The notes under the pieces are model-generated. The model had not been told where the DNA came from. It saw only the letters and a program-made list of their open reading frames with translations, and made no database searches. Both the position numbers and the translations under genes were made by a program. Below, piece by piece: positions 1-50,443 of a stretch of DNA of 50,443 bases (within the stretch, counting starts at the first letter, position 1; each line of letters starts with the position of its first letter). Source of the stretch: a candidate division WOR-3 bacterium (GTDB taxonomy: Bacteria > Hydrothermota > Tepidihabitantia > B3-TA06); NCBI GenBank assembly GCA_965649265.1, contig CBFGKC010000008.1, forward strand, positions 67,010-117,452, in the 5' to 3' direction.

Positions 1-11
1 CAAGGAGAGGT

Positions 12-2819
12 TCACAGAACTTCCTTGAGAAAGCGCCCCGTGTATGATTCCTTGCTTCTTACTATATTCTCAGGTGTCCCTTGAGCTACGATTTGCCCCC
101 CCTGGTCGCCGCCTTCAGGGCCCAGATCGATTATCCAGTCGGCAGACTTGATGACGTCAAGGTTGTGCTCGATTACGACTATTGTGTTTTGTTTCTCGAC
201 AAGACGCTGCAGGACACCCAGAAGCATGCGCACGTCCTCGAAATGCAGACCGGTTGTAGGTTCGTCGAGTATGTATATCGTGTGCCCCTTCGGTATTTTT
301 GAAAGCTCCTTTGCCAGCTTTATTCGCTGTGCTTCACCTCCCGACAACGATGGGGCGGACTGGCCGAGTTTGACGTATCCAAGTCCTACATCCTTGAGCA
401 GTCTGAGTTTTCGCTCAACAGGAGGGATATCGGCAAAGAACTCCAGCCCCTCGTCAACGCTCATGTCGAGGACCTCGGCTATGTTCTTGTTCTTGAATCG
501 CACCTCGAGTGTCTCGCGATTGTAGCGTTTGCCCTGGCAGACCTCGCACGGAACGTAAACGTCGGGCAGGAAGTGCATCTCTATTCTCAATGTCCCGTCG
601 CCTGAGCACCGCTCGCACCTGCCTCCCCTGACGTTGAAGCTGAAACGTCCGGCGCCGTATCCCCTTATCCGCGCCTCCTTGGTTTTGGCGAAAAGCTCAC
701 GAATGGGTCCGAAGGCCTGTGTGTAGGTCGCCGGATTCGATCTCGGTGTTCGCCCGATTGCGGACTGATCAATGTTGATAACCTTATCGATGTTCTCGAG
801 ACCTTCCATTGAATCAAACTCACCCGGCTTCGTCCTCGATCGGTAGAATTTTCGGGCAAGGGCTCTGTATAGAATATCCGAAACCAGAGAGGATTTTCCC
901 GATCCTGAAACGCCCGTAACGCAGATGAACATCCCCAGGGGAAATTCAACATCTATTCCTTTCAGGTTGTGATGCCTGGCTCCTTTTATGACGAGCCTTC
1001 CGCCGTTTGTTTTGCGTCTTTCCGTGGGAACGCTGACCTTGCACTTTCCCGTCAGGTAGCGTCCTGTAAGCGAGCGTGGAGAGTTCCTTATCTCATCGGG
1101 TGTGCCTTCGGCGATGATCTTTCCGCCTTTTGCCCCTGCCCCCGGACCCAGGTCGATGATATAATCTGCCGATTCGATGGTCTCCCTGTCGTGCTCGACT
1201 ACGACGACCGTGTTCCCGAGATCCCTGAGTTTGTGTAATGTCGCCAGAAGCCTTCTGTTGTCCCTTGGATGAAGACCTATCGTCGGTTCATCGAGGATGT
1301 AAATGACGCCGACGAGTCTCGAACCTATCTGCGTTGCCAGTCTCACGCGCTGCTCTTCGCCGCCCGCAAGAGTGTCTGCCGTCCTGTCCAGCGTGAGATA
1401 ATCTACGCCCACTTCCATTAGAAAGCCCAGCCTGTCTGAAATCTCCTTGATCACATCTCCGGCAATAGTACGCTCCTGCCTCGTAAGTTTCATCTCCTTG
1501 AAGAATCCCAGTGCCTCTTTAACGGAAAAACGTGTGGCGTCTCTTATATTGTAGTTTCCAATACGGACAGATAGAGCTTCGGGTTTGAGCCTGTCTCCCT
1601 CGCATGTAGGGCACGGGAGTATCGACATGAATCCCTCTATATACCTCCGCCTGTAGTCGGAATCGGTCTCCTTATGGAGTCTCATGAGGTTGTTGGCCAC
1701 ACCTTCGTAGTACTCTTCTCCCTCGTAGCTGTGTCCTGATCGTCCTTCATATTTTATCGCAACCGGCTGTTTTGACCCGTAAAGAATAACATCCTTTGCC
1801 TCCTCCGGGAGCTCCTGCCAAGGCGTCTCGAGATCGAACCCGTATTTCTTTGCGACGGCCTTGAGGAAGGCTAGAGACCATCCCTGTGGTTCACCCCAGG
1901 GGACGAGGGTGCCTTCCATGATGGAAAGCCCTGGATTGGCGATGAGCCTGTCGGGATCGATCTCCATTTGCGTGCCGAGGCCGTGACATGTTGGGCAAGC
2001 GCCGTAGGGGGAGTTGAAGGAAAAGAGTCGCGGCGAGATTTCTGGATATGCGAATCCGCATCTGGTGCAGGCAAGTGACTGGCTGTAAGTTTGTTCCTCC
2101 TTGTCGTCAATAAGTACTGAGCAGAGCCCTTCTCCCTCCGACAAGGCCAGTTCCACCGAATCCGCCAGGCGTTTGCGCATGTTGGGTTTGATCACGAGCC
2201 TGTCCACTACTATCTCTATGGTGTGCTGTTTGTATTTTTCAAGTTCCGGAGGTTTCTCAAGTTCGAAAATCTCGCCATCAACCCTGGCGCGAACGAAACC
2301 CTTTCTAATGAGCTTCGGCCATAAATCGCGGTACTCACCTTTCCTTCCTCTTGCCTTGGGTGCAAGAATCACCAGCCTGGTTCCTTCAGGATTGGCAAGA
2401 AGAGTATCAATGATCTGATCGGTACTCATCTTGGAGATAGGGATATTGCAATTCGGGCAGAAGGGTTTGCCCACACGGGCGAAAAGTAACCTCATGTAAT
2501 CGTAAATCTCGGTAACCGTCGCTACGGTCGAGCGTGGATTTCTGGAGGAAGTCCGCTGCTCGATTGCTATGGCAGGGGAGAGGCCTTCAATGAAATCGAC
2601 CTCTGGTTTTTCCATTGCTCCCATGAACTGCCTGGCGTATGCCGATAGCGATTCCATATATCGGCGTTGGCCTTCGGCGTAAAGAGTATCAAAAGCAAGA
2701 CTCGACTTGCCCGAGCCCGACAGCCCCGTCACAACTACAAGCTTATTGCGGGGGATTCGAACGTCGATGTTCTTCAGGTTGTGCTCTCGGGCACCCTTTA
2801 TTAGAATATCCTGTTCCAT
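12..2819 (-). CDS. uvrA: Excinuclease ABC subunit A (UvrA)
   Basis: [10 protein letters not shown], two Walker A motifs ([18 protein letters not shown]), zinc-finger CxxC pairs, LSGGEAQR signature, ILDEPT Walker B. Start moved to MEQDILIK (ATG 2819) because a TTGACG-17-TAAAAT promoter lies just upstream. Confidence 0.97.
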
Positions 2820-2917
2820 AAACTGAGCTCTAATTTTAGCCCTGAATCCGGGTCGCGTCAACACCTCCAAGTTATGCGAAGAGGGGTACACAACCTGAAC
2901 ATGCAGGTTACGGCTCC

Positions 2918-2946
2918 TTGACTTATCCTTAGGGGGCTCCTATAAT
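2918..2946 (+). promoter_or_regulatory. Sigma70-type promoter of the ybbR-tsaD-recJ operon (probably leaderless)
   Basis: TTGACT-17 bp-TATAAT, with the ATG at 2953 only 6 nt after the -10 box and no Shine-Dalgarno sequence. Confidence 0.7.
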
Positions 2947-2952
2947 CCACGG

Positions 2953-3873
2953 ATGGCTAGACATCGTATCGTTCGTTGGATATTTGAAGACTGGTGGTTA
3001 AAGCTTATTGCTCTTGTGGCCGCACTTCTTGTGTGGCTATTCGCAAGACTTGAAGCAGAATACACAAGAGAATTGAGGCTTGGGCTGGATATGTCTCTTC
3101 TTCCTCAGGAGTACGTAGTATCATCGAAGAGTATCGATTCTGTGACGGTCGTAATAAAAGGGAAGGGTAAAAATCTGCTTGAGCTCTCAAAAAAGAAACC
3201 GGTGATCTTGCTTCCCTTAAAAGATATGCGCGAAGGCGTTGAACGCTTCAGAATAGGTCCCGAGAACGTAGTCATCTCGGAACAAATCCAGGTCAAGACC
3301 CTTGATCCATACCAGATTGAGCTGACAATAGAGCCCAGGGCAAAGCGCAAGATTAAGATTATCGTTCCCGTAGAAGGTATACCCGCAAAGAATTTCGCAA
3401 TTTCATCAATTGACTACGACAACACCGCTTTCGTATACGGGACCAAGGAAGTCATTTCGGCTGTAAACCAGCTTTTCAGTGAGCCCTTGAACGTCGAGGG
3501 CCTGGCGGCAAGTATCGAACGCAGCCTCCAGATTCAATACCCGGATACCGGAGGGATGTTTGTCGAACCGTCCAGGGTTAAAGTTAAAGTAAAGGTTGAG
3601 CCTGAAACAACACTGGTCCTCAAGGGGTTGCCCGTGAGACTTGAAGGAAAACCCGTCAAAGGTCAGGCTTACCTTCTTAACAAGGAAGTTGAACTGACGT
3701 TAAAGGGGCCGGTCGGCCTGCTCCGGGGGTTCGGCCCATCCAATGTAAATATCTCAATACTGGTTTCCTCCATGACACCCGGTGATTATCGCGTTCCCGC
3801 AGACATATCCTTGACGCCCGGTATAAGGGTAGAAAGAAGTGAACCTGCAATATTCCGCATTCTTGTGCGATGA
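2953..3873 (+). CDS. YbbR/CdaR-like membrane-anchored protein
   Basis: N-terminal WWLKLIALVAALLVW anchor followed by about three beta-rich YbbR-type repeats (V.V.IKG, VELTLKGP, PGDYRVP). Confidence 0.8.
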   Translation: MARHRIVRWIFEDWWLKLIALVAALLVWLFARLEAEYTRELRLGLDMSLLPQEYVVSSKSIDSVTVVIKGKGKNLLELSKKKPVILLPLKDMREGVERFRIGPENVVISEQIQVKTLDPYQIELTIEPRAKRKIKIIVPVEGIPAKNFAISSIDYDNTAFVYGTKEVISAVNQLFSEPLNVEGLAASIERSLQIQYPDTGGMFVEPSRVKVKVKVEPETTLVLKGLPVRLEGKPVKGQAYLLNKEVELTLKGPVGLLRGFGPSNVNISILVSSMTPGDYRVPADISLTPGIRVERSEPAIFRILVR

Positions 3874-4862
3874 TTGCACTGGGGATTGACACCAGCTGCG
3901 ATGACACTAGTGTAGCCGTACTGGAAGATTCGAGTATCAGGGCTAATTTGGTTTCCTCGCATCTGGTTCATTCGGAATACGGCGGCGTGGTGCCTGAATT
4001 TGCGTCAAGAGCCCATGCCATGCTTCTGTATCCCATGACACGTCTGGCCCTTGAATCCGCGAAGGTCAGCCTTGGAGACTTGAATCTTATAGCAGTTACA
4101 TCCGGCCCGGGTCTTCTGGGGTCTCTTTTGTGCGGTCTGGCATATGCCAAGGGTCTTTCTTTGGCCTCCGGGATACATTTAAGAACCGTCGATCACCTTG
4201 AAGGTCATATTTACAGTGTGCTTTTATCATATCCTGATCTGGAGCCGCCTTTCATGGTCCTTCTCGTATCCGGCGGTCATACCGAACTTATTCATGTTCG
4301 CGCTTCCTTCGATTATGAACAAATAGGCGCAACCCTTGACGATGCTTGCGGCGAAGCTATAGATAAGGTGGGGAAGCTTATGGGACTGGGATATCCTGCA
4401 GGCCCTGCCGTGGAAAGGACCGCACTTGAATCCAAAAACCCGGTAAAGTTACCCGTCCCTAATCCTTGCGGAATGGATTTCAGTTACTCGGGGCTAAAGA
4501 CGGCCGCACGCAACTATCTCGAGGCCCATCCAGAAACCCCTCATGCAGATTTATCCCTTGGACTTATGGAAGCCGCGTTCGACCATCTTATCGCAAGGGT
4601 AGAGAGAGCGGTCGAAACATTCGCAGTCCCAAAAATCGGACTTGCGGGCGGTGTAGCCATCAATAAGAGACTTCGATCTAAACTCGAAGAGTCAGGGAAG
4701 AGAAACGGATTCAAGGTTTTTGCCCCTTCGTCGTCTCTTTGCACGGATAACGCGGCGATGATTGCCGCTGCGGGTATCGCTCGTTACAAGACTTATGGAC
4801 CTTCAAATCTCGATATTCCTGCATACGACAGGTCTTCTATTTGGGAAGGTGGAAAAGAATGA
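3870..4862 (+). CDS. tsaD: tRNA N6-adenosine threonylcarbamoyltransferase TsaD
   Basis: LGIDTSCDDT, GGVVPE.ASR.H, HLEGH, LLVSGGHT, DDACGEA.DK, FSYSGLKT and CTDNAAMI motifs; ATGA overlap with the upstream gene. Confidence 0.96.
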   Translation: MIALGIDTSCDDTSVAVLEDSSIRANLVSSHLVHSEYGGVVPEFASRAHAMLLYPMTRLALESAKVSLGDLNLIAVTSGPGLLGSLLCGLAYAKGLSLASGIHLRTVDHLEGHIYSVLLSYPDLEPPFMVLLVSGGHTELIHVRASFDYEQIGATLDDACGEAIDKVGKLMGLGYPAGPAVERTALESKNPVKLPVPNPCGMDFSYSGLKTAARNYLEAHPETPHADLSLGLMEAAFDHLIARVERAVETFAVPKIGLAGGVAINKRLRSKLEESGKRNGFKVFAPSSSLCTDNAAMIAAAGIARYKTYGPSNLDIPAYDRSSIWEGGKE

Positions 4863-6412
4863 GAGTATCAGAAGAACTTGTAAAGTATCTTGAACTTAAG
4901 GGAATAGGTACACCCGAAGCAAGGATGCGCTTTCTTTTTCCCAGGCTCAGTGATCATTACGATCCATTTCTTCTTAAGGATATGAAGGAGGCTGTCGACG
5001 CGCTGACCCTGGCACTCAAAAAGCACGAAAAGATTCTGGTGTGGGGTCATGCCGATCTTGACGGCATAGCATCTGCTGCTCTTTTGAAGCTTGCTCTGGA
5101 GGACCTGGGAGCGCCCGAAATCCATATATACATTCCTGAAAGCGACGACACGGAAGGGTTTGGTCTCGACCTTTCGGAGATGAAAAGCTTTCGTGACAAA
5201 GGTGGCCACATGATAGTGACCGTCGACGTGGGTGTCACCAATGCAAGTGAAGCGGAAGCCGCAAAAAAACTTGGTCTTGAGCTCATAATTACCGATCACC
5301 ACGAACTTGTCGACGCGATTCCCAAGGCGATACTGGTAAACCCGAAAATACAGGGTAGTGAGTATCCCTGGAGGGAGCTTTCGGGCTCCGGTGTGGTACT
5401 TAAACTCATTGCGGCTCTTTTTGAAAGACTGGTCGGTCTTTCCGTTGAGGAACTCAATACCCTCAAACCGCATTACTGGATATTCGCGGCACTCGGGACT
5501 ATATCCGATCGTTGTCCCCTTCTCGATGAAAATCGTCTTATCGTCAGCGAGGGAATGATCAGGCTGCGTTCTGGTATATGGCCGCCGTTGAACGTGTGGC
5601 TCGAAGAGATGGGGTTTGACATCGAAAGCCTTAGTGTTTTTGACCTTTACAGCCGCGGTATAGCCCCTTTTTACGCCACAGACTCGGAGGAGGGTGTAAG
5701 ACTTCTGCTTTCGAACGATCTGGATTGGCTGCATAACCGCTACGGAGAACTCAAAGGCCGGGCTTCCGAATGGCAGAGAGGCAAACAAAAAATGATCGAA
5801 GAAGCTGAACGTGTTGCCCGCCAGGTAGGAGGAGTAATTGTAGCGATTTCTGATAAGATAGGTTCAGACTATCTTGGAACCACGGCACATGCTTTAAGGG
5901 AACGTTACAACTTGCCTGCGCTTGCGATGGCTCAACGAAAAGGTAACCTGTGGCATGCGGAGTGTCGAGGACGCGAGAAAACAGATCTTTTAGGTTACCT
6001 GACAGGTTTCAAGGAATTGTTTCTGACTTTCGGAGGACACAAAAAAGCCTGCGGATTTACCCTCAAGCCAGGAAGACTTGAGGATTTCCTTGAAGCATTG
6101 GAGAGAACACCATTGGAAATACCAGAAAACGACACTAACGGCGAGGAAAAATTATTCGAACTGGGTCTGAAAGAAGACTTAAGCGACTGGATGCTGCTTG
6201 CACCATTCGGCGAAGGAAACCTCTCACCGAGACTTCTTGCCAGACGTGTAATCCTGGAAGAGTCTCATGAGGGGTACCGTGCAGATGGAATACCCGTATA
6301 CATACCATTGTCTCTCAGACCGCTCCCCTTGAGGAAAGGTGTGTACGATATCGAATATACCGTGAATACCGACGGTAAGATCCGGTTGCTTCATTTAGAA
6401 CCTGCACTTTGA
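4859..6412 (+). CDS. recJ: RecJ-like DHH/DHHA1 single-stranded DNA exonuclease (divergent)
   Basis: DPFLLKDM, HADLDG, TVDVG, ITDHH, LSGSGV, GTISD, FGGH..ACG and LAPFGEGN motifs. Start placed at ATG 4859, overlapping the tsaD stop. Confidence 0.75.
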   Translation: MRVSEELVKYLELKGIGTPEARMRFLFPRLSDHYDPFLLKDMKEAVDALTLALKKHEKILVWGHADLDGIASAALLKLALEDLGAPEIHIYIPESDDTEGFGLDLSEMKSFRDKGGHMIVTVDVGVTNASEAEAAKKLGLELIITDHHELVDAIPKAILVNPKIQGSEYPWRELSGSGVVLKLIAALFERLVGLSVEELNTLKPHYWIFAALGTISDRCPLLDENRLIVSEGMIRLRSGIWPPLNVWLEEMGFDIESLSVFDLYSRGIAPFYATDSEEGVRLLLSNDLDWLHNRYGELKGRASEWQRGKQKMIEEAERVARQVGGVIVAISDKIGSDYLGTTAHALRERYNLPALAMAQRKGNLWHAECRGREKTDLLGYLTGFKELFLTFGGHKKACGFTLKPGRLEDFLEALERTPLEIPENDTNGEEKLFELGLKEDLSDWMLLAPFGEGNLSPRLLARRVILEESHEGYRADGIPVYIPLSLRPLPLRKGVYDIEYTVNTDGKIRLLHLEPAL

Positions 6413-6605
6413 AAACCGGATTGATCATTCGTTCAAGCAAAAAAAGGCAGTATTCACGACCGAGCTCTGGAAAAAGATGGAATTTTCAAAGGTACAAGTT
6501 AATCTTTTCGGCGGGATAATACCCGTAAACGGTTTTGTTTAGTTCCAAACTCACAAGGCTAAAGCCTTAGCTTACTTATGCAACAATCACTTTAGGTGGT
6601 CGGAT

Positions 6606-7163
6606 TTAAGCCCGCTCCTGGTATTCGCCGGTTTCGGTGTCTACCCTTATCTTGTCACCTTTCTCGACGAAGGGGGGGACCTGTACGCGAAGCCCTGTGT
6701 TGGTGATGGCAGGTTTAAGCTGTGCCTGAGCGGTTGCGTGTTTGAGGGCTGGATCTGCCTCAACCACTTCCATAACAACCGTCTTGGGGGGGTGGACGCC
6801 GATGGCCTTTCCCTCGAAAAAGACAACCGATATGACAAGTCCTTCGGTCAGATAGTAGCGGTTGTCGCCGATAAAATCTGGACTTATTGCCACCTGCTCG
6901 TAGTTTTCGGTGTTCATGAAGTGGAAGAACTCGCCGTCTTCATAAAGAAATTGCATCTGAAGCTCTTCAAGAGCGGCTATTTCCACTTTCTCGTCGGATG
7001 CGAAGCGTCTCTCTGTGGAGAGACCGGTTCTTAAATTCCTCATTTTGAGCTGAATCTTACCTGCTTTTCTGCCTAGTGTGATGTGCCTGCGATCGAGTAC
7101 GATGTGTGGATCATTCTCCAGCACTATGCAGTTTCCTACTTTTACTTGTGTTGCCGGGATCAA
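6606..7163 (-). CDS. efp: Translation elongation factor P
   Basis: 185 aa; MQFLY, FMNTENYEQ, KPA..NTG..VQVPPFV..GDKIRVDT.TGEY.ER. Confidence 0.95.
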   Translation of the reverse strand: MIPATQVKVGNCIVLENDPHIVLDRRHITLGRKAGKIQLKMRNLRTGLSTERRFASDEKVEIAALEELQMQFLYEDGEFFHFMNTENYEQVAISPDFIGDNRYYLTEGLVISVVFFEGKAIGVHPPKTVVMEVVEADPALKHATAQAQLKPAITNTGLRVQVPPFVEKGDKIRVDTETGEYQERA

Positions 7164-8548
7164 TGAACCTCCTTGGGCTCAATGCCATGTTTTTTTAATT
7201 TTTTAAAGAAGATTTTCCTGATTTTTTCAAGAGCATCCTTGGTTTTAGCCTCAAACCGCAGAACGAGCACAGGCTGTGTGTTGGACGCTCTGACAAGTCC
7301 CCAGCCATCCTCGAAGATGACCCGTGCTCCGTCAATCGTAATGGTTTCCAGTTCCTTGCTGAAATCTTCCTGAAGGGCCTTGATTATCCTGAACTTGCTT
7401 TCATCCGGACAGGAAACATGTATTTCCGGTGTGTTAATGTAGAAGGGTATTTCCGCAACAAGGTCGGAAAGAGGGCGTCCGCATCGTTCCAGAACCCTAA
7501 GTAGTCTTAAGGCTGCGTAAATGCCGTCGTCATGACCGAAGAAACCGTCCGCAAAAAAAATATGACCTGACATCTCTCCTGCCAGCGGCGCCTTGCGTTC
7601 AGCCAGTTTTGCCTTGAGGAGTGAGTGTCCTGTCTTGTACATATAGGGACTTCCCCCCTTCATTTTGACGTAATCGACAATACCTTGCGAGCATTTTACG
7701 TCAAAGATAATTTCCGCACCCGGGAGGCGTTCGAGGACCTCGGAAGCCAGTATCGCCAGGAGCTTATCCCCGAATATCAAGTTTCCGTTCTCATCCATCG
7801 CTCCTACCCTGTCGCCGTCTCCGTCGAATCCAATCCCTAGGTCGGCTTTACTAAGTCTAACACGATTTCCCAGTTCCACCATGTACTCGGGAACCGTAGG
7901 ATCAGCAAGATGCACAGGGAAATTGCCGTCAGGTTCCAGGTTCATGTATTCCACTTTAAGGGACGGAAAACCTTCAAACAGTCTTTCGAGTAAGATACCG
8001 GTCGTTCCGTTGCCTGGATCGACTATTATGCTTCTGGGTTTCTTGAAATCGAATGCTTGATGCATGTATTCAAGATATGAGGGTAACGGATCCACCTTCT
8101 CAATATTGCCTCCACCCTTGTTTCCTGCTTTCCTTTGCTCTATCCTCCCTCTCAAATCCAGTACCGCGTCCCCGAAGATGCTCTTTCGTTCCTCGCAGAG
8201 CTTGAAGCCGTTCTGATCCTTCGGATTATGGCTTCCCGTTATCATGATGCCTGAGTCAAGACCGAAATGATGAAGCGCGAAGTAGAGGACCGGCGTAGGC
8301 ACAATACCCATGTCCAAAACGTCAAGCCCAGCCGTTGTAATTCCATCCGCAAGATTTTCAAAAAGTCTGGGTGAACTCAGACGTACATCGCGTCCAACTG
8401 CAACTTGCCTTACGCCGCGCTCGCTCACACGCGAGGCGAAGGCAGCGCCGATTGCCCTGGTGACTTCAGGGGTCAAATCCTTATCCGCGACCCCGCGAAT
8501 ATCGTAGGCGCGGAAAATGGACGGGTTCATTTGCATCGTTTGATTCAT
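7160..8548 (-). CDS. Phosphomannomutase/phosphoglucomutase
   Basis: IFRAYDIRG, catalytic TGSHNP, metal-binding DGDGDR, GEMSGH, RASNTQP. The start could be any of the first Met codons. Confidence 0.93.
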   Translation of the reverse strand: MNQTMQMNPSIFRAYDIRGVADKDLTPEVTRAIGAAFASRVSERGVRQVAVGRDVRLSSPRLFENLADGITTAGLDVLDMGIVPTPVLYFALHHFGLDSGIMITGSHNPKDQNGFKLCEERKSIFGDAVLDLRGRIEQRKAGNKGGGNIEKVDPLPSYLEYMHQAFDFKKPRSIIVDPGNGTTGILLERLFEGFPSLKVEYMNLEPDGNFPVHLADPTVPEYMVELGNRVRLSKADLGIGFDGDGDRVGAMDENGNLIFGDKLLAILASEVLERLPGAEIIFDVKCSQGIVDYVKMKGGSPYMYKTGHSLLKAKLAERKAPLAGEMSGHIFFADGFFGHDDGIYAALRLLRVLERCGRPLSDLVAEIPFYINTPEIHVSCPDESKFRIIKALQEDFSKELETITIDGARVIFEDGWGLVRASNTQPVLVLRFEAKTKDALEKIRKIFFKKLKKHGIEPKEVH

Positions 8549-8618
8549 CTTTATCCATACCCCCCCCGGGGACTGCCCCGGAGGGGGTTTTAAAATGTTT
8601 AGTTTTCTCGGTCGATTC

Positions 8619-9275
8619 TTACTGAATTACACCTAGCCAGTCACGTAACAGAAACTGTAGACGCCCAATCAGTAGTGAAACACGAGACATGACGGTAAGT
8701 CCGAATGTGGCACCGAATCCCAGCATGATGAAGAAGATACCGACCGGGGAAACGACCGTCGAAAGTACGCTCTTCTCCTTTCTTGAGAAGAAAAAGTACA
8801 TGAGTGTCGCCAGGGTACCGATTAGTATAATAATACCCCAGAAACCACCGGAAAGGGAGAAGAGATTCTCGGGGGAGAAGGCGGCAGGAGTAAGCGGTTC
8901 TATACCGGCCTTCATTTGCTTCAGGATGGATGCCTGGAAAATAAGCGGTATTCCGAGACCGGAACCCCAGCCGAGCAATATTGCTATGGGGATGCGGATT
9001 ATCCAGGATATCTTCGGTATGAGTCTTGTGAAAAAGAGCAGGCCGATGAGTATAGGTATAATGAGAATCAATTGGCCTTGAATAAATAGTGGTTGAAACG
9101 CAACCTGTAAGAGTGCGTTATGCCAGGTCAAGGCCAAACCGTATCCGACGGTCAATCCAAGGAAGAGGTGCTCAGCCACGCGATAGAAGGGGTTTTCCTT
9201 GTAAAGAATACTGAAGATTGCTAGAGTTAGTAATGCTGCAATCCATATCCAGACGTTTGGTGAAAGATGCATCAC
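8619..9275 (-). CDS. Uncharacterised integral membrane protein (4-gene membrane cluster)
   Basis: About six hydrophobic helices; YKENPFYRVAEH motif; overlaps the upstream gene by 4 nt. Confidence 0.8.
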   Translation of the reverse strand: MMHLSPNVWIWIAALLTLAIFSILYKENPFYRVAEHLFLGLTVGYGLALTWHNALLQVAFQPLFIQGQLILIIPILIGLLFFTRLIPKISWIIRIPIAILLGWGSGLGIPLIFQASILKQMKAGIEPLTPAAFSPENLFSLSGGFWGIIILIGTLATLMYFFFSRKEKSVLSTVVSPVGIFFIMLGFGATFGLTVMSRVSLLIGRLQFLLRDWLGVIQ

Positions 9276-10129
9276 TTCCTCCTTGTGGCAAAGTAGCTAA
9301 TGTTGCCAATGATGACGAACAGGATGATAACCAAAAGAGCCGCCGAAAGAGCAGGCAATGACTGGGTTGCTCTAAGGAAGATATTCTGATCGGGATAATA
9401 TTTATCCTTGACCAGGCGCTCGTATTCCGCGCCGGCCTTCATTCCGGCAAGCATCCCAATGAGCTGTCTGGAACCAAGATAAGGGTATATGTCGGCCACG
9501 GAGACGGCCGTAATGCCCGTGGCGACCGGGACGCCGAATTTAGTGTAGGCATAGGTTATCCATGTACCATACGCACTTGATCCGGTAAAACTCACTATTA
9601 GAGCTATATCGTCGAAGTTACGTATGTTTGTCATCATCGGGAGCGCGGTAATGGGAGTTCCGCTGTAGTCTCTGCGGTAGGTCTGTTCGATTGAGTTTCC
9701 CATGCCCAGGACTACTGCCGCTGTTCCGGGTATCCATCCGAGCATCACGTAGTCCTTTCCGTATTCCTTATTGTGTTCTCTTGCCAGTCGCTCCATGACT
9801 TCTACGCCTATTCCTACGCCTTGGATCGAGAGTGGTGAAACGACTACCACGGGAATATTTCGGGCATAGGCGTGGCGTACTATAGCCTCGAACTGGGGCT
9901 TTAACTCGGGCTCTACCTGCGGGTCGAAGTCTATGGACAGCATGAGAGCCTTGCGCTGGGATTTTATGTCTACCCTGTCTATGTAGTTGAATACATCTTG
10001 TGTTCTCGGCATCGCTCGAACCTTGGATGGGAGTTGAATGGTTGCAATAAGTGGTACAATGACCACGACAGCCATTATGCCATAAATGATGCGCCGGTCA
10101 ATCTTTCCAAGCATTTCCCAGAACTTCAT
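9272..10129 (-). CDS. Uncharacterised membrane protein with a central soluble alpha/beta domain
   Basis: N- and C-terminal TM helices flank a soluble domain (YGKDYVMLGW, GMKAGAEYE); ATGA-coupled on both sides. Confidence 0.8.
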   Translation of the reverse strand: MKFWEMLGKIDRRIIYGIMAVVVIVPLIATIQLPSKVRAMPRTQDVFNYIDRVDIKSQRKALMLSIDFDPQVEPELKPQFEAIVRHAYARNIPVVVVSPLSIQGVGIGVEVMERLAREHNKEYGKDYVMLGWIPGTAAVVLGMGNSIEQTYRRDYSGTPITALPMMTNIRNFDDIALIVSFTGSSAYGTWITYAYTKFGVPVATGITAVSVADIYPYLGSRQLIGMLAGMKAGAEYERLVKDKYYPDQNIFLRATQSLPALSAALLVIILFVIIGNISYFATRRK

Positions 10130-10776
10130 TTGGCACCTCCGAGATAGCCTTTTTCAATCCCGAGGATGATCTTGAGCGAAGTGGCGATCATTCCCAAGGT
10201 TGCACCGAGAAGTATGCCTCGTTTTGCAGCAAGGTTTGGTACGGAAAGAAGCCACTCGCCGAAGTCACCAAGAGGCAAGAGATTGTAAAATATGATAGAA
10301 AGCATAACCGCAAATGCCGCGATAAGAAGCAGAGTCGACACCAATGTTTTTGCACGGAATGAACGGTAGGCCGCTGAAGCTATGTAGAAGGCTAGAATGG
10401 AGAACATGGTTGCGCCAAGTGGAACCATCATGTAGGAGTAGAAGTTGTTAAAGAGATAGAGGAAAATGTTCTGTCCGTTTATGGGCAGCAGGTTGACACC
10501 CTGTGTGCGGCCTATGATTCCGACCAGGGCCATTATGACCATGGCACCAAGGGCGATGGGGCTGTACTGCCACCCTTCCTTCTTGTGTCGAATCTTGAGA
10601 TAATGGTGTCCGACAAAGCTTGCAAGGCCGAGGATGAATCCGAATGCTCCGATGACTCTCATCCATTCCAGAGATGTATCGTAAAAGACCTTTGATATCT
10701 GGTGGGGGATGAAGAACTGGATCATCATGATGATGCCCAGCACGAGCGTAATGACTAGAGGAATAGTTCTTTGCAT
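10126..10776 (-). CDS. Uncharacterised integral membrane protein
   Basis: About six hydrophobic segments; ATMFSILAFYIASAAYRSFR; GGAGG RBS. Confidence 0.8.
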   Translation of the reverse strand: MQRTIPLVITLVLGIIMMIQFFIPHQISKVFYDTSLEWMRVIGAFGFILGLASFVGHHYLKIRHKKEGWQYSPIALGAMVIMALVGIIGRTQGVNLLPINGQNIFLYLFNNFYSYMMVPLGATMFSILAFYIASAAYRSFRAKTLVSTLLLIAAFAVMLSIIFYNLLPLGDFGEWLLSVPNLAAKRGILLGATLGMIATSLKIILGIEKGYLGGAK

Positions 10777-10785
10777 TCTGCCTCC

Positions 10786-12087
10786 TTAATCCGTGGAGAG
10801 GATTTTAAGCGCTATGTCAAGACCGAACGCCGTAAGTATGGCTGCAAGTATGAGAATGCCCGACATAATCGCCTGTCCCCAGTCCTGTGCCTTGATGGTT
10901 CCTACGAGGTTAGGCTCGCGAGAGAGGTAAGCCGATGCCGCGTAAAGCTCCTGTCCAATAATGGTATAGTCGCAGGCGGTGATAAAGAATGGAAGCTGTG
11001 CCGATGCGTCGGTTCCGGCTATCTGTATAGAGCCAGCTATATTACCTGTTTCTGCTAGAAGCAGGGCTTCAGCGTAAAACATTCCAAGAAAGAAATTTGT
11101 GGCAGGTTTCTCGCGCAGCATGATTCCGTTGACTGCCGAAACATATGCAAACTGGTCGCTTGTGAGAAAGAATACGCTATCGGGGTTGAATGCATCAGGT
11201 CTGCCTACATCAGAATAAGCTTCCTTGACGATTTCTCTTGCCACTGTATAAACGATTGGGTCGCGGTTAGGGACTATTAGAGGGGTGTCATACTGTGCAG
11301 CCTTCTTTGCGACACCCTGGAGGATGGTTAATGAGGCAAGTGTGGCGATGTCGCTGATGTCGGAAATCCCGGGGACGTAAAGAATGGGACGGCCCATCTC
11401 TGTTGCACGTCCTACCGCCTCGTCAATCGCTTCCAGGCCGGCTATCTTGCGCAGAAACAGGTTCTTACCTTTTCTCGCCTGGGAAATGAAGAAAAACACC
11501 AGGAAAAAGAAGACAACCATGCATACAAGGACATTGATTCTTGAGGTGTCGAACCACTGAGCGGAAGATTTGACTTCATCGGAGGGGGCGGAGAATACTT
11601 CCTCTTCTCCGCGAATGGCGGAGACTTTATATATGTAAGGAGTATTATTCAATATCCGCATCTGCCGTGCTTCTGAAATCTGCTGCTCCAGGCTTTTGAC
11701 TTCGGCAGTTAATGCGGCCACAGTGGTGTCGCCCTTTCTTTGAGCTCTGGCCAGGTCCCGCCTGAGAACCCTGAGTTGGTTTCCACCTTCTTCAATAATG
11801 TAATCTGCATCGTCATTGTTTTCCATTGTGCTGTCACGTCGGGCAGCTAGGAAAGCCACAGGTGTAAACTCTTCACCTTTTTTTGCTCGATAGACGATGT
11901 ATCCATCAAGAAGTGAGTCGTCAGGGGAGAGGTGCCACAGGATGTTGATCTGACCGCCCTTGTCATTGGGAACGTCCTTTGCGACGACTCCTGAGGGTGG
12001 CCTTATGGCGGGTAGGACGGGTGCCAGAGAATCCATGGGGGCTTCCACCTGCGAAGCAAGAAGGAAGACTAAAGAAATGAAGGTCAA
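10786..12087 (-). CDS. Membrane protein with N-terminal FN3-like region and C-terminal DUF6754-like domain
   Basis: Signal peptide; DVPNDKGGQINILW...Y.YKVSA FN3-like pattern with a coiled-coil insert; RKIAGLEAIDEAVGRATEMGRP and QIAGTD...QLPFFITACDYTIIGQELYAASAYLS recalled as DUF6754; TTG start after GGAGG. Confidence 0.7.
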   Translation of the reverse strand: MTFISLVFLLASQVEAPMDSLAPVLPAIRPPSGVVAKDVPNDKGGQINILWHLSPDDSLLDGYIVYRAKKGEEFTPVAFLAARRDSTMENNDDADYIIEEGGNQLRVLRRDLARAQRKGDTTVAALTAEVKSLEQQISEARQMRILNNTPYIYKVSAIRGEEEVFSAPSDEVKSSAQWFDTSRINVLVCMVVFFFLVFFFISQARKGKNLFLRKIAGLEAIDEAVGRATEMGRPILYVPGISDISDIATLASLTILQGVAKKAAQYDTPLIVPNRDPIVYTVAREIVKEAYSDVGRPDAFNPDSVFFLTSDQFAYVSAVNGIMLREKPATNFFLGMFYAEALLLAETGNIAGSIQIAGTDASAQLPFFITACDYTIIGQELYAASAYLSREPNLVGTIKAQDWGQAIMSGILILAAILTAFGLDIALKILSTD

Positions 12088-12096
12088 ATGCCCCTC

Positions 12097-12405
12097 CTAG
12101 TTGAAGGCTTCTTTACATGTACAAGGTCTGCTCCCGCAGCGGGGACAGCCTTTTTCGTATTTTTCCAAAACGGCATCCTCAAGGTCAATTCCTGCAAGAT
12201 TGGCCATTGTGCAGAGCCATGCAAACACATCCGCAAACTCCTCTTTGAGATGGTTTTCGTCCGCGTTTCTTATGGCTCGTGCGAGTTCTCCGACCTCTTC
12301 CGAGAACCAGATGAACGTCTTGGCCAGACCCCGAGGCGAGTCCTTGTGAAAGAACTCTTCCTTTATAAGATTCTGAAAATCGCGCACTCCGATTTTACTT
12401 TCCAT
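12097..12405 (-). CDS. MazG-like nucleotide pyrophosphohydrolase with C-terminal Cys cluster
   Basis: EEVGELA...EEFADV MazG motif; CPRCGSRPCTC tail; TTGACA-16-TATCAT promoter 7 nt before the ATG. Confidence 0.88.
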   Translation of the reverse strand: MESKIGVRDFQNLIKEEFFHKDSPRGLAKTFIWFSEEVGELARAIRNADENHLKEEFADVFAWLCTMANLAGIDLEDAVLEKYEKGCPRCGSRPCTCKEAFN

Positions 12406-12652
12406 CCTTTGTATGATACGATGGATAGGGTGTTTGTCAATACCCAGCCTTCCTCAGAACCATCTTCAGACCTTTCTTTGAATCTGCTTCCGGCGGAAAC
12501 TGCATGGGTTTTTCTGAAGTATATATCTTTGATTAAAAAAGCTTGATCTCGGACGCATGCTTCATTCTACGACAGCCCTATCCTCAAGGCTTCCTGCATC
12601 TTTCCATTAACTATGAACCAATATTTAGATTTTCTAGGATTTCCATGGATGC

Positions 12653-15478
12653 TCATGGTTGAACAAGTGCCTTTTTTACAATACTACGTGTTTTCCCTTC
12701 ATCAGGTCTGAATGTAAGCGTATAAAGATAAACGCCTGGCGCAGCTTGTAGCCCTTTTTCAGAAAGGCCGTCCCAATTTACGGTAAAGATTCCCGGGTCA
12801 TGGGATATATCCTCGAAAAGTGTGACGATATGTTCCCCGGCCCTGTTGTACACGGCAAGTGTGGCCAGTCCAATGGAAGGGATGCTGTAGATGAAAGTTG
12901 TGGCTCCTCTGAAGGGATTGGGGAAGTTATGAATATCAAGAGGGGGGACTGCCAGGGTCAGTATATAGCAGGAATCCGCGATCGAAGTATTCGAGATAGA
13001 GCGGGCCCAGAGCGAACGGTGTTCGGTATTTAACTCAGTAGGATCACCTACAATGGAAGCAAGCTCTGCCGGCGCGTTCACGACAACCTCGACCGAGAGC
13101 GTTTCCCTTGCATCAAGCACACCGGTCCGGTTTATCTCCTGACCCTGGACATTGCGGAGCTGGGCCAGCCATGAAAGATCAGACTCCATCCATAAGTCGA
13201 AGCTATCAGGTTCGTTACCCTCGTTTACTACCCTCAAAGTGTATACTATCTGTTTGCCCGCATCTACTGTTCCTTCTGCATCTGGTTCAACCGACACCCC
13301 CGGTTCGAGGTTCAAAACCCTGGTGATGAGTCTTATGCTATCCCTGACCGATTCGTCGATTGATGACGAAGCTACAAGATAGGAAGTGTCAATTGTGTTG
13401 TGGCGAGTGTTGACCGGTGGTAGAATATCAAGCCAAAGCAGTGTCTGGGAGCCGTAGGCGGGCATCTGACCGACATCAGGACGCGAATCTGCGTCTGAAT
13501 CCCCGAGCTCTCTGGTCCCTGTGGAATCGTACAACGTGCCGGGCCAATTCTTAAGAGAACTGAAACCGAGATTTATGGTGTCACGGGTGTTTCCCAGGTT
13601 GGTCACGAGGGCTCTGTAACGTATTGCCACACCTGCGTGGGTAGAATCGGTGGAATCACGGACTATACTTACTTCAGGGACCGTTCGAATTGTCGTTATC
13701 AGTGTTGCGGCGTCTCTAACTGAGGGGGCCACGTTCAACTCGCCTATTACCCTCGTCGTGTCGATTGTGCCTCCTTCAGCGTCAGTTGAAGAAATTATCC
13801 TTGCGATTACCTCCATGCTTTCACCCGGCGCAAGTGGACCTATATCAACGTTTCCGTCGCCGTCGGAATCAATAAGAGGTGCAAAAGCTTCGTCGAGAAG
13901 TGCGGCGTTCCAACCAGATAGAGGTCCGCTTAAGGACAAGTCAACTAAATCGCTCGAATTACTCTCATTGCGAACCGTCAACTCGTAATCAACGGTGTCG
14001 CCGGCAAGAGAAGTTTTTGCCTGGTCGGGCTCCACGGCAAGACCGGAAACCTGAGCGACAATCGTTACGAGTAGAGCCGAATCCCTTACCAGCGGGGCAA
14101 GACTTGATGCTGCCCAGACACGGGTCGAATCCATTGCACCAGCGGATGCCGAGGAGGGGGAGGTAATTTCAAGTTCGATCCTTATAGAATCGGTAGATTC
14201 AACAGCGCCCACGTCAACTTTATCGTCACCATCCGAATCTATAAGCGGCTGGCCTTGTGCATCAAGGAGCCTTGCCGTCCAGCCTGTCATGGTGTTCGAT
14301 GTCGTTATGTCAAGTGTATCAATGTGGCTTCCCGTATTGACTACCCAGAGGGGGTAGATCACAGGTACACCAGGGTTGGTCATTATCGAAGAGTCTGGAT
14401 AACAGCGTACGCCCGCATCAGGCCTGTAGGTGAACTCGTGAACCCACGAATCGCCACCTGCTGCGTAAACCCTTATAGTGTCGTCATTGCGACCTCTTTC
14501 AGGGTAGATGTCGTGAAGCCATGAACCGCTTGGCACCGTCCCGCAGTCGAAGAATTGCCATGCGTCTTCGCGCCATGTGTATTCGTAGAGATGACCGGGG
14601 CTGAATGTTCCTGTGTATATGCGCAGGGTGTCGTCGTTGCGGCCGTATCCAGCACCCAGTCCGAAAAGGCATGATGTGGTATGTCCAACCAGCGTGCGGT
14701 TCCACTTGGCGCCGTCCCACGTAAACTCAAACAAATCCCCCGGGTTTCCCTGAGGTCCGCATGAGGCATAGACCCTATCAACTCCGTCGTTGCGACCCTC
14801 AGCCACGCATACACCCCAGGCACATCCGTCGGTAGTGCCTATTACTAAAGGAAACCATGTCCCGTTTCTATATGAAAATTCCCACACGTTTCCGTCCGTG
14901 CAGGCTCCGTAGACTCTTACGGTGTCATCGTTGCGACCGTTACCCACGAATACGTCGTGCATCGAGCCGTCAGCAGAAGAAGAACTGCCTCCCAGAAGAA
15001 CGCTAGCCCAGGTGCCGTTGCGCCTTGTGAGTTCGTAGCATTGTCCGCTGTTCGTTCCCGTATAAACCCTTAACGTATCGTCATTGCGACCGTAAGCTCC
15101 GAATCCGTCATACGAATTCGAGTAACCGCTTCCAATTTCACCCATGGTCCACGTGCCATTCCTGTACACTGTTTCGACTATTCCACCGGTAGTCCATATA
15201 CCTGCGTATATTCGATTGGTGTCGTCATTGCGGGCAGGTGTAACCGAAAGGCCGTGAACCTGGCCGCGTCCCTTTCCTATCGATGCCTTAATCCAGGCTT
15301 GTCCCGCCCACGTGAATTCGTAAGCGAGAGAATCGTCGCATCCGCCGTAGACTCTCAGCGTATCGCCGTTGCGTCCGTAACCGACTGTTACGCCTTGCAT
15401 ACCTGAATTGCCTTTTCCAATCTGCTCATGTCCCCAGCTTCCCCACAGGAATGATAGAATCAAAAAAACGAATGACAC
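12653..15478 (-). CDS. Secreted/surface protein: 7-repeat beta-propeller, about four Ig-like repeats, FlgD-Ig/T9SS-like C-terminal domain
   Basis: Signal peptide; seven RNDDTxR(V/I)Y-type repeats; repeated PD...V.Y.L.V.N.GN..D Ig-like units with DSDGD loops; NFPNPF...L.VYN..G..I.TL...WDG...APGVY C-terminus. Confidence 0.8.
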   Translation of the reverse strand: MSFVFLILSFLWGSWGHEQIGKGNSGMQGVTVGYGRNGDTLRVYGGCDDSLAYEFTWAGQAWIKASIGKGRGQVHGLSVTPARNDDTNRIYAGIWTTGGIVETVYRNGTWTMGEIGSGYSNSYDGFGAYGRNDDTLRVYTGTNSGQCYELTRRNGTWASVLLGGSSSSADGSMHDVFVGNGRNDDTVRVYGACTDGNVWEFSYRNGTWFPLVIGTTDGCAWGVCVAEGRNDGVDRVYASCGPQGNPGDLFEFTWDGAKWNRTLVGHTTSCLFGLGAGYGRNDDTLRIYTGTFSPGHLYEYTWREDAWQFFDCGTVPSGSWLHDIYPERGRNDDTIRVYAAGGDSWVHEFTYRPDAGVRCYPDSSIMTNPGVPVIYPLWVVNTGSHIDTLDITTSNTMTGWTARLLDAQGQPLIDSDGDDKVDVGAVESTDSIRIELEITSPSSASAGAMDSTRVWAASSLAPLVRDSALLVTIVAQVSGLAVEPDQAKTSLAGDTVDYELTVRNESNSSDLVDLSLSGPLSGWNAALLDEAFAPLIDSDGDGNVDIGPLAPGESMEVIARIISSTDAEGGTIDTTRVIGELNVAPSVRDAATLITTIRTVPEVSIVRDSTDSTHAGVAIRYRALVTNLGNTRDTINLGFSSLKNWPGTLYDSTGTRELGDSDADSRPDVGQMPAYGSQTLLWLDILPPVNTRHNTIDTSYLVASSSIDESVRDSIRLITRVLNLEPGVSVEPDAEGTVDAGKQIVYTLRVVNEGNEPDSFDLWMESDLSWLAQLRNVQGQEINRTGVLDARETLSVEVVVNAPAELASIVGDPTELNTEHRSLWARSISNTSIADSCYILTLAVPPLDIHNFPNPFRGATTFIYSIPSIGLATLAVYNRAGEHIVTLFEDISHDPGIFTVNWDGLSEKGLQAAPGVYLYTLTFRPDEGKTRSIVKKALVQP

Positions 15479-15557
15479 GCGGAACCTCCTCGCAAATCTA
15501 TGAATTATAAATTTATGTTAAAATTACTCATATGTGCGAAGATGTCAAGATACCGCG

Positions 15558-15612
15558 CCCTCCTCAAGCCCTCCTCAAGCCCCCCTCAAGCCCCCCTCAC
15601 CCGTAACACAAC
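15558..15612 (+). repeat. (CCTCAAG)n tandem followed by CCCGTAACAC motif (dispersed micro-repeat family)
   Basis: ccctcctcaagc cctcctcaagc ccccctcaagc ccccctcac ccgtaacacaac; a related copy lies on the opposite strand at about 15961-16006. Confidence 0.7.
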
Positions 15613-15762
15613 CTTCCTCCTTAGAGGCCTTCTCAAAAGCCTTCCTCAGGACTTTAGCTGTAACCTTTTCAGGAATATGGTTTGCCCGGGATAATACAGA
15701 AGTCTAGGCTTTGGGAAAAGATTGATGATTTGCGATGGAGTTGCGGGAGCTTGTTTATTTAT

Positions 15763-15790
15763 AAAAAGGAGCCGGTTTTTGCCGGCTCCC
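15763..15790 (-). terminator. Rho-independent terminator of ppdK
   Basis: Minus strand reads GGAGCCGG-caaaaa-CCGGCTCC then TTTTT, about 20 nt after the ppdK stop. Confidence 0.8.
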
Positions 15791-15811
15791 TGGAGATCTA
15801 TAGCTTTCTGA

Positions 15812-18700
15812 CTACTTTTTTCTCTGAGTATTCTTTTTACCAGTCGTAACTTTCTTTGCCCCAGACGTCGATTTCTTTGGGGCGGTCTTTTTAGTACCTG
15901 GTTTCTTCCGAGCCACTTTACTTGTCGCCGTTTTCTTGTTCGATGAGGACCTTGAGGAATGTTGTGTTACGGGCGAGGAGGGTGAGGAGGGTGAGGAGAG
16001 CGAGGGCTTCAATACAGCTTGGGCTGAGGCGAGTCTCGCAATAGGTACCCTGAAGGGCGAGCAGGAAACGTAATTGAGGCCTGCGTTGTGGCAGAACTCG
16101 ACCGAGCGTGGATCGCCGCCGTGCTCACCACAGATACCTACTTCCAGCTTTGGGTTTGTCTGGCGTCCAAGTTCTATGGCCAGTCGGATGAGTGAACCGA
16201 CGCCGCGCTGGTCAAGGGTCTGGAACGGGTCGTCCTTCATTATTCCCTTGTCGAGATAATCTTTGAGGAACTTGCCCGCGTCGTCCCTTGAAAATCCGAG
16301 CGTGGTTTGCGTGAGGTCGTTGGTGCCGAAGCTGAAGAAGTCTGCTTTAGTTGCTATCTCGTCCGCGGTTACCACCGCACGCGGAACTTCTATCATGGTT
16401 CCCACCATATAGTGAAGGTCGACTCCCTGCTCCTGCAAAACGGTTTTTGCCGTTTGTTCGACAACATCGCGCTGGTTGGAAAGCTCGGAGACGTTGCCCA
16501 CGAGTGGAATCATCACCTCGGGAATCACGGTTTTTCCTTCTTTTATCACCTTGCACGCGGCCTCGAATATGGCCCTTGCTTGCATCTCGGTGATCTCCGG
16601 ATATGTGATACCAAGTCTGCAGCCGCGGTGGCCGAGCATGGGATTAAATTCGTGGAGTTCGCTGACCTTCTCTCGTATCTTTTCGGACGGTACGCCCATC
16701 TTAAGGGCGAGTTCGTCGATTGTTTCCTTATCGTGCGGCAGGAATTCGTGAAGAGGTGGATCGAGAGTCCTTATAATTACCGGAAAGCCGTCCATCTCCC
16801 TGAAGAGCCCGGCAAAATCCTCTCTTTGCATGGGAAGGAGTTTTGCCAGCGCCTTGCGTCTGCCTGCCTCGTTGTCGGCGATAATCATTTCCCTGACGGC
16901 ATCGATCCTCGAACCCTCAAAGAACATGTGTTCGGTGCGGCAAAGGCCGATTCCTTTGGCCCCGAAACGTCTCGCGATTACGGCCTGCTCGGGCTTGTCT
17001 GCATTGGTTCGTACGCCCATCCTCGAGGCCTCGTCAGACCAGCGCATGAGTTTTGCGAAACGCTGGTAGGTTTGGGACTGATCCGGTTTCATGGAGCCTT
17101 CAACCAGTACCTGTATGACCTCAGATGGCCTCGTCGTGACCTCACCTGCGATTACTTCACCGGTGTTGCCGTCAATGGAGATGAAGTCGCCTTCATTAAT
17201 AACCCTGCCGTCAACGTTCATGCTGCGGGTGCGGTAATCGATGTTCAAATCTCCGCAGCCGGCCACGCAGACCTTGCCCATCTGTCTTGCGACGAGCGCA
17301 GCGTGTGAGGTCATGCCGCCCCGCTGGGTCAGAATGCCTTCAGCGGCGGCCATGCCGCGAATGTCCTCGGGCGAGGTCTCTATTCTCACGAGCACTACAC
17401 GCTGACCCTTGGCTGTCCAGTCCTCAGCATCCTCGGCGTTGAAAGCGACCTTTCCGGTTGCCGCTCCGGGACCGGCAGGAAGTCCCTTGGCTAGTATCCG
17501 GCCCTCTGTCACCGCCTTCTTCTTCTCCTGTCTGTCGAATACTGGTTGAAGCAGTTGGTTGAGCTGTTCAGGGTCAACCCGGAGCAGTGCTTCTTCCTTC
17601 TTAATCAACTTCTCATCCACCATGTCCACCGCGATCCTGACGGCGGCGAATCCCGTGCGTTTGCCCGTGCGGGTCTGTAGCATCCACAATCTTCCGCGTT
17701 CGACCGTAAACTCCATGTCCTGCATGTCGCGGTAATGGCGTTCGAGCTTTGTCTGTATCTTCATGAGTTTTTCGAAGACCTTGGGCATTTCCTTTTCCAA
17801 CTGCGAGATGGGTTTTGGCGTTCTTACGCCTGCTACGACATCTTCACCCTGTGCATTCTCGAGATACTCGCCGTAAAAGCGATGCTCGCCGGTAGCCGGG
17901 TCGCGAGTGAAAGCGACGCCGGTGCCAGAATCCTGACCCATGTTGCCGAATACCATCGCTTGCACATTTACGGCAGTACCCCAGTCGTCAGGGATCCTGT
18001 TGAGTTTTCGGTACGTTATCGCGCGCGGGTTCTGCCAGGAGCGGAAAACGGCCTCGATTGCACCCCATAATTGTTTTTCGGGCGAGTCCGGGAAATCCAC
18101 ACCCACCGTCTGCTTAATCAATCCCTTGAACTTATCCACAAGCGCTTTCCAGTCGTCGGCGCCGAGGTCGGTATCGTATTTAAGATTCTTCGAGCGCTTA
18201 ACCTCGTCAATCAACTCCTCGAATGGATCGTTGGCGTCCTTGGAGGCGGCCTTGACGCCCAGAACGACGTCGCCGTAAGTCTGTACGAATCTTCTGTAGG
18301 AGTCATAAGCGAAGCGCGGATTGGAGGTTAGAGCGGCAAGACCCTCGACGGTCTCGTCGTTCAAACCAAGGTTCAAAATCGTGTCCATCATGCCCGGCAT
18401 CGACGCTCTCGCGCCCGAACGAACCGAGACCAGCAGCGGATTTTTCCTGTCTCCAAACTTCTTGGCCATGAGCTTTTCTATGTGTTTGAGCCCCTTTTCG
18501 ACGTCCTCCTTCAAACCCGCGGGGTACCTGCCAGTCCTTAAATAATCCATGCACAAATCTGTAGAAATCGTGAATCCGGGCGGAACCGGCATTCCCAGGT
18601 TGCTCATTTCCGCTAAGTTAGCGCCCTTCCCGCCCAGCACGTTCTTCATGGCGGCGGAGCCGTCCGCTTTGTCACCGCCGAAGCGGTATACGAATTTCAC
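15812..18700 (-). CDS. ppdK: Pyruvate, phosphate dikinase with a Lys-rich C-terminal extension
   Basis: [26 protein letters not shown], catalytic [39 protein letters not shown]; GTG start after AGGAGG. Confidence 0.97.
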
Positions 18701-18734
18701 TATGCCTCCTAAGTGGTGATTTTAAAATCTTAGA

Positions 18735-19010
18735 TTACTTTTCTTCGTCACCCTCGCCCGAATCCCCTGATTCCTCTTCCTGCTCGTTCGGGGGAACGGT
18801 CGAGAGAAAGTCCTTAACTACTTCAATTGCGCGTGTTGCATCCTCTTCCAGCACCAGAATCTGGCCCCAGGCGCGGCCTTCGAGCCACGAAATATGCCAC
18901 GGGTTGTCAAAGACCCTGAGCTCGGCGCGTATCCCCTCGCCCTTCAAATACGCAAGTATCGCTCTTGCTTCAACTTCGTCCATGGGTTCGTATATAGCGA
19001 CAACAGACAT
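18735..19010 (-). CDS. DUF2007-like small protein
   Basis: EA..I..YL..EGI.A ... ILVLEEDA.RA.E pattern; acidic tail; TTGACG-17-TATAAT promoter 9 nt upstream. Confidence 0.7.
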   Translation of the reverse strand: MSVVAIYEPMDEVEARAILAYLKGEGIRAELRVFDNPWHISWLEGRAWGQILVLEEDATRAIEVVKDFLSTVPPNEQEEESGDSGEGDEEK

Positions 19011-19186
19011 TCAGCCCTAATTATAGGACAAAATCGGATGCGCGTCAACCTCTTCAATAACTCCAGAAAAGTCGGAGATCGACTTTTCCGGGGACCCCAT
19101 GTGTGGCCGGGAAGTTTGGCTTCGAATTAAAAAAGTCTGGGCAAACTTCAAACCGTCCTCCAGACGGTCAGTCAGGATTAATGAAC

Positions 19187-19335
19187 CGCGTCAGAAATGT
19201 GGATAACTAAGCTGGACAAAAGTGGGACAAAAGTTGGACAAAATCGCGCGGAAAGGAGGCCAGGTTTAACGCGGCGCGTCAAAAATGTGGATAACTAAGT
19301 AGGACAAAAGATGGTCAAAAGTGGGACAAAATCGG
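19187..19335. repeat. Duplicated unit of a DnaA box plus three 11-bp direct repeats
   Basis: TGTGGATAA (reverse complement of TTATCCACA) at 19198-19206 and 19286-19294, each followed by GG(A/T)CAAAA at an 11-bp period (19214/19225/19236 and 19302/19313/19324). Confidence 0.8.
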
Positions 19336-19608
19336 GAAATTTGGCTTCCAAATGGTCTAAATTATAAGGGCAAATTTCTAAAGCGCCCCGGGCGGTAGGT
19401 TTTCTGGGGGTAATTTTGAGGCAAAACTACCCAGGATAAACGTCTGTCATTGCCGAAGAACTCCCCCTCCCTGGTGGAGGGGGTAGGGGGCGGGGTCACT
19501 CTCGCCCTTCGGGATGAGGGTGACGCTTCGGGAGAGCGTGCGGTGAGGGAAAAACATTCCTCTTTTGCCTCTGTCTTGACAATCCCTTACCCCAGCCTAT
19601 CATCAACC

Positions 19609-21429
19609 ATGAGTAACGGCAGGAGGTCCCCTTGGCCTACGATCCTTTCCTGGGTCGCAATTGCCACTATTGTTATAATCGCCATTGTCGTTCTAGTATC
19701 AATATTCTCTAGGCCATTCGGTTGGTTTGACTGGCTCTTGATGAAGGTTGACACTCAAGACGCACGGCATCTGTATTTGTTGAGCGCGACAGCGCAGGTG
19801 CTTGCCGCCTTGTTCGCGTTAGTCTTCTCGATTACCTTGATTGCCGTCCAGTTCGTAACCAAGTACACGCACCGAACCATGAGGATGGTTTTCAACGCCA
19901 GGATACTAACCTACATTGGCGGCTTTGCTCTTGCCGTGATTTTACCTTTGTGGTTCATTAGTCATCCTTCAGGCTTTGGTTCGTTGCTCAGCCTTATTGT
20001 TGGCTCAGTCTATGTGCTATCGTTGATCGGCTTCTTTTATTACCTGCGAAAGAAACTAAGCATAGACACAATAATTGAAGATCTTAAGACTGAAGCACTG
20101 GAATATCTTAATAAAAAAGAAATTACAAAAGCCGAAGGAAATATTAACGCCCTAGATGGTATAATAATGGGTGCATTTACTGATCGCAATTTTGAAGTAT
20201 TCAAATTGGCTATTAAAGAGTCTGCCGAATTGGCTTTTGCAATTGAAAGATCAATAGGTGAGTTGAAGGAAAAAACGAATGAGAAAAAGTTACATGATTT
20301 ATTGATGGAAAACCTTTTTGATACTGCATTAGAGGTTATCAATAATCGCCGCGCTCCTCGGATAATTGCAGAAATGCTTGGGCAAGTGGGTTCGGAAGCC
20401 ATAAAAGAAAAAAGAGAAAGAACATGGAGCGTTCTTTCTCTAACAATTGATGTAATTGATAAATGGTGTACAACAAAGGAGAATGCTATTGCTTCTCTTG
20501 AGTGTGCCAAGGCTCTTCACAAAATGGCCATGAGCGCGCCACAAGATATAATTGATGGAAAACAAGAATTGATTTTTGGTGAAGGGGGACCCTATACTCT
20601 AATGATAAAATGCTTGGATCGAATATACAGGAAGCATGCAAGTAAAGATGAGTGGGCGGAATTCTATAAGAAAGACATTGACAATCTTGTAGTGTTAATA
20701 CCAACTCAGATTTCTACATTTGTGTCTGGAATAAGAGCATTTCATTTATTAGATACTATGTTCGAATTTCTTGATTCATATACAAAAAGGGACGACATAC
20801 GAGGAGCACGAGACTTTGAAGATACGCTATCGAAGCTTTTTGAATCGCTAAAAAAAGAAATAGTCAAAAAGGGATTTGAGAATTCCGTAGGTTTCCTTAT
20901 GAGCTTGGGCAAAATTCTCGACAAGAAAAATAAAGAAATTTTAGAGAAGGAAAAGGACAACCGGAATTCACCATGGCTTGCTCTGGTCGAAGAATTCTAC
21001 GATCTAATCTCTAAAATTGCCGATTTTGCAATCGAAAATAGCAATTACTTTCTCTGCTGGAAAGCCCATACTTATTATCTGTCTGCGTTTAATGAAAGCG
21101 CACTTTCCGTATCGTCTTTATTAATAATGCTAACTTCTCAGACATCTTCGATTCTGAAAACAAAACCTAATGAGTTTAATGAAGAATGGGCAACAGCTAT
21201 CACATATGCGTTCAAGGTTGGAATGAAAGGTGTTATCGAAAGCAGACTAGTTAGTCCATTGACACCTATAAATTCAAAGACTATATGGATGGAGACAAAA
21301 CCAGTGGCGGAAGATTTCCTTGACATTGCTACTCACAATAATTGGGAACAAGCAAAAAACAATCTTCAGGAATTTTTCAAGCTTGAGGAATTGTTCAAAA
21401 ACAATCCACCCTTAGAATTCCCGCTTTAA
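19609..21429 (+). CDS. DUF2254-like membrane protein with a long helical C-terminal region
   Basis: About four N-terminal TM helices including LSATAQVLAALFALVFSITLIAVQF. Start reassigned to ATG 19609 after TTGACA-16-TATCAT; the 3' two-thirds is AT-rich. Confidence 0.65.
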   Translation: MSNGRRSPWPTILSWVAIATIVIIAIVVLVSIFSRPFGWFDWLLMKVDTQDARHLYLLSATAQVLAALFALVFSITLIAVQFVTKYTHRTMRMVFNARILTYIGGFALAVILPLWFISHPSGFGSLLSLIVGSVYVLSLIGFFYYLRKKLSIDTIIEDLKTEALEYLNKKEITKAEGNINALDGIIMGAFTDRNFEVFKLAIKESAELAFAIERSIGELKEKTNEKKLHDLLMENLFDTALEVINNRRAPRIIAEMLGQVGSEAIKEKRERTWSVLSLTIDVIDKWCTTKENAIASLECAKALHKMAMSAPQDIIDGKQELIFGEGGPYTLMIKCLDRIYRKHASKDEWAEFYKKDIDNLVVLIPTQISTFVSGIRAFHLLDTMFEFLDSYTKRDDIRGARDFEDTLSKLFESLKKEIVKKGFENSVGFLMSLGKILDKKNKEILEKEKDNRNSPWLALVEEFYDLISKIADFAIENSNYFLCWKAHTYYLSAFNESALSVSSLLIMLTSQTSSILKTKPNEFNEEWATAITYAFKVGMKGVIESRLVSPLTPINSKTIWMETKPVAEDFLDIATHNNWEQAKNNLQEFFKLEELFKNNPPLEFPL

Positions 21430-21559
21430 ATTTAGGCGATTGCTTCGTTTTCCTGGGGAAGCCTCGTAATGACGTTGGTGTGTTGTGGGGGCTCCCTCAC
21501 CCGACGGTCTTCCAGAACGTAGCCCTCTCCCGAGGGGAGAGGGGGATGATGAAGCGCGG

Positions 21560-22258
21560 TTACTTGCCGTTTGTTCCGTTGGGTTTTTTGGGCGCGGCGC
21601 GCTTTTCCCGAATCTCCAGGCTCAGGTAATCGAGCGCCCATTTGAGGCCGGCGGCCAGGTCCGAAAGCGTGCGCACGTCCGCAAGCTCGACGCCCAGGTG
21701 GACGACGGTCTGCGCGACCTCGGGACGGATGCCCGTTATCACGCACTGCGCGCCCAGGAGCTTGACCGACGCCACCGTTTTCAATAAGTGGTTGGCCACC
21801 GCCGAGTCCACGCCCGAAACGCCGGTGATGTCTAAAATCGCTACTTTCGTTTGCGTGGCCGCGATGGTTGTCAGGAGCGCGTCCGTAAGGTTTTGCGAGC
21901 GCCGGGTGTCGAGCGCGCCGATGAGCGGCAGCACGAGCACGCGGTCCCAAATCTTGATGATGGGGGTGGAGAGCTCTTCAATGGCCCCGCGCTGCTTGAG
22001 GATGGTGTCAAGGCTCCTTTCCAGCTCGGCCTGTTTGGCCTCGTTCTGCTCTCGCTCGTAGACGAGCTGCTCTATCATGAAGTTGGTGGATATTTCGACG
22101 GGCGTGAAGTCGTCCTCCCCCTCCTCGCTCACCTCGACCGTTTGCGAGTAGTCGCCCGCGGTGACCGAGGCGAATATCTCCAAAAGCCGCTCCACGCGTT
22201 TGTTTGAAACCATTATCTCGTCTTGCTCCGCGTGAGAGGTGTTTTTAGATGTCGCCAT
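21560..22258 (-). CDS. RsbR-like STAS protein (type A: short N-domain, coiled coil, STAS)
   Basis: EELSTPII.IW..VLVLPLIG.LDT.R...ILDITGV..VDS.VANHL...GIRPEVAQT.VHLG matches the RsbR STAS domain. Start MATSK (22258) overlaps the upstream stop. Confidence 0.88.
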   Translation of the reverse strand: MATSKNTSHAEQDEIMVSNKRVERLLEIFASVTAGDYSQTVEVSEEGEDDFTPVEISTNFMIEQLVYEREQNEAKQAELERSLDTILKQRGAIEELSTPIIKIWDRVLVLPLIGALDTRRSQNLTDALLTTIAATQTKVAILDITGVSGVDSAVANHLLKTVASVKLLGAQCVITGIRPEVAQTVVHLGVELADVRTLSDLAAGLKWALDYLSLEIREKRAAPKKPNGTNGK

Positions 22259-22715
22259 TGGAGAGCCACTCCCGGGCTTCCTGTTCGGTCTTGAAGAATT
22301 TGGACTTCCTGATGTGCGGGAAGATCTTGAGCAAAAGGCTGCCCAGCACGCGCACGGTGGCCGAGGCACCGTATGCGGCAAGCTTCTGGCAGAGCACCTC
22401 GTGCGGCAGCTTGGCGAGCGCCTCCCTTGCCGCGGGTGGGATGCCCTTGAGGGCGCTCAGGTCGACGAGCAGTTCGAGGGAGTCGGTCTCTTTCGAGTAC
22501 AGGGTGAGGTTCTCGTAAATCTCTGTCGCCTGGCCGGGCGTCATCTCGCCCTCGAGCTTCATGCAAAGGACCCGCGGAGGCTCGAACCTGGCGTTGGTGA
22601 AGCTGTGTGCGTAGCTGTCGTGTTCGGTGGGGGGGATGTTAGATGGTGAGTCAGGTGGTGAGTCAGGTGGTGTGTTACGGGGGGTGTTACGGGGTGTGTT
22701 ACGGGTGGGCTGCAT
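22245..22715 (-). CDS. STAS/SEC14 (SpoIIAA-like) protein, FEPP type, with a repeat-derived N-terminal extension
   Basis: FEPP..L..KLEG, LLVDLSALKGIPPAARE, FFKTEQEAREWL; ATG 22715 after GGAGG; N-terminus (RNTP)x3 (PDSP)x2. Confidence 0.8.
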   Translation of the reverse strand: MQPTRNTPRNTPRNTPPDSPPDSPSNIPPTEHDSYAHSFTNARFEPPRVLCMKLEGEMTPGQATEIYENLTLYSKETDSLELLVDLSALKGIPPAAREALAKLPHEVLCQKLAAYGASATVRVLGSLLLKIFPHIRKSKFFKTEQEAREWLSNGDI

Positions 22716-22785
22716 ACTCGTCCTCCTCCACATGGTCGGCGCTGCCGACGTCTATCGGGTTGCCCAAGAGGGTCCGAGTATTCAT
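22699..22785 (-). CDS. Possible 28-aa small ORF (MNTRTLLGNPIDVGSADHVEEDEYAAHP)
   Basis: AAAGGAG 6 nt before the ATG; fills the gap between an rsbR-like gene and a STAS/SEC14 gene and overlaps the latter's start. Confidence 0.3.
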   Translation of the reverse strand: MNTRTLLGNPIDVGSADHVEEDEYAAHP

Positions 22786-22837
22786 GTTCATCTCCTTTTC
22801 TTTCACCGTCCTCAGAAAATCCTGCGTGCAGTCTAGA

Positions 22838-23497
22838 TCAATTCGCGTTTTCCTTGTTATTCTTTCGTCTGTTTATGACGAAATCAAGGCGATTGAACGC
22901 CCATTTCAGCCCTTCCGAGAGGTTGGCAAGCGTCTCGACCTCAGAGAGGTCGACGCCGAGATGGACTATTGTCTGGGCCACTTCGGGCTTGATGCCCGTT
23001 ATCACGCACTCGGCGCCCAGAAGCTTGACCGCGGAGACGGTTTTCAGCAAATGATTGGCCACGGCCGAGTCCACGGTCGGTACGCCGGTGATGTCTAAAA
23101 TGGCCACCTTTGTTTGCGTGAACGCGATGTTCGTCAGCAAGGCCTCGGTGAGGTTCTGTGAGCGCCGCGTGTCCAGGGCGCCGATAAGGGGCAGCACGAG
23201 CACCTGATCCCATATCTTGATGATCGGGGTCGAGAGCTCCTCGATGGCCTGGCGCTGCAACTCGATGACCGAGAGCTTATCCTCAAGCTCCTCAGCGCGC
23301 TTGCGGCTTTCCGAGACTTGTGAGCCGAGGTCGGCAATGAGATAGTTCATCCCCGTCTCGACCGCGGTCAGGGTATCATCCTTTTCGGCGTTTATAGGGA
23401 CCTTTACCTCGAAATCGCCCGACGCTGCAAAGGTCAGGGCTTCCTCGATGTTCTTGAGTCTTAGTTCGTAATCCTTAAGTTTTTCCTGAATGGTCAT
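22838..23497 (-). CDS. RsbR-like STAS protein (type B)
   Basis: RLKNIEEAL..AASGDF N-domain, coiled coil, and RsbR-type STAS (ELSTPII, GALDTRRSQ, DITGVPTVDSAVA, GIKPEVAQT). Confidence 0.9.
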   Translation of the reverse strand: MTIQEKLKDYELRLKNIEEALTFAASGDFEVKVPINAEKDDTLTAVETGMNYLIADLGSQVSESRKRAEELEDKLSVIELQRQAIEELSTPIIKIWDQVLVLPLIGALDTRRSQNLTEALLTNIAFTQTKVAILDITGVPTVDSAVANHLLKTVSAVKLLGAECVITGIKPEVAQTIVHLGVDLSEVETLANLSEGLKWAFNRLDFVINRRKNNKENAN

Positions 23498-23514
23498 ACT
23501 GAGCGCTCAACGAT

Positions 23515-23889
23515 TCAATTGACCGAAGTTTTTTGCTCTGCAAGCCAGGTCTCGGCTTCCTGTTCGTCCTTGAAGAACCCTGTGTCCTTGGATTTACCTA
23601 TGGCGGTGACGGCTATTTTCGCGAACATCCTGAGCACCGGTCTTGCGCCCATTATCGCGATCTTGCCCCATTTGACTTCCTTGGCCCTCGTGGCTATGAG
23701 CTTGCGGGTCTTGCCGTCGATGAGTTCCTGCGCAGGGTCGTCCATGAAGACGAGGAAATACTTCTGCTTATCGCCTTCGTATTTCATGAGTTCATCCACG
23801 AATCCGTTGACGTCGTTTTCATCAAATCTCTGGTAAATATCGGCTCGCAGAATACCCTTGGCATTGTCGAACCAGACCTTGTACTTCAA
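23515..23889 (-). CDS. STAS/SEC14 (SpoIIAA-like) protein, W(Y/F)D..G type
   Basis: VWFDNAKGILR, KIAIMGARPVLRM, FFKDEQEAETWL; TTG start at 23889 after AAGGAGG. Confidence 0.82.
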   Translation of the reverse strand: MKYKVWFDNAKGILRADIYQRFDENDVNGFVDELMKYEGDKQKYFLVFMDDPAQELIDGKTRKLIATRAKEVKWGKIAIMGARPVLRMFAKIAVTAIGKSKDTGFFKDEQEAETWLAEQKTSVN

Positions 23890-23998
23890 AGTAACCTCCT
23901 TAAAGGTTTTTGTTTCGCCTCCACCCGGCAACGGTTGCCACATTTTCCATCCTAATCTCTTAACGCCCGGCCGCCCATTGTTTCTTGGAAAGAGGTAT

Positions 23999-24100
23999 AT
24001 ATTAGCGTTTTTTCTGTAATTGTCAAGTGTTTTTAAGGTTTTATTACGTATCAAGTGAAGGTTAAAAGTCACTTGACACGTAAAAGAAATTCGGTAAAAT
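23999..24100. promoter_or_regulatory. Back-to-back sigma70 promoters, module 1
   Basis: Minus: TTGACA(24026-21)-16-TAATAT. Plus: TTGACA(24073-78)-16-TAAAAT. Confidence 0.7.
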
Positions 24101-24229
24101 TGACTTTATAATATCTTTATTAAGACACACTCCTACATGCAGTCGGTGTTTTTGAATGGCTGTGTGGGACCGGGCGATTAAAAGAATAGAGAAATAAATC
24201 TTTTAACGCTTAAATCCTAGGAGGATTCG

Positions 24230-25378
24230 ATGACAGCCAAGTTCAGTCTCGAATCGGAGTTCGTCCAATCCCTTAAAAAAGACATTTCCGATTTCATCAA
24301 GGCCGGAACAGAGCAAAAGGACACCGAAAAACGCTTTAACGATCTCGCCTTGCGGTTGTTCGAGTACCAGTTCAACGCGAACGTCCCTTACCAGCGCTTC
24401 TGCGCGAAGCGCGGGGTCGAGCCGGGCCAGATCAAGAAATGGGAGGAGATCCCCGCGGTACCCTCCAACGTTTTCAAGGAGATCCCTCTCGCCACCTTCC
24501 CTGCGGACCAGGCGGTAAAACTCTTCGTAAGCTCGGGCACCACCAGCCCGGACAAGCGCTCCAAGGTCTACATCGACGAAACGGGTCTCGAACTAATGGA
24601 CATTTCGTTTCAGGAATCCATCCAGAACTACTTCTACAAGTCCAGGGACGAAAAGCTGCCCTCCCTGCTCGTTTCACCCTCGCCCGCAGCGTTCCCGAAC
24701 AATCCCTCGCTCATGATCCACCTTTCCATCACGCTCATGAAGGGTCACTACGAAGGCGATCTCGAATACTTCATCACCCGCGAGGGGCTCGACGTTCAGG
24801 GGCTCATAAAAAGGCTGAAAGAGGTCGAGCAAGCGGGCAAGCCGGTATGGATAGGCGGTCCCACATTCGGTTTCGTCCACTTCTACGACTACTGCAAGAG
24901 CCAGGGCATCCGCTTCAAGCTTCCCGAGGGCTCGAGGATCATTGACGCGGCCGGCTACAAGGGTCAGTCCAGAAGCATGCCCAAGGAGGAGTTCCTGGCG
25001 CTCTCGAACGAGATAACGGGCATACCCTACTCCCACCTCATCAACAACTACTCGATGTCCGAGGTGCACGCCATATACGCCGACAACGTCCTCTACAACC
25101 ACGTCAGGGGAATCGAGAAACCGCGTCACAAGTTCATCCCGCCCTGGACGAGGGTGGTGATAACGGACCCCGACACCCTGGAGCCGCTCCCAAAGGGGCA
25201 GGACGGCCTCATCTGCCACTACTGTCTCGCGAATCTCAATTCCGTCATGGCCATTCAGACCGACGACCTCGGTCATACAATAGAAGACGGGTTCGAGATT
25301 CTGGGACGCGCAAAGGGTGCCGAGGCGCGCGGCTGCTCGATTACGGTGGACGAGATAATAGCGGCGCAGGCCAGCTAG
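24230..25378 (+). CDS. luxE: LuxE-family acyl-protein synthetase, copy 1
   Basis: LFEYQ...N..Y, IPAVP...FK, SSGTT P-loop, GGPTF, YSMSE, QTDDLG and C-terminal GRA.GAE.RGCS with the acylated Cys. Family homologue, not a bioluminescence operon. Confidence 0.85.
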   Translation: MTAKFSLESEFVQSLKKDISDFIKAGTEQKDTEKRFNDLALRLFEYQFNANVPYQRFCAKRGVEPGQIKKWEEIPAVPSNVFKEIPLATFPADQAVKLFVSSGTTSPDKRSKVYIDETGLELMDISFQESIQNYFYKSRDEKLPSLLVSPSPAAFPNNPSLMIHLSITLMKGHYEGDLEYFITREGLDVQGLIKRLKEVEQAGKPVWIGGPTFGFVHFYDYCKSQGIRFKLPEGSRIIDAAGYKGQSRSMPKEEFLALSNEITGIPYSHLINNYSMSEVHAIYADNVLYNHVRGIEKPRHKFIPPWTRVVITDPDTLEPLPKGQDGLICHYCLANLNSVMAIQTDDLGHTIEDGFEILGRAKGAEARGCSITVDEIIAAQAS

Positions 25379-25807
25379 CCGCCCACCCGTACCCGTAACA
25401 CACCTCTTGGGAATCGACCTTCGAGAGGTGTTAAGTAGCTAAAAGAGTTAATACACGCAAGGTGTTGAATCGGGAATAGTCATTTCCCGCCCATTGGGAT
25501 ATATCTATATCACACAGGGCATTCTCATACACCGCGCGGAGCTTCGCTTTTTGAAGTCTAAGGAAATACCACAACTCCTTCAAGGGGTTTGTCACGCGGC
25601 TTCAATCCAGGCAATTACCAGGAGGAGAGGGGTAAAACACTTCCTTTGAAGGGGAGTTTCACTCCAAACTCTTCCGGAGCGTTGCGATCTCAGACATCAC
25701 CGTCTTCATTACGAAAGGCTTATAAGCAATCTCTTAGGAAACAATCTCTTTAGAAGGTTTTCCCTGCAGCGGGGGAGGGGGGAAGAGGAAATCGCCGGGG
25801 GCGGCCG

Positions 25808-26488
25808 TCAAGCCTTAGGTTTAGAGGGGTTCTTGTCGTTGCCGTTCGAATCTTGCTTCTTTTCGAGCCGCTTGAACGCCCACTTGAGGCCTTCGGAGAG
25901 GTTGGAGAGCGTCTCTACCTCCGAAAGATCGACGCCGAGATGAACGATTGTCTGGGCAACCTCGGGTCTTATACCCGTTATCACGCACTCGGCTCCGAGC
26001 AGCTTTACCGCGGCAACCGTCTTTAACAAATGGTTGGCCACCGCCGAGTCGACGTTTGGCACGCCGGTGATATCCATTATCGTGATCTTTGACTGCGTGT
26101 TTGCTATGTCGGTCAGAAGTGTTTCGGTCAGGCTCTGCGAGCGGCGAGTGTCCAGGGCGCCTATGAGAGGAAGCACCAGGACCTGATCCCATATCTTGAT
26201 GATGGGCGTCGAGAGCTCCTCTATGGCCTCGCGCTGCTTCTCGATGAGATTAAGCTTGTCTTCAAGTTCGTCCGCGCGCTTGCGGCTCTCGTCGATTGCA
26301 TCTCCCATATCGGCTATGAGAACTTTTACCCCGGTCTCGACGCCGGTCAGCGCATCATAATTCTCCTGGTCGAAGTCGAACTCGATGTCGAACTCTCCGC
26401 AGCCCGCTTTGGACAAGATTTCTTCCAGCTTCTCGAGTCTTGCGTCCAAGTCTCTTATCGGTTTTGTGGCTTCTTTAGCAGGCATCAT
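25808..26488 (-). CDS. RsbR-like STAS protein (type B)
   Basis: RLEKLEEILSKAGCGEF, coiled coil, RsbR STAS motifs; AAGGAG RBS. Confidence 0.9.
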   Translation of the reverse strand: MMPAKEATKPIRDLDARLEKLEEILSKAGCGEFDIEFDFDQENYDALTGVETGVKVLIADMGDAIDESRKRADELEDKLNLIEKQREAIEELSTPIIKIWDQVLVLPLIGALDTRRSQSLTETLLTDIANTQSKITIMDITGVPNVDSAVANHLLKTVAAVKLLGAECVITGIRPEVAQTIVHLGVDLSEVETLSNLSEGLKWAFKRLEKKQDSNGNDKNPSKPKA

Positions 26489-26525
26489 CGACTCCTTCCG
26501 CTTTTTTTAGAACCAAGGTTCATCA

Positions 26526-26930
26526 TTACCCCTTGCTTGCAGCCGCTTTTTTATCCAGTTCCTTCTGTCCCCTTATCCATGCAATGGCTTCTTCCTCGTC
26601 TGAGCAGAACTTGAAATCCTTGCCTCGACCTTGTGCGGACATTACTATCTGGGCAACCATGCGGATAACAGGCTTGGCGCCGAGGAGCGCCATCTTTTTG
26701 AAGTGAACCTGGTCACCTTTTTCCTTCGCGACCTTGCGCTCTTCCTTGCCGACCATTTTCTGAGCTTCGTCGAATAACCAGCCGATGACATAGCGCTGCT
26801 GTTCCGGGGTATATCTAGTGGCTTCCTTATAGAACTGCTCGAGGGACTCCACGTCGAATCTCTGGTAAATCTCTCCGCGTAAGACTCCTTCTTTTTCATC
26901 GTACCATAGCTTGAACTTTTCTGTTGCCAC
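26526..26930 (-). CDS. STAS/SEC14 (SpoIIAA-like) protein, WYDEKEG type
   Basis: FKLWYDEKEGVLRG, GAKPVIRMV, EEEAIAWI. Probable GTG start at 26930, since the ORF's ATGGAGG overlaps the RBS. Confidence 0.82.
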   Translation of the reverse strand: MATEKFKLWYDEKEGVLRGEIYQRFDVESLEQFYKEATRYTPEQQRYVIGWLFDEAQKMVGKEERKVAKEKGDQVHFKKMALLGAKPVIRMVAQIVMSAQGRGKDFKFCSDEEEAIAWIRGQKELDKKAAASKG

Positions 26931-27028
26931 TGTTGCCTCCATGAGGTTTGTTTATTTACCCTCCTGTACGGGGAACAGTTTTCTCCAGCCAGCATTACCC
27001 ACACATACCTGAATCTAAGAAATGCAAT

Positions 27029-27121
27029 ATAATAATGCTTTTCGGGTCTTTGTCAAGGTCTTTTTTCGAGTTAAGGGGTATTTAGAAATAGACTTGACAC
27101 GTAAAAGAATTTATCTACAAT
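27029..27121. promoter_or_regulatory. Back-to-back sigma70 promoters, module 2
   Basis: Minus: TTGACA(27056-51)-16-TATTAT. Plus: TTGACA(27094-99)-16-TACAAT. Confidence 0.72.
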
Positions 27122-27127
27122 GTCAAT

Positions 27128-27251
27128 AAACAGGGCTAAAGAACGATAGTTTCCCAAAACAGCTGGTGTTTCGAGTGCGACCTCGTATGTGGGGTTGGGC
27201 GCTTGAAACGAGTTAAAGAACGTTTTATGCGTTTGATGCATGGAGGATTCA
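27128..27251 (+). ncRNA. Conserved structured 5' leader of luxE (candidate cis-regulatory RNA), module 2
   Basis: GGGCT...TTCCC..AACAGCTGGT then hairpin GTTTCGAGTGC-GACCTC-gtatgt-GGGGTT-gg-GCGCTTGAAAC (27168-27209); homologous in modules 3-5. Confidence 0.5.
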
Positions 27252-28403
27252 ATGAACGAGAAATACGCCACCAAATCCGAATTCGTAGACACTCTCGCAA
27301 AAGATATAGGAAATTTCATTCAAAACGGGGCAGATCAGCCCGACGCCGAGAACGATAAGGTGTTCAACGATTTGTCCATGAGGCTGTTCGAGTACCAGTA
27401 CAACGCGAACCCTGTCTATCAAAAGTACTGCGACAAACGCGGTGTGAAGCCCGGGATGGTGAGCGTCTGGTCTGATGTGCCAAGTGTCCCTGCGACGGCC
27501 TTCAAGGAAGTCCAGCTGCGCACGTTTCCGGAGGAGGAAACGGTGCTGTTCCTGACCAGCAGCGGAACGACCAACCCCGAGAAGCGTGCGAAGATCAGCT
27601 TCAATGAATCTATGCTTAAGATATACGATCTTGTAGGCATATGCATCAATGACAGGGGTCTGTACAAATCCGCTGACGAGAAGCTCCAGGCCATCGTGCT
27701 CGGACCCGATCCCGAACTGATGCCCAGTGTGGCGATAGGAATGCGTCAACTGAAGATAAGCGTAGACAGGCATTCGAAAGGAAAGCCTGAGTTCTTCATA
27801 AATTCAAAAGGATTCGATTTTGTCGGACTCGTGGAAAGACTGAGGCAAGTGGAGCAATCGGGCGAACCTTGCGTGATTGTCGGCGCAACGTTCGGGTATG
27901 TCCACTTTTTTGACTACTGCAACACTCAGGGTATCTCCTTCAAGCTTCCCGCTGAAAGCCGCGCCATGGACGGAGGAGGCAACAAGGGAAAAGGGAGAGA
28001 AATCTCAAAAGAGGAGTACTGGAGGTTAGGGGAAGAGGTACTAGGAATACCGCGGAGTCATCTTGTCAATCTATATGGCATGACCGAGATGCAGGCTGCA
28101 TACTTCGACAACGTTTTCTACAATCATTGTAAAGGCATTTCGGAGCCTCGCTGCAAGATGATACCCCATTTTGCCAGGGTCGTGGTCGTTGATCCCGATA
28201 CCCTGGAACCCTTGCCTGAGGCCGAGCGGGGTCTCTTGCGTCAGCACAGCGTGGCCAATCTCGTGACTGTACAGGCCGTTCAAACCGATGATATGGGCTT
28301 CGCAACGGGTTCCGGCTTCCAGGTCACCGGGCGCGCCCGGGATGCGGAGTCGCGCGGCTGCTCTATCGCCTACGACGAACTCATCTCGGCTCTGAAAGCG
28401 TAA
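27252..28403 (+). CDS. luxE: LuxE-family acyl-protein synthetase, copy 2
   Basis: TSSGTT, GATFG, DGGGNKGK, YGMTE, QTDDMG, RGCS; ATG 27252 after GGAGG. Confidence 0.85.
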   Translation: MNEKYATKSEFVDTLAKDIGNFIQNGADQPDAENDKVFNDLSMRLFEYQYNANPVYQKYCDKRGVKPGMVSVWSDVPSVPATAFKEVQLRTFPEEETVLFLTSSGTTNPEKRAKISFNESMLKIYDLVGICINDRGLYKSADEKLQAIVLGPDPELMPSVAIGMRQLKISVDRHSKGKPEFFINSKGFDFVGLVERLRQVEQSGEPCVIVGATFGYVHFFDYCNTQGISFKLPAESRAMDGGGNKGKGREISKEEYWRLGEEVLGIPRSHLVNLYGMTEMQAAYFDNVFYNHCKGISEPRCKMIPHFARVVVVDPDTLEPLPEAERGLLRQHSVANLVTVQAVQTDDMGFATGSGFQVTGRARDAESRGCSIAYDELISALKA

Positions 28404-28470
28404 CCAGTAACACACCCGTCCCCCTTCGGGGGATTCTTATATGCAGCTTAAACCACAAGGAAATAACACG

Positions 28471-28570
28471 CCCGTCCCCCTGCGGGGCAGGGTCTGACCC
28501 TTGAGGTAAGTCTTTACCTCATAGGTCATTCTCATAATCATACGGAGCTTCGCTCCGAAATCTAAGGAAG
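28471..28570. repeat. REP-like palindromic composite element
   Basis: CCCCTGCGGGG, CAGGGTC, TGACC.TTGAGGTAA-gtct-TTACCTCATAGGTCA hairpin, GGAGC-ttc-GCTCC hairpin, TCTAAGGAA; near-identical copy at 30765-30850. Confidence 0.7.
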
Positions 28571-28824
28571 TACCCTCAGGGCAGGGTCATTCACATTTCC
28601 GCCTGGGCCTTCGGCCCAATCAAAAGACGTAACGCACTATCCATTTAGATATGCAGGGGGGTATACAATCCAAAGTCTATGGAAATTCGTGAATGGGGGA
28701 GGGGGGGTGAATTAAACGCCTTGTGACGGCATTGCCAAAATCTCTGTGCAAGTTTTCTCTTGAGGGATGTTCCTTGCGGAATCTTCAATTTGTCTTCAGG
28801 CCGGGTCCAAAGCCGGGGACTGTC

Positions 28825-29226
28825 TTACGCCGGGCTTGCGCCTTTTTTGTCCTTTTCTTTCTCCGCTCTCAACCAGGTCAGGCCTTCCTCCTCGGTTTCG
28901 CAGAAGAAGAAATCCTTTTTCCTTCCTATGGCGGTTATGACCACGGTGTAGACCATGCGGATTACCGGTTTAGCGCCAATGGCTACAACCTTTTTGAAGT
29001 GCAGATCCTTGACCTTATCCTTTGCTATCTTGCGCGCCTCCTTATCGGGCATCTTTTGAGCGTCGTCGTACATCCGACCGATAAAAAAGCGCTGCTGTTC
29101 CGGGGTGTACTTGGAGACTTCTGCAAAGTACTGTTCGAGGGTTTCTACATCGAAGGTGTCATAGATTTCTGTCATAAGCACGCCCTCTTTCTCATCATAC
29201 CAGAGTTTAAACTTGTCTTTCGCCAT
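28825..29226 (-). CDS. STAS/SEC14 (SpoIIAA-like) protein, WYDEKEG type
   Basis: FKLWYDEKEGVL, GAKPVIRMV, ETEEEGLTWL; GAGGAG RBS. Confidence 0.82.
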   Translation of the reverse strand: MAKDKFKLWYDEKEGVLMTEIYDTFDVETLEQYFAEVSKYTPEQQRFFIGRMYDDAQKMPDKEARKIAKDKVKDLHFKKVVAIGAKPVIRMVYTVVITAIGRKKDFFFCETEEEGLTWLRAEKEKDKKGASPA

Positions 29227-29325
29227 GGCAGACTCCTCGAGGTTAAGTTAATTGACCCTCCATTGTTGGGAAACCGCGCTGAGCGTTCGTCATTACCCAC
29301 ACATACCTGAACCTGAGAACATAAT

Positions 29326-29418
29326 ATAGTAACATTTTTTGGGTCTTTGTCAAGGGCTTTTTCAAAGTTAAGGGCTAACAAAAATTGAACTTGACACATA
29401 AAGAAAATTATCTAAAAT
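29326..29418. promoter_or_regulatory. Back-to-back sigma70 promoters, module 3
   Basis: Minus: TTGACA(29353-48)-16-TACTAT. Plus: TTGACA(29391-96)-16-TAAAAT. Confidence 0.72.
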
Positions 29419-29424
29419 GTTAAT

Positions 29425-29549
29425 AGTAGGGCTGTCGAACGAAAACTTTTCCCAATACAGCTGGTGTTTCGAGAACAACCTCGTATGAGAGGTTGGGCGC
29501 TTGATACGTGACTGTAAAGCGTTTATGCCTTGATGCAAGGAGGATTATA
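29425..29549 (+). ncRNA. Conserved structured luxE leader, module 3
   Basis: CAGCTGGT then hairpin at 29466-29507 with inner stem AACCTC-gtatga-GAGGTT. Confidence 0.5.
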
Positions 29550-30695
29550 ATGAACGAGAAATACGAATCCAAATCGGAGTTCGTGGTGTCCCTCGGAAAC
29601 GAAATAATGGATTTCATCAGGAATGGAGCGGCCGGGCCCGATAGCGAAATGATTTTTAACGATTTGTCCATGAGACTCTTCGAGTACCAGTACAATGCGA
29701 ACATTGTCTACCGGAAGTATTGCGACAAAAAGGGTGTAAAGCCCGGGATGGTAAAAGCGTGGATGGATGTTCCTGCCGTCCCTGCCGTGGCTTTCAAGGA
29801 AGTCGAACTTCGCACGATTTCCGATGAAGAAACCGTACAGGTGCTGACGAGCAGCGGGACGTCCAACCCCGAGAAGCGCGCAAGGATCAGTCTTAACGAA
29901 ACGCAGGTCAAGATACGCGAATTGAACGGTGAATATCTCAAAGATCGCGGATATTACAAATCCCCGGACGAGAAGATCCATGCCTTGCTCCTGGCGCCGG
30001 ATCCGGCACTCATGCCCAGCGCGGCGGCCGGGATGAGTCAGATAAAAATTCTTATAGAAGGGCACTCTATCGGGAATCCGGAATTCTTCATTAGTCCCAA
30101 GGGATTCGATTTTAGCGCACTCGCGGAAAGACTGAAGCTTGCGGAGAAGACCGGCGAACCCGTGTTCATTGCGGGGGCCACCTTCGCGTACGTCCACTTT
30201 TTTGACTTCTGCCAGGCCCAGAACATCACCTTCAAGCTTCCAGCGGGAAGCCGCGCCATGGACGGCGGCGGCAACAAGGGAAAAGGAAGGGAACTCTCAA
30301 AGGAAGATTATCGGATGCTGGCCGAAAAGATCCTGGGCATACCCCAGAGTCACATGATCAATCACTACGGCTTGATAGAGATGGAAGCATCTTACGTAGA
30401 CAACGCCTTCTACAATCACGTGAGAGGCATTTCCGAGCCGCGCGCCAAGATGATCCCGCATTTTGCAAGAGTCGTTGTCGTCGATCCTGATACACTGGTC
30501 CCTCTCGCAAAGGGCGAGAAAGGCCTGCTGCGGCAGCACAGCGTGGCCAATCTTACCACCGTTCAGGCCGTTCTTACCGACGACATGGGCTACGAGATAG
30601 GTTCAGGCTTCGAGATCACGGGACGCGCCCGGGATGCGGAATCGCGCGGCTGCTCTATAGCCTACGACGAACTGATCTCGGCGCAAAAATCGTAA
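29550..30695 (+). CDS. luxE: LuxE-family acyl-protein synthetase, copy 3
   Basis: TSSGTS, GATFA, DGGGNKGK, YGLIE, LTDDMG, RGCS; ATG 29550 after AAGGAGG. Confidence 0.85.
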   Translation: MNEKYESKSEFVVSLGNEIMDFIRNGAAGPDSEMIFNDLSMRLFEYQYNANIVYRKYCDKKGVKPGMVKAWMDVPAVPAVAFKEVELRTISDEETVQVLTSSGTSNPEKRARISLNETQVKIRELNGEYLKDRGYYKSPDEKIHALLLAPDPALMPSAAAGMSQIKILIEGHSIGNPEFFISPKGFDFSALAERLKLAEKTGEPVFIAGATFAYVHFFDFCQAQNITFKLPAGSRAMDGGGNKGKGRELSKEDYRMLAEKILGIPQSHMINHYGLIEMEASYVDNAFYNHVRGISEPRAKMIPHFARVVVVDPDTLVPLAKGEKGLLRQHSVANLTTVQAVLTDDMGYEIGSGFEITGRARDAESRGCSIAYDELISAQKS

Positions 30696-30699
30696 TCCT

Positions 30700-31112
30700 T
30701 ACCCCTGCGGGGCATTTCCATCGGCAGCTTTAGATTAGAGGAAATAACACCCGTACCCAAAGGGCAGGGTCTGACCTATGAGGTAAGTCTTTACCTCATA
30801 GGTCATTCTCATAATCATACGAAGCTTCGCTCCGAAATCTAAGGAAATAACACATCCGTACCCCTGCGGGGCAGGGTCCGGCTCTTAAGGCGAGTGTTTA
30901 CCTTGCAGGTCAGGGTCCGCACCTTGTAATAAATCTTCATCAATATAGGGCGTTTTACGGGAGGCCTTAATCTAAGGAAATGCCGAGAGGGGAGAGGTGT
31001 TACGGGTGTGTTACGGGTGTGTTACGGGTGTGTTACGGGTGACCCTTGGAATGAGTCTTCATTCCATAGGTCAGGGTCTGACCCTTGGAATGAGTCTTCA
31101 TTCCATAGGTCA
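30700..31112. repeat. Cluster of REP-like hairpins and an 11-bp tandem repeat
   Basis: Perfect 15-bp-arm palindrome at 30772-30805; degenerate 39-bp units at 30872-30950; (GTGTTACGGGT)x4 at 30997-31040; two hairpins TGACCCTTGGAATGA-gtct-TCATTCCATAGGTCA at 31040-31073 and 31079-31112. Confidence 0.8.
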
Positions 31113-31334
31113 CTCTCATTTCCGCCTGGGCCTTCGGCCCAATCAAAAGATGTAATACACCATCCATTGAGAGATACGGACCAATGTCTATGGAAATTCG
31201 TGAATGGGGGAGGGGGGGTAATTAAACGCCTTGTGACGGCATTGCCTAAATCTCTATACAAGTTTTCTCTTGAGGGATGTCCCTTGCGGATTCTTCAATT
31301 TGTCTTCGGGCCGGGTCTAAAGTCAGGGGCTGTC

Positions 31335-31736
31335 TTATGCCGGGCTTGCGCCTTTTTTGTCCTTTTCTTTCTCCGCCCTTATCCAGGCCAGGGCTTCCTC
31401 CTCGGTTTCGAAGTATTTGTTGTCTTTTCCCTGTCCCACTGCGGTCATCACGATGTTGGATACCATTCGGATTACCGGTTTGGCGCCGAGGTTAGCTATT
31501 ATTTTGAAATGAGCGGATTTAAATTTCTCCTTGGCAACCCTGCGCGCCTCCTTGTCGGGCATTTTCTGGGCATCGCAGAATACCCAACCGATGATATAGC
31601 GCTGCTGCTCAGGGGTGAACTTAGAAACCTCATTAAAGTACTCTTCGAGTGTTTCCACATCGAATTTCTTGTAGATCTCTGACCGAAGAACCCCTTCCTT
31701 CTCATCGTACCATAGTTTGAAAGTCTTTTCTTCCAT
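31335..31736 (-). CDS. STAS/SEC14 (SpoIIAA-like) protein, WYDEKEG type
   Basis: FKLWYDEKEGVLRS, GAKPVIRMV, FETEEEALAWI; ATG 31736 after AGGAGG; own TTGACA-16-TATCAT promoter at 31868-31841. Confidence 0.82.
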   Translation of the reverse strand: MEEKTFKLWYDEKEGVLRSEIYKKFDVETLEEYFNEVSKFTPEQQRYIIGWVFCDAQKMPDKEARRVAKEKFKSAHFKIIANLGAKPVIRMVSNIVMTAVGQGKDNKYFETEEEALAWIRAEKEKDKKGASPA

Positions 31737-31978
31737 TGTTGATTCCTCCTGGAAATTCATACCTATTCACCCTGCTTATATATGGAAACCACTTTACCGG
31801 TGCGATGTTACCCACGCTTATTTTAATTATAAAGTATAGAATGATAGTACTTTTCAGGTCTTTGTCAAGGGTCTTTACGGGTCAGGGCTCTTTTGAATGG
31901 ACTCGGCAGCAAAAATGTCCCGCAAGAATATCGGCAAACAACGTTTGAGAACGGGTATTTTATGCGGCAGGTACTGTC

Positions 31979-32383
31979 TTATTTTTGACCGGCTGCGGCT
32001 TGTCTCTCTTTCTCCTTTTCCGTTCTTATCCAGGCCAGGGCCTCTTCTTCCTTTTCGAAAAACTTGACGTCTTTTCCTCGCCCCTGGGCGGTTAATACGA
32101 TGCTGGCGACCATGCGGATCACCGGTTTGGCACCCCAGATTGCCGCCTTCTTGAAGTGCACAAGCGAGGCTTTCTCTTTGCCAATCCTTCGCTCTTCCTT
32201 GCCGGGCATTTGCTGTGCATTGTCCAATATCTGACCGACGATATATTGCTGTTGTTCCGGCGTATACCTGGACATATCGGCACTGAGCTCTTCGAGGGTT
32301 TCCGCGTTGAATCTTTCGTATATTTCTCCGCGAAGCACGCCCTCCTTTTCATCGTACCAGTGCTTGAACTTCGGCGACGCCAT
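31979..32383 (-). CDS. STAS/SEC14 (SpoIIAA-like) protein, WYDEKEG type
   Basis: FKHWYDEKEGVLRG, WGAKPVIRMV, FFEKEEEALAWI; AGGAGG RBS. Confidence 0.82.
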   Translation of the reverse strand: MASPKFKHWYDEKEGVLRGEIYERFNAETLEELSADMSRYTPEQQQYIVGQILDNAQQMPGKEERRIGKEKASLVHFKKAAIWGAKPVIRMVASIVLTAQGRGKDVKFFEKEEEALAWIRTEKEKERQAAAGQK

Positions 32384-32597
32384 GCTTGCCTCCTAGGGTT
32401 TTATGCTTATTAACCCTCCTGTGCCGGATTAATTAACCATTACCTGCACGAAACTGAAACTAAAGAAAACAATCCGCTAACACTTTTAAGCCGTAAATCA
32501 AAAGTTTTATTTCGATTACAGATCAATTTATACTTAATTTAGCGCCCTATGAATTCATCGGTAGAAACATATTAATAACGTACTGAAGAGCCGGGTT

Positions 32598-32996
32598 CTA
32601 AACGCTTGCCGCTTTCTTTTCCTTTTCTTTTTCCGCTCTAATCCATGCCAGGGCTTCTTCCTCGGTTTCGAAGTACTTGTTGTCTTTTCCTTTTCCCACG
32701 GCGGTCATCACAATGTTGGAAACCATTCGTACTATAGGTTTTGCACCCAGGTTCGCCACCTTTTTGAAATTGGCGGTCTTGAATTTCTCTTTCGCGGCCC
32801 TGCGCGCTTCCTTGTCGGGCATCTGCTGGGCATCGTCGAATATCCAGCCGATAATGTAGCGCTGCTGTTCCGGTGTAAACTTTGAAATCTCGTTGAAGTA
32901 TAGTTCCAGGGATTCCACGTCGAATCTTTTGTATATCTCCGAACGAATCACCCCCTCCTTCTCATCATACCAGAGTTTAAAGTTCTTTTCCGCCAT
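32598..32996 (-). CDS. STAS/SEC14 (SpoIIAA-like) protein, WYDEKEG type
   Basis: Close paralogue of 31335-31736; AAGGAGG RBS. Confidence 0.82.
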   Translation of the reverse strand: MAEKNFKLWYDEKEGVIRSEIYKRFDVESLELYFNEISKFTPEQQRYIIGWIFDDAQQMPDKEARRAAKEKFKTANFKKVANLGAKPIVRMVSNIVMTAVGKGKDNKYFETEEEALAWIRAEKEKEKKAASV

Positions 32997-33100
32997 TGCA
33001 ACCTCCTTGAGGTTTTTATTTGTAAACCCTCCTGTTTTGGCATCAGGATATCATATCAGCTCAGGTTTACCCACACGTAGCCATTTATAAAGTTTACAAT

Positions 33101-33195
33101 ATACTAGTACCTTTTGGGGTTTTGTCAAGGTCTTTTTTTTCGATTTAAGCGCAGCTTTAAAATGGACTTGACACGTAAGAAAAATTATCTAAAAT
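33101..33195. promoter_or_regulatory. Back-to-back sigma70 promoters, module 4
   Basis: Minus: TTGACA(33128-23)-16-TAGTAT. Plus: TTGACA(33168-73)-16-TAAAAT. Confidence 0.72.
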
Positions 33196-33201
33196 ATCAA
33201 T

Positions 33202-33322
33202 AGCAGGGCTAAAGAACGAAAACCTTCCCATAAACAGCTGGTGTTTCGAGTGCGGCCTCGTATGAGAGGTTGGGCGCTTGAAACGAAAAGAACGTCGTAT
33301 GCGTTTGTGCAAGGAGGATTCA
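33202..33322 (+). ncRNA. Conserved structured luxE leader, module 4
   Basis: Hairpin at 33243-33284: GTTTCGAGTGC-GGCCTC-gtatga-GAGGTT-gg-GCGCTTGAAAC. Confidence 0.5.
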
Positions 33323-34474
33323 ATGAGCGAGAAATACGCTACCAAATCGGAATTCGTACAATCCCTGGCGAATGACATTCAGGATTTCATGAAAAACGGG
33401 ACGCAACAATCAGATGCTACTAATGAGAAGAAGTTCAACGAGTTGTCCATGAGGCTTTTCGAGTACCAGTACAACGCTAACCCGGTCTATAAGAAATACT
33501 GCGACAAACGCGGGGTGAAGCCGGGCATGGTAAGCGAGTGGACCGATGTTCCTTCGGTTCCCGCCACGGCGTTCAAGGAGGTTGAATTCAGCACTTTTTC
33601 AAAGGAAGAAACGGTGCTTGTTTTCACGAGCAGCGGGACAACCAATCCCGAGAAGCGCTCGAGGGTCAGTTATAACGAAACGATGCTGGCGATATATGAT
33701 ATGTCCCTTCAATATCTGCAGGGCAGGTGCATGTACAAATCCCCTGACGAAAAGCTCCATGCGCTCATGCTCGGGCCCGATCCCGAGTTGATGCCTTCTG
33801 CGGCGATGGGAATGCGCAATCTGGTGATGCTGGCGCAGGGGCACTCAGTCGGTAAGCCTGAGTTTTTCATCACTCCTACGGGATTCGATTTCGCCTCGCT
33901 CGTTGAAAGACTGAAGAAAGCGGAGCAGTCGGGCGAACCCGTGATGATTGCAGGGGCCACCTCCGGTTACGTCTACTTATACGATTTTTGCCAGGCGCAG
34001 GGCATCTCATTCAAGCTTCCCGAGGGGAGCCGGGCGTTTGACGGCGGAGGCAACAAGGGTAAAGGGAGAGAGATTCCCAAAGACGAGTACTACAAGCTTG
34101 GAGAAAAGATACTGGGCATACCCCAGCATCATCTGGTCAACATGTACGGCTCGACCGAGGTGCAGGCGGGATACTTTGACAACGTTCTCTACAATCACTA
34201 CAAGGGCGTTTCCGAGCCGCGCTACAAGGTTATCCCTCACTTTGCCAGGGTCGTCGTAGTAAATCCCGATACCCTTGAGCCTGTGCCTAAAGGCGAGCGG
34301 GGGCTGCTGCGACATCACACCGTTATCAATCTCGTGACCGTTCAGGCCGTTCTTACCGATGACGTAGGCTTCGAGATAGGCTCCGGCCTCGAGGTCACAG
34401 GCCGCGCTCAGGGTTCGGAAACGCGCGGCTGCTCTATCGCCTACGACGAACTCATCTCCGCGCAACAGGCATAG
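33323..34474 (+). CDS. luxE: LuxE-family acyl-protein synthetase, copy 4
   Basis: TSSGTT, GATSG, DGGGNKGK, YGSTE, LTDDVG, RGCS; ATG 33323 after AAGGAGG. Confidence 0.85.
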   Translation: MSEKYATKSEFVQSLANDIQDFMKNGTQQSDATNEKKFNELSMRLFEYQYNANPVYKKYCDKRGVKPGMVSEWTDVPSVPATAFKEVEFSTFSKEETVLVFTSSGTTNPEKRSRVSYNETMLAIYDMSLQYLQGRCMYKSPDEKLHALMLGPDPELMPSAAMGMRNLVMLAQGHSVGKPEFFITPTGFDFASLVERLKKAEQSGEPVMIAGATSGYVYLYDFCQAQGISFKLPEGSRAFDGGGNKGKGREIPKDEYYKLGEKILGIPQHHLVNMYGSTEVQAGYFDNVLYNHYKGVSEPRYKVIPHFARVVVVNPDTLEPVPKGERGLLRHHTVINLVTVQAVLTDDVGFEIGSGLEVTGRAQGSETRGCSIAYDELISAQQA

Positions 34475-34483
34475 GAGGCTACT

Positions 34484-35911
34484 GTGTCCGAAGTCACTAC
34501 ACTTCCTGCGTTCTACCTGCCCGGGCTGAAAGAATCCGATTTCGCTCAGTTCGTTCCGCTCGAGTTCGGCTCGAACGGAATCAAGGTCAAGATGCACGCG
34601 CCCGTTCTCACGCCGGAACTCTTGAAGAAGACCATTGCCTCGCTGCGAAAGGCGCGCGAGGAGTACCTTGTTAAAAAACCCGTGTTCGAGATAGCCGAGA
34701 CCATAGGCAAGGTTCTCGAGCTGTGGAGCGACCCTCAATACCCTCCCCGCAAGCTCGCCGAAAAGCTCCTGCCCGTCATCACCGGTTTTTCCTCACCCAT
34801 GATCCAGCTCACCCTGGGGGGTATCATGTCCAGGTACTCGCCCAAAAACCTCAAGCTTCTCCTCGAGGATGAGTTCGAGGACCCGCGCGTTCTGGATGAG
34901 TTCCGGCCCCGCAAAAGAGCCGGCGGGTTCATAAGAGCCCACGGCCCCGCCCTCACCACCGTCATCCTTGCGGGTAATGCCCCGGGCATATCCATGGAGA
35001 ACACCATCCTCGGTCTTTTAATGAAATCGGCCGTCCTTGCAAAATCCTCGTCCGATGAGCCGCTGTTTGCCGCGCTTTTCGCCCAGTCCATCGCGGAGAT
35101 AGACCCCATGCTCGCGCAGTGCGTGGCCATGCTCCTGTGGAAGGGCGGCAGCGAGGAGATAGAGCGGCTGGCGTTCGGCCAGTCCGACGCCGTCATCGTA
35201 TACGGTTCCGAGCACTCGGTCAATGAGGTTCGCAAAAGAGTCCCGCCGGGTGTCAGGCTCGTCACCTACGGCCACAAGCTGAGCTTCGGCGTTATAGGCC
35301 GCGAAGCTCTCTCCGCGGCCAAAGTAAAGGAAACGGCCGAGTACGCGGCAGTCAACGTATCAATGATGGATCAGCAGGGCTGCGTATCCCCGCACGTCTT
35401 CTACGTCGAAGAGGGGGGAGAGGCCTCCGCAAGGGAATTCGCAAGGTTTCTGGCACTCGAAATGGAGTCCTTCAACGTGCAGGTTCCGAGAGGCCAGATT
35501 TCGGGAGCCGAAGCCGCGCACATCAACTCGCTTCGTGGCTCGTACGAATTCCGCGAACTCACCAGTGACGACGTGAATCTCTTTACAAGCTCGCCCGGCA
35601 CCGACTGGACGGTCATATACGAGAAGGACCCCGCCTTCGTGCCCTCATGCCTGAACCGGACGATCCGCGTGAAGCCGGTCGATGACGCGATGGACATCGT
35701 CCGCCTTGTCACGCCCATAAAGCAGTATTTGCAGACGATGGGCGCGGCGCTTCCGCGGGAAAGGCTCATGCCTCTTGCCGAGAAGATGGCCGGGTTGGGC
35801 ATAGACCGCATTCCGAGGCTCGGAGCAATGGCAGGTCCCTCGCTCCTCTGGCGACACGACGGCCGTTTTAACCTTCTCGATCTGATTCGCTGGACCGGCA
35901 TCGAAGAGTAA
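34484..35911 (+). CDS. luxC: LuxC-family acyl-CoA/acyl-protein reductase, copy 1
   Basis: AGNAPG, K.SS.EP, WKGG, YGS..SV, YGHKLSFG, catalytic DQQGCVSP, HDG; GTG start after AGGAGG, 9 nt after luxE4. Confidence 0.88.
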   Translation: MSEVTTLPAFYLPGLKESDFAQFVPLEFGSNGIKVKMHAPVLTPELLKKTIASLRKAREEYLVKKPVFEIAETIGKVLELWSDPQYPPRKLAEKLLPVITGFSSPMIQLTLGGIMSRYSPKNLKLLLEDEFEDPRVLDEFRPRKRAGGFIRAHGPALTTVILAGNAPGISMENTILGLLMKSAVLAKSSSDEPLFAALFAQSIAEIDPMLAQCVAMLLWKGGSEEIERLAFGQSDAVIVYGSEHSVNEVRKRVPPGVRLVTYGHKLSFGVIGREALSAAKVKETAEYAAVNVSMMDQQGCVSPHVFYVEEGGEASAREFARFLALEMESFNVQVPRGQISGAEAAHINSLRGSYEFRELTSDDVNLFTSSPGTDWTVIYEKDPAFVPSCLNRTIRVKPVDDAMDIVRLVTPIKQYLQTMGAALPRERLMPLAEKMAGLGIDRIPRLGAMAGPSLLWRHDGRFNLLDLIRWTGIEE

Positions 35912-36143
35912 CCCGTCCACCCGTACCCCTGCGGGGCATTTCCATCGGCAGCTTTAAATAAGAGGAAATAACACCCCGTAACACCCCCCCTCCGGGGATC
36001 ATCTGTCAGGATGACATCAATCTTATTTACACGTTGGAACTCTAAGAGGTTTGGATTTGCGTAAAAAGGAAATCCCCCTCCGGGGGGAGGGGGGCATCAA
36101 AAGTCTTAATATCCCTGACTGTTACTTCCTGCGGCTCAGAGTA

Positions 36144-36809
36144 TCAGGAACGCAGCTGGGACTTGGGTCTCTGATCGGCTGACTCGGAATCCTCCAGCCG
36201 CCTGAAGGCCCACTTTAAACCCTCGGAGAGGTTTGAGAGGGTCTCGACCTCCGAAAGATCCACTCCGAGATGGACTATTGTCTGGGCTACCTCGGGTCTT
36301 ATACCCGTTATCACGCACTCGGCTCCGAGAAGCTTTACGGCCGCAACCGTCTTTAACAAATGGTTGGCCACCGCCGAGTCAACGTTAGGCACACCGGTGA
36401 TGTCGAGTATCGTTACTTTTGACTGCGTGCCGGAGATGTCGGTCAGAAGCGTTTCAGTAAGGCTCTGCGAGCGGCGGGTGTCAAGGGTGCCTATGAGAGG
36501 GAGGACAAGAACCTGCTCCCATATTTTAAGAATCGGCGTGGAGAGCTCCTCTATGGCCTGGCGTTGCTTCTCGATTAATTCGAGCTTCTCCGCAAGCTCT
36601 TCCGCGCGTTTGCGGCTCTCGTCGATCGTGTCTCCCATATCGGTTATGAGGACTTGTATTCCGGTTTCAACGCCCGTCAGGGCATCAGGATTCTCCTCAT
36701 CAAGTTCGATCTCCACGTTGAATTCGCCGCACGCCGCCTGGGAGAGAATCTCTTCCATCCTTGCGAGTCTTTCATCCAGATCCCTTATTCCTATGGATTC
36801 TTTTGGCAT
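36144..36809 (-). CDS. RsbR-like STAS protein (type B)
   Basis: RLARMEEILSQAACGEF, coiled coil, RsbR STAS motifs; close paralogue of 25808-26488. Confidence 0.9.
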   Translation of the reverse strand: MPKESIGIRDLDERLARMEEILSQAACGEFNVEIELDEENPDALTGVETGIQVLITDMGDTIDESRKRAEELAEKLELIEKQRQAIEELSTPILKIWEQVLVLPLIGTLDTRRSQSLTETLLTDISGTQSKVTILDITGVPNVDSAVANHLLKTVAAVKLLGAECVITGIRPEVAQTIVHLGVDLSEVETLSNLSEGLKWAFRRLEDSESADQRPKSQLRS

Positions 36810-36835
36810 TATCGGCTTCCTGTGAGATTAAAATC

Positions 36836-37243
36836 TCACGCCTTGCTTGCCGCGGATGTTTCATCCTTGTTCTTTTGTTCTTTTAACCAGGCAACACCTT
36901 CGTTTTCGCTATCGAAGAACCTGAGGCTTTTTCCTTTTCCCACGGCGGTCAGAACTATCTTGGCAACCATGCGAAGACCCGGTTTTGCGCCCCAGATAGC
37001 GATATTACCCCACTTTATTACCTTTCCCTTCTCCGCCGCGACCTTACGGGTCTCCTTATCTACGAGTTTTTGAGCATCGTCGTTCACAAAGCAAATAACA
37101 TAACGTTGCTGTTCTTCGGGATAAGTTGCCATGTCGGAAAAGAACTGTGCGGTTGCCTCCGGGTCGTATCTTTCAAGGACATTAACGTGCAGGAACCCTT
37201 CTTTTTCATCGAACCAGTGTTGAAACTTTTTTCTGTCTATCAT
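36836..37243 (-). CDS. STAS/SEC14 (SpoIIAA-like) protein, WFDEKEG type
   Basis: FQHWFDEKEGFL, WGAKPGLRMV, FFDSENEGVAWL; AGGAGG RBS. Confidence 0.82.
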   Translation of the reverse strand: MIDRKKFQHWFDEKEGFLHVNVLERYDPEATAQFFSDMATYPEEQQRYVICFVNDDAQKLVDKETRKVAAEKGKVIKWGNIAIWGAKPGLRMVAKIVLTAVGKGKSLRFFDSENEGVAWLKEQKNKDETSAASKA

Positions 37244-37343
37244 TGAAGCCTCCTAGAAGTTTTCTTATTTGCCCTCCTGTTTGTAAAAAACTGCATTACA
37301 TGTTTCTTACTGCCCACATGAACTCGAATCATAGTTACACGAT

Positions 37344-37437
37344 ATACTAATATTTTTTAGGTTTTTGTCAAGCGTCTTTTTACGGATTATGGTCTTTTGA
37401 AAAATAGACTTGACACATAAAAGAAATTTTCTAAAAT
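37344..37437. promoter_or_regulatory. Back-to-back sigma70 promoters, module 5
   Basis: Minus: TTGACA(37371-66)-16-TAGTAT. Plus: TTGACA(37410-15)-16-TAAAAT. Confidence 0.72.
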
Positions 37438-37443
37438 GATAAT

Positions 37444-37576
37444 ACATATAAAGAATAGGGCTAAACGACGAATTCTTTCCTAAAACAGCTGGTGTTTCGA
37501 TAGAGCCTCGCTTGAGGTAGGGCTCATGAAACGAGTTAAATAAAACGTCTTTTGCGTTGAAATCAAGGAGGATTCC
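37444..37576 (+). ncRNA. Conserved structured luxE leader, module 5 (diverged)
   Basis: AGGGCTAA...TTCCTAAAACAGCTGGT then hairpin at 37494-37532 with re-coded arms (GAGCC/GGCTC, CCTC-gctt-GAGG). Confidence 0.45.
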
Positions 37577-38722
37577 ATGAGTGCGAAATACGCTTCCGAT
37601 TCTGAATTTGTTCATTCCCTTGCAAAGGATATAGAGGTTTTTATAAAAGCCGGTCCAGAACAGCCCGATACGGATAAGAAGTACAACGAATTGTCCCTGA
37701 GGCTGTTCGAGTACCAGTACAACACAAACATTCCATATCAGAAGTTCTGCGATAAACGTGGTGTTAAACCGGGCACAATAGAATCCTGGGAAAATGTTCC
37801 CGTAGTCACAACCTCCGCATTCAAGGAAGTGACATTTAGAACCTTCCCGGAGGAAGAGACGGTAATGCTTTTTACAAGCAGCGGAACAGGCAATCCGGAC
37901 AAACGTTCAAAGGTCTACATGAATGAGATGGGCCTCAAGTTATTCGATTTGTCCACTCAAGCCGCAATAGGCGCCGGTCTTTACAACTCCCCGGATGAGA
38001 AGTTGCATGCATTCCTTCTTGGACCCGATCCGGAACTGACACCCGAGGCAGCCATAGTTGTACGTGGTTTGATACAGGTGGTTCAGGGTCATTACATCGG
38101 TAAACCGGAATTCTTCGTCAAGCCCACCGGATTTGATTTCCCGGGTCTTGTATCCAGACTCAAACAAGCCGAAGATTCGGGTGAACCGGTTGTGCTGGCC
38201 GGAGCGACGTTCGGATACGTTCACTTCTTCGACTACTGCCAGTCCCAGGGTCTTTCTTTCAAGCTGCCCGAGGGCAGCCGCTCTTTTGACGGCGGAGGTA
38301 ACAAGGGCAAGTCGAGAGAAATCACGAGAGACGAGTACTGCCAGCTGGGAGAAAAGATACTGGGCATACCCCCGTATCTCATGGTCAACTGTTACGGAAT
38401 GGTCGAGGTACCCCTGCCTTTCATGGATAACGTTTTCTACAGTCACAAAAGAGGTCTTTCCGACTCGCGCTACAAGATGATTCCTCACTGGGGAAAAACC
38501 CTTGTTGTCGATCCCGATACGCTCGTGCCTTTGCCGAAGGGCGAGCAAGGTTTGCTATGCCATCACTGCCTGGCCAATCTTGTATCCGCTCAGGCCGTTC
38601 AGACGGATGACATAGGTGTTGCAGTCGGTTCCGGGTTTAACATCCTGGGCCGCGCCAAAGGCTCGGAGGCACGCGGCTGCTCCATCGCCGTGGACGAACT
38701 CATCTCCGCGCAAAAATCGTAA
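37577..38722 (+). CDS. luxE: LuxE-family acyl-protein synthetase, copy 5
   Basis: TSSGTG, GATFG, DGGGNKGK, YGMVE, QTDDIG, RGCS; AAGGAGG RBS. Confidence 0.85.
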   Translation: MSAKYASDSEFVHSLAKDIEVFIKAGPEQPDTDKKYNELSLRLFEYQYNTNIPYQKFCDKRGVKPGTIESWENVPVVTTSAFKEVTFRTFPEEETVMLFTSSGTGNPDKRSKVYMNEMGLKLFDLSTQAAIGAGLYNSPDEKLHAFLLGPDPELTPEAAIVVRGLIQVVQGHYIGKPEFFVKPTGFDFPGLVSRLKQAEDSGEPVVLAGATFGYVHFFDYCQSQGLSFKLPEGSRSFDGGGNKGKSREITRDEYCQLGEKILGIPPYLMVNCYGMVEVPLPFMDNVFYSHKRGLSDSRYKMIPHWGKTLVVDPDTLVPLPKGEQGLLCHHCLANLVSAQAVQTDDIGVAVGSGFNILGRAKGSEARGCSIAVDELISAQKS

Positions 38723-38906
38723 CCCGTACCCCTGCGGGGACCATCTGTCAGGATGAAGTCAATCCAGGGGACTTTAGTCCATCGTTATGAAATGAAATCC
38801 CCCTCCCCCCTCCGGGGAGGGGGATGCTTTTTTAGTTGAATTAACCGGCCTCGGCTTCCTCAAAACTCTCGATGCGCTCTGCCCTTCGCTCCCCTTGCGA
38901 CCAGTG

Positions 38907-39572
38907 TCAAGAACGAGCCGTGATCGTTGGTTTGGAACCGCCTGCCTCGGACTGATCGAGCCGATTGAACGCCCACTTGAGGCCCTCCGAAAGGTTTGCA
39001 AGCGTCTCGACGTCCGAAAGATCCACGCCGAGGTGAATGATGGTCTGGGCCACGTCCGGCCTTATTCCCGTTATCACGCACTCGGCGCCCAGAAGCTTGA
39101 CCGCCGTTACCGTCTTGATGAGGTGGTTGGCCACCGCCGAATCCACCGTCGGTACGCCCGTGATATCGAGTATCGCCACTCTTGTCTGAGTCGCGGCTAC
39201 ATCGGTCAACAGCGACTCCGTGAGTCTCTGTGAACGCCGCGTGTCTATGGCTCCTATGAGTGGCAGAACGAGCACTCGCTCCCAAATCTTTATTATCGGC
39301 GTCGAAAGCTCCTCTATCGACCGTCGCTGCTGCTCAATGAGATCGAGCTTCTGTTTCTGCTCGTATACAAGCTGCTCTGCGAGAAAGTTGACCGAGTACT
39401 CCACCGGTGTAAAATCATCCTCCTCTGAATCGTCCACCTTCAGGCGCGCACCGTACTCCCCGGTCGCTATCGAAGACATGATATCGATTACCCTGTTAAG
39501 GCGAGTCTTCGGAATCGCGATCATTTCCCTGCTTTGTTTCTCCTGCGGATTCATAGGTTCCTCCTCCGGCAT
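38907..39572 (-). CDS. RsbR-like STAS protein (type A)
   Basis: RLNRVIDIMSSIATGEY..EDDFTPVE N-domain shared with 21560-22258; RsbR STAS motifs; TAATG coupling to the upstream gene. Confidence 0.88.
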   Translation of the reverse strand: MPEEEPMNPQEKQSREMIAIPKTRLNRVIDIMSSIATGEYGARLKVDDSEEDDFTPVEYSVNFLAEQLVYEQKQKLDLIEQQRRSIEELSTPIIKIWERVLVLPLIGAIDTRRSQRLTESLLTDVAATQTRVAILDITGVPTVDSAVANHLIKTVTAVKLLGAECVITGIRPDVAQTIIHLGVDLSDVETLANLSEGLKWAFNRLDQSEAGGSKPTITARS

Positions 39573-39928
39573 TATTTACCCTCGTTAAGCCAGGTTCGCG
39601 CTTCAGGCTCGGTCTTCACGAACCTCGATTCATCTATACCCGGCAGCATTTTCAATATGAAGCCTCCAAGAATTCGCAGCTTGGTAGAGGCGCCGATAAT
39701 CGCCAGTTTGGACATGACGAATTTGCTTCCCATAACGCGAAGGGTTTCCCTGGATTCGGGCGGAACGTCAGTGAGATATTTGACATCGATCGCTACCTTG
39801 ATTTTATCGCCGGGCCTTACGAAATTGCTCAATTTAGCTATCAAATCCTCGACCTGTTCGGGAACCAGGTCTCCTTCAAGGTTCAAAAAGACTTTGTCCG
39901 GGGGCTCGAATAGGATCATTTCTTTCAA
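39572..39928 (-). CDS. STAS/SEC14 (SpoIIAA-like) protein, FEPP type
   Basis: FEPPDKVFLNLEG, VAIDV..LTDVPPESRE, FVKTEPEARTWL; TTG start after AGGAGG; TTGACA-16-TATAAT promoter at 40130-40103. Confidence 0.82.
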   Translation of the reverse strand: MKEMILFEPPDKVFLNLEGDLVPEQVEDLIAKLSNFVRPGDKIKVAIDVKYLTDVPPESRETLRVMGSKFVMSKLAIIGASTKLRILGGFILKMLPGIDESRFVKTEPEARTWLNEGK

Positions 39929-40605
39929 GGTAACCTCCTAACTTTTTGAAACCCGCGCGAACCGGGTCTCCGCGTTGAGCTTTTGTCGTTGCTGCTTCAC
40001 ACGTATCAATCCCTGAAATCCAGAGAAGCGCGCGAAGCGCCATCCTCTCAGGTTCCATACCTTGAAAGAAAAATGGTAAATCTTAATCGAAGATTAATTA
40101 CCATTATAAAATAACCAAAACCCCTGTCAAGAGCCCCCCTCAGAGCCCTCCTCAGCTTTTCTCAGAAACCACATGACTGAAAAAGCATTGACATAGCCCA
40201 GACTGCACGGTCGAACGAAGTTCGACAAGCGACATCCGATGTCGCCGCCCTCCTCAGCCCCCCTCAGAGCCCCCCTCAGAGTTCCTTAGAGAATGCCCAT
40301 TATTTGTTTGAAATGTCTCAGACGAAGTGAAGTTTTGCGTCCAAACGATAATAGTTAGGTAAAACTTCCCAGCGCCTCCGGCGCTCCTCCTTGATATATA
40401 GAAGTGGAATGGTGGAAGCGAAGGTGCTCCCGGCGTTTTTCATTCGCCGGCTTTCACTCAGCACATCTAAGAAATCATTGGCGGAGAATCCGTATGCTTG
40501 AAGAGTTTGCCCGTGGTCGGCTGAACTGGCGCCCTATGCGCATGTGTGAAACAAGCGAAATATCTGGCTGCTCTGGAACACCTCAACCCGCCTGAAATTT
40601 AAAAT

Positions 40606-40992
40606 TTACCTTTGCGCAGATTCTGCTTTTTTGTCAGCCTTCAGCCACGCAATGGCGTCGGTCTCCTTGTCAAAGAAGCCGACAATGTCTTTCTTTCCTA
40701 TCGCGACCAGGAGGATCTTTGAAACCATCCGGAGTGCAGGCTTTGCACCCCATACTGCAATCTTGCCCCAGTCGAACGTGACAGCTTCGTTGCGTAAAAG
40801 CTTGCGCGTCTCCTTGTCCGGTATTTCCTGTGCAGGCTCCGCAACGAATGCAAGAATCCTGCGCGTTTTTTCGATACCGAATTTCTCCCTGATATCCCTG
40901 AAAAAACTGTGAACGGCCGGAACATCGTACCTTTCCAAAACCCCAATGCGGAGAATGCCCTCTTTCTCGTCATACTCGGCGCTGTATTTCAT
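40606..40992 (-). CDS. STAS/SEC14 (SpoIIAA-like) protein, YDEKEG type
   Basis: EYDEKEGILR, WGAKPALRMV, FFDKETDAIAWL; ATG 40992 after GGAGG. Confidence 0.82.
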   Translation of the reverse strand: MKYSAEYDEKEGILRIGVLERYDVPAVHSFFRDIREKFGIEKTRRILAFVAEPAQEIPDKETRKLLRNEAVTFDWGKIAVWGAKPALRMVSKILLVAIGKKDIVGFFDKETDAIAWLKADKKAESAQR

Positions 40993-41046
40993 AGTGTCCT
41001 CCATGTATTTCCATATCTTTTTTTGCCCTCCGCCGAGAATTTCGAT

Positions 41047-41200
41047 AGGATATCTTTATTTTCGTGCTTGTCAACATCCCTTCGCGTCTTTTTACGGTCT
41101 AAGAAACCTGGAAATATCACCTTAAAAATATTGCCGACAGTATAATTTTATCAGAGTTATCTTTAATTTATATTGACAAGCCTTAATTGCTAACTACACT
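41047..41200. promoter_or_regulatory. Back-to-back sigma70 promoters, module 6
   Basis: Minus: TTGACA(41074-69)-16-TATCCT. Plus: TTGACA(41173-78)-16-TACACT. Confidence 0.62.
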
Positions 41201-41305
41201 TTTATTGTATGTGAGGAGGGGGAAGTCTTCTCATTCAGAAGACTCCCTGGCGGATTTGCGGTGTATTCTGAAAAGGGCTAAGGCAAAAAACGCCAAGGAG
41301 GATTC

Positions 41306-42448
41306 ATGTCCGATAAGTACTCCAACGATTCTGAGTTCGTGATTGATCTGAGAAAGGGTATATGGGATTTCATTGAGGGCGGCGCCGTTCAACCCGGAAC
41401 GGACGACAAGTTCAACGATTTAGCTCTGCGCCTCTTCGAATACCAGTTTTCGAAGAACATCCCATATCAGAAATTCTGTGTGAAACGCGGAGTAACACCG
41501 GACAAGATAGATTCGTGGGAGCGGATTCCTGCGGTGCCCGTCAACGCCTTTAAGGAGGTGGCGCTCTGCACGTTTGCGCCCGAGGATGCCGACAAGGTAT
41601 TCCTCTCTTCGGGCACCACCGATCCCGCGAAACGCTCCAAGGTGTACGTCGACAAGGAGGGGCTTCGCTTCCTTGACCTCTCCTATATACGCTCTGTCGA
41701 GGCCTATGTCTTTCCGCGTTCGGAGAAGCTTCGCTCGCTTCTCATGTTCCCGGGACCGGACGTGTTTCCTCCCGACTCCGTTTTCGTCTACGGCCCCATG
41801 AAGACGATTGCAGGTCACTACCTTGAGCCCCTCGAGTTTTTCGTAACCAAGGAAGGCTTTAACCTGCCCGGTCTCATCGAGCGCATGAAGCGCGCGGAGG
41901 CCGAGCAGGAGCCCGTGCTCGTCATGGGCGCAACCTTCGGCTGGGTTCATGTGTTCGACTTCTGCAAAGCCCAGGGCATCAAGTTCAAGCTTGCCGAGGG
42001 CTCGCGATTCCTCGACGGCGGCGGCTACAAGGGCAAGTCGCGCGAGATGACCAAGGAAGAGTACTTCAAACTCGCCGGGGAGATATCGGGTATACATCCC
42101 GCGTACCTGTTGAACAGCTACGGGATGAGTGAGAGCCAGAGCATCTTCCCCGACAATGCCTTGTACAATTATTTGAACGGCAACGAATCGGAGCCGCGCT
42201 ACAAGATGACGCCCGCATGGGCGAGGGTGGTCATGGTCGATCCCGAGACGCTCGATCCCCTGCCCAAGGGCGAGAAGGGTCTCGTGAAGATATACAGCCT
42301 TTCCAACATCCATACAGTCATGGCCCTTCAGACCGACGACATCGGCCACGAGATAGGCTCCGGTTTCGAGGTGGTGGGACGCGCCATGGGTGCCGAATCC
42401 CGTGGCTGCTCCATCGCCATGGATGAGATTGTCAACGCTCAAAAGTAA
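41306..42448 (+). CDS. luxE: LuxE-family acyl-protein synthetase, copy 6
   Basis: SSGTT, GATFG, DGGGYKGK, YGMSE, QTDDIG, RGCS; AAGGAGG RBS. Confidence 0.85.
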   Translation: MSDKYSNDSEFVIDLRKGIWDFIEGGAVQPGTDDKFNDLALRLFEYQFSKNIPYQKFCVKRGVTPDKIDSWERIPAVPVNAFKEVALCTFAPEDADKVFLSSGTTDPAKRSKVYVDKEGLRFLDLSYIRSVEAYVFPRSEKLRSLLMFPGPDVFPPDSVFVYGPMKTIAGHYLEPLEFFVTKEGFNLPGLIERMKRAEAEQEPVLVMGATFGWVHVFDFCKAQGIKFKLAEGSRFLDGGGYKGKSREMTKEEYFKLAGEISGIHPAYLLNSYGMSESQSIFPDNALYNYLNGNESEPRYKMTPAWARVVMVDPETLDPLPKGEKGLVKIYSLSNIHTVMALQTDDIGHEIGSGFEVVGRAMGAESRGCSIAMDEIVNAQK

Positions 42449-42460
42449 AGGGTTAAAAAA

Positions 42461-43894
42461 ATGTCTGCTCCATCAACTTTAAATTTGCCTGCTTTTTACA
42501 TCCCAGGCCTTGCCAAGGCCGACCTTGGGGAATTTACCTCTCTGGAGTTCGGGTATACGGAACAAAAGGTAAGGGTGGAATCCCCTAAGCTTACGCCCGA
42601 GCTTTTGAAGAGGATAATCAAGGATATCAAGGATGCCCGCGAGAACTACCTGGTGCATCAACCCGTTCACAAGATATTGAATACAATAGATAAGGTCATG
42701 AACCTGTGGAAGGATCCTTCGTATCCACTGCGCAAGCTGGCGCAGGAGCTTCTGCCTACAATCACAGGTTTCTCCGCGTCCATGATTTCCCAGATTCTCT
42801 CGAGCTTCATGACCATGATGAACGGCGACACCCTCAAACTCCTGCTCAAGGAAGAACTGGGCGACCCGCTCGTGCTCGACGAGTTCCGTCCGCGCCAACA
42901 CGCTGACGGTCTTTCACGCGCCTACGGCCCGGAACTCACGACGGCGGTTTTCGCCGGCAACGTGCCCGCGATAGCCCTCCCGAATACTATCTACGCCCTT
43001 CTCATGAAGTCGGCCATTCTCGGCAAATCATCCTCAGAGGAGCCGCTGTTCGCGACGCTCTTCGCCCAGTCAATCGCGGAAGTAGATCCCGACCTCGCCC
43101 GCTCGGTCGCAATGGTCGCTTGGAAGGGCGGCGACGAGGAGATAGAGCGCATTGCGTTCGGCGCGGCTGATGCAGTGGTCGTTTACGGCTCCGAGCACTC
43201 CGTGAACGAGGTACGAAAAAGGGTCCCCCCCGGGGTGCGTTTCATCTCCTACGGTCACAAGCTCAGCTTCGGTGTCATCGGCAGAGAGGCTCTTTCACAG
43301 GACAAGGTCAAACGTACCGCGATGCTTGCCGCAACCGACGCCTCCGTTTTTGACCAGCAGGGGTGCCTCTCTCCTCACGTCTTCTACGTCGAAGAGGGCG
43401 GCGATACTACCGCAAGGGATTTCGCCGGGCTGCTTGCCGAGGCCATGGAAACATTCAATATAGGAATACCGAGAGGTAAGATTTCCCCGGACGAAGCGGC
43501 CAACATCAACCAGCTGCGCGGTCGCTACGAGTTCAGGGAGTACTCAGACGATGGAATCGCGCTCCATACGAGTTCACCCGGCACGGACTGGACGGTCATC
43601 TTCGAGCAAGATCCCAAGTTCGAGCCCTCGTGTCTTAACAGGACAATCAGAGTGAAGCCCGTAAAGGACGTGATGGAGGTTGCCGAACTCGTGAAGCCTT
43701 TAAAGGCCTATCTTCAGACGATGGGTGCTGCGCTGCCCGAATCTCGCGTCATCCCTCTCGCGGAAGAGATGGGCAAGCTGGGTATGGACCGAATACCACC
43801 TCTCGGTCGCATGACCGCACCTTCGCTTCTCTGGCGTCATGACGGGCGGTTCAACCTTCTGGACTTCCTTCGCTGGACAGACGTAGAAAAATGA
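42461..43894 (+). CDS. luxC: LuxC-family acyl-CoA/acyl-protein reductase, copy 2
   Basis: AGNVP, KSSSEEP, WKGG, YGHKLSFG, catalytic DQQGCLSP, HDG; paralogue of 34484-35911. Confidence 0.88.
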   Translation: MSAPSTLNLPAFYIPGLAKADLGEFTSLEFGYTEQKVRVESPKLTPELLKRIIKDIKDARENYLVHQPVHKILNTIDKVMNLWKDPSYPLRKLAQELLPTITGFSASMISQILSSFMTMMNGDTLKLLLKEELGDPLVLDEFRPRQHADGLSRAYGPELTTAVFAGNVPAIALPNTIYALLMKSAILGKSSSEEPLFATLFAQSIAEVDPDLARSVAMVAWKGGDEEIERIAFGAADAVVVYGSEHSVNEVRKRVPPGVRFISYGHKLSFGVIGREALSQDKVKRTAMLAATDASVFDQQGCLSPHVFYVEEGGDTTARDFAGLLAEAMETFNIGIPRGKISPDEAANINQLRGRYEFREYSDDGIALHTSSPGTDWTVIFEQDPKFEPSCLNRTIRVKPVKDVMEVAELVKPLKAYLQTMGAALPESRVIPLAEEMGKLGMDRIPPLGRMTAPSLLWRHDGRFNLLDFLRWTDVEK

Positions 43895-43921
43895 CATCAT
43901 AGTTGATCCTTACGAAAAATT

Positions 43922-43949
43922 AAAGGCCCGGTTTGCCGGGCCTTTTTTT
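43922..43949. terminator. Rho-independent terminator between luxC2 and tRNA-Cys, possibly bidirectional
   Basis: AAAGGCCCGG-tttg-CCGGGCCTTTTTTT. Confidence 0.8.
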
Positions 43950-43961
43950 ATTGAACCTTAA

Positions 43962-44033
43962 AGGCGGCACCCGGATTTGAACCGGGGAATAATGGTTTTG
44001 CAGACCATCGCCTTGCCACTTGGCTATGCCGCC
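43962..44033 (-). tRNA. tRNA-Cys (GCA), CCA not encoded
   Basis: Minus strand GGCGGCATAGCCAAGTGGCAAGGCGATGGTCTGCAAAACCATTATTCCCCGGTTCAAATCCGGGTGCCGCCT: acceptor stem GGCGGCA/TGCCGCC, anticodon GCA, TTCAAAT T-loop, U discriminator. Confidence 0.96.
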
Positions 44034-44036
44034 ATA

Positions 44037-45452
44037 TTACGAAATGTCGTCAGTTGTGAGATTGCCGGTTTTCGTCCTGAAGAGCCGTGTGTCGAAATGT
44101 GTGTCCAATTTCTGCTGGGCATCGCGCAAACGCTGGTCTTTCACGGCCAGATAGCGTGTCGTAGTCTCGATTCTCGTGTGACCAAGAAGCTTCTGAATTA
44201 CACGTTCGCTCTCGCCCAGTTCCAGGAGAACGGTTCCGCACGTCCTGCGGAGATCGTGAAAGCATGCATTCATGATTCCCGCTCTTTCGAGGGCCGCTTT
44301 GAAACCCTTGTCGAATCCCTGAATGAAAGATTCACCGTTGCTTTTCGTGAAGACGTAGTCGCTCTTGCGTTCGATGTAGAGGCGTTCAAAGAGACTGCCC
44401 AGGAGCTTTCCGTTGATGCTTATCGTCCTGTTCCTGTGGGTTTTCGTGTTTCTCAGTCTAATTTCCTTTTTTTCGAGATCGACGTCCAACCACTGCAGCG
44501 TTCGAATCTCCTTGCGTCTCATTCCTGTGAGCAGGGCGGTGATAACGATAGGGCGAAGAGTTTCCGAGCACTCACCAAGCAGACGTTCAATCTCGTCTTC
44601 CGAATATACACGGTCTCTGGATTCAGATTCCCTGAGCTTCTCGACGTTCTGTATCGGCGCATAGGGGAGCCATTCCCATTGAACGGCTTTCTTGAGCGCG
44701 GAAAGCAGGAGTGTGATGTCTCTATTTATAGTCGCACCCGATTTACCTTGCATGAGTCTCTGGGATTGGAATTCTTCGATACCCTGTTGCGTGATCATCG
44801 CTATGTCTCTATCCGAACCGAAGAAAGCGAAGAGCTGTTTTGAGGATTCACGATAACGCACGAGCGTGTTATCGACTACGCGTCCGGTTTTGAAGTTCAA
44901 GTAACGCTCAAGGAGTTCCGCGAGTGTATGAGCTTCCTTTGAGGGTTTCGAATAGCCCATGAGTCCTGAGATGCCCAGTAGATTTGCAACCTCACTACTG
45001 ATTTTCAAAAGAGCCTCTTCGTAATCACTCGTTTCGAGGGATTTACGATACCTTTTCCCGTCTATGTAAAAGCTCAACTGCCAGACATTCTTACGTTTGG
45101 TCAGTTGCATTTTCTTAATGCCTATTCTAGTTAGCTCAGGCCAGTTGTCAACGGTTTTTAAAGACAGCTTGTTCTTCCCTTTATACTCGATCCCTTTCTG
45201 ATAGTCGGGAGGGTTCTCGGCAATCGATTGCGGTAATTCAATTTTCGAATAAACCTCTTCCTTTTGAAAGCGCACTATCCTCGAACCGTCGATACGCACT
45301 GGTTTGATTAATCCTCTCCGACCCCAGCTATATACGGTCTTCCGGGAAGTTGAGAATAGAGATGCAATCTCCTCAGCGCTAATAAACTCCGGAGGAGGCT
45401 TCGTGGTTGCTAAACGTAATGAGGAGTCAATCATGTTTCCGTCTTGAGCCAT
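44037..45452 (-). CDS. Tyrosine recombinase/integrase with a fused N-terminal excisionase-like HTH
   Basis: Catalytic residues intact (TGMRRKEI, KT, FHDLRR, LLGH, TTRY); arm-binding-like WQLSFYIDGKRYRKSL; N-terminal FISAEEIASLFSTSRKTVYSWGRRGLIKPVRI HTH. The start may be 45434. Confidence 0.92.
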   Translation of the reverse strand: MAQDGNMIDSSLRLATTKPPPEFISAEEIASLFSTSRKTVYSWGRRGLIKPVRIDGSRIVRFQKEEVYSKIELPQSIAENPPDYQKGIEYKGKNKLSLKTVDNWPELTRIGIKKMQLTKRKNVWQLSFYIDGKRYRKSLETSDYEEALLKISSEVANLLGISGLMGYSKPSKEAHTLAELLERYLNFKTGRVVDNTLVRYRESSKQLFAFFGSDRDIAMITQQGIEEFQSQRLMQGKSGATINRDITLLLSALKKAVQWEWLPYAPIQNVEKLRESESRDRVYSEDEIERLLGECSETLRPIVITALLTGMRRKEIRTLQWLDVDLEKKEIRLRNTKTHRNRTISINGKLLGSLFERLYIERKSDYVFTKSNGESFIQGFDKGFKAALERAGIMNACFHDLRRTCGTVLLELGESERVIQKLLGHTRIETTTRYLAVKDQRLRDAQQKLDTHFDTRLFRTKTGNLTTDDIS

Positions 45453-45607
45453 AGAGGCAGGATATAATGAATTGAAAAACCATAGACGATTTCTATCAGG
45501 AACATAATTCGCCCGATAGATCTGATAGAAACAAAATCGGGTCTCGTATTGAGATAGATGGGAGAAGGTCTTATACCCAATCTCTTTGTCTTACTTGTGC
45601 ATTTCAT
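45431..45607 (-). CDS. Possible 58-aa small ORF coupled to the integrase
   Basis: AGGAG RBS and ATG 45607; its TGA overlaps the integrase ATG at 45434 (ATGA). Confidence 0.25.
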   Translation of the reverse strand: MKCTSKTKRLGIRPSPIYLNTRPDFVSIRSIGRIMFLIEIVYGFSIHYILPLWLKTET

Positions 45608-45695
45608 TTGATCTCCTGGTTGTTTGAATCCTTATTACTCTTTCGAGTTTTTCTTTATTACCTGATTAAAGTTTATGTTGTCAGACCTTGAAGCG

Positions 45696-45723
45696 AAAAG
45701 CAGGGCGGCGAACCGCCCTGCTT
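45696..45723 (-). terminator. Rho-independent terminator
   Basis: Minus strand AAGCAGGGCGG-ttcg-CCGCCCTGCTTTT, just after the stop of 45738-46481. Confidence 0.75.
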
Positions 45724-45737
45724 ATTGTATAGATTGT

Positions 45738-46481
45738 TTAGTTCCGACAAGGTTTCCTTTTTCGGGTGAGGATTAGGGTTAGTAGCTTCTGCTCAACGGT
45801 ATCAGCAAATGTACTAGTGAACATTGTCAGATGAGTATCGAATATTGAATACGCTTTATGTGCATCGATCGGGTTCATTTCAGAATGGAGTGCCTCAAGG
45901 TAACCTGTCCTAAGACTTGTAATAAGACTTGTCAGGAGGTCCGATTCCCCATGCATTTCATTTTGAATTCCCTCAAGATCATGAATTTTGTTCTGAACCT
46001 GTAAGAACGTTTTAGCTAGCATTTCTTTCTCTTCTTTAGAATAAACGTTCTTACGATCCAACTCGCTGTAAAGTAGACCAATGACTCGTTTTAAGATCTC
46101 TATTCGATAATCAATAGTTTCAAATGTATTAGGTATTTGATCGTTGTAGAAATCCGTATCTGAATCTTCAGTCGATTGCAATATAGATTTGAGTATATTG
46201 ACAGTAGGGTCTTCGCCAGATCTTTGAGGTTGAGGTTCTTTCGAAGTTTCAAGTAGACTATTAATCCTTTTTTCTCTCTCATCTGAGAGGTAGCTAGCCA
46301 TCGGGCTGTATACTTTCTCATCATCCATTAGGAAGGAAAGGGCTTTTTCAAAATCAAAGTCAAGAACCTTGTTTGGGGTTTTTAGGTCAACGTTATTTCC
46401 CTCAACAACCTGTTGAGAAACGGTATTATTAGAGATCATGTAATCTCCTATAGTTTTAGTGTTATTTTTCAATTGCATCAA
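45738..46481 (-). CDS. Hypothetical helical protein
   Basis: 247-aa ORF in AT-rich DNA followed by a terminator; likely start MISNN after AGGAG. Confidence 0.6.
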   Translation of the reverse strand: MMQLKNNTKTIGDYMISNNTVSQQVVEGNNVDLKTPNKVLDFDFEKALSFLMDDEKVYSPMASYLSDEREKRINSLLETSKEPQPQRSGEDPTVNILKSILQSTEDSDTDFYNDQIPNTFETIDYRIEILKRVIGLLYSELDRKNVYSKEEKEMLAKTFLQVQNKIHDLEGIQNEMHGESDLLTSLITSLRTGYLEALHSEMNPIDAHKAYSIFDTHLTMFTSTFADTVEQKLLTLILTRKRKPCRN

Positions 46482-46796
46482 GCCATCGTTCGGGTCTTTA
46501 AAGCAGACTCCAATGGGATGCCTTTTTGAAGCTTGGGATTACTTATGAAAGCGTAGAAGAACAGAAGCCGCTAGAGTTTTGGGGTTTCAAAACGAAAGTC
46601 GTTTGCATGATGGAATGGATCTTTCTTAGTCAACGGGATTATTATGGAGGTACACACCTTCTTTTCCTACCCGTAGATGCAGAAATCAAGGATCAGAATC
46701 GTATTAATTCATGCGGAGTTTAGTTTTATTGTGAGGTTTTATAGATTTCCAAGATAAATGGGGAATGCAATCCAAGCTTACAATGTATAAAGCAAC

Positions 46797-47663
46797 TTAA
46801 GGTCTGTTTTGTCTAATCGGCAAACCCAATTTGCGAACAGTTTCAACTGGAATCTCCAGGGTGAGATATTTCTGTAGTTCCCTTTTTGCAAGCTCAACAT
46901 GAGTTCTTACAGTTGACTCTTTTATACCTAAATCGGAGGCTATAGTTGAGTACAGCTCACCGTTTACTTCATGTGCTATAAAACAGATCCTTCTTTTTAA
47001 AGGAAGTAGATTGATAGATTTTTCAATTATGTGTTTTAAAAGAGTTCTATCCTGAGTCCTCTTTCCCGGTTCTTCTTGGATTCTGTCTTGAAGGATGGTT
47101 TTTCCTGAGTCGATTTTACTGCGCCATTCCTTTATCAGGAGACGAATCGCGATTTTGTCCAAGTATCCTCTTTCGCCACAGAGCTGAAAATTCTTCTTCA
47201 TATAGGCATACTTCCAGTAATTCTCTATAGTTTTGATGGCAATGTCTTGAGCTTCAAGTTGATTCACATACCACCCTCTTGTAAAGGCATACCCTTTTAT
47301 TCTTTGGATCAAATATCTCTTATGCATTGAGTAAAGGGTATTGATGTACTGATTTTCAAAATTAGGTTTAAACTGAGGGAAAAAAGAGAGAGTAGTATTC
47401 AATTCAAGGTAACTCTCTAAATCGTTCGCGTGGGGAGGTGAAGGAATAAAAATATTAAAGGGAGTATGAACTTCCTCCTGGAGTACTTTCGCAAGAGAAG
47501 ATAAACTGGATTCAGGAATTTCTAGAAATGAAATATGAAGTATTTGTGGCGCGTATTTGGGTTGATATTGTTTTACATGGTTTTTAAAAAAATGATCACA
47601 ATCTTCCTGTGATTTCTTCTTCTTTGCCTTGTCGTAACTGGTTCGGCTCTTTTTTTTGCGCAT
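46797..47663 (-). CDS. Protein with a C-terminal sigma-70 region-4 (ECF-like) domain
   Basis: INLLPLKRRICFIAHEVNGELYSTIASDLGIKESTVRTHVELAKRELQK; weak region-2-like EAQDIA...YLDKIAIR; AGAGGA RBS. Confidence 0.7.
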   Translation of the reverse strand: MRKKKSRTSYDKAKKKKSQEDCDHFFKNHVKQYQPKYAPQILHISFLEIPESSLSSLAKVLQEEVHTPFNIFIPSPPHANDLESYLELNTTLSFFPQFKPNFENQYINTLYSMHKRYLIQRIKGYAFTRGWYVNQLEAQDIAIKTIENYWKYAYMKKNFQLCGERGYLDKIAIRLLIKEWRSKIDSGKTILQDRIQEEPGKRTQDRTLLKHIIEKSINLLPLKRRICFIAHEVNGELYSTIASDLGIKESTVRTHVELAKRELQKYLTLEIPVETVRKLGLPIRQNRP

Positions 47664-47763
47664 AAATCCTCTTTCATGTCATTGAGGGTTGCTATTGCAC
47701 TATTAATTCAAATCTAAATGTAACCAAGGATGCGAAGGGAGGCACACGACGGTATTCGGTTTC

Positions 47764-48117
47764 TTATTTCGCATTCCTCTTAATATCATCAGCTAATTCA
47801 CTTATGATTCGAGCCTGGAGTTTGGGGTTATTTTCTATCAATAGCTTTAATTCCTCAAAAAGCATTTCAGGAGAAGGCTTCTTTCCTCTGGTCAATGTGA
47901 ACTCAAATAGATCGGCAAAACAGATCCCCAGGGCTTTTACGATGCGGTTGAGTGTCGCAACACCAACGTTCCTTTGTCCTGATTCAATCTCACTTATATG
48001 CTTAAGAGCTACTTCTGATTCCTGAGACAGTTTTTCTTGAGACCATCCACGTATCTTTCTTCTCTTCCGTATCTCTGCCCCAAGTTTCTTCAAGATAATA
48101 GATTCAGTGTTTGACAT
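47764..48117 (-). CDS. XRE-family HTH transcriptional regulator
   Basis: LGAEIRKRRKIRGWSQEKLS...HISEIESGQRNVGVATLNRIVKALGI. Confidence 0.9.
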   Translation of the reverse strand: MSNTESIILKKLGAEIRKRRKIRGWSQEKLSQESEVALKHISEIESGQRNVGVATLNRIVKALGICFADLFEFTLTRGKKPSPEMLFEELKLLIENNPKLQARIISELADDIKRNAK

Positions 48118-48218
48118 AATTAAGAATAACGAAGGAGGAAGTATTCTCTATAGCTAATATGCCGCAATCTGCTTGACATTTATGGTGTATGTGCTAAAAT
48201 AGTTAAAAAGGAGGAATC

Positions 48219-48419
48219 TTGAGAACACCACCTCCAGGAGCGCTAGAACGAGCGGAAGAGCTTGAAGAAAAGCTCATCAAATGGTGTGAAGCTGGAAAAA
48301 CATATATACGAATGGCTGAAACCATTTTGTGTTCGATAGGTAATCGCGAGCAGATAAACGCTTTTATGGAAAGGCTCGAAGAATGGGAAAAAGAGTACTT
48401 TCCAGAGGAGGCAAAATGA
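48219..48419 (+). CDS. Small hypothetical protein divergent from the XRE regulator
   Basis: TTGACA-16-TAAAAT promoter (48173-48200), AGGAGG RBS, TTG start, ATGA overlap with the next gene. Confidence 0.55.
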   Translation: MRTPPPGALERAEELEEKLIKWCEAGKTYIRMAETILCSIGNREQINAFMERLEEWEKEYFPEEAK

Positions 48420-49042
48420 GACGTTTGACTCTTTTATCCCTAGTAGCCAGCTTTGCTTTTGCTGGCCAGGTTTTGGTTGAAGACTACACCGAGGGCACAA
48501 AACCCATGCCCTTTACACAGGATTCAGTTCTTGCCCAGGTTGTCTTCACGCTAGATACCAATGCAATGGTTTTAGTGACAACCGGTGGAATCAGTAAAAA
48601 CCCATGTGCTAGTTGGCTCAGACAGAACTCAGATTCAATCAGCATTTCAACGCTTCAGTTTATGGCCGGTCAATATTGGAGTCATGCTCGTTCACAGGTC
48701 TTGAATCTCAACAAGGGTTCATACACCATTGGGTTTCATATGCGAAACACGGATGCAGAAAACTATATGCAGAATGCCATTCTCCAAGTCCTCATCTTCT
48801 TACCGGATAAGCAGGAAGCAGTTATGGAAACTCCTACCAATCCTGGAGAAGTTCCCAAGAGCATCATCAGCACTGGAAGCCCTGTAACGATTGATGGTGT
48901 CATTGCTATATTCGATGCAACAGGTCGTAAGGTTGAGAACTGTATCTCGATAGACAGACTTGATGTTTCAAGCTTAAATGCTGGTCAATATTTTGCCACA
49001 TCTGAAGGTGGGCATACAACGAGAGTGACTGTGATAAAGTAA
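48416..49042 (+). CDS. Secreted protein with a T9SS type-A-like C-terminal domain
   Basis: Signal peptide MRRLTLLSLVASFAFA; C-terminal IFDATGRKV...LDVSSLNAGQYF...RVTVIK; GAGGAGG RBS. Confidence 0.7.
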   Translation: MRRLTLLSLVASFAFAGQVLVEDYTEGTKPMPFTQDSVLAQVVFTLDTNAMVLVTTGGISKNPCASWLRQNSDSISISTLQFMAGQYWSHARSQVLNLNKGSYTIGFHMRNTDAENYMQNAILQVLIFLPDKQEAVMETPTNPGEVPKSIISTGSPVTIDGVIAIFDATGRKVENCISIDRLDVSSLNAGQYFATSEGGHTTRVTVIK

Positions 49043-49055
49043 TATTGGAGGAAGC

Positions 49056-49568
49056 ATGAGTGATGAAGAAAAGATTCCTGATGAGGTTCTTGCTAACCAA
49101 GAGATAGATAGGGTTTTCGATGGATACATTGTAGATGCTGTAAGGATTATTATTCGCAATCCCAAGAAAGCAACGGTATCGGCGCTTCAACACGACTTGG
49201 ACATAGGATGGGCAAGAGCAGGACGCATCATAGACCAGCTTGAACTCATTGGAGTAGTTGCCGCGTACAATGGAAGTAAACCACGCGAAGTCCTGATACT
49301 CGACATCGATGCTGTAATATACAAGTTGAAGGAACTATCTTATCTTCTTCAAAAGAGACGAGAAGAGGAGGAACGACAACCCAAACCGGAAAGGCAACAG
49401 CAAGAGATAGAGCCATACGAGTACGATAGAAGTTCAAGAGTCAATGAAGTGGTTGCAGGTGGAATATCCTTTGCCATTGGAGCTAAACTCGGCTACGAAG
49501 CCGGAAGAGGATTAGTGCGAGCAATCTTCGGAGTCAAGAAAGACGACGATGAGAAGAAGAAGAGATGA
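49056..49568 (+). CDS. Stand-alone FtsK gamma (winged-helix) domain protein
   Basis: DAVRII...KATVSALQHDLDIGWARAGRIIDQLELIGVV..YNGSKPREVL matches the FtsK-gamma consensus; no motor domain; GGAGG RBS. Confidence 0.82.
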   Translation: MSDEEKIPDEVLANQEIDRVFDGYIVDAVRIIIRNPKKATVSALQHDLDIGWARAGRIIDQLELIGVVAAYNGSKPREVLILDIDAVIYKLKELSYLLQKRREEEERQPKPERQQQEIEPYEYDRSSRVNEVVAGGISFAIGAKLGYEAGRGLVRAIFGVKKDDDEKKKR

Positions 49569-50443
49569 GTACGGAACTGATTAACAAGCAGTATGGTTTT
49601 AAGGTAATATAGCTAAAGAATCTTCTTCACAATGATATATTCGTTGAGGGTCTAATATGCATAAGTATCCAACTAAAGTAGAACTAAATTGTTATATGTC
49701 GCGTGTTATAAAGACTTAACAACAAAAACCTTGTGATCATTGTGTAGTTCTGAAATTTTACGTAAAAATTGAAAGTGTTCAACGAGCAAAAAGGTGTTTT
49801 TGTTATGTAAGTTATTGTTTATGTTTATTATATACGATTTCAAGTTTTTTTTCGTTGGACACTTTTCAAAAAATACCCTTCAACGGCTATACCAATCTCC
49901 GATACAGGTTTCTTGTGCAAGTTATAAAGCTCGTAATGGTACTATGGAATTTCAATAGAACTCTTTGTCAAAACTAACCCCTAAAAGCTCCGTCAGGATG
50001 CCCCTAGAACCGCTCAGGATTGGCTCTGACGAGTTTTGTGTACAGGATTAAGTAAAAACTATGCTCAAATTTCGATATTTCTGTGTATCTGACCGTATTA
50101 CTTAAAGTTAGATCTGTAATCTGGATTTGTCTCGTTCTACGTGGTCTTTTTTTGATGCCGAAATTAAGCGATATTGAATTATTTTAACATTTGTTAAAAA
50201 GCTAGGTTTTTGATTGCAACACTTTTTTACCATTTTACGTCTAATTATTATAACAGGATAAATAGATTAAAGCTTTGGCACGAAGATGCCCTAGTTATAC
50301 TAACCGGAAGGAAAGAAAAATTAGTCAAATTTTGCTATAAAAATAATTCCCATAATAATTGCATATACACAAGAAGCTTGTAAGCCACTGAAAACAACGA
50401 CTTGCAGATGTCTATTGGAGATAGTAAGGATTATCGTGGGAGA

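Follow-up and report, generated by a model that had tools for sequence, protein, structure and literature searches.

The cluster described here lies at positions 21560-43894 of a 50,443-nucleotide stretch of DNA (the window) from an uncultured Stahlbacteria (WOR-3) genome of 2.7 Mb that is 96% complete. It contains six LuxE-like, two LuxC-like, ten small STAS-fold (SA) and five RsbR-type genes. These are the counts given in a preliminary description of the sequence; Pfam confirmed the LuxE, LuxC and RsbR genes, and ten SA genes are present: S1 and S9 are of type B, and the other eight, of type A, carry a W/E-Y/F-D..G motif. LuxE and LuxC genes are on the forward strand, SA and RsbR genes on the reverse strand, and all six luxE genes stand head-to-head with an SA gene, as had been proposed, the partner always being of type A.

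At the left end, R1 (21560-22258; PF01740, 56.2 bits), an RsbR-type STAS protein of ~232 amino acids from its likely ATG, follows S1 (22245-22715; PF11964, 38.8 bits, and PF25056, 32.5 bits, both above cut-off). R2 (22838-23497; PF01740, 60.6 bits) lies beside S2 (23515-23889), which matches PF25056 and PF11964 weakly and our own SA profile at 190 bits and is head-to-head with E1 (24230-25378; PF04443, 89.4 bits; C-terminal RGCS). The longest S2 frame extends to 24072, and for S2, as for R1 and S1, the real ORF probably falls short of the longest frame. The second module consists of R3 (25808-26485; PF01740, 59.4 bits), S3 (26526-26942; PF25056, 23.1 bits, and PF11964, 22.6 bits, both below cut-off) and its partner E2 (27252-28403; PF04443, 86.8 bits). 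S4 (28825-29226), recognized by its identity to S3 and S5-S7, is paired with E3 (29550-30695; PF04443, 81.3 bits) and has no RsbR gene next to it. Three type-A genes, S5 (31335-31736; PF25056, 26.1 bits), S6 (31979-32383; PF11964, 27.2 bits) and S7 (32598-32996; PF11964, 23.7 bits), precede E4 (33323-34474; PF04443, 83.9 bits), with which S7 is head-to-head, and C1 (34484-35911; PF05893, 311.5 bits), a LuxC-like acyl-protein/acyl-CoA reductase. The fifth module comprises R4 (36144-36809; PF01740, 60.5 bits), S8 (36836-37243) and, head-to-head with S8, E5 (37577-38722; PF04443, 74.6 bits). Next, the stop of S9 (39572-39919; PF11964, 24.7 bits) overlaps the start of R5 (38907-39572; PF01740, 58.9 bits), and S10 (40606-41004; PF11964, 18.1 bits; own SA profile, 188 bits) is head-to-head with E6 (41306-42448; PF04443, 74.8 bits), which is followed by C2 (42461-43894; PF05893, 318.6 bits). 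A reverse-strand tRNA-Cys gene (43962-44033; ARAGORN and Rfam) forms the right border, beyond which lie a tyrosine integrase (44037-45452; PF00589) and DNA that is low in GC by composition. Two forward-strand ORFs, 28723-29310 and 31008-31682, were rejected as antisense shadows of S4 and S5.

All six LuxE-like ORFs matched PF04443 (74.6-89.4 bits, cut-off 24.9) and both LuxC-like ORFs PF05893 (cut-off 21), and the sole PDB match of the LuxE profile was the LuxE chain 7xc6_E (2.3e-30). The claimed retention of the catalytic cysteines was borne out by alignment with the solved structures. RGCS is kept in 6/6 LuxE, with its Cys aligning to the acylated Cys364 and the Arg to Arg355 of the solved LuxE; DQQGC is kept in 2/2 LuxC, with its Cys aligning to that of DQQAC in the solved LuxC (7xc6_A). 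The residues that adenylation, self-acylation and reduction of the thioester require are kept in the LuxE and LuxC paralogues. Of the LuxE copies in the tree, E5 is closest to orthologues from other genera, and it is 81% identical to the LuxE of one relative (G002). A LuxC gene adjoins only two of the six LuxE genes, and an aldehyde therefore need not be the relevant species. Neither Bac_luciferase nor the LuxD family (PF02273) was matched by Pfam anywhere in the 96%-complete genome, which extends the lack of luxAB and luxD noted earlier for the window.

PF01740 matched all five RsbR-like ORFs (56.2-60.6 bits, cut-off 22.6), and the best matches of the RsbR family profile were solved stressosome RsbR proteins (1.9e-37 and 6.6e-36). 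The Thr-bearing motifs DITGV and AQT are both invariant in the RsbR-type proteins. Whereas other RsbR proteins have an N-terminal sensor domain, those described here have a short helical hairpin in its place: in the AlphaFold model of R4 (pLDDT 74), a helix at 11-26, a loop and a long helix at 43-89 precede the STAS domain, and no Pfam domain was found in the RsbR N-terminus, in agreement with the earlier claim that a classical sensor domain is lacking. The rsbS and rsbT genes were likewise said to be absent, and neither was found in the window; a genome search located a single RsbS-RsbT pair on contig C3, behind five SA-like genes. The STAS-only protein of this pair matched Bacillus subtilis RsbS best (1.5e-28), and exactly one RsbT-like kinase is encoded in the genome, immediately after RsbS. 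Downstream of RsbT are genes for a HATPase/PP2C-like protein of 316 amino acids and a REC-DUF4388 regulator. The former may be PP2C-like, as suggested by language-model look-alikes, and Pfam returned no match to the PP2C (SpoIIE) family in the genome.

A neighborhood survey found the linkage in other genomes as well. The unit LuxC<-LuxE <> SA->RsbR->RsbS->RsbT recurs in 8 loci, six of them (L002-L007) in as many genomes of two genera and two on metagenome contigs (L026 and L027), such that SA, RsbR, RsbS and RsbT share one operon divergent from LuxE-LuxC, and the stressosome link put forward in the preliminary description is strengthened accordingly. In the relatives' loci, 12/13 LuxE genes are head-to-head with SA, the exception being L008, and in two genomes (G003 and G006) no full-length RsbR was matched other than the LuxE-linked copy. 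Within the family, LuxE is present in 8/10 genomes and SA in 10/10; among the remaining 261 genomes of the phylum, LuxE occurs in 8 and SA in 4, never in the same genome. Co-occurrence of LuxE and SA is confined to one Stahlbacteria (WOR-3) family, and the LuxE/SA/stressosome arrangement is real, conserved and lineage-specific. No description of a LuxE-SA-RsbR linkage was found in the literature searched, consistent with the statement that no such system had been described. One relative (G004) has SA-RsbR-RsbS but lacks LuxE, and LuxE is therefore accessory and not the core input.

The six LuxE + SA modules, with or without RsbR and LuxC, are old, diverged paralogues (48-71% identity among LuxE, 30-84% among SA), several of which have one-to-one orthologues in a sister species in the tree, and the ancestral unit is the same LuxC<-LuxE <> SA->RsbR->RsbS->RsbT. 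Identities between LuxE copies and between SA copies were correlated (r = 0.92 for 6 pairs, reached by 6/720 permutations; r = 0.80 for 16 pairs, reached by 0/10000), a pattern also foreseen under simple tandem duplication of units. Nearest-neighbor concordance of SA/LuxE pairing was 8/16, and in G002 one SA-RsbR pair separates the S8 orthologue from LuxE; by this comparison, the pairing is not strictly orthologous between genomes. The earlier proposal that each module joins a synthase to its cognate binding protein is too strong in view of these two results.

The SA proteins had been expected to belong to PF11964, which held in part: PF11964 and/or PF25056 matched 9/10 at E <= 0.0046, but only three (S1, S6 and, marginally, S5) reached a curated cut-off. 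S4 had no Pfam match at E <= 0.001 and shares 56-68% identity with S3 and S5-S7. Twelve further type-A-like copies are found elsewhere in the genome, and related genomes carry arrays of 31 consecutive SA copies followed by RsbR-RsbS-RsbT (G002) or of ~22 copies (G001). SA is thus a large family, most copies of which have no LuxE linkage.

We read the region as an amplified input to a stressosome (RsbR-RsbS-RsbT) system that is specific to this lineage and has a lipid relay, and give this reading as a whole a probability of about one half. A functional tie between the LuxE/SA modules and the stressosome is likely, a lipid/aldehyde mechanism is plausible, and the specific lipid-carrier relay from SA to RsbR is rather less likely than not. 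The LuxE + SA + RsbR modules point to a lipid-type input for the stressosome, a stress-signaling complex for which, to our knowledge, few triggers have been described. Activation by each LuxE would turn a free fatty acid, or a carboxylic acid related to one, into an enzyme-bound thioester or aldehyde, with those copies that have no adjacent LuxC using a shared one. The neighboring SA, as a small lipid carrier or receptor, would bind what LuxE/LuxC use or make without a covalent bond, and ligand-loaded SA would alter the hold of the sensor-less RsbR on RsbT in the stressosome. Freed RsbT would then act on the output, probably including the HATPase/PP2C-like protein and the REC-DUF4388 regulator, and six modules could provide six acyl specificities. 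The likeness of these modules to luxI/luxR is one of gene layout only. In favor of a lipid carrier, SA matches PF11964 and PF25056, PF11964 structures resemble CRAL-TRIO carriers (PMC2954212), the S8 model reaches Z 10.5 to 2q3l, and a lipid-transfer gene precedes the closest outgroup LuxE-LuxC pair described below.

The linkage of LuxE, SA and RsbR would also be explained if LuxE and LuxC removed a fatty-acid-type ligand, resetting or tuning an SA/stressosome sensor, or if SA were a substrate carrier presenting the acid to LuxE, although we consider this unlikely. RpfB turns over DSF-family signals, an analogy for ligand removal, and exchangeable FakB fatty-acid-binding proteins serve the FakA kinase, an analogy for the carrier role. 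The closest outgroup LuxE-LuxC pair, on an archaeal contig and 46% identical, is preceded in the same orientation by a gene for an SCP2 lipid-transfer protein, which suggests a hand-off from carrier to enzyme. The four LuxE genes without adjacent LuxC fit activation or consumption of an acid better than obligatory aldehyde production, and the two invariant Arg and near-invariant Lys of the SA alignment could hold a carboxylate. However, ligand removal does not explain what becomes of the acyl group where LuxE lacks LuxC, and most SA copies occur without LuxE.

SA could also be a partner-switching STAS protein instead of a lipid binder, serving as a non-phosphorylatable pseudo-substrate or antagonist of RsbT or as an extra STAS subunit of the stressosome core, with LuxE providing a covalent input by attaching an acyl or adenylyl group to a protein such as SA or RsbR. 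The S8 model (pLDDT 90, STAS fold) had Z scores of 10.7 to 4xs5 (an ordinary STAS), 10.5 to 2q3l (a lipid-carrier-type DUF3478 protein) and 10.1 to RsbS, and of 9.8 to SpoIIAA and 9.1 to a stressosome STAS; with the first three tied, a fold search on this model cannot tell lipid-carrier-type from partner-switch STAS. An invariant Arg and the near-invariant Lys are at the start of helix 2, the site of the phospho-serine and of kinase contact in SpoIIAA and RsbS. In three other WOR-3 genomes, SA-like genes are found within REC-SA(n)-PAS histidine kinase-REC operons, suggesting that SA accompanies kinases in general, and LuxE enzymes are defined as acyl-protein synthetases (PMC9157457). Nevertheless, we regard partner switching as quite improbable. 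The residue preceding the invariant Arg varies (T, E, A, S or F) and the alignment has no Ser/Thr, Cys or other nucleophile conserved at the relevant position, making SA a STAS-fold protein with neither a conserved phospho-serine nor a conserved nucleophile. Moreover, no conserved Cys was found in the RsbR N-terminus, and the SA profile matches are to PF11964/PF25056 and not PF01740.

It is very unlikely that LuxE and LuxC are ordinary lipid-metabolic genes (for a fatty aldehyde, alcohol, amine or envelope lipid), either merely adjacent to the stressosome genes or an output controlled through the divergent promoter region common to both, since, although in all 6 loci examined outside the family LuxE-LuxC has metabolic neighbors (a class-III aminotransferase, PlsC-type acyltransferase or thioredoxin) and neither SA nor RsbR, the arrangement is maintained in 8 loci and two genera, the unit was re-duplicated six times to the divergence given above, the modules encode no DNA-binding protein detectable by Pfam, and it would be odd for a 2.7-Mb genome to encode a single metabolic step in six diverged versions.

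Regulated expression, as the output version supposes, is suggested by strong back-to-back predicted promoters and a conserved luxE leader. In the example upstream of E2 (27029-27250, no strand assigned; alignment, promoter scan and nhmmer), the predicted promoters are sigma-70-like and the leader is ~125 nt long; an Rfam search of the leader and control region matched no family. The promoter scan gave 28 sites, compared with 14.2 +/- 3.8 expected, and a like control layout is present upstream of E3, E4 and E5 and, more weakly, at E1 and E6.

We read positions 21560-43894 as the input side of a lineage-specific stressosome, amplified in copy number. ORF listing and Pfam scans verified the gene inventory claimed for it in the preliminary description, with six LuxE-like (E1-E6), two LuxC-like (C1 and C2), five RsbR-type (R1-R5) and ten small STAS-fold genes (S1-S10). 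The S and R genes lie on the minus strand and the E and C genes on the plus strand. The left half reads S1-R1, then S2-R2 head-to-head with E1, S3-R3 with E2 and S4 with E3; in the right half S7-S6-S5 faces E4-C1, S8-R4 faces E5, S9-R5 follows, and S10 faces E6-C2. The RsbR-type proteins are 219-232 aa long with the STAS domain at the C-terminus (PF01740, 56.2-60.6 bits), and the small genes encode STAS-fold proteins of 115-156 aa. Eight of the small genes (type A, referred to here as SA) carry a W/E-Y/F-D..G motif, and, as had been described, each of the six luxE genes is head-to-head with one of them. The other two (type B, S1 and S9) are both directly upstream of an RsbR-type gene. Identity between paralogues is 48-71% for LuxE, 30-84% for SA, 53-80% for RsbR and 65% for LuxC. 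The plus-strand ORFs at 28723-29310 and 31008-31682 were rejected as genes, being antisense shadows of S4 and S5.

All six LuxE-like proteins match PF04443 (74.6-89.4 bits, cut-off 24.9), and the only match in a PDB search with the LuxE paralogue profile was LuxE from Photobacterium phosphoreum (7xc6_E, E 2.3e-30). The C-terminal RGCS motif is invariant and its cysteine aligns with Cys364 of 7xc6_E, while the arginine of a GRA motif aligns with Arg355. PMC9157457 gives Cys364 as the self-acylation site of LuxE and assigns roles to the catalytic residues, including Arg355. The lysine motif GGGNK is likewise invariant, and the HMMER alignment is one residue out of register there. C1 and C2 match PF05893 (311.5 and 318.6 bits); C1 also matches LuxC (7xc6_A), with its DQQGC motif aligned to DQQAC, and DQQGC is found in both copies. 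The catalytic cysteines that had been reported as retained are thus present in 6/6 LuxE and 2/2 LuxC proteins and coincide with those of the solved enzymes.

These proteins are not orthologues of the bioluminescence enzymes. Scores against the NCBIfam equivalogs (NF052244/NF052251 set) are far too low, at 70.5-83.6 bits for the three LuxE scanned (cut-off 550) and 83.5-102.9 bits for both LuxC (cut-off 750). The absence of luxAB and luxD, previously noted for the window, extends to the whole 2.74 Mb, 96% complete genome, which has no match to the luciferase family PF00296 or the LuxD family PF02273. Its LuxE genes number six, every one inside the window, and only two of the six modules have an adjoining LuxC gene, the other four LuxE genes having none adjacent. 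The cluster therefore has two protein families in common with the lux fatty acid reductase (LuxC-LuxE plus LuxD; 7xc6), along with the C-terminal acylated cysteine and the arginine of the Lys/Arg pair in LuxE, the DQQxC cysteine in LuxC and, in two of six modules, the luxE-luxC order. Unlike the lux systems, it couples luxE and luxC divergently to signalling genes.

Searched against the PDB, the RsbR-like profile found stressosome RsbR proteins best (Vibrio vulnificus 7o0i_B, 1.9e-37; Listeria 7b0u_A, 6.6e-36) and RsbS more weakly (4e-18). The STAS domain is nearly invariant among 15 RsbR family members, all of which retain the DITGV and AQT threonine motifs, presumably the equivalents of the phospho-acceptor threonines T171/T205 of B. 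subtilis. The N-terminal part is variable. A structure model (pLDDT 74) places a 16-residue helix at 11-26, a loop and a long helix at 43-89 that continues into the STAS domain; there is no sensor domain in the model and no Pfam domain at E <= 0.01. The earlier statement that these proteins lack a classical sensor domain thus holds, with a predicted helical hairpin of about 85 residues where RsbRA and V. vulnificus RsbR have a globin-like N-terminal sensor.

The preliminary description was correct that rsbS and rsbT are absent from the window, yet the genome carries both on contig C3, where its only RsbS-RsbT pair forms part of a larger signalling locus (L009, 33-9537). This locus encodes a PAS histidine kinase, a sigma-54 activator, five SA-like proteins, RsbS and RsbT, followed by a 316-aa protein, a 142-aa SA/SB-like protein (SB being type B) and a REC-DUF4388 response regulator. 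The STAS-only protein has B. subtilis RsbS as its best PDB match (1.5e-28) and contains the VDSF motif. The RsbT-like GHKL kinase directly after it (134 aa) scores 45.9 bits for HATPase_c, 26.9 bits for HATPase_c_2 (PF13581, just under the cut-off of 27.4; the RsbT-like kinase of a related genome, G006, reaches 40.8) and 53.9 bits for TIGR01925, below the cut-off of that model; in the PDB it matched only SpoIIAB, and weakly (2e-4). A genome search with PF13581 returned four matches, all in long ORFs, and the small gene was found through synteny and a Pfam scan instead; a profile of RsbT-like sequences then gave exactly one copy in the genome. The 316-aa protein has no Pfam or NCBIfam match and no meaningful PDB sequence match, its look-alikes, HATPase_c_2 plus SpoIIE proteins, coming from the ESM Atlas language-model comparison only. 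No SpoIIE/PP2C Pfam family is matched in the genome, and no partner-switch module of sigma-B type was identified.

Outside the window, RsbR-type genes comprise one on contig C14 and two on contig C2 of this genome, which with the five of the cluster makes eight RsbR-type paralogues per RsbS-RsbT pair. The two on contig C2 (L011, 5746-8854) encode neighboring proteins (513 and 548 aa) in which TPR repeats are fused to an RsbR-type STAS domain, and they are candidates for further stressosome subunits with protein-interaction input. The system thus resembles the stressosomes of Bacillus, Listeria, V. vulnificus and Moorella in its RsbR-type STAS domain with both threonine motifs, its RsbS-type protein followed directly by a small GHKL kinase, and its several RsbR paralogues per RsbS-RsbT pair. 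It differs from known stressosomes in that every RsbR gene is preceded by a separate small STAS-fold gene and that LuxE/LuxC genes are attached.

That LuxE/LuxC function together with the stressosome genes is supported chiefly by synteny conserved among relatives. The linkage of luxE, STAS/SEC14 and rsbR genes recurs in other genomes, contrary to the absence elsewhere that the preliminary description had named as refuting its proposal, with eight loci carrying LuxC<-LuxE head-to-head with SA->RsbR->RsbS->RsbT as one compact unit; six of these (L002-L007) come from as many genomes, in two genera, and the other two from metagenome contigs. A ninth locus (L017), at a contig end, has the same gene order as far as RsbS. 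LuxE is head-to-head with SA for 12 of the 13 LuxE genes in the relatives' loci, L008 being the exception, and in two genomes (G003 and G006) the LuxE-linked RsbR is the sole full-length RsbR match. In one metagenome contig (L026, 5294-6458) LuxE is split into two overlapping frames of 280 and 158 aa, owing to a frameshift or to an error in sequencing, with the unit otherwise intact.

Among other genomes of the same family, LuxE was found in 8/10 and the SA profile in 10/10. LuxE was found in 0/50 genomes from other families of the class, and in the rest of the phylum LuxE and SA were found in 8/261 and 4/261 genomes, respectively, with no overlap between the two sets. One genome, G004, has SA-RsbR-RsbS, and LuxE was not found in it. 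A scan of genome contigs with the LuxE alignment gave eight loci by an insensitive pattern method, so that coverage outside the phylum is thin, and a metagenome scan with a narrower SA alignment (A3) gave two loci only.

The small STAS-fold proteins had been assigned to the STAS/SEC14 (SpoIIAA-like) family. PF11964 (SpoIIAA-like) and/or PF25056 (DUF7793) is matched by nine of the ten, with S1, S6 and S5 reaching the curated cut-off, six falling below it and S4 having no match at E <= 0.001. An AlphaFold model of S8 from a 30-sequence alignment (pLDDT 90) has the STAS fold. Its matches in a fold search were an ordinary STAS protein (4xs5, Z 10.7), the DUF3478 carrier-like protein 2q3l (Z 10.5, rmsd 3.3 over 116 residues), RsbS (Z 10.1), SpoIIAA (Z 9.8), the STAS domain of stressosome RsbR (Z 9.1) and the YchM STAS domain bound to ACP (3ny7, Z 8.7), the first four being tied because their Z scores differ by less than 1. 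Two arginines and one tryptophan are invariant in the SA family and one lysine is nearly so. The family has no conserved nucleophile, and the residue preceding the invariant arginine varies among T, E, A, S and F. In size and fold SA proteins resemble SpoIIAA-like/DUF3478 and DUF7793 proteins such as 2ook and 2q3l from Shewanella, and they fall in ESM Atlas look-alike clusters with them; they differ in that the majority score under the Pfam cut-offs and that their genes form tandem arrays, with as many as 31 copies, associated with stressosome or two-component genes.

A type-A profile found 12 more SA copies elsewhere in the window's genome. In G002, a related genome, 31 consecutive SA genes lie on one strand (L031, contig C52, 2661-14322), followed by RsbR, a further two SA genes, an RsbR-RsbS-RsbT set and then another RsbS-RsbT pair. 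In the sister species, G001, about 22 genes on one strand (L032, contig C68, 5257-14180), some 18 SA and four type B, are followed by RsbR. These arrays are an extreme paralogue expansion of the DUF7793/SpoIIAA-like family, and in the tree the LuxE-linked SA genes form one clade separate from the array copies. In three genomes examined from other families of WOR-3 (L028, L029 and L030, in G257, G252 and G258, respectively), two to four SA-like genes stand between a REC gene and a PAS/HisKA/HATPase histidine kinase gene, with a further REC gene beyond; here the small STAS-fold family is attached to a two-component system in place of a stressosome. The arrays, the LuxE-less locus of G004 and these operons together mark SA proteins as general companions of signalling kinases in the phylum and to LuxE/LuxC as an accessory on one SA subclade.

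To our knowledge, what stressosomes sense is a long-standing open question, and the activating signal is unknown for most RsbR proteins. In the mechanism that we propose, LuxE, with or without LuxC, would convert a carboxylic or fatty acid, SA would bind a LuxE/LuxC substrate or product non-covalently, and the loaded SA would modulate capture of RsbT. In a broader form, the stressosome may receive its inputs through exchangeable, free-standing STAS-fold ligand carriers, dozens in number, that dock on the sensor-less RsbR proteins, with a dedicated LuxE, alone or with LuxC, loading or unloading one subclade and the complex integrating a range of fatty acyl species; we give this joint reading roughly three chances in ten. 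A role for SA as lipid carrier is an idea drawn from the weak PF11964/PF25056 matches, from the likeness to CRAL-TRIO carriers that PMC2954212 describes for PF11964 structures, and from an archaeal SCP2-LuxE-LuxC neighborhood. The YchM/DauA STAS domain, which contacts a protein whose flexible arm carries an acyl thioester, might offer a parallel to SA and the acylated LuxE tail, although this is only an idea and that STAS is a transporter domain, unlike the free-standing SA. Predictions of an S8-R4 complex, run without controls, twice reached an ipSAE of 0.10, where the mark is 0.32, and weigh neither way.

In the likeliest of three alternatives, itself of low probability, LuxE/LuxC would remove the ligand instead of making it, or SA would hand the acid to LuxE as substrate carrier. 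The archaeal contig bears on it. There (L020, 1608-5176) the order is SCP2->LuxE->LuxC->DUF2284, with a small lipid-transfer-type protein encoded next to LuxE; unlike in the window modules, this carrier is SCP2 and not STAS, the genes are co-directional and not divergent, and there is no RsbR, RsbS or RsbT nearby. The contig carries a TBP gene (292-864), and its LuxE-LuxC pair is the closest outside the family, with 46% identity to the window LuxE; its LuxE nests among Stahlbacteria LuxE in the tree, which suggests transfer between domains. On the other side stand the SA copies that have no LuxE beside them, which are the majority. A second alternative makes SA a lipid-free partner-switch protein and LuxE a modifier of a protein. 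The tied fold matches, RsbS and SpoIIAA among them, are compatible with it; the SA paralogues show no conserved Ser/Thr at the SpoIIAA/RsbS phosphorylation position (start of helix 2). The weakest alternative, that LuxE/LuxC are a metabolic output or merely adjacent, has on its side the other outgroup LuxE-LuxC pairs, whose context is metabolic and lacks SA and RsbR at 6/6 loci examined, and against it the synteny conserved among relatives.

If the joint carrier-library reading is correct, the stressosome would be a combinatorial lipid-sensing hub and the first to receive from its own enzymes a small-molecule input that is chemically defined. The gene context names a candidate chemistry, from carboxylic or fatty acid to acyl-thioester or aldehyde, and a candidate receptor for sensor-less RsbR scaffolds, a 130-residue STAS-fold protein. 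A first function would also be supplied for non-luminous LuxE/LuxC pairs and for the DUF7793/SpoIIAA-like family, and the parts, all small soluble proteins, are amenable to expression and reconstitution. The component families are all known and the architecture is new. In line with the preliminary description, which knew of no such system, the literature searched (at abstract level, subscription journals being largely outside it) contained no description of a link between LuxE and a stressosome or STAS protein, and no publication on DUF7793/PF25056.

The six module copies are old, with the paralogue identities given above. For several of them the sister species holds a one-to-one orthologue, and E5 has orthologues in the other genera. 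Identities between LuxE proteins correlate with those between their SA partners, whether within the window (six pairs, r = 0.92, matched in 6/720 permutations) or over 16 head-to-head pairs including relatives (r = 0.80, matched in 0/10000), which fits whole-module duplication and retention and would also be expected from tandem duplication alone. The proposed pairing of a synthase with its own partner in each module was put too strongly, since the pairing is not rigid between genomes: nearest neighbors of LuxE and SA are concordant in 8/16 pairs, and the S8 orthologue in G002 is one SA-RsbR pair away from LuxE.

Every spacer between SA and luxE contains back-to-back sigma-70-like promoters, with 11/12 matches for five luxE genes, 10/12 for E6 and 10-11/12 for the facing SA genes; the region has 28 sites in the promoter scan, compared to 14.2 +/- 3.8 in shuffles. 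Downstream of the near-consensus luxE promoter, a leader of about 125 nt is common to E2-E5 (window 27128-27250, 29425-29546, 33202-33321 and 37444-37575) and to two modules of the sister species (L001, 9227-9348 and 12469-12584, minus strand), and was seen in this genus only. It is more conserved than the surrounding coding DNA. No Rfam family matched the leader at the gathering threshold, and at E <= 1 the sole matches in the stretch 24000-41400 were two eukaryotic ones at chance level. Of the 12 sequencing runs listed for window 32500-38800, all are DNA and none is RNA; the best of them contains 0.27 of the sampled words. RNAalifold predicts hairpins and pairing with the Shine-Dalgarno region, with compensatory change in only 2/28 pairs, and the leader is a possible cis-regulatory RNA.

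An origin of the cluster as a mobile island was set aside, since its GC content (0.47-0.59) is like that of the left flank and the unit is vertically inherited in the family. A tRNA-Cys gene and an integrase mark its right edge, with low-GC DNA beyond. The tRNA-Cys, the tyrosine integrase with its HTH_17 domain and the following DNA of GC 0.38-0.46, which encodes a sigma-70 region-4 protein, an HTH_3 regulator and an FtsK-gamma protein, probably constitute an integrated element bordering the cluster (43962-50443). Elsewhere in the window, a phosphoglucomutase gene and the gene for a surface-type protein of 941 aa enclose four co-directional genes (8619-12087), of which only one, encoding a DUF6754 protein (398.7 bits), matches a Pfam family.

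Follow-up and report, generated by a model that had tools for sequence, protein, structure and literature searches.

Six LuxE paralogues of a candidate division WOR-3 bacterium diverge in two segments that are constrained between orthologues and may select different acids

Why would a bacterium carry six LuxE-family acyl-protein synthetases for only two LuxC reductases, and do the synthetases differ in what they activate? We addressed this question in a stretch of 50,443 nucleotides (here called the window), which carries six intact LuxE genes, E1 to E6, and two LuxC genes. No LuxE copies beyond these six were found genome-wide, and both strong LuxC matches of the genome also lie in the window, so that the six-to-two ratio stated in the initial annotation holds. 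Pfam LuxE (PF04443) was matched by six open reading frames (ORFs) at 74.6 to 89.4 bits (cut-off, 24.9), and Pfam LuxC (PF05893) by two at 311 to 319 bits.

24230..25378, + strand: LuxE E1, 382 aa, clade A in the tree, PF04443 89.4 bits
27240..28403, + strand: LuxE E2, ORF of 387 aa, likely start 27252, clade B, PF04443 86.8 bits
29508..30695, + strand: LuxE E3, ORF of 395 aa, likely start 29550, clade B, PF04443 81.3 bits
33278..34474, + strand: LuxE E4, ORF of 398 aa, likely start 33323, clade B, followed by LuxC1, PF04443 83.9 bits
34484..35911, + strand: LuxC1 acyl-thioester reductase, 475 aa, PF05893 311.5 bits, 65% identical to LuxC2
37577..38722, + strand: LuxE E5, 381 aa, clade B, the modelled copy (AF2 pLDDT 90.3), PF04443 74.6 bits
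41306..42448, + strand: LuxE E6, 380 aa, clade A, followed by LuxC2, PF04443 74.8 bits
42461..43894, + strand: LuxC2 acyl-thioester reductase, 477 aa, PF05893 318.6 bits, matches 7xc6_A at 1.9e-20

The annotated starts of E2, E3 and E4 are probably too early, because a conserved ribosome-binding site and the orthologues place them at 27252, 29550 and 33323. The P-loop SSGT is present in all six LuxE proteins, and K244, R360 and C369 (E1 numbering) are invariant and align with Lys238, Arg355 and Cys364 of Photobacterium phosphoreum LuxE, to which excerpts of PMC9157457 assign roles. The LuxE family profile matched chain 7xc6_E at 1.5e-62, and in LuxC2 the Cys of DQQGC aligned with the catalytic Cys296. 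Pairwise identity of the six LuxE proteins ranged from 47.8 to 71.1% over 379 ungapped columns (mean pairwise column identity, 0.56), with 106 invariant columns, none of them within E1 residues 111 to 140 or 157 to 172.

Three hypervariable segments had been described initially, and all 18 peptides quoted for them were found in the translations of the respective genes; the first segment, however, starts 15 residues past SSGT rather than directly after it. Segment 1 (E1 residues 118 to 135) had a mean pairwise identity of 0.248, the lowest among 362 alignment windows of equal length, and 0 of 5,000 column shuffles gave a value as low. Segment 2 (E1 157 to 171) had a value of 0.205, the lowest of 366 windows, which was reached by 1 of 5,000 shuffles. 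In contrast, segment 3, the YGxxE block (E1 274 to 282), scored 0.459 (rank 76 of 371), a value reached by all 5,000 shuffles, and is not a hypervariable block; it varies only at the position preceding Y (N, L, H, M, C or S), at E+1 through E+4 and at E+6. Hypervariability thus stood for the first two segments and, in the third, for single positions. Segment 1 forms the helix that follows the P-loop. Segment 2, the loop and helix that follow the next strand, corresponds to ANL motif A4, and the segment 3 positions correspond to motif A5.

24578..24634, + strand: segment 1 of E1 (helix after P-loop strand)
27606..27662, + strand: segment 1 of E2
29898..29954, + strand: segment 1 of E3
33677..33733, + strand: segment 1 of E4
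37925..37981, + strand: segment 1 of E5 (residues 117-135; model helix 117-135)
41654..41710, + strand: segment 1 of E6
24674..24742, + strand: segment 2 of E1 (proline-rich loop and next helix; A4-equivalent region)
27702..27767, + strand: segment 2 of E2
29994..30059, + strand: segment 2 of E3
33773..33838, + strand: segment 2 of E4
38021..38086, + strand: segment 2 of E5 (residues 149-170; loop 151-160, pLDDT ∼67; helix 161-169)
41747..41812, + strand: segment 2 of E6
25046..25081, + strand: segment 3 of E1 (residue before YGxxE to E+6)
28071..28106, + strand: segment 3 of E2
30363..30398, + strand: segment 3 of E3
34142..34177, + strand: segment 3 of E4
38390..38425, + strand: segment 3 of E5 (residues 272-283)
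42116..42151, + strand: segment 3 of E6

Divergence of segments 1 and 2 was 3- to 4-fold faster than that of the remaining protein between paralogues (dN of 0.46 to 1.01 versus 0.15 to 0.35 in eight same-genome pairs), whereas between orthologues the two ranges were 0.01 to 0.23 and 0.06 to 0.18 (seven pairs). E3 and its orthologue in relative G001 share 18 of 18 residues of segment 1 and 16 of 17 of segment 2, with 87% identity in the remaining protein; E5 and its G002 orthologue share the same numbers at 80%, and database orthologues gave the same picture. Among themselves, E2, E3 and E4 are 28 to 39% identical in segment 1 and 53 to 59% in segment 2, versus 73 to 75% in the remaining protein. 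In six orthologue pairs that are 79 to 90% identical outside the segments, the segments are 78 to 100% identical, and in five of these pairs their dN (segments 1 and 2) did not exceed that of the remaining protein, the exception being G009/G006 (0.07 versus 0.06). The seventh pair, E5/G001_94, is 72% identical in the rest, 72% in segment 1, 76% in segment 2 and 55% in segment 3 (dN, 0.23 versus 0.18). These data support a divergence that is paralogue specific and constrained rather than due to drift. The dN/dS ratio in segments 1 and 2 was below 1 wherever computable; since dS is near saturation (about 1 to 2), we make no claim of positive selection.

The most variable positions are mostly nonpolar, with size swings from Gly to Phe or Tyr, such as those at E5 positions 127 (F/G/G/L/T/Y), 134 (Y/G/G/C/G/Y), 161 (L/G/G/G/V/F) and 281 (I/A/S/G/P/I). 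Of the 45 columns that are most group specific, 27 fall in the three segments, which make up 52 of the 292 scored columns; the segment borders used for this enrichment were chosen after the data had been seen. The best Foldseek matches of the E5 model were the PaaK1 and PaaK2 structures with phenylacetyl adenylate (2y4n, E value 5.8e-15, TMq 0.63; 2y4o). E5 residues 272 and 281 in segment 3 aligned with PaaK1 I236 and P245, which touch the phenyl ring according to excerpts of PMC4619459. The first half of segment 2 lines up with PaaK1 loop 136-147, containing Y136, F141 and A147, in a mapping that extends, without gaps, an HMM alignment ending at PaaK1 H133 and may be a few residues off. From this homology, at 15 to 16% identity to PaaK, the segment residues would line the acyl pocket of these LuxE enzymes. 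In firefly luciferase, the substrate-site residues given in excerpts of PMC7555964 are R218, H245, F247, T251, T343, S347 and A348. Segment 1 may be linked to the pocket by analogy to other ANL enzymes. Judged relative to the motifs, the luciferase residues presumably fall in the regions of segments 1, 2 and 3.

Places matching the three segments border the acyl or aryl pocket in related adenylate-forming enzymes. The LuxE copies therefore most likely differ in the acid accepted (chain length, branching or ring), with the ATP site, the catalytic Lys, Arg and Cys and the LuxC-facing parts in common, and we hold this reading with moderate confidence. Each LuxE would be a working acyl-protein synthetase that would convert a carboxylic acid and ATP to acyl-AMP, move the acyl group onto its own C-terminal cysteine and pass it to a LuxC reductase, from which the aldehyde would be released. 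Since the parts named would stay common, two LuxC proteins could serve all six copies, and we infer that they are shared. In 7XC6, LuxE is resolved beside LuxC only at residues 33-91, 290-338 and 348-357, and the segments all lie outside these parts. Conservation of the LuxC-facing parts did not significantly exceed that of the remaining protein (0.62 versus 0.58; P = 0.29), and sharing of LuxC is thus no more than plausible. The proposal that each paralogue is tuned to its own acid was borne out in part, by the constrained, paralogue-specific divergence and the PaaK1 alignment but not by segment 3 as a block.

The LuxE array belongs to a stressosome-type (RsbR/RsbS/RsbT) system. Each of the six LuxE genes forms a divergent pair with a SpoIIAA-like gene, an arrangement retained in five relatives (G001, G002, G003, G006 and G009). 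The window also encodes five RsbR-like paralogues whose STAS domains are nearly identical and whose N-terminal parts vary; one further RsbR-like protein lies on contig C14, and a single RsbS-like and RsbT-like pair lies elsewhere in the genome. In relatives, RsbT, RsbS and RsbR-like genes stand back to back with LuxE-LuxC. We found no stressosome-LuxE link in the literature searched, where co-mentions concerned only lux reporters.

21560..23497, − strand: RsbR-like STAS (21560-22381), SpoIIAA-like (22245-22733) and RsbR-like STAS (22838-23497)
23515..24072, − strand: SpoIIAA-like/DUF7793 gene, divergent partner of E1
25808..26488, − strand: RsbR-like STAS protein, downstream of the E2 partner gene
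26526..26942, − strand: SpoIIAA-like gene, divergent partner of E2
28825..29226, − strand: SpoIIAA-like gene, divergent partner of E3 (own profile; no Pfam match)
31335..32996, − strand: three tandem SpoIIAA-like genes (31335-31760, 31979-32383, 32598-32996), the last being the divergent partner of E4
36144..36809, − strand: RsbR-like STAS protein, downstream of the E5 partner gene
36836..37243, − strand: SpoIIAA-like gene, divergent partner of E5 (modelled, STAS fold)
38907..39928, − strand: RsbR-like STAS (38907-39572) and SpoIIAA-like (39572-39928)
40606..41004, − strand: SpoIIAA-like gene, divergent partner of E6

This pairing, missed in the initial annotation, opens another reading, in which the segments set protein-partner specificity: each LuxE would recognize its own SpoIIAA-like neighbour or an RsbR-like N-terminal domain, giving six insulated channels. 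Identities among the LuxE copies correlate with those among their neighbours (r = 0.92, reached by 6 of 720 permutations); the LuxE module was duplicated with its partner gene, and partner specificity could therefore yield the same pattern, although plain co-duplication also gives correlated identities. The variable N-terminal parts of the RsbR-like paralogues fit such channels, and conservation in orthologues with divergence in paralogues fits interface co-evolution equally well. However, the nonpolar, Gly-to-aromatic variable positions, few of them charged, would suit a cavity or core better than an exposed interface, and those in segment 3 align with ligand-contacting PaaK1 residues. Moreover, 13 of the 23 SpoIIAA-like matches in the genome lie away from any LuxE, so the family is not a dedicated LuxE partner, and we regard partner specificity as unlikely.

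We give still less credence to compensatory repacking of the neighbouring segment 1 and 2 helices after duplication, with function unchanged and copies redundant or differing only in regulation or dosage. Large-to-small swaps on two adjacent helices could be compensatory, and the sizes are coupled, with clade A (E1, E6) large at E5 positions 127, 134 and 161 and clade B mostly Gly. The copy number also differs among close strains, and E1 to E5 have a near-identical promoter and E2 to E5 a similar leader as well, so that regulation is not obviously diversified. Nevertheless, neutral change would hardly be expected to arise anew after each of several duplications, the young E2/E3/E4 set among them, and then to stay put between orthologues; segment 3 changes too, at the positions aligned with ligand contacts, and the upkeep of six intact copies, none of which has lost a catalytic residue, points to distinct roles. 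The notion that the segments are weakly constrained, fast-drifting loops without functional meaning is largely refuted, and we consider it highly improbable. Segment 2 residues 151-160 of E5 do have lower model confidence, and among 124 distant LuxE representatives the entropy of segments 1 and 2 (2.67 and 2.46 bits; segment 3, 1.30) is slightly above the column mean of 2.35 bits. The most variable parts of that wider family, however, are residues 1-35 and 286-302, which are not those differing most among the six paralogues, and both the conservation in the six closer orthologue pairs and the column shuffles speak against drift. Under the preferred reading of differing acids, tandem duplication of the back-to-back SpoIIAA-like/LuxE module would have produced the six copies, replacements would have accumulated in segments 1 and 2 and at a few positions flanking YGxxE, and the replaced stretches would then have come under purifying selection.

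Among the closest known counterparts, the P. phosphoreum LuxE-LuxC complex (PDB 7XC6; excerpts of PMC9157457) belongs to the same Pfam families, likewise lacks the ANL C-terminal subdomain in LuxE and shares the catalytic residues aligned above, although its salt-bridge residue Arg354 is Gly here. As in the lux genes of luminous bacteria, luxE is directly followed by luxC at E4 and E6. Unlike there, neither luciferase nor LuxD was found among the scanned window ORFs, NCBIfam equivalog scores are far below cut-off (LuxE, 73 to 84 versus 550; LuxC, 83 to 103 versus 750), and six LuxE to two LuxC lie within a STAS/stressosome gene set. The Bacillus subtilis-type stressosome (RsbR-RsbS-RsbT) similarly has several RsbR-like paralogues with conserved STAS and variable N-terminal parts; here the N-terminal part is only ∼70 to 90 residues and not a globin, and an extra SpoIIAA-like/DUF7793 gene heads the operon. 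In NRPS adenylation domains, substrate choice is made by residues of the A4 region and on either side of the A5 motif YGxTE. The specificity regions of these domains and of firefly luciferase presumably correspond to the regions of segments 2, 3 and 1, in distant relatives with different acceptor chemistry. In luciferase, R218 also sets substrate choice (excerpts of PMC7555964). This residue would sit on the helix that follows the P-loop (segment 1 region). The top structural matches of E5, PaaK1 and PaaK2 (2Y4N, 2Y4O), which are phenylacetate-CoA ligases from Burkholderia cenocepacia, retain the C-terminal subdomain, make a CoA thioester and number two copies rather than six. Excerpts of PMC4498308 describe these two paralogues as unequal in how far the aryl pocket extends and in the range of substrates taken, which makes them a precedent.

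The repeated gene set spans 21.5-43.9 kb of the window and contains six LuxE-family acyl-protein synthetase paralogues, here termed E1 to E6, and two LuxC reductases, LuxC1 and LuxC2:

LuxE E1, 24230-25378, + strand, PF04443
LuxE E2, 27240-28403, + strand, PF04443, likely true start 27252
LuxE E3, 29508-30695, + strand, PF04443, likely true start 29550
LuxE E4, 33278-34474, + strand, PF04443, likely true start 33323
LuxC (after E4), 34484-35911, + strand, PF05893
LuxE E5, 37577-38722, + strand, PF04443
LuxE E6, 41306-42448, + strand, PF04443
LuxC (after E6), 42461-43894, + strand, PF05893

For E2, E3, and E4, the longest ORFs, opening at 27240, 29508, and 33278, begin 5' of the conserved ribosome-binding site. 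In the 2.74-Mb genome of this bacterium (27 contigs, 96% complete), LuxE matches numbered exactly six and strong LuxC matches two, all of them within the window; one weak ALDH-like match (27.7 bits) lies elsewhere.

All six LuxE ORFs (380-398 aa) matched the PF04443 profile at 74.6-89.4 bits (cut-off, 24.9), with coverage from profile positions 22-38 to 387-388 of 391, and the family profile matched chain 7xc6_E at 1.5e-62. The P-loop SSGT is retained in every copy, and the residues aligned to Lys238, Arg355, and Cys364 of Photobacterium phosphoreum LuxE are invariant, with the Cys364 equivalent in a C-terminal GC motif and without the ANL C-terminal subdomain. According to the relevant passages of the cryo-EM report, LuxE K238A is dead, R355A keeps 10% activity, and Cys364, in the motif TRxxKGCxLS, is the acylated residue (PMC9157457). 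The two LuxC proteins, 65% identical to each other, reached 311.5 and 318.6 bits against PF05893 (cut-off, 21), and in both the DQQGC cysteine falls on index 285 of chain 7xc6_A, corresponding to the catalytic Cys296. The LuxC-facing parts of LuxE were not significantly more conserved than the remainder and thus provide no argument for a shared LuxC.

Ten small SpoIIAA-like/DUF7793 genes, together with five RsbR/YtvA-like STAS genes, occupy the - strand of the array, interspersed with the LuxE and LuxC genes, and every LuxE gene is divergently transcribed from a SpoIIAA-like gene (6 copies). Pairwise identities among the LuxE copies closely followed those among their neighbors (r = 0.92; 6 of 720 permutations as high), and the modules were therefore duplicated as units. 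The array is flanked on the left by genes for pyruvate phosphate dikinase and a membrane protein and on the right by a tRNA (43962-44033) and an integrase. This tRNA gene adjoins a tyrosine integrase (together 43962-45452), followed by a stretch of low GC content (0.38-0.41; 46000-50443), which together probably represent an integrated element next to the array. In contigs from related strains (90-99% alike), LuxC1 follows immediately on the end of E3 (30688-34501), with the three SpoIIAA-like genes and E4 bypassed, and a SpoIIAA-like gene is linked to the E5 module (32422-36682). The E3 orthologue likewise adjoins LuxC in the same-genus genome G001. Copy number and order of the array therefore vary, copy number also between close strains.

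Upstream of E1 to E5 lies a common, near-identical sigma-70-type promoter (TTGACAC..TAAAAT), and the SpoIIAA-like genes are preceded by a mirrored box, so that the intergenic regions each resemble a pair of conserved divergent promoters:

24062-24100, 27083-27121, 29380-29418, 33157-33195, and 37399-37437, sigma-70-type promoter upstream of E1 to E5
27029-27058, 29326-29355, 31841-31870, 33101-33130, and 37344-37373, - strand, mirrored conserved promoter-like box upstream of SpoIIAA-like genes
28457-28572, 30734-30912, and 31069-31156, intergenic repeat of ∼90 nt with a hairpin-like core, downstream of E2 and E3

E2 to E5 further share a conserved 5' leader (∼120 nt). A short block, CAGC-GGTGTTTC, was found, exactly or as a variant, in 13 of 14 aligned leaders from five genomes and one MAG contig and was absent from the remaining one (locus L020). 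No Rfam family matched the conserved leaders in a search of the whole window at E values of up to 1; RNAalifold predicted a single long hairpin with just 2 covarying pairs for 4 leaders and no consensus structure for all 14. Matches to a sigma-54-type pattern numbered 19, against 20.9 expected, and thus gave no signal, and among public runs, no RNA dataset was listed as containing the sequence. The ∼90-nt repeat, whose sites also draw high-depth contigs from other metagenomes, may be a mobile or REP-like element.

The initial annotation had described three hypervariable segments in the LuxE copies, here delimited as the helix after the P-loop (segment 1), the loop and helix after the next strand (segment 2), and the YGxxE block (segment 3). 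The peptides that it quoted were all found in the translations. Over 379 ungapped columns, the copies are 47.8-71.1% identical in pairs, with a mean pairwise column identity of 0.56; by our count, 106 columns are invariant, none of them in E1 111-140 or 157-172. Segment 1 (E1 118-135; mean identity, 0.248) was the lowest of 362 windows, with none of 5,000 column shuffles as low, and segment 2 (E1 157-171; mean identity, 0.205) was the lowest of 366, a value reached in 1 of 5,000 shuffles. In contrast, segment 3 (E1 274-282; mean identity, 0.459) ranked 76th of 371 windows, and every one of 5,000 shuffles reached its value; it consists of single variable positions around an otherwise conserved motif. 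Therefore, two of the three segments are true outliers, and the claim of hypervariability does not extend to the third. The variable positions are mostly nonpolar with large swings in size, a pattern more in keeping with a cavity or core than with an exposed face.

We modeled E5 with AlphaFold2 from an alignment of 84 sequences, with high confidence (pLDDT, 90.3; pTM, 0.89). In this model, segment 1 is a helix (117-135) directly after the strand that succeeds the P-loop, segment 2 comprises a loop (151-160) and a helix (161-169), and segment 3 is a hairpin (269-284); the 151-160 loop has a confidence of ∼67, similar to that in the P-loop and Lys loop. The best Foldseek matches were PaaK1/PaaK2 with phenylacetyl adenylate (2y4n, E value of 5.8e-15 and TMq of 0.63; 2y4o). 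For PaaK1 numbering, the index in the HMM alignment equals the residue number plus 5, as calibrated on P-loop residues Ser94, Thr96, and Thr97, which are named in the pertinent passage of PMC8388817. In this alignment, the phenyl-ring contact residues I236 and P245 of PaaK1 correspond to E5 272 and 281, respectively, where E1 to E6 read N, L, H, M, C, S and I, A, S, G, P, I. The first-half alignment ends at PaaK1 H133, paired with E5 H144; by ungapped extension, with a possible error of a few residues, PaaK1 136-147 would correspond to E5 147-158, the proline-rich loop that opens segment 2. Segment 1 aligns to PaaK1 106-125. The helix that follows the P-loop would hold Phe184 of 4-chlorobenzoate ligase and R218 of firefly luciferase, with the remaining luciferase substrate-site residues presumably in the A4 and A5 motif regions. 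The link of segment 1 to the pocket would be one of analogy, through this likeness to other ANL enzymes. Among the luciferase residues discussed in the relevant part of PMC7555964, R218 is near the active site, R218K alters the use of luciferin analogues, and H245, F247, T251, T343, S347, and A348 are further substrate-site residues.

We lean toward the reading that the copies are working acyl-protein synthetases, that duplication was followed by divergence of their predicted acyl pockets, and that two LuxC reductases serve the six LuxE proteins. Four comparisons argue against plain drift of the segments, a reading that we consider very improbable. Database orthologues are 80-85% identical outside the segments and 75-100% identical within them. 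A tree of LuxE from named genomes divides clade A (E1, E6, and genes of relatives G002, G003, G006, and G009 and of locus L001) from clade B (E5, genes of G001, G002, and G003, and an expansion at the genus level comprising E2, E3, and E4), and it pairs E3 with G001_10074 and E2 with G001_13315. Between orthologues (n = 7 pairs), dN in segments 1 and 2 was 0.01-0.23, compared to 0.06-0.18 in the remainder, whereas between paralogues of the same genome (n = 8 pairs) it was 0.46-1.01, compared to 0.15-0.35; over these segments, E3 agrees with its G001 orthologue at 34 of 35 positions but with E2 at only 17 of 35; beyond the segments, E2 and E3 have 74% identity. Because dS was ∼1-2 and not computable in 4 of 15 pairs, we make no claim of positive selection. 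Among 124 distant LuxE proteins of 340-420 aa (from 149 new proteins among 150 listed), mean column entropy was 2.35 bits, compared to 2.67, 2.46, and 1.30 in segments 1, 2, and 3, respectively, and residues 1-35 and 286-302 were the most variable parts; the paralogue pattern is therefore not a general softness of the family. We also scored each column for group specificity, i.e., conservation within 9 multimember groups minus identity between 11 groups. The three segments (bounded at E5 117-135, 149-170, and 272-283) hold 52 of 292 scored columns and 27 of the top 45 (hypergeometric P = 1.4e-12, only indicative because the borders were set post hoc and columns are not independent). Further high-scoring columns lie at E5 80-100, 108, 115, 176, 188, 206, 249, 255, 267, 268, 287, 304, and 336.

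Constraint of this kind could also reflect partners rather than ligands. The main alternative holds that the segments set specificity toward the paired STAS-fold proteins; with their nonpolar, cavity- or core-like composition on one side and the pairing of each LuxE gene with a SpoIIAA-like gene on the other, we regard it as somewhat unlikely. In structure 7XC6 (PMC9157457), only LuxE residues 33-91, 290-338, and 348-357 are resolved against LuxC, and the segments therefore lie outside the known LuxC interface. The large swings in size could also reflect compensatory repacking of the helices with function unchanged; given the substitutions at the aligned phenyl-ring contact positions, we consider this quite improbable.

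The gene neighborhood of the array recurs in relatives, whose records are labeled WOR-3, TA06, or Stahlbacteria. In four of them (G002, G003, G006, and G009), genes for an RsbT-like kinase, RsbS-like and RsbR-like STAS proteins, and a SpoIIAA-like protein lie on one strand and LuxE followed by LuxC on the opposite strand, so that the gene set of a stressosome, for STAS-domain RsbR and RsbS and an RsbT-type kinase, is encoded together. The module predates the array. LuxE is present in 8 of 10 family relatives (3, 2, and 2 matches in three genomes, 1 in each of four more, and 2 fragmentary matches in G010) and in none of 50 genomes searched in the remainder of the class; distant LuxE-LuxC pairs, in records labeled archaeon, Gemmatimonadota, and Verrucomicrobia, are without STAS genes. 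In the genome studied here, the window carries RsbR-like genes, and contig C3 has the RsbS-like and RsbT-like ones, beside three further SpoIIAA-like genes and with genes for a PAS histidine kinase and for a sigma-54 activator ∼2-5 kb upstream. These RsbS/RsbT genes (locus L018, 2085-12537) are followed by two Pfam-less proteins and a DUF4388 response regulator, possible output parts. The gene in the RsbR position there (L018, 9126-9692) was rejected as RsbR, not being RsbR-like.

Among the five RsbR-like proteins encoded in the window, the STAS domains are near-identical and the N-terminal parts, of ∼70 residues, vary. A sixth such gene, on contig C14 (L028, 294-2236; 4.2e-105 with our own profile), belongs to a module ordered SpoIIAA-like, GNAT acetyltransferase, RsbR-like, in which GNAT, a different acyl-transfer enzyme, occupies the place of the synthetase in the LuxE modules. 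Our SpoIIAA-like profile matched 23 times across the genome, and 10 of these matches fall in the window; contig C2 (L026, 5057-7848) carries a tandem array of seven SpoIIAA-like/DUF7793 genes with no LuxE nearby, and an internal stop codon occurs in 6 of the 23, including four in the C2 array. A model of the SpoIIAA-like protein has a STAS fold, for which Foldseek returned generic STAS folds only (TMq mostly 0.5-0.6 among STAS-type hits); in the ESM Atlas, which lacks the window protein itself, a homologue led only to hypothetical or DUF7793 clusters.

Stressosome inputs are a long-standing open question. In this stressosome-type gene set of a candidate phylum, LuxE is a testable candidate for the input, and no paper linking the two was found in the literature searched. 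One could imagine that the LuxE copies and their paired SpoIIAA-like and RsbR-like genes are ligand-specific input channels of one stressosome, an idea that we rate as unlikely. Each of the six enzymes would have its own organic acid to adenylate, fixed by its diverged pocket segments, and would become acylated on its own cysteine; the acylated LuxE, or an acyl group passed to the paired STAS-fold protein, would be sensed by an RsbR-like paralogue feeding the single RsbS/RsbT core. The C14 GNAT module fits acyl transfer as a common input. If true, the array would serve to sense carboxylic acids by covalent chemistry.

To our knowledge, LuxE enzymes have hardly been described outside bacterial light production, where they activate myristate. 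The array presents a natural series of six close copies whose differences concentrate at a few dozen positions, with orthologues showing which are held fixed, usable as a map of substrate choice in a little-studied adenylate-forming branch and for aldehydes from chosen acids. Luciferase (luxAB) and LuxD families were absent among 42 scanned ORFs of the window, and no lux operon setting was evident among these. Compared to the luminescence enzymes, the two LuxC proteins scored 83.5 and 102.9 bits against an NCBIfam equivalog cut-off of 750, and the three LuxE copies scored with NF052244 reached 73.5-83.6 bits against a cut-off of 550. On these scores, the predicted synthetases are members of the LuxE family rather than equivalogs of the lux-operon enzyme.
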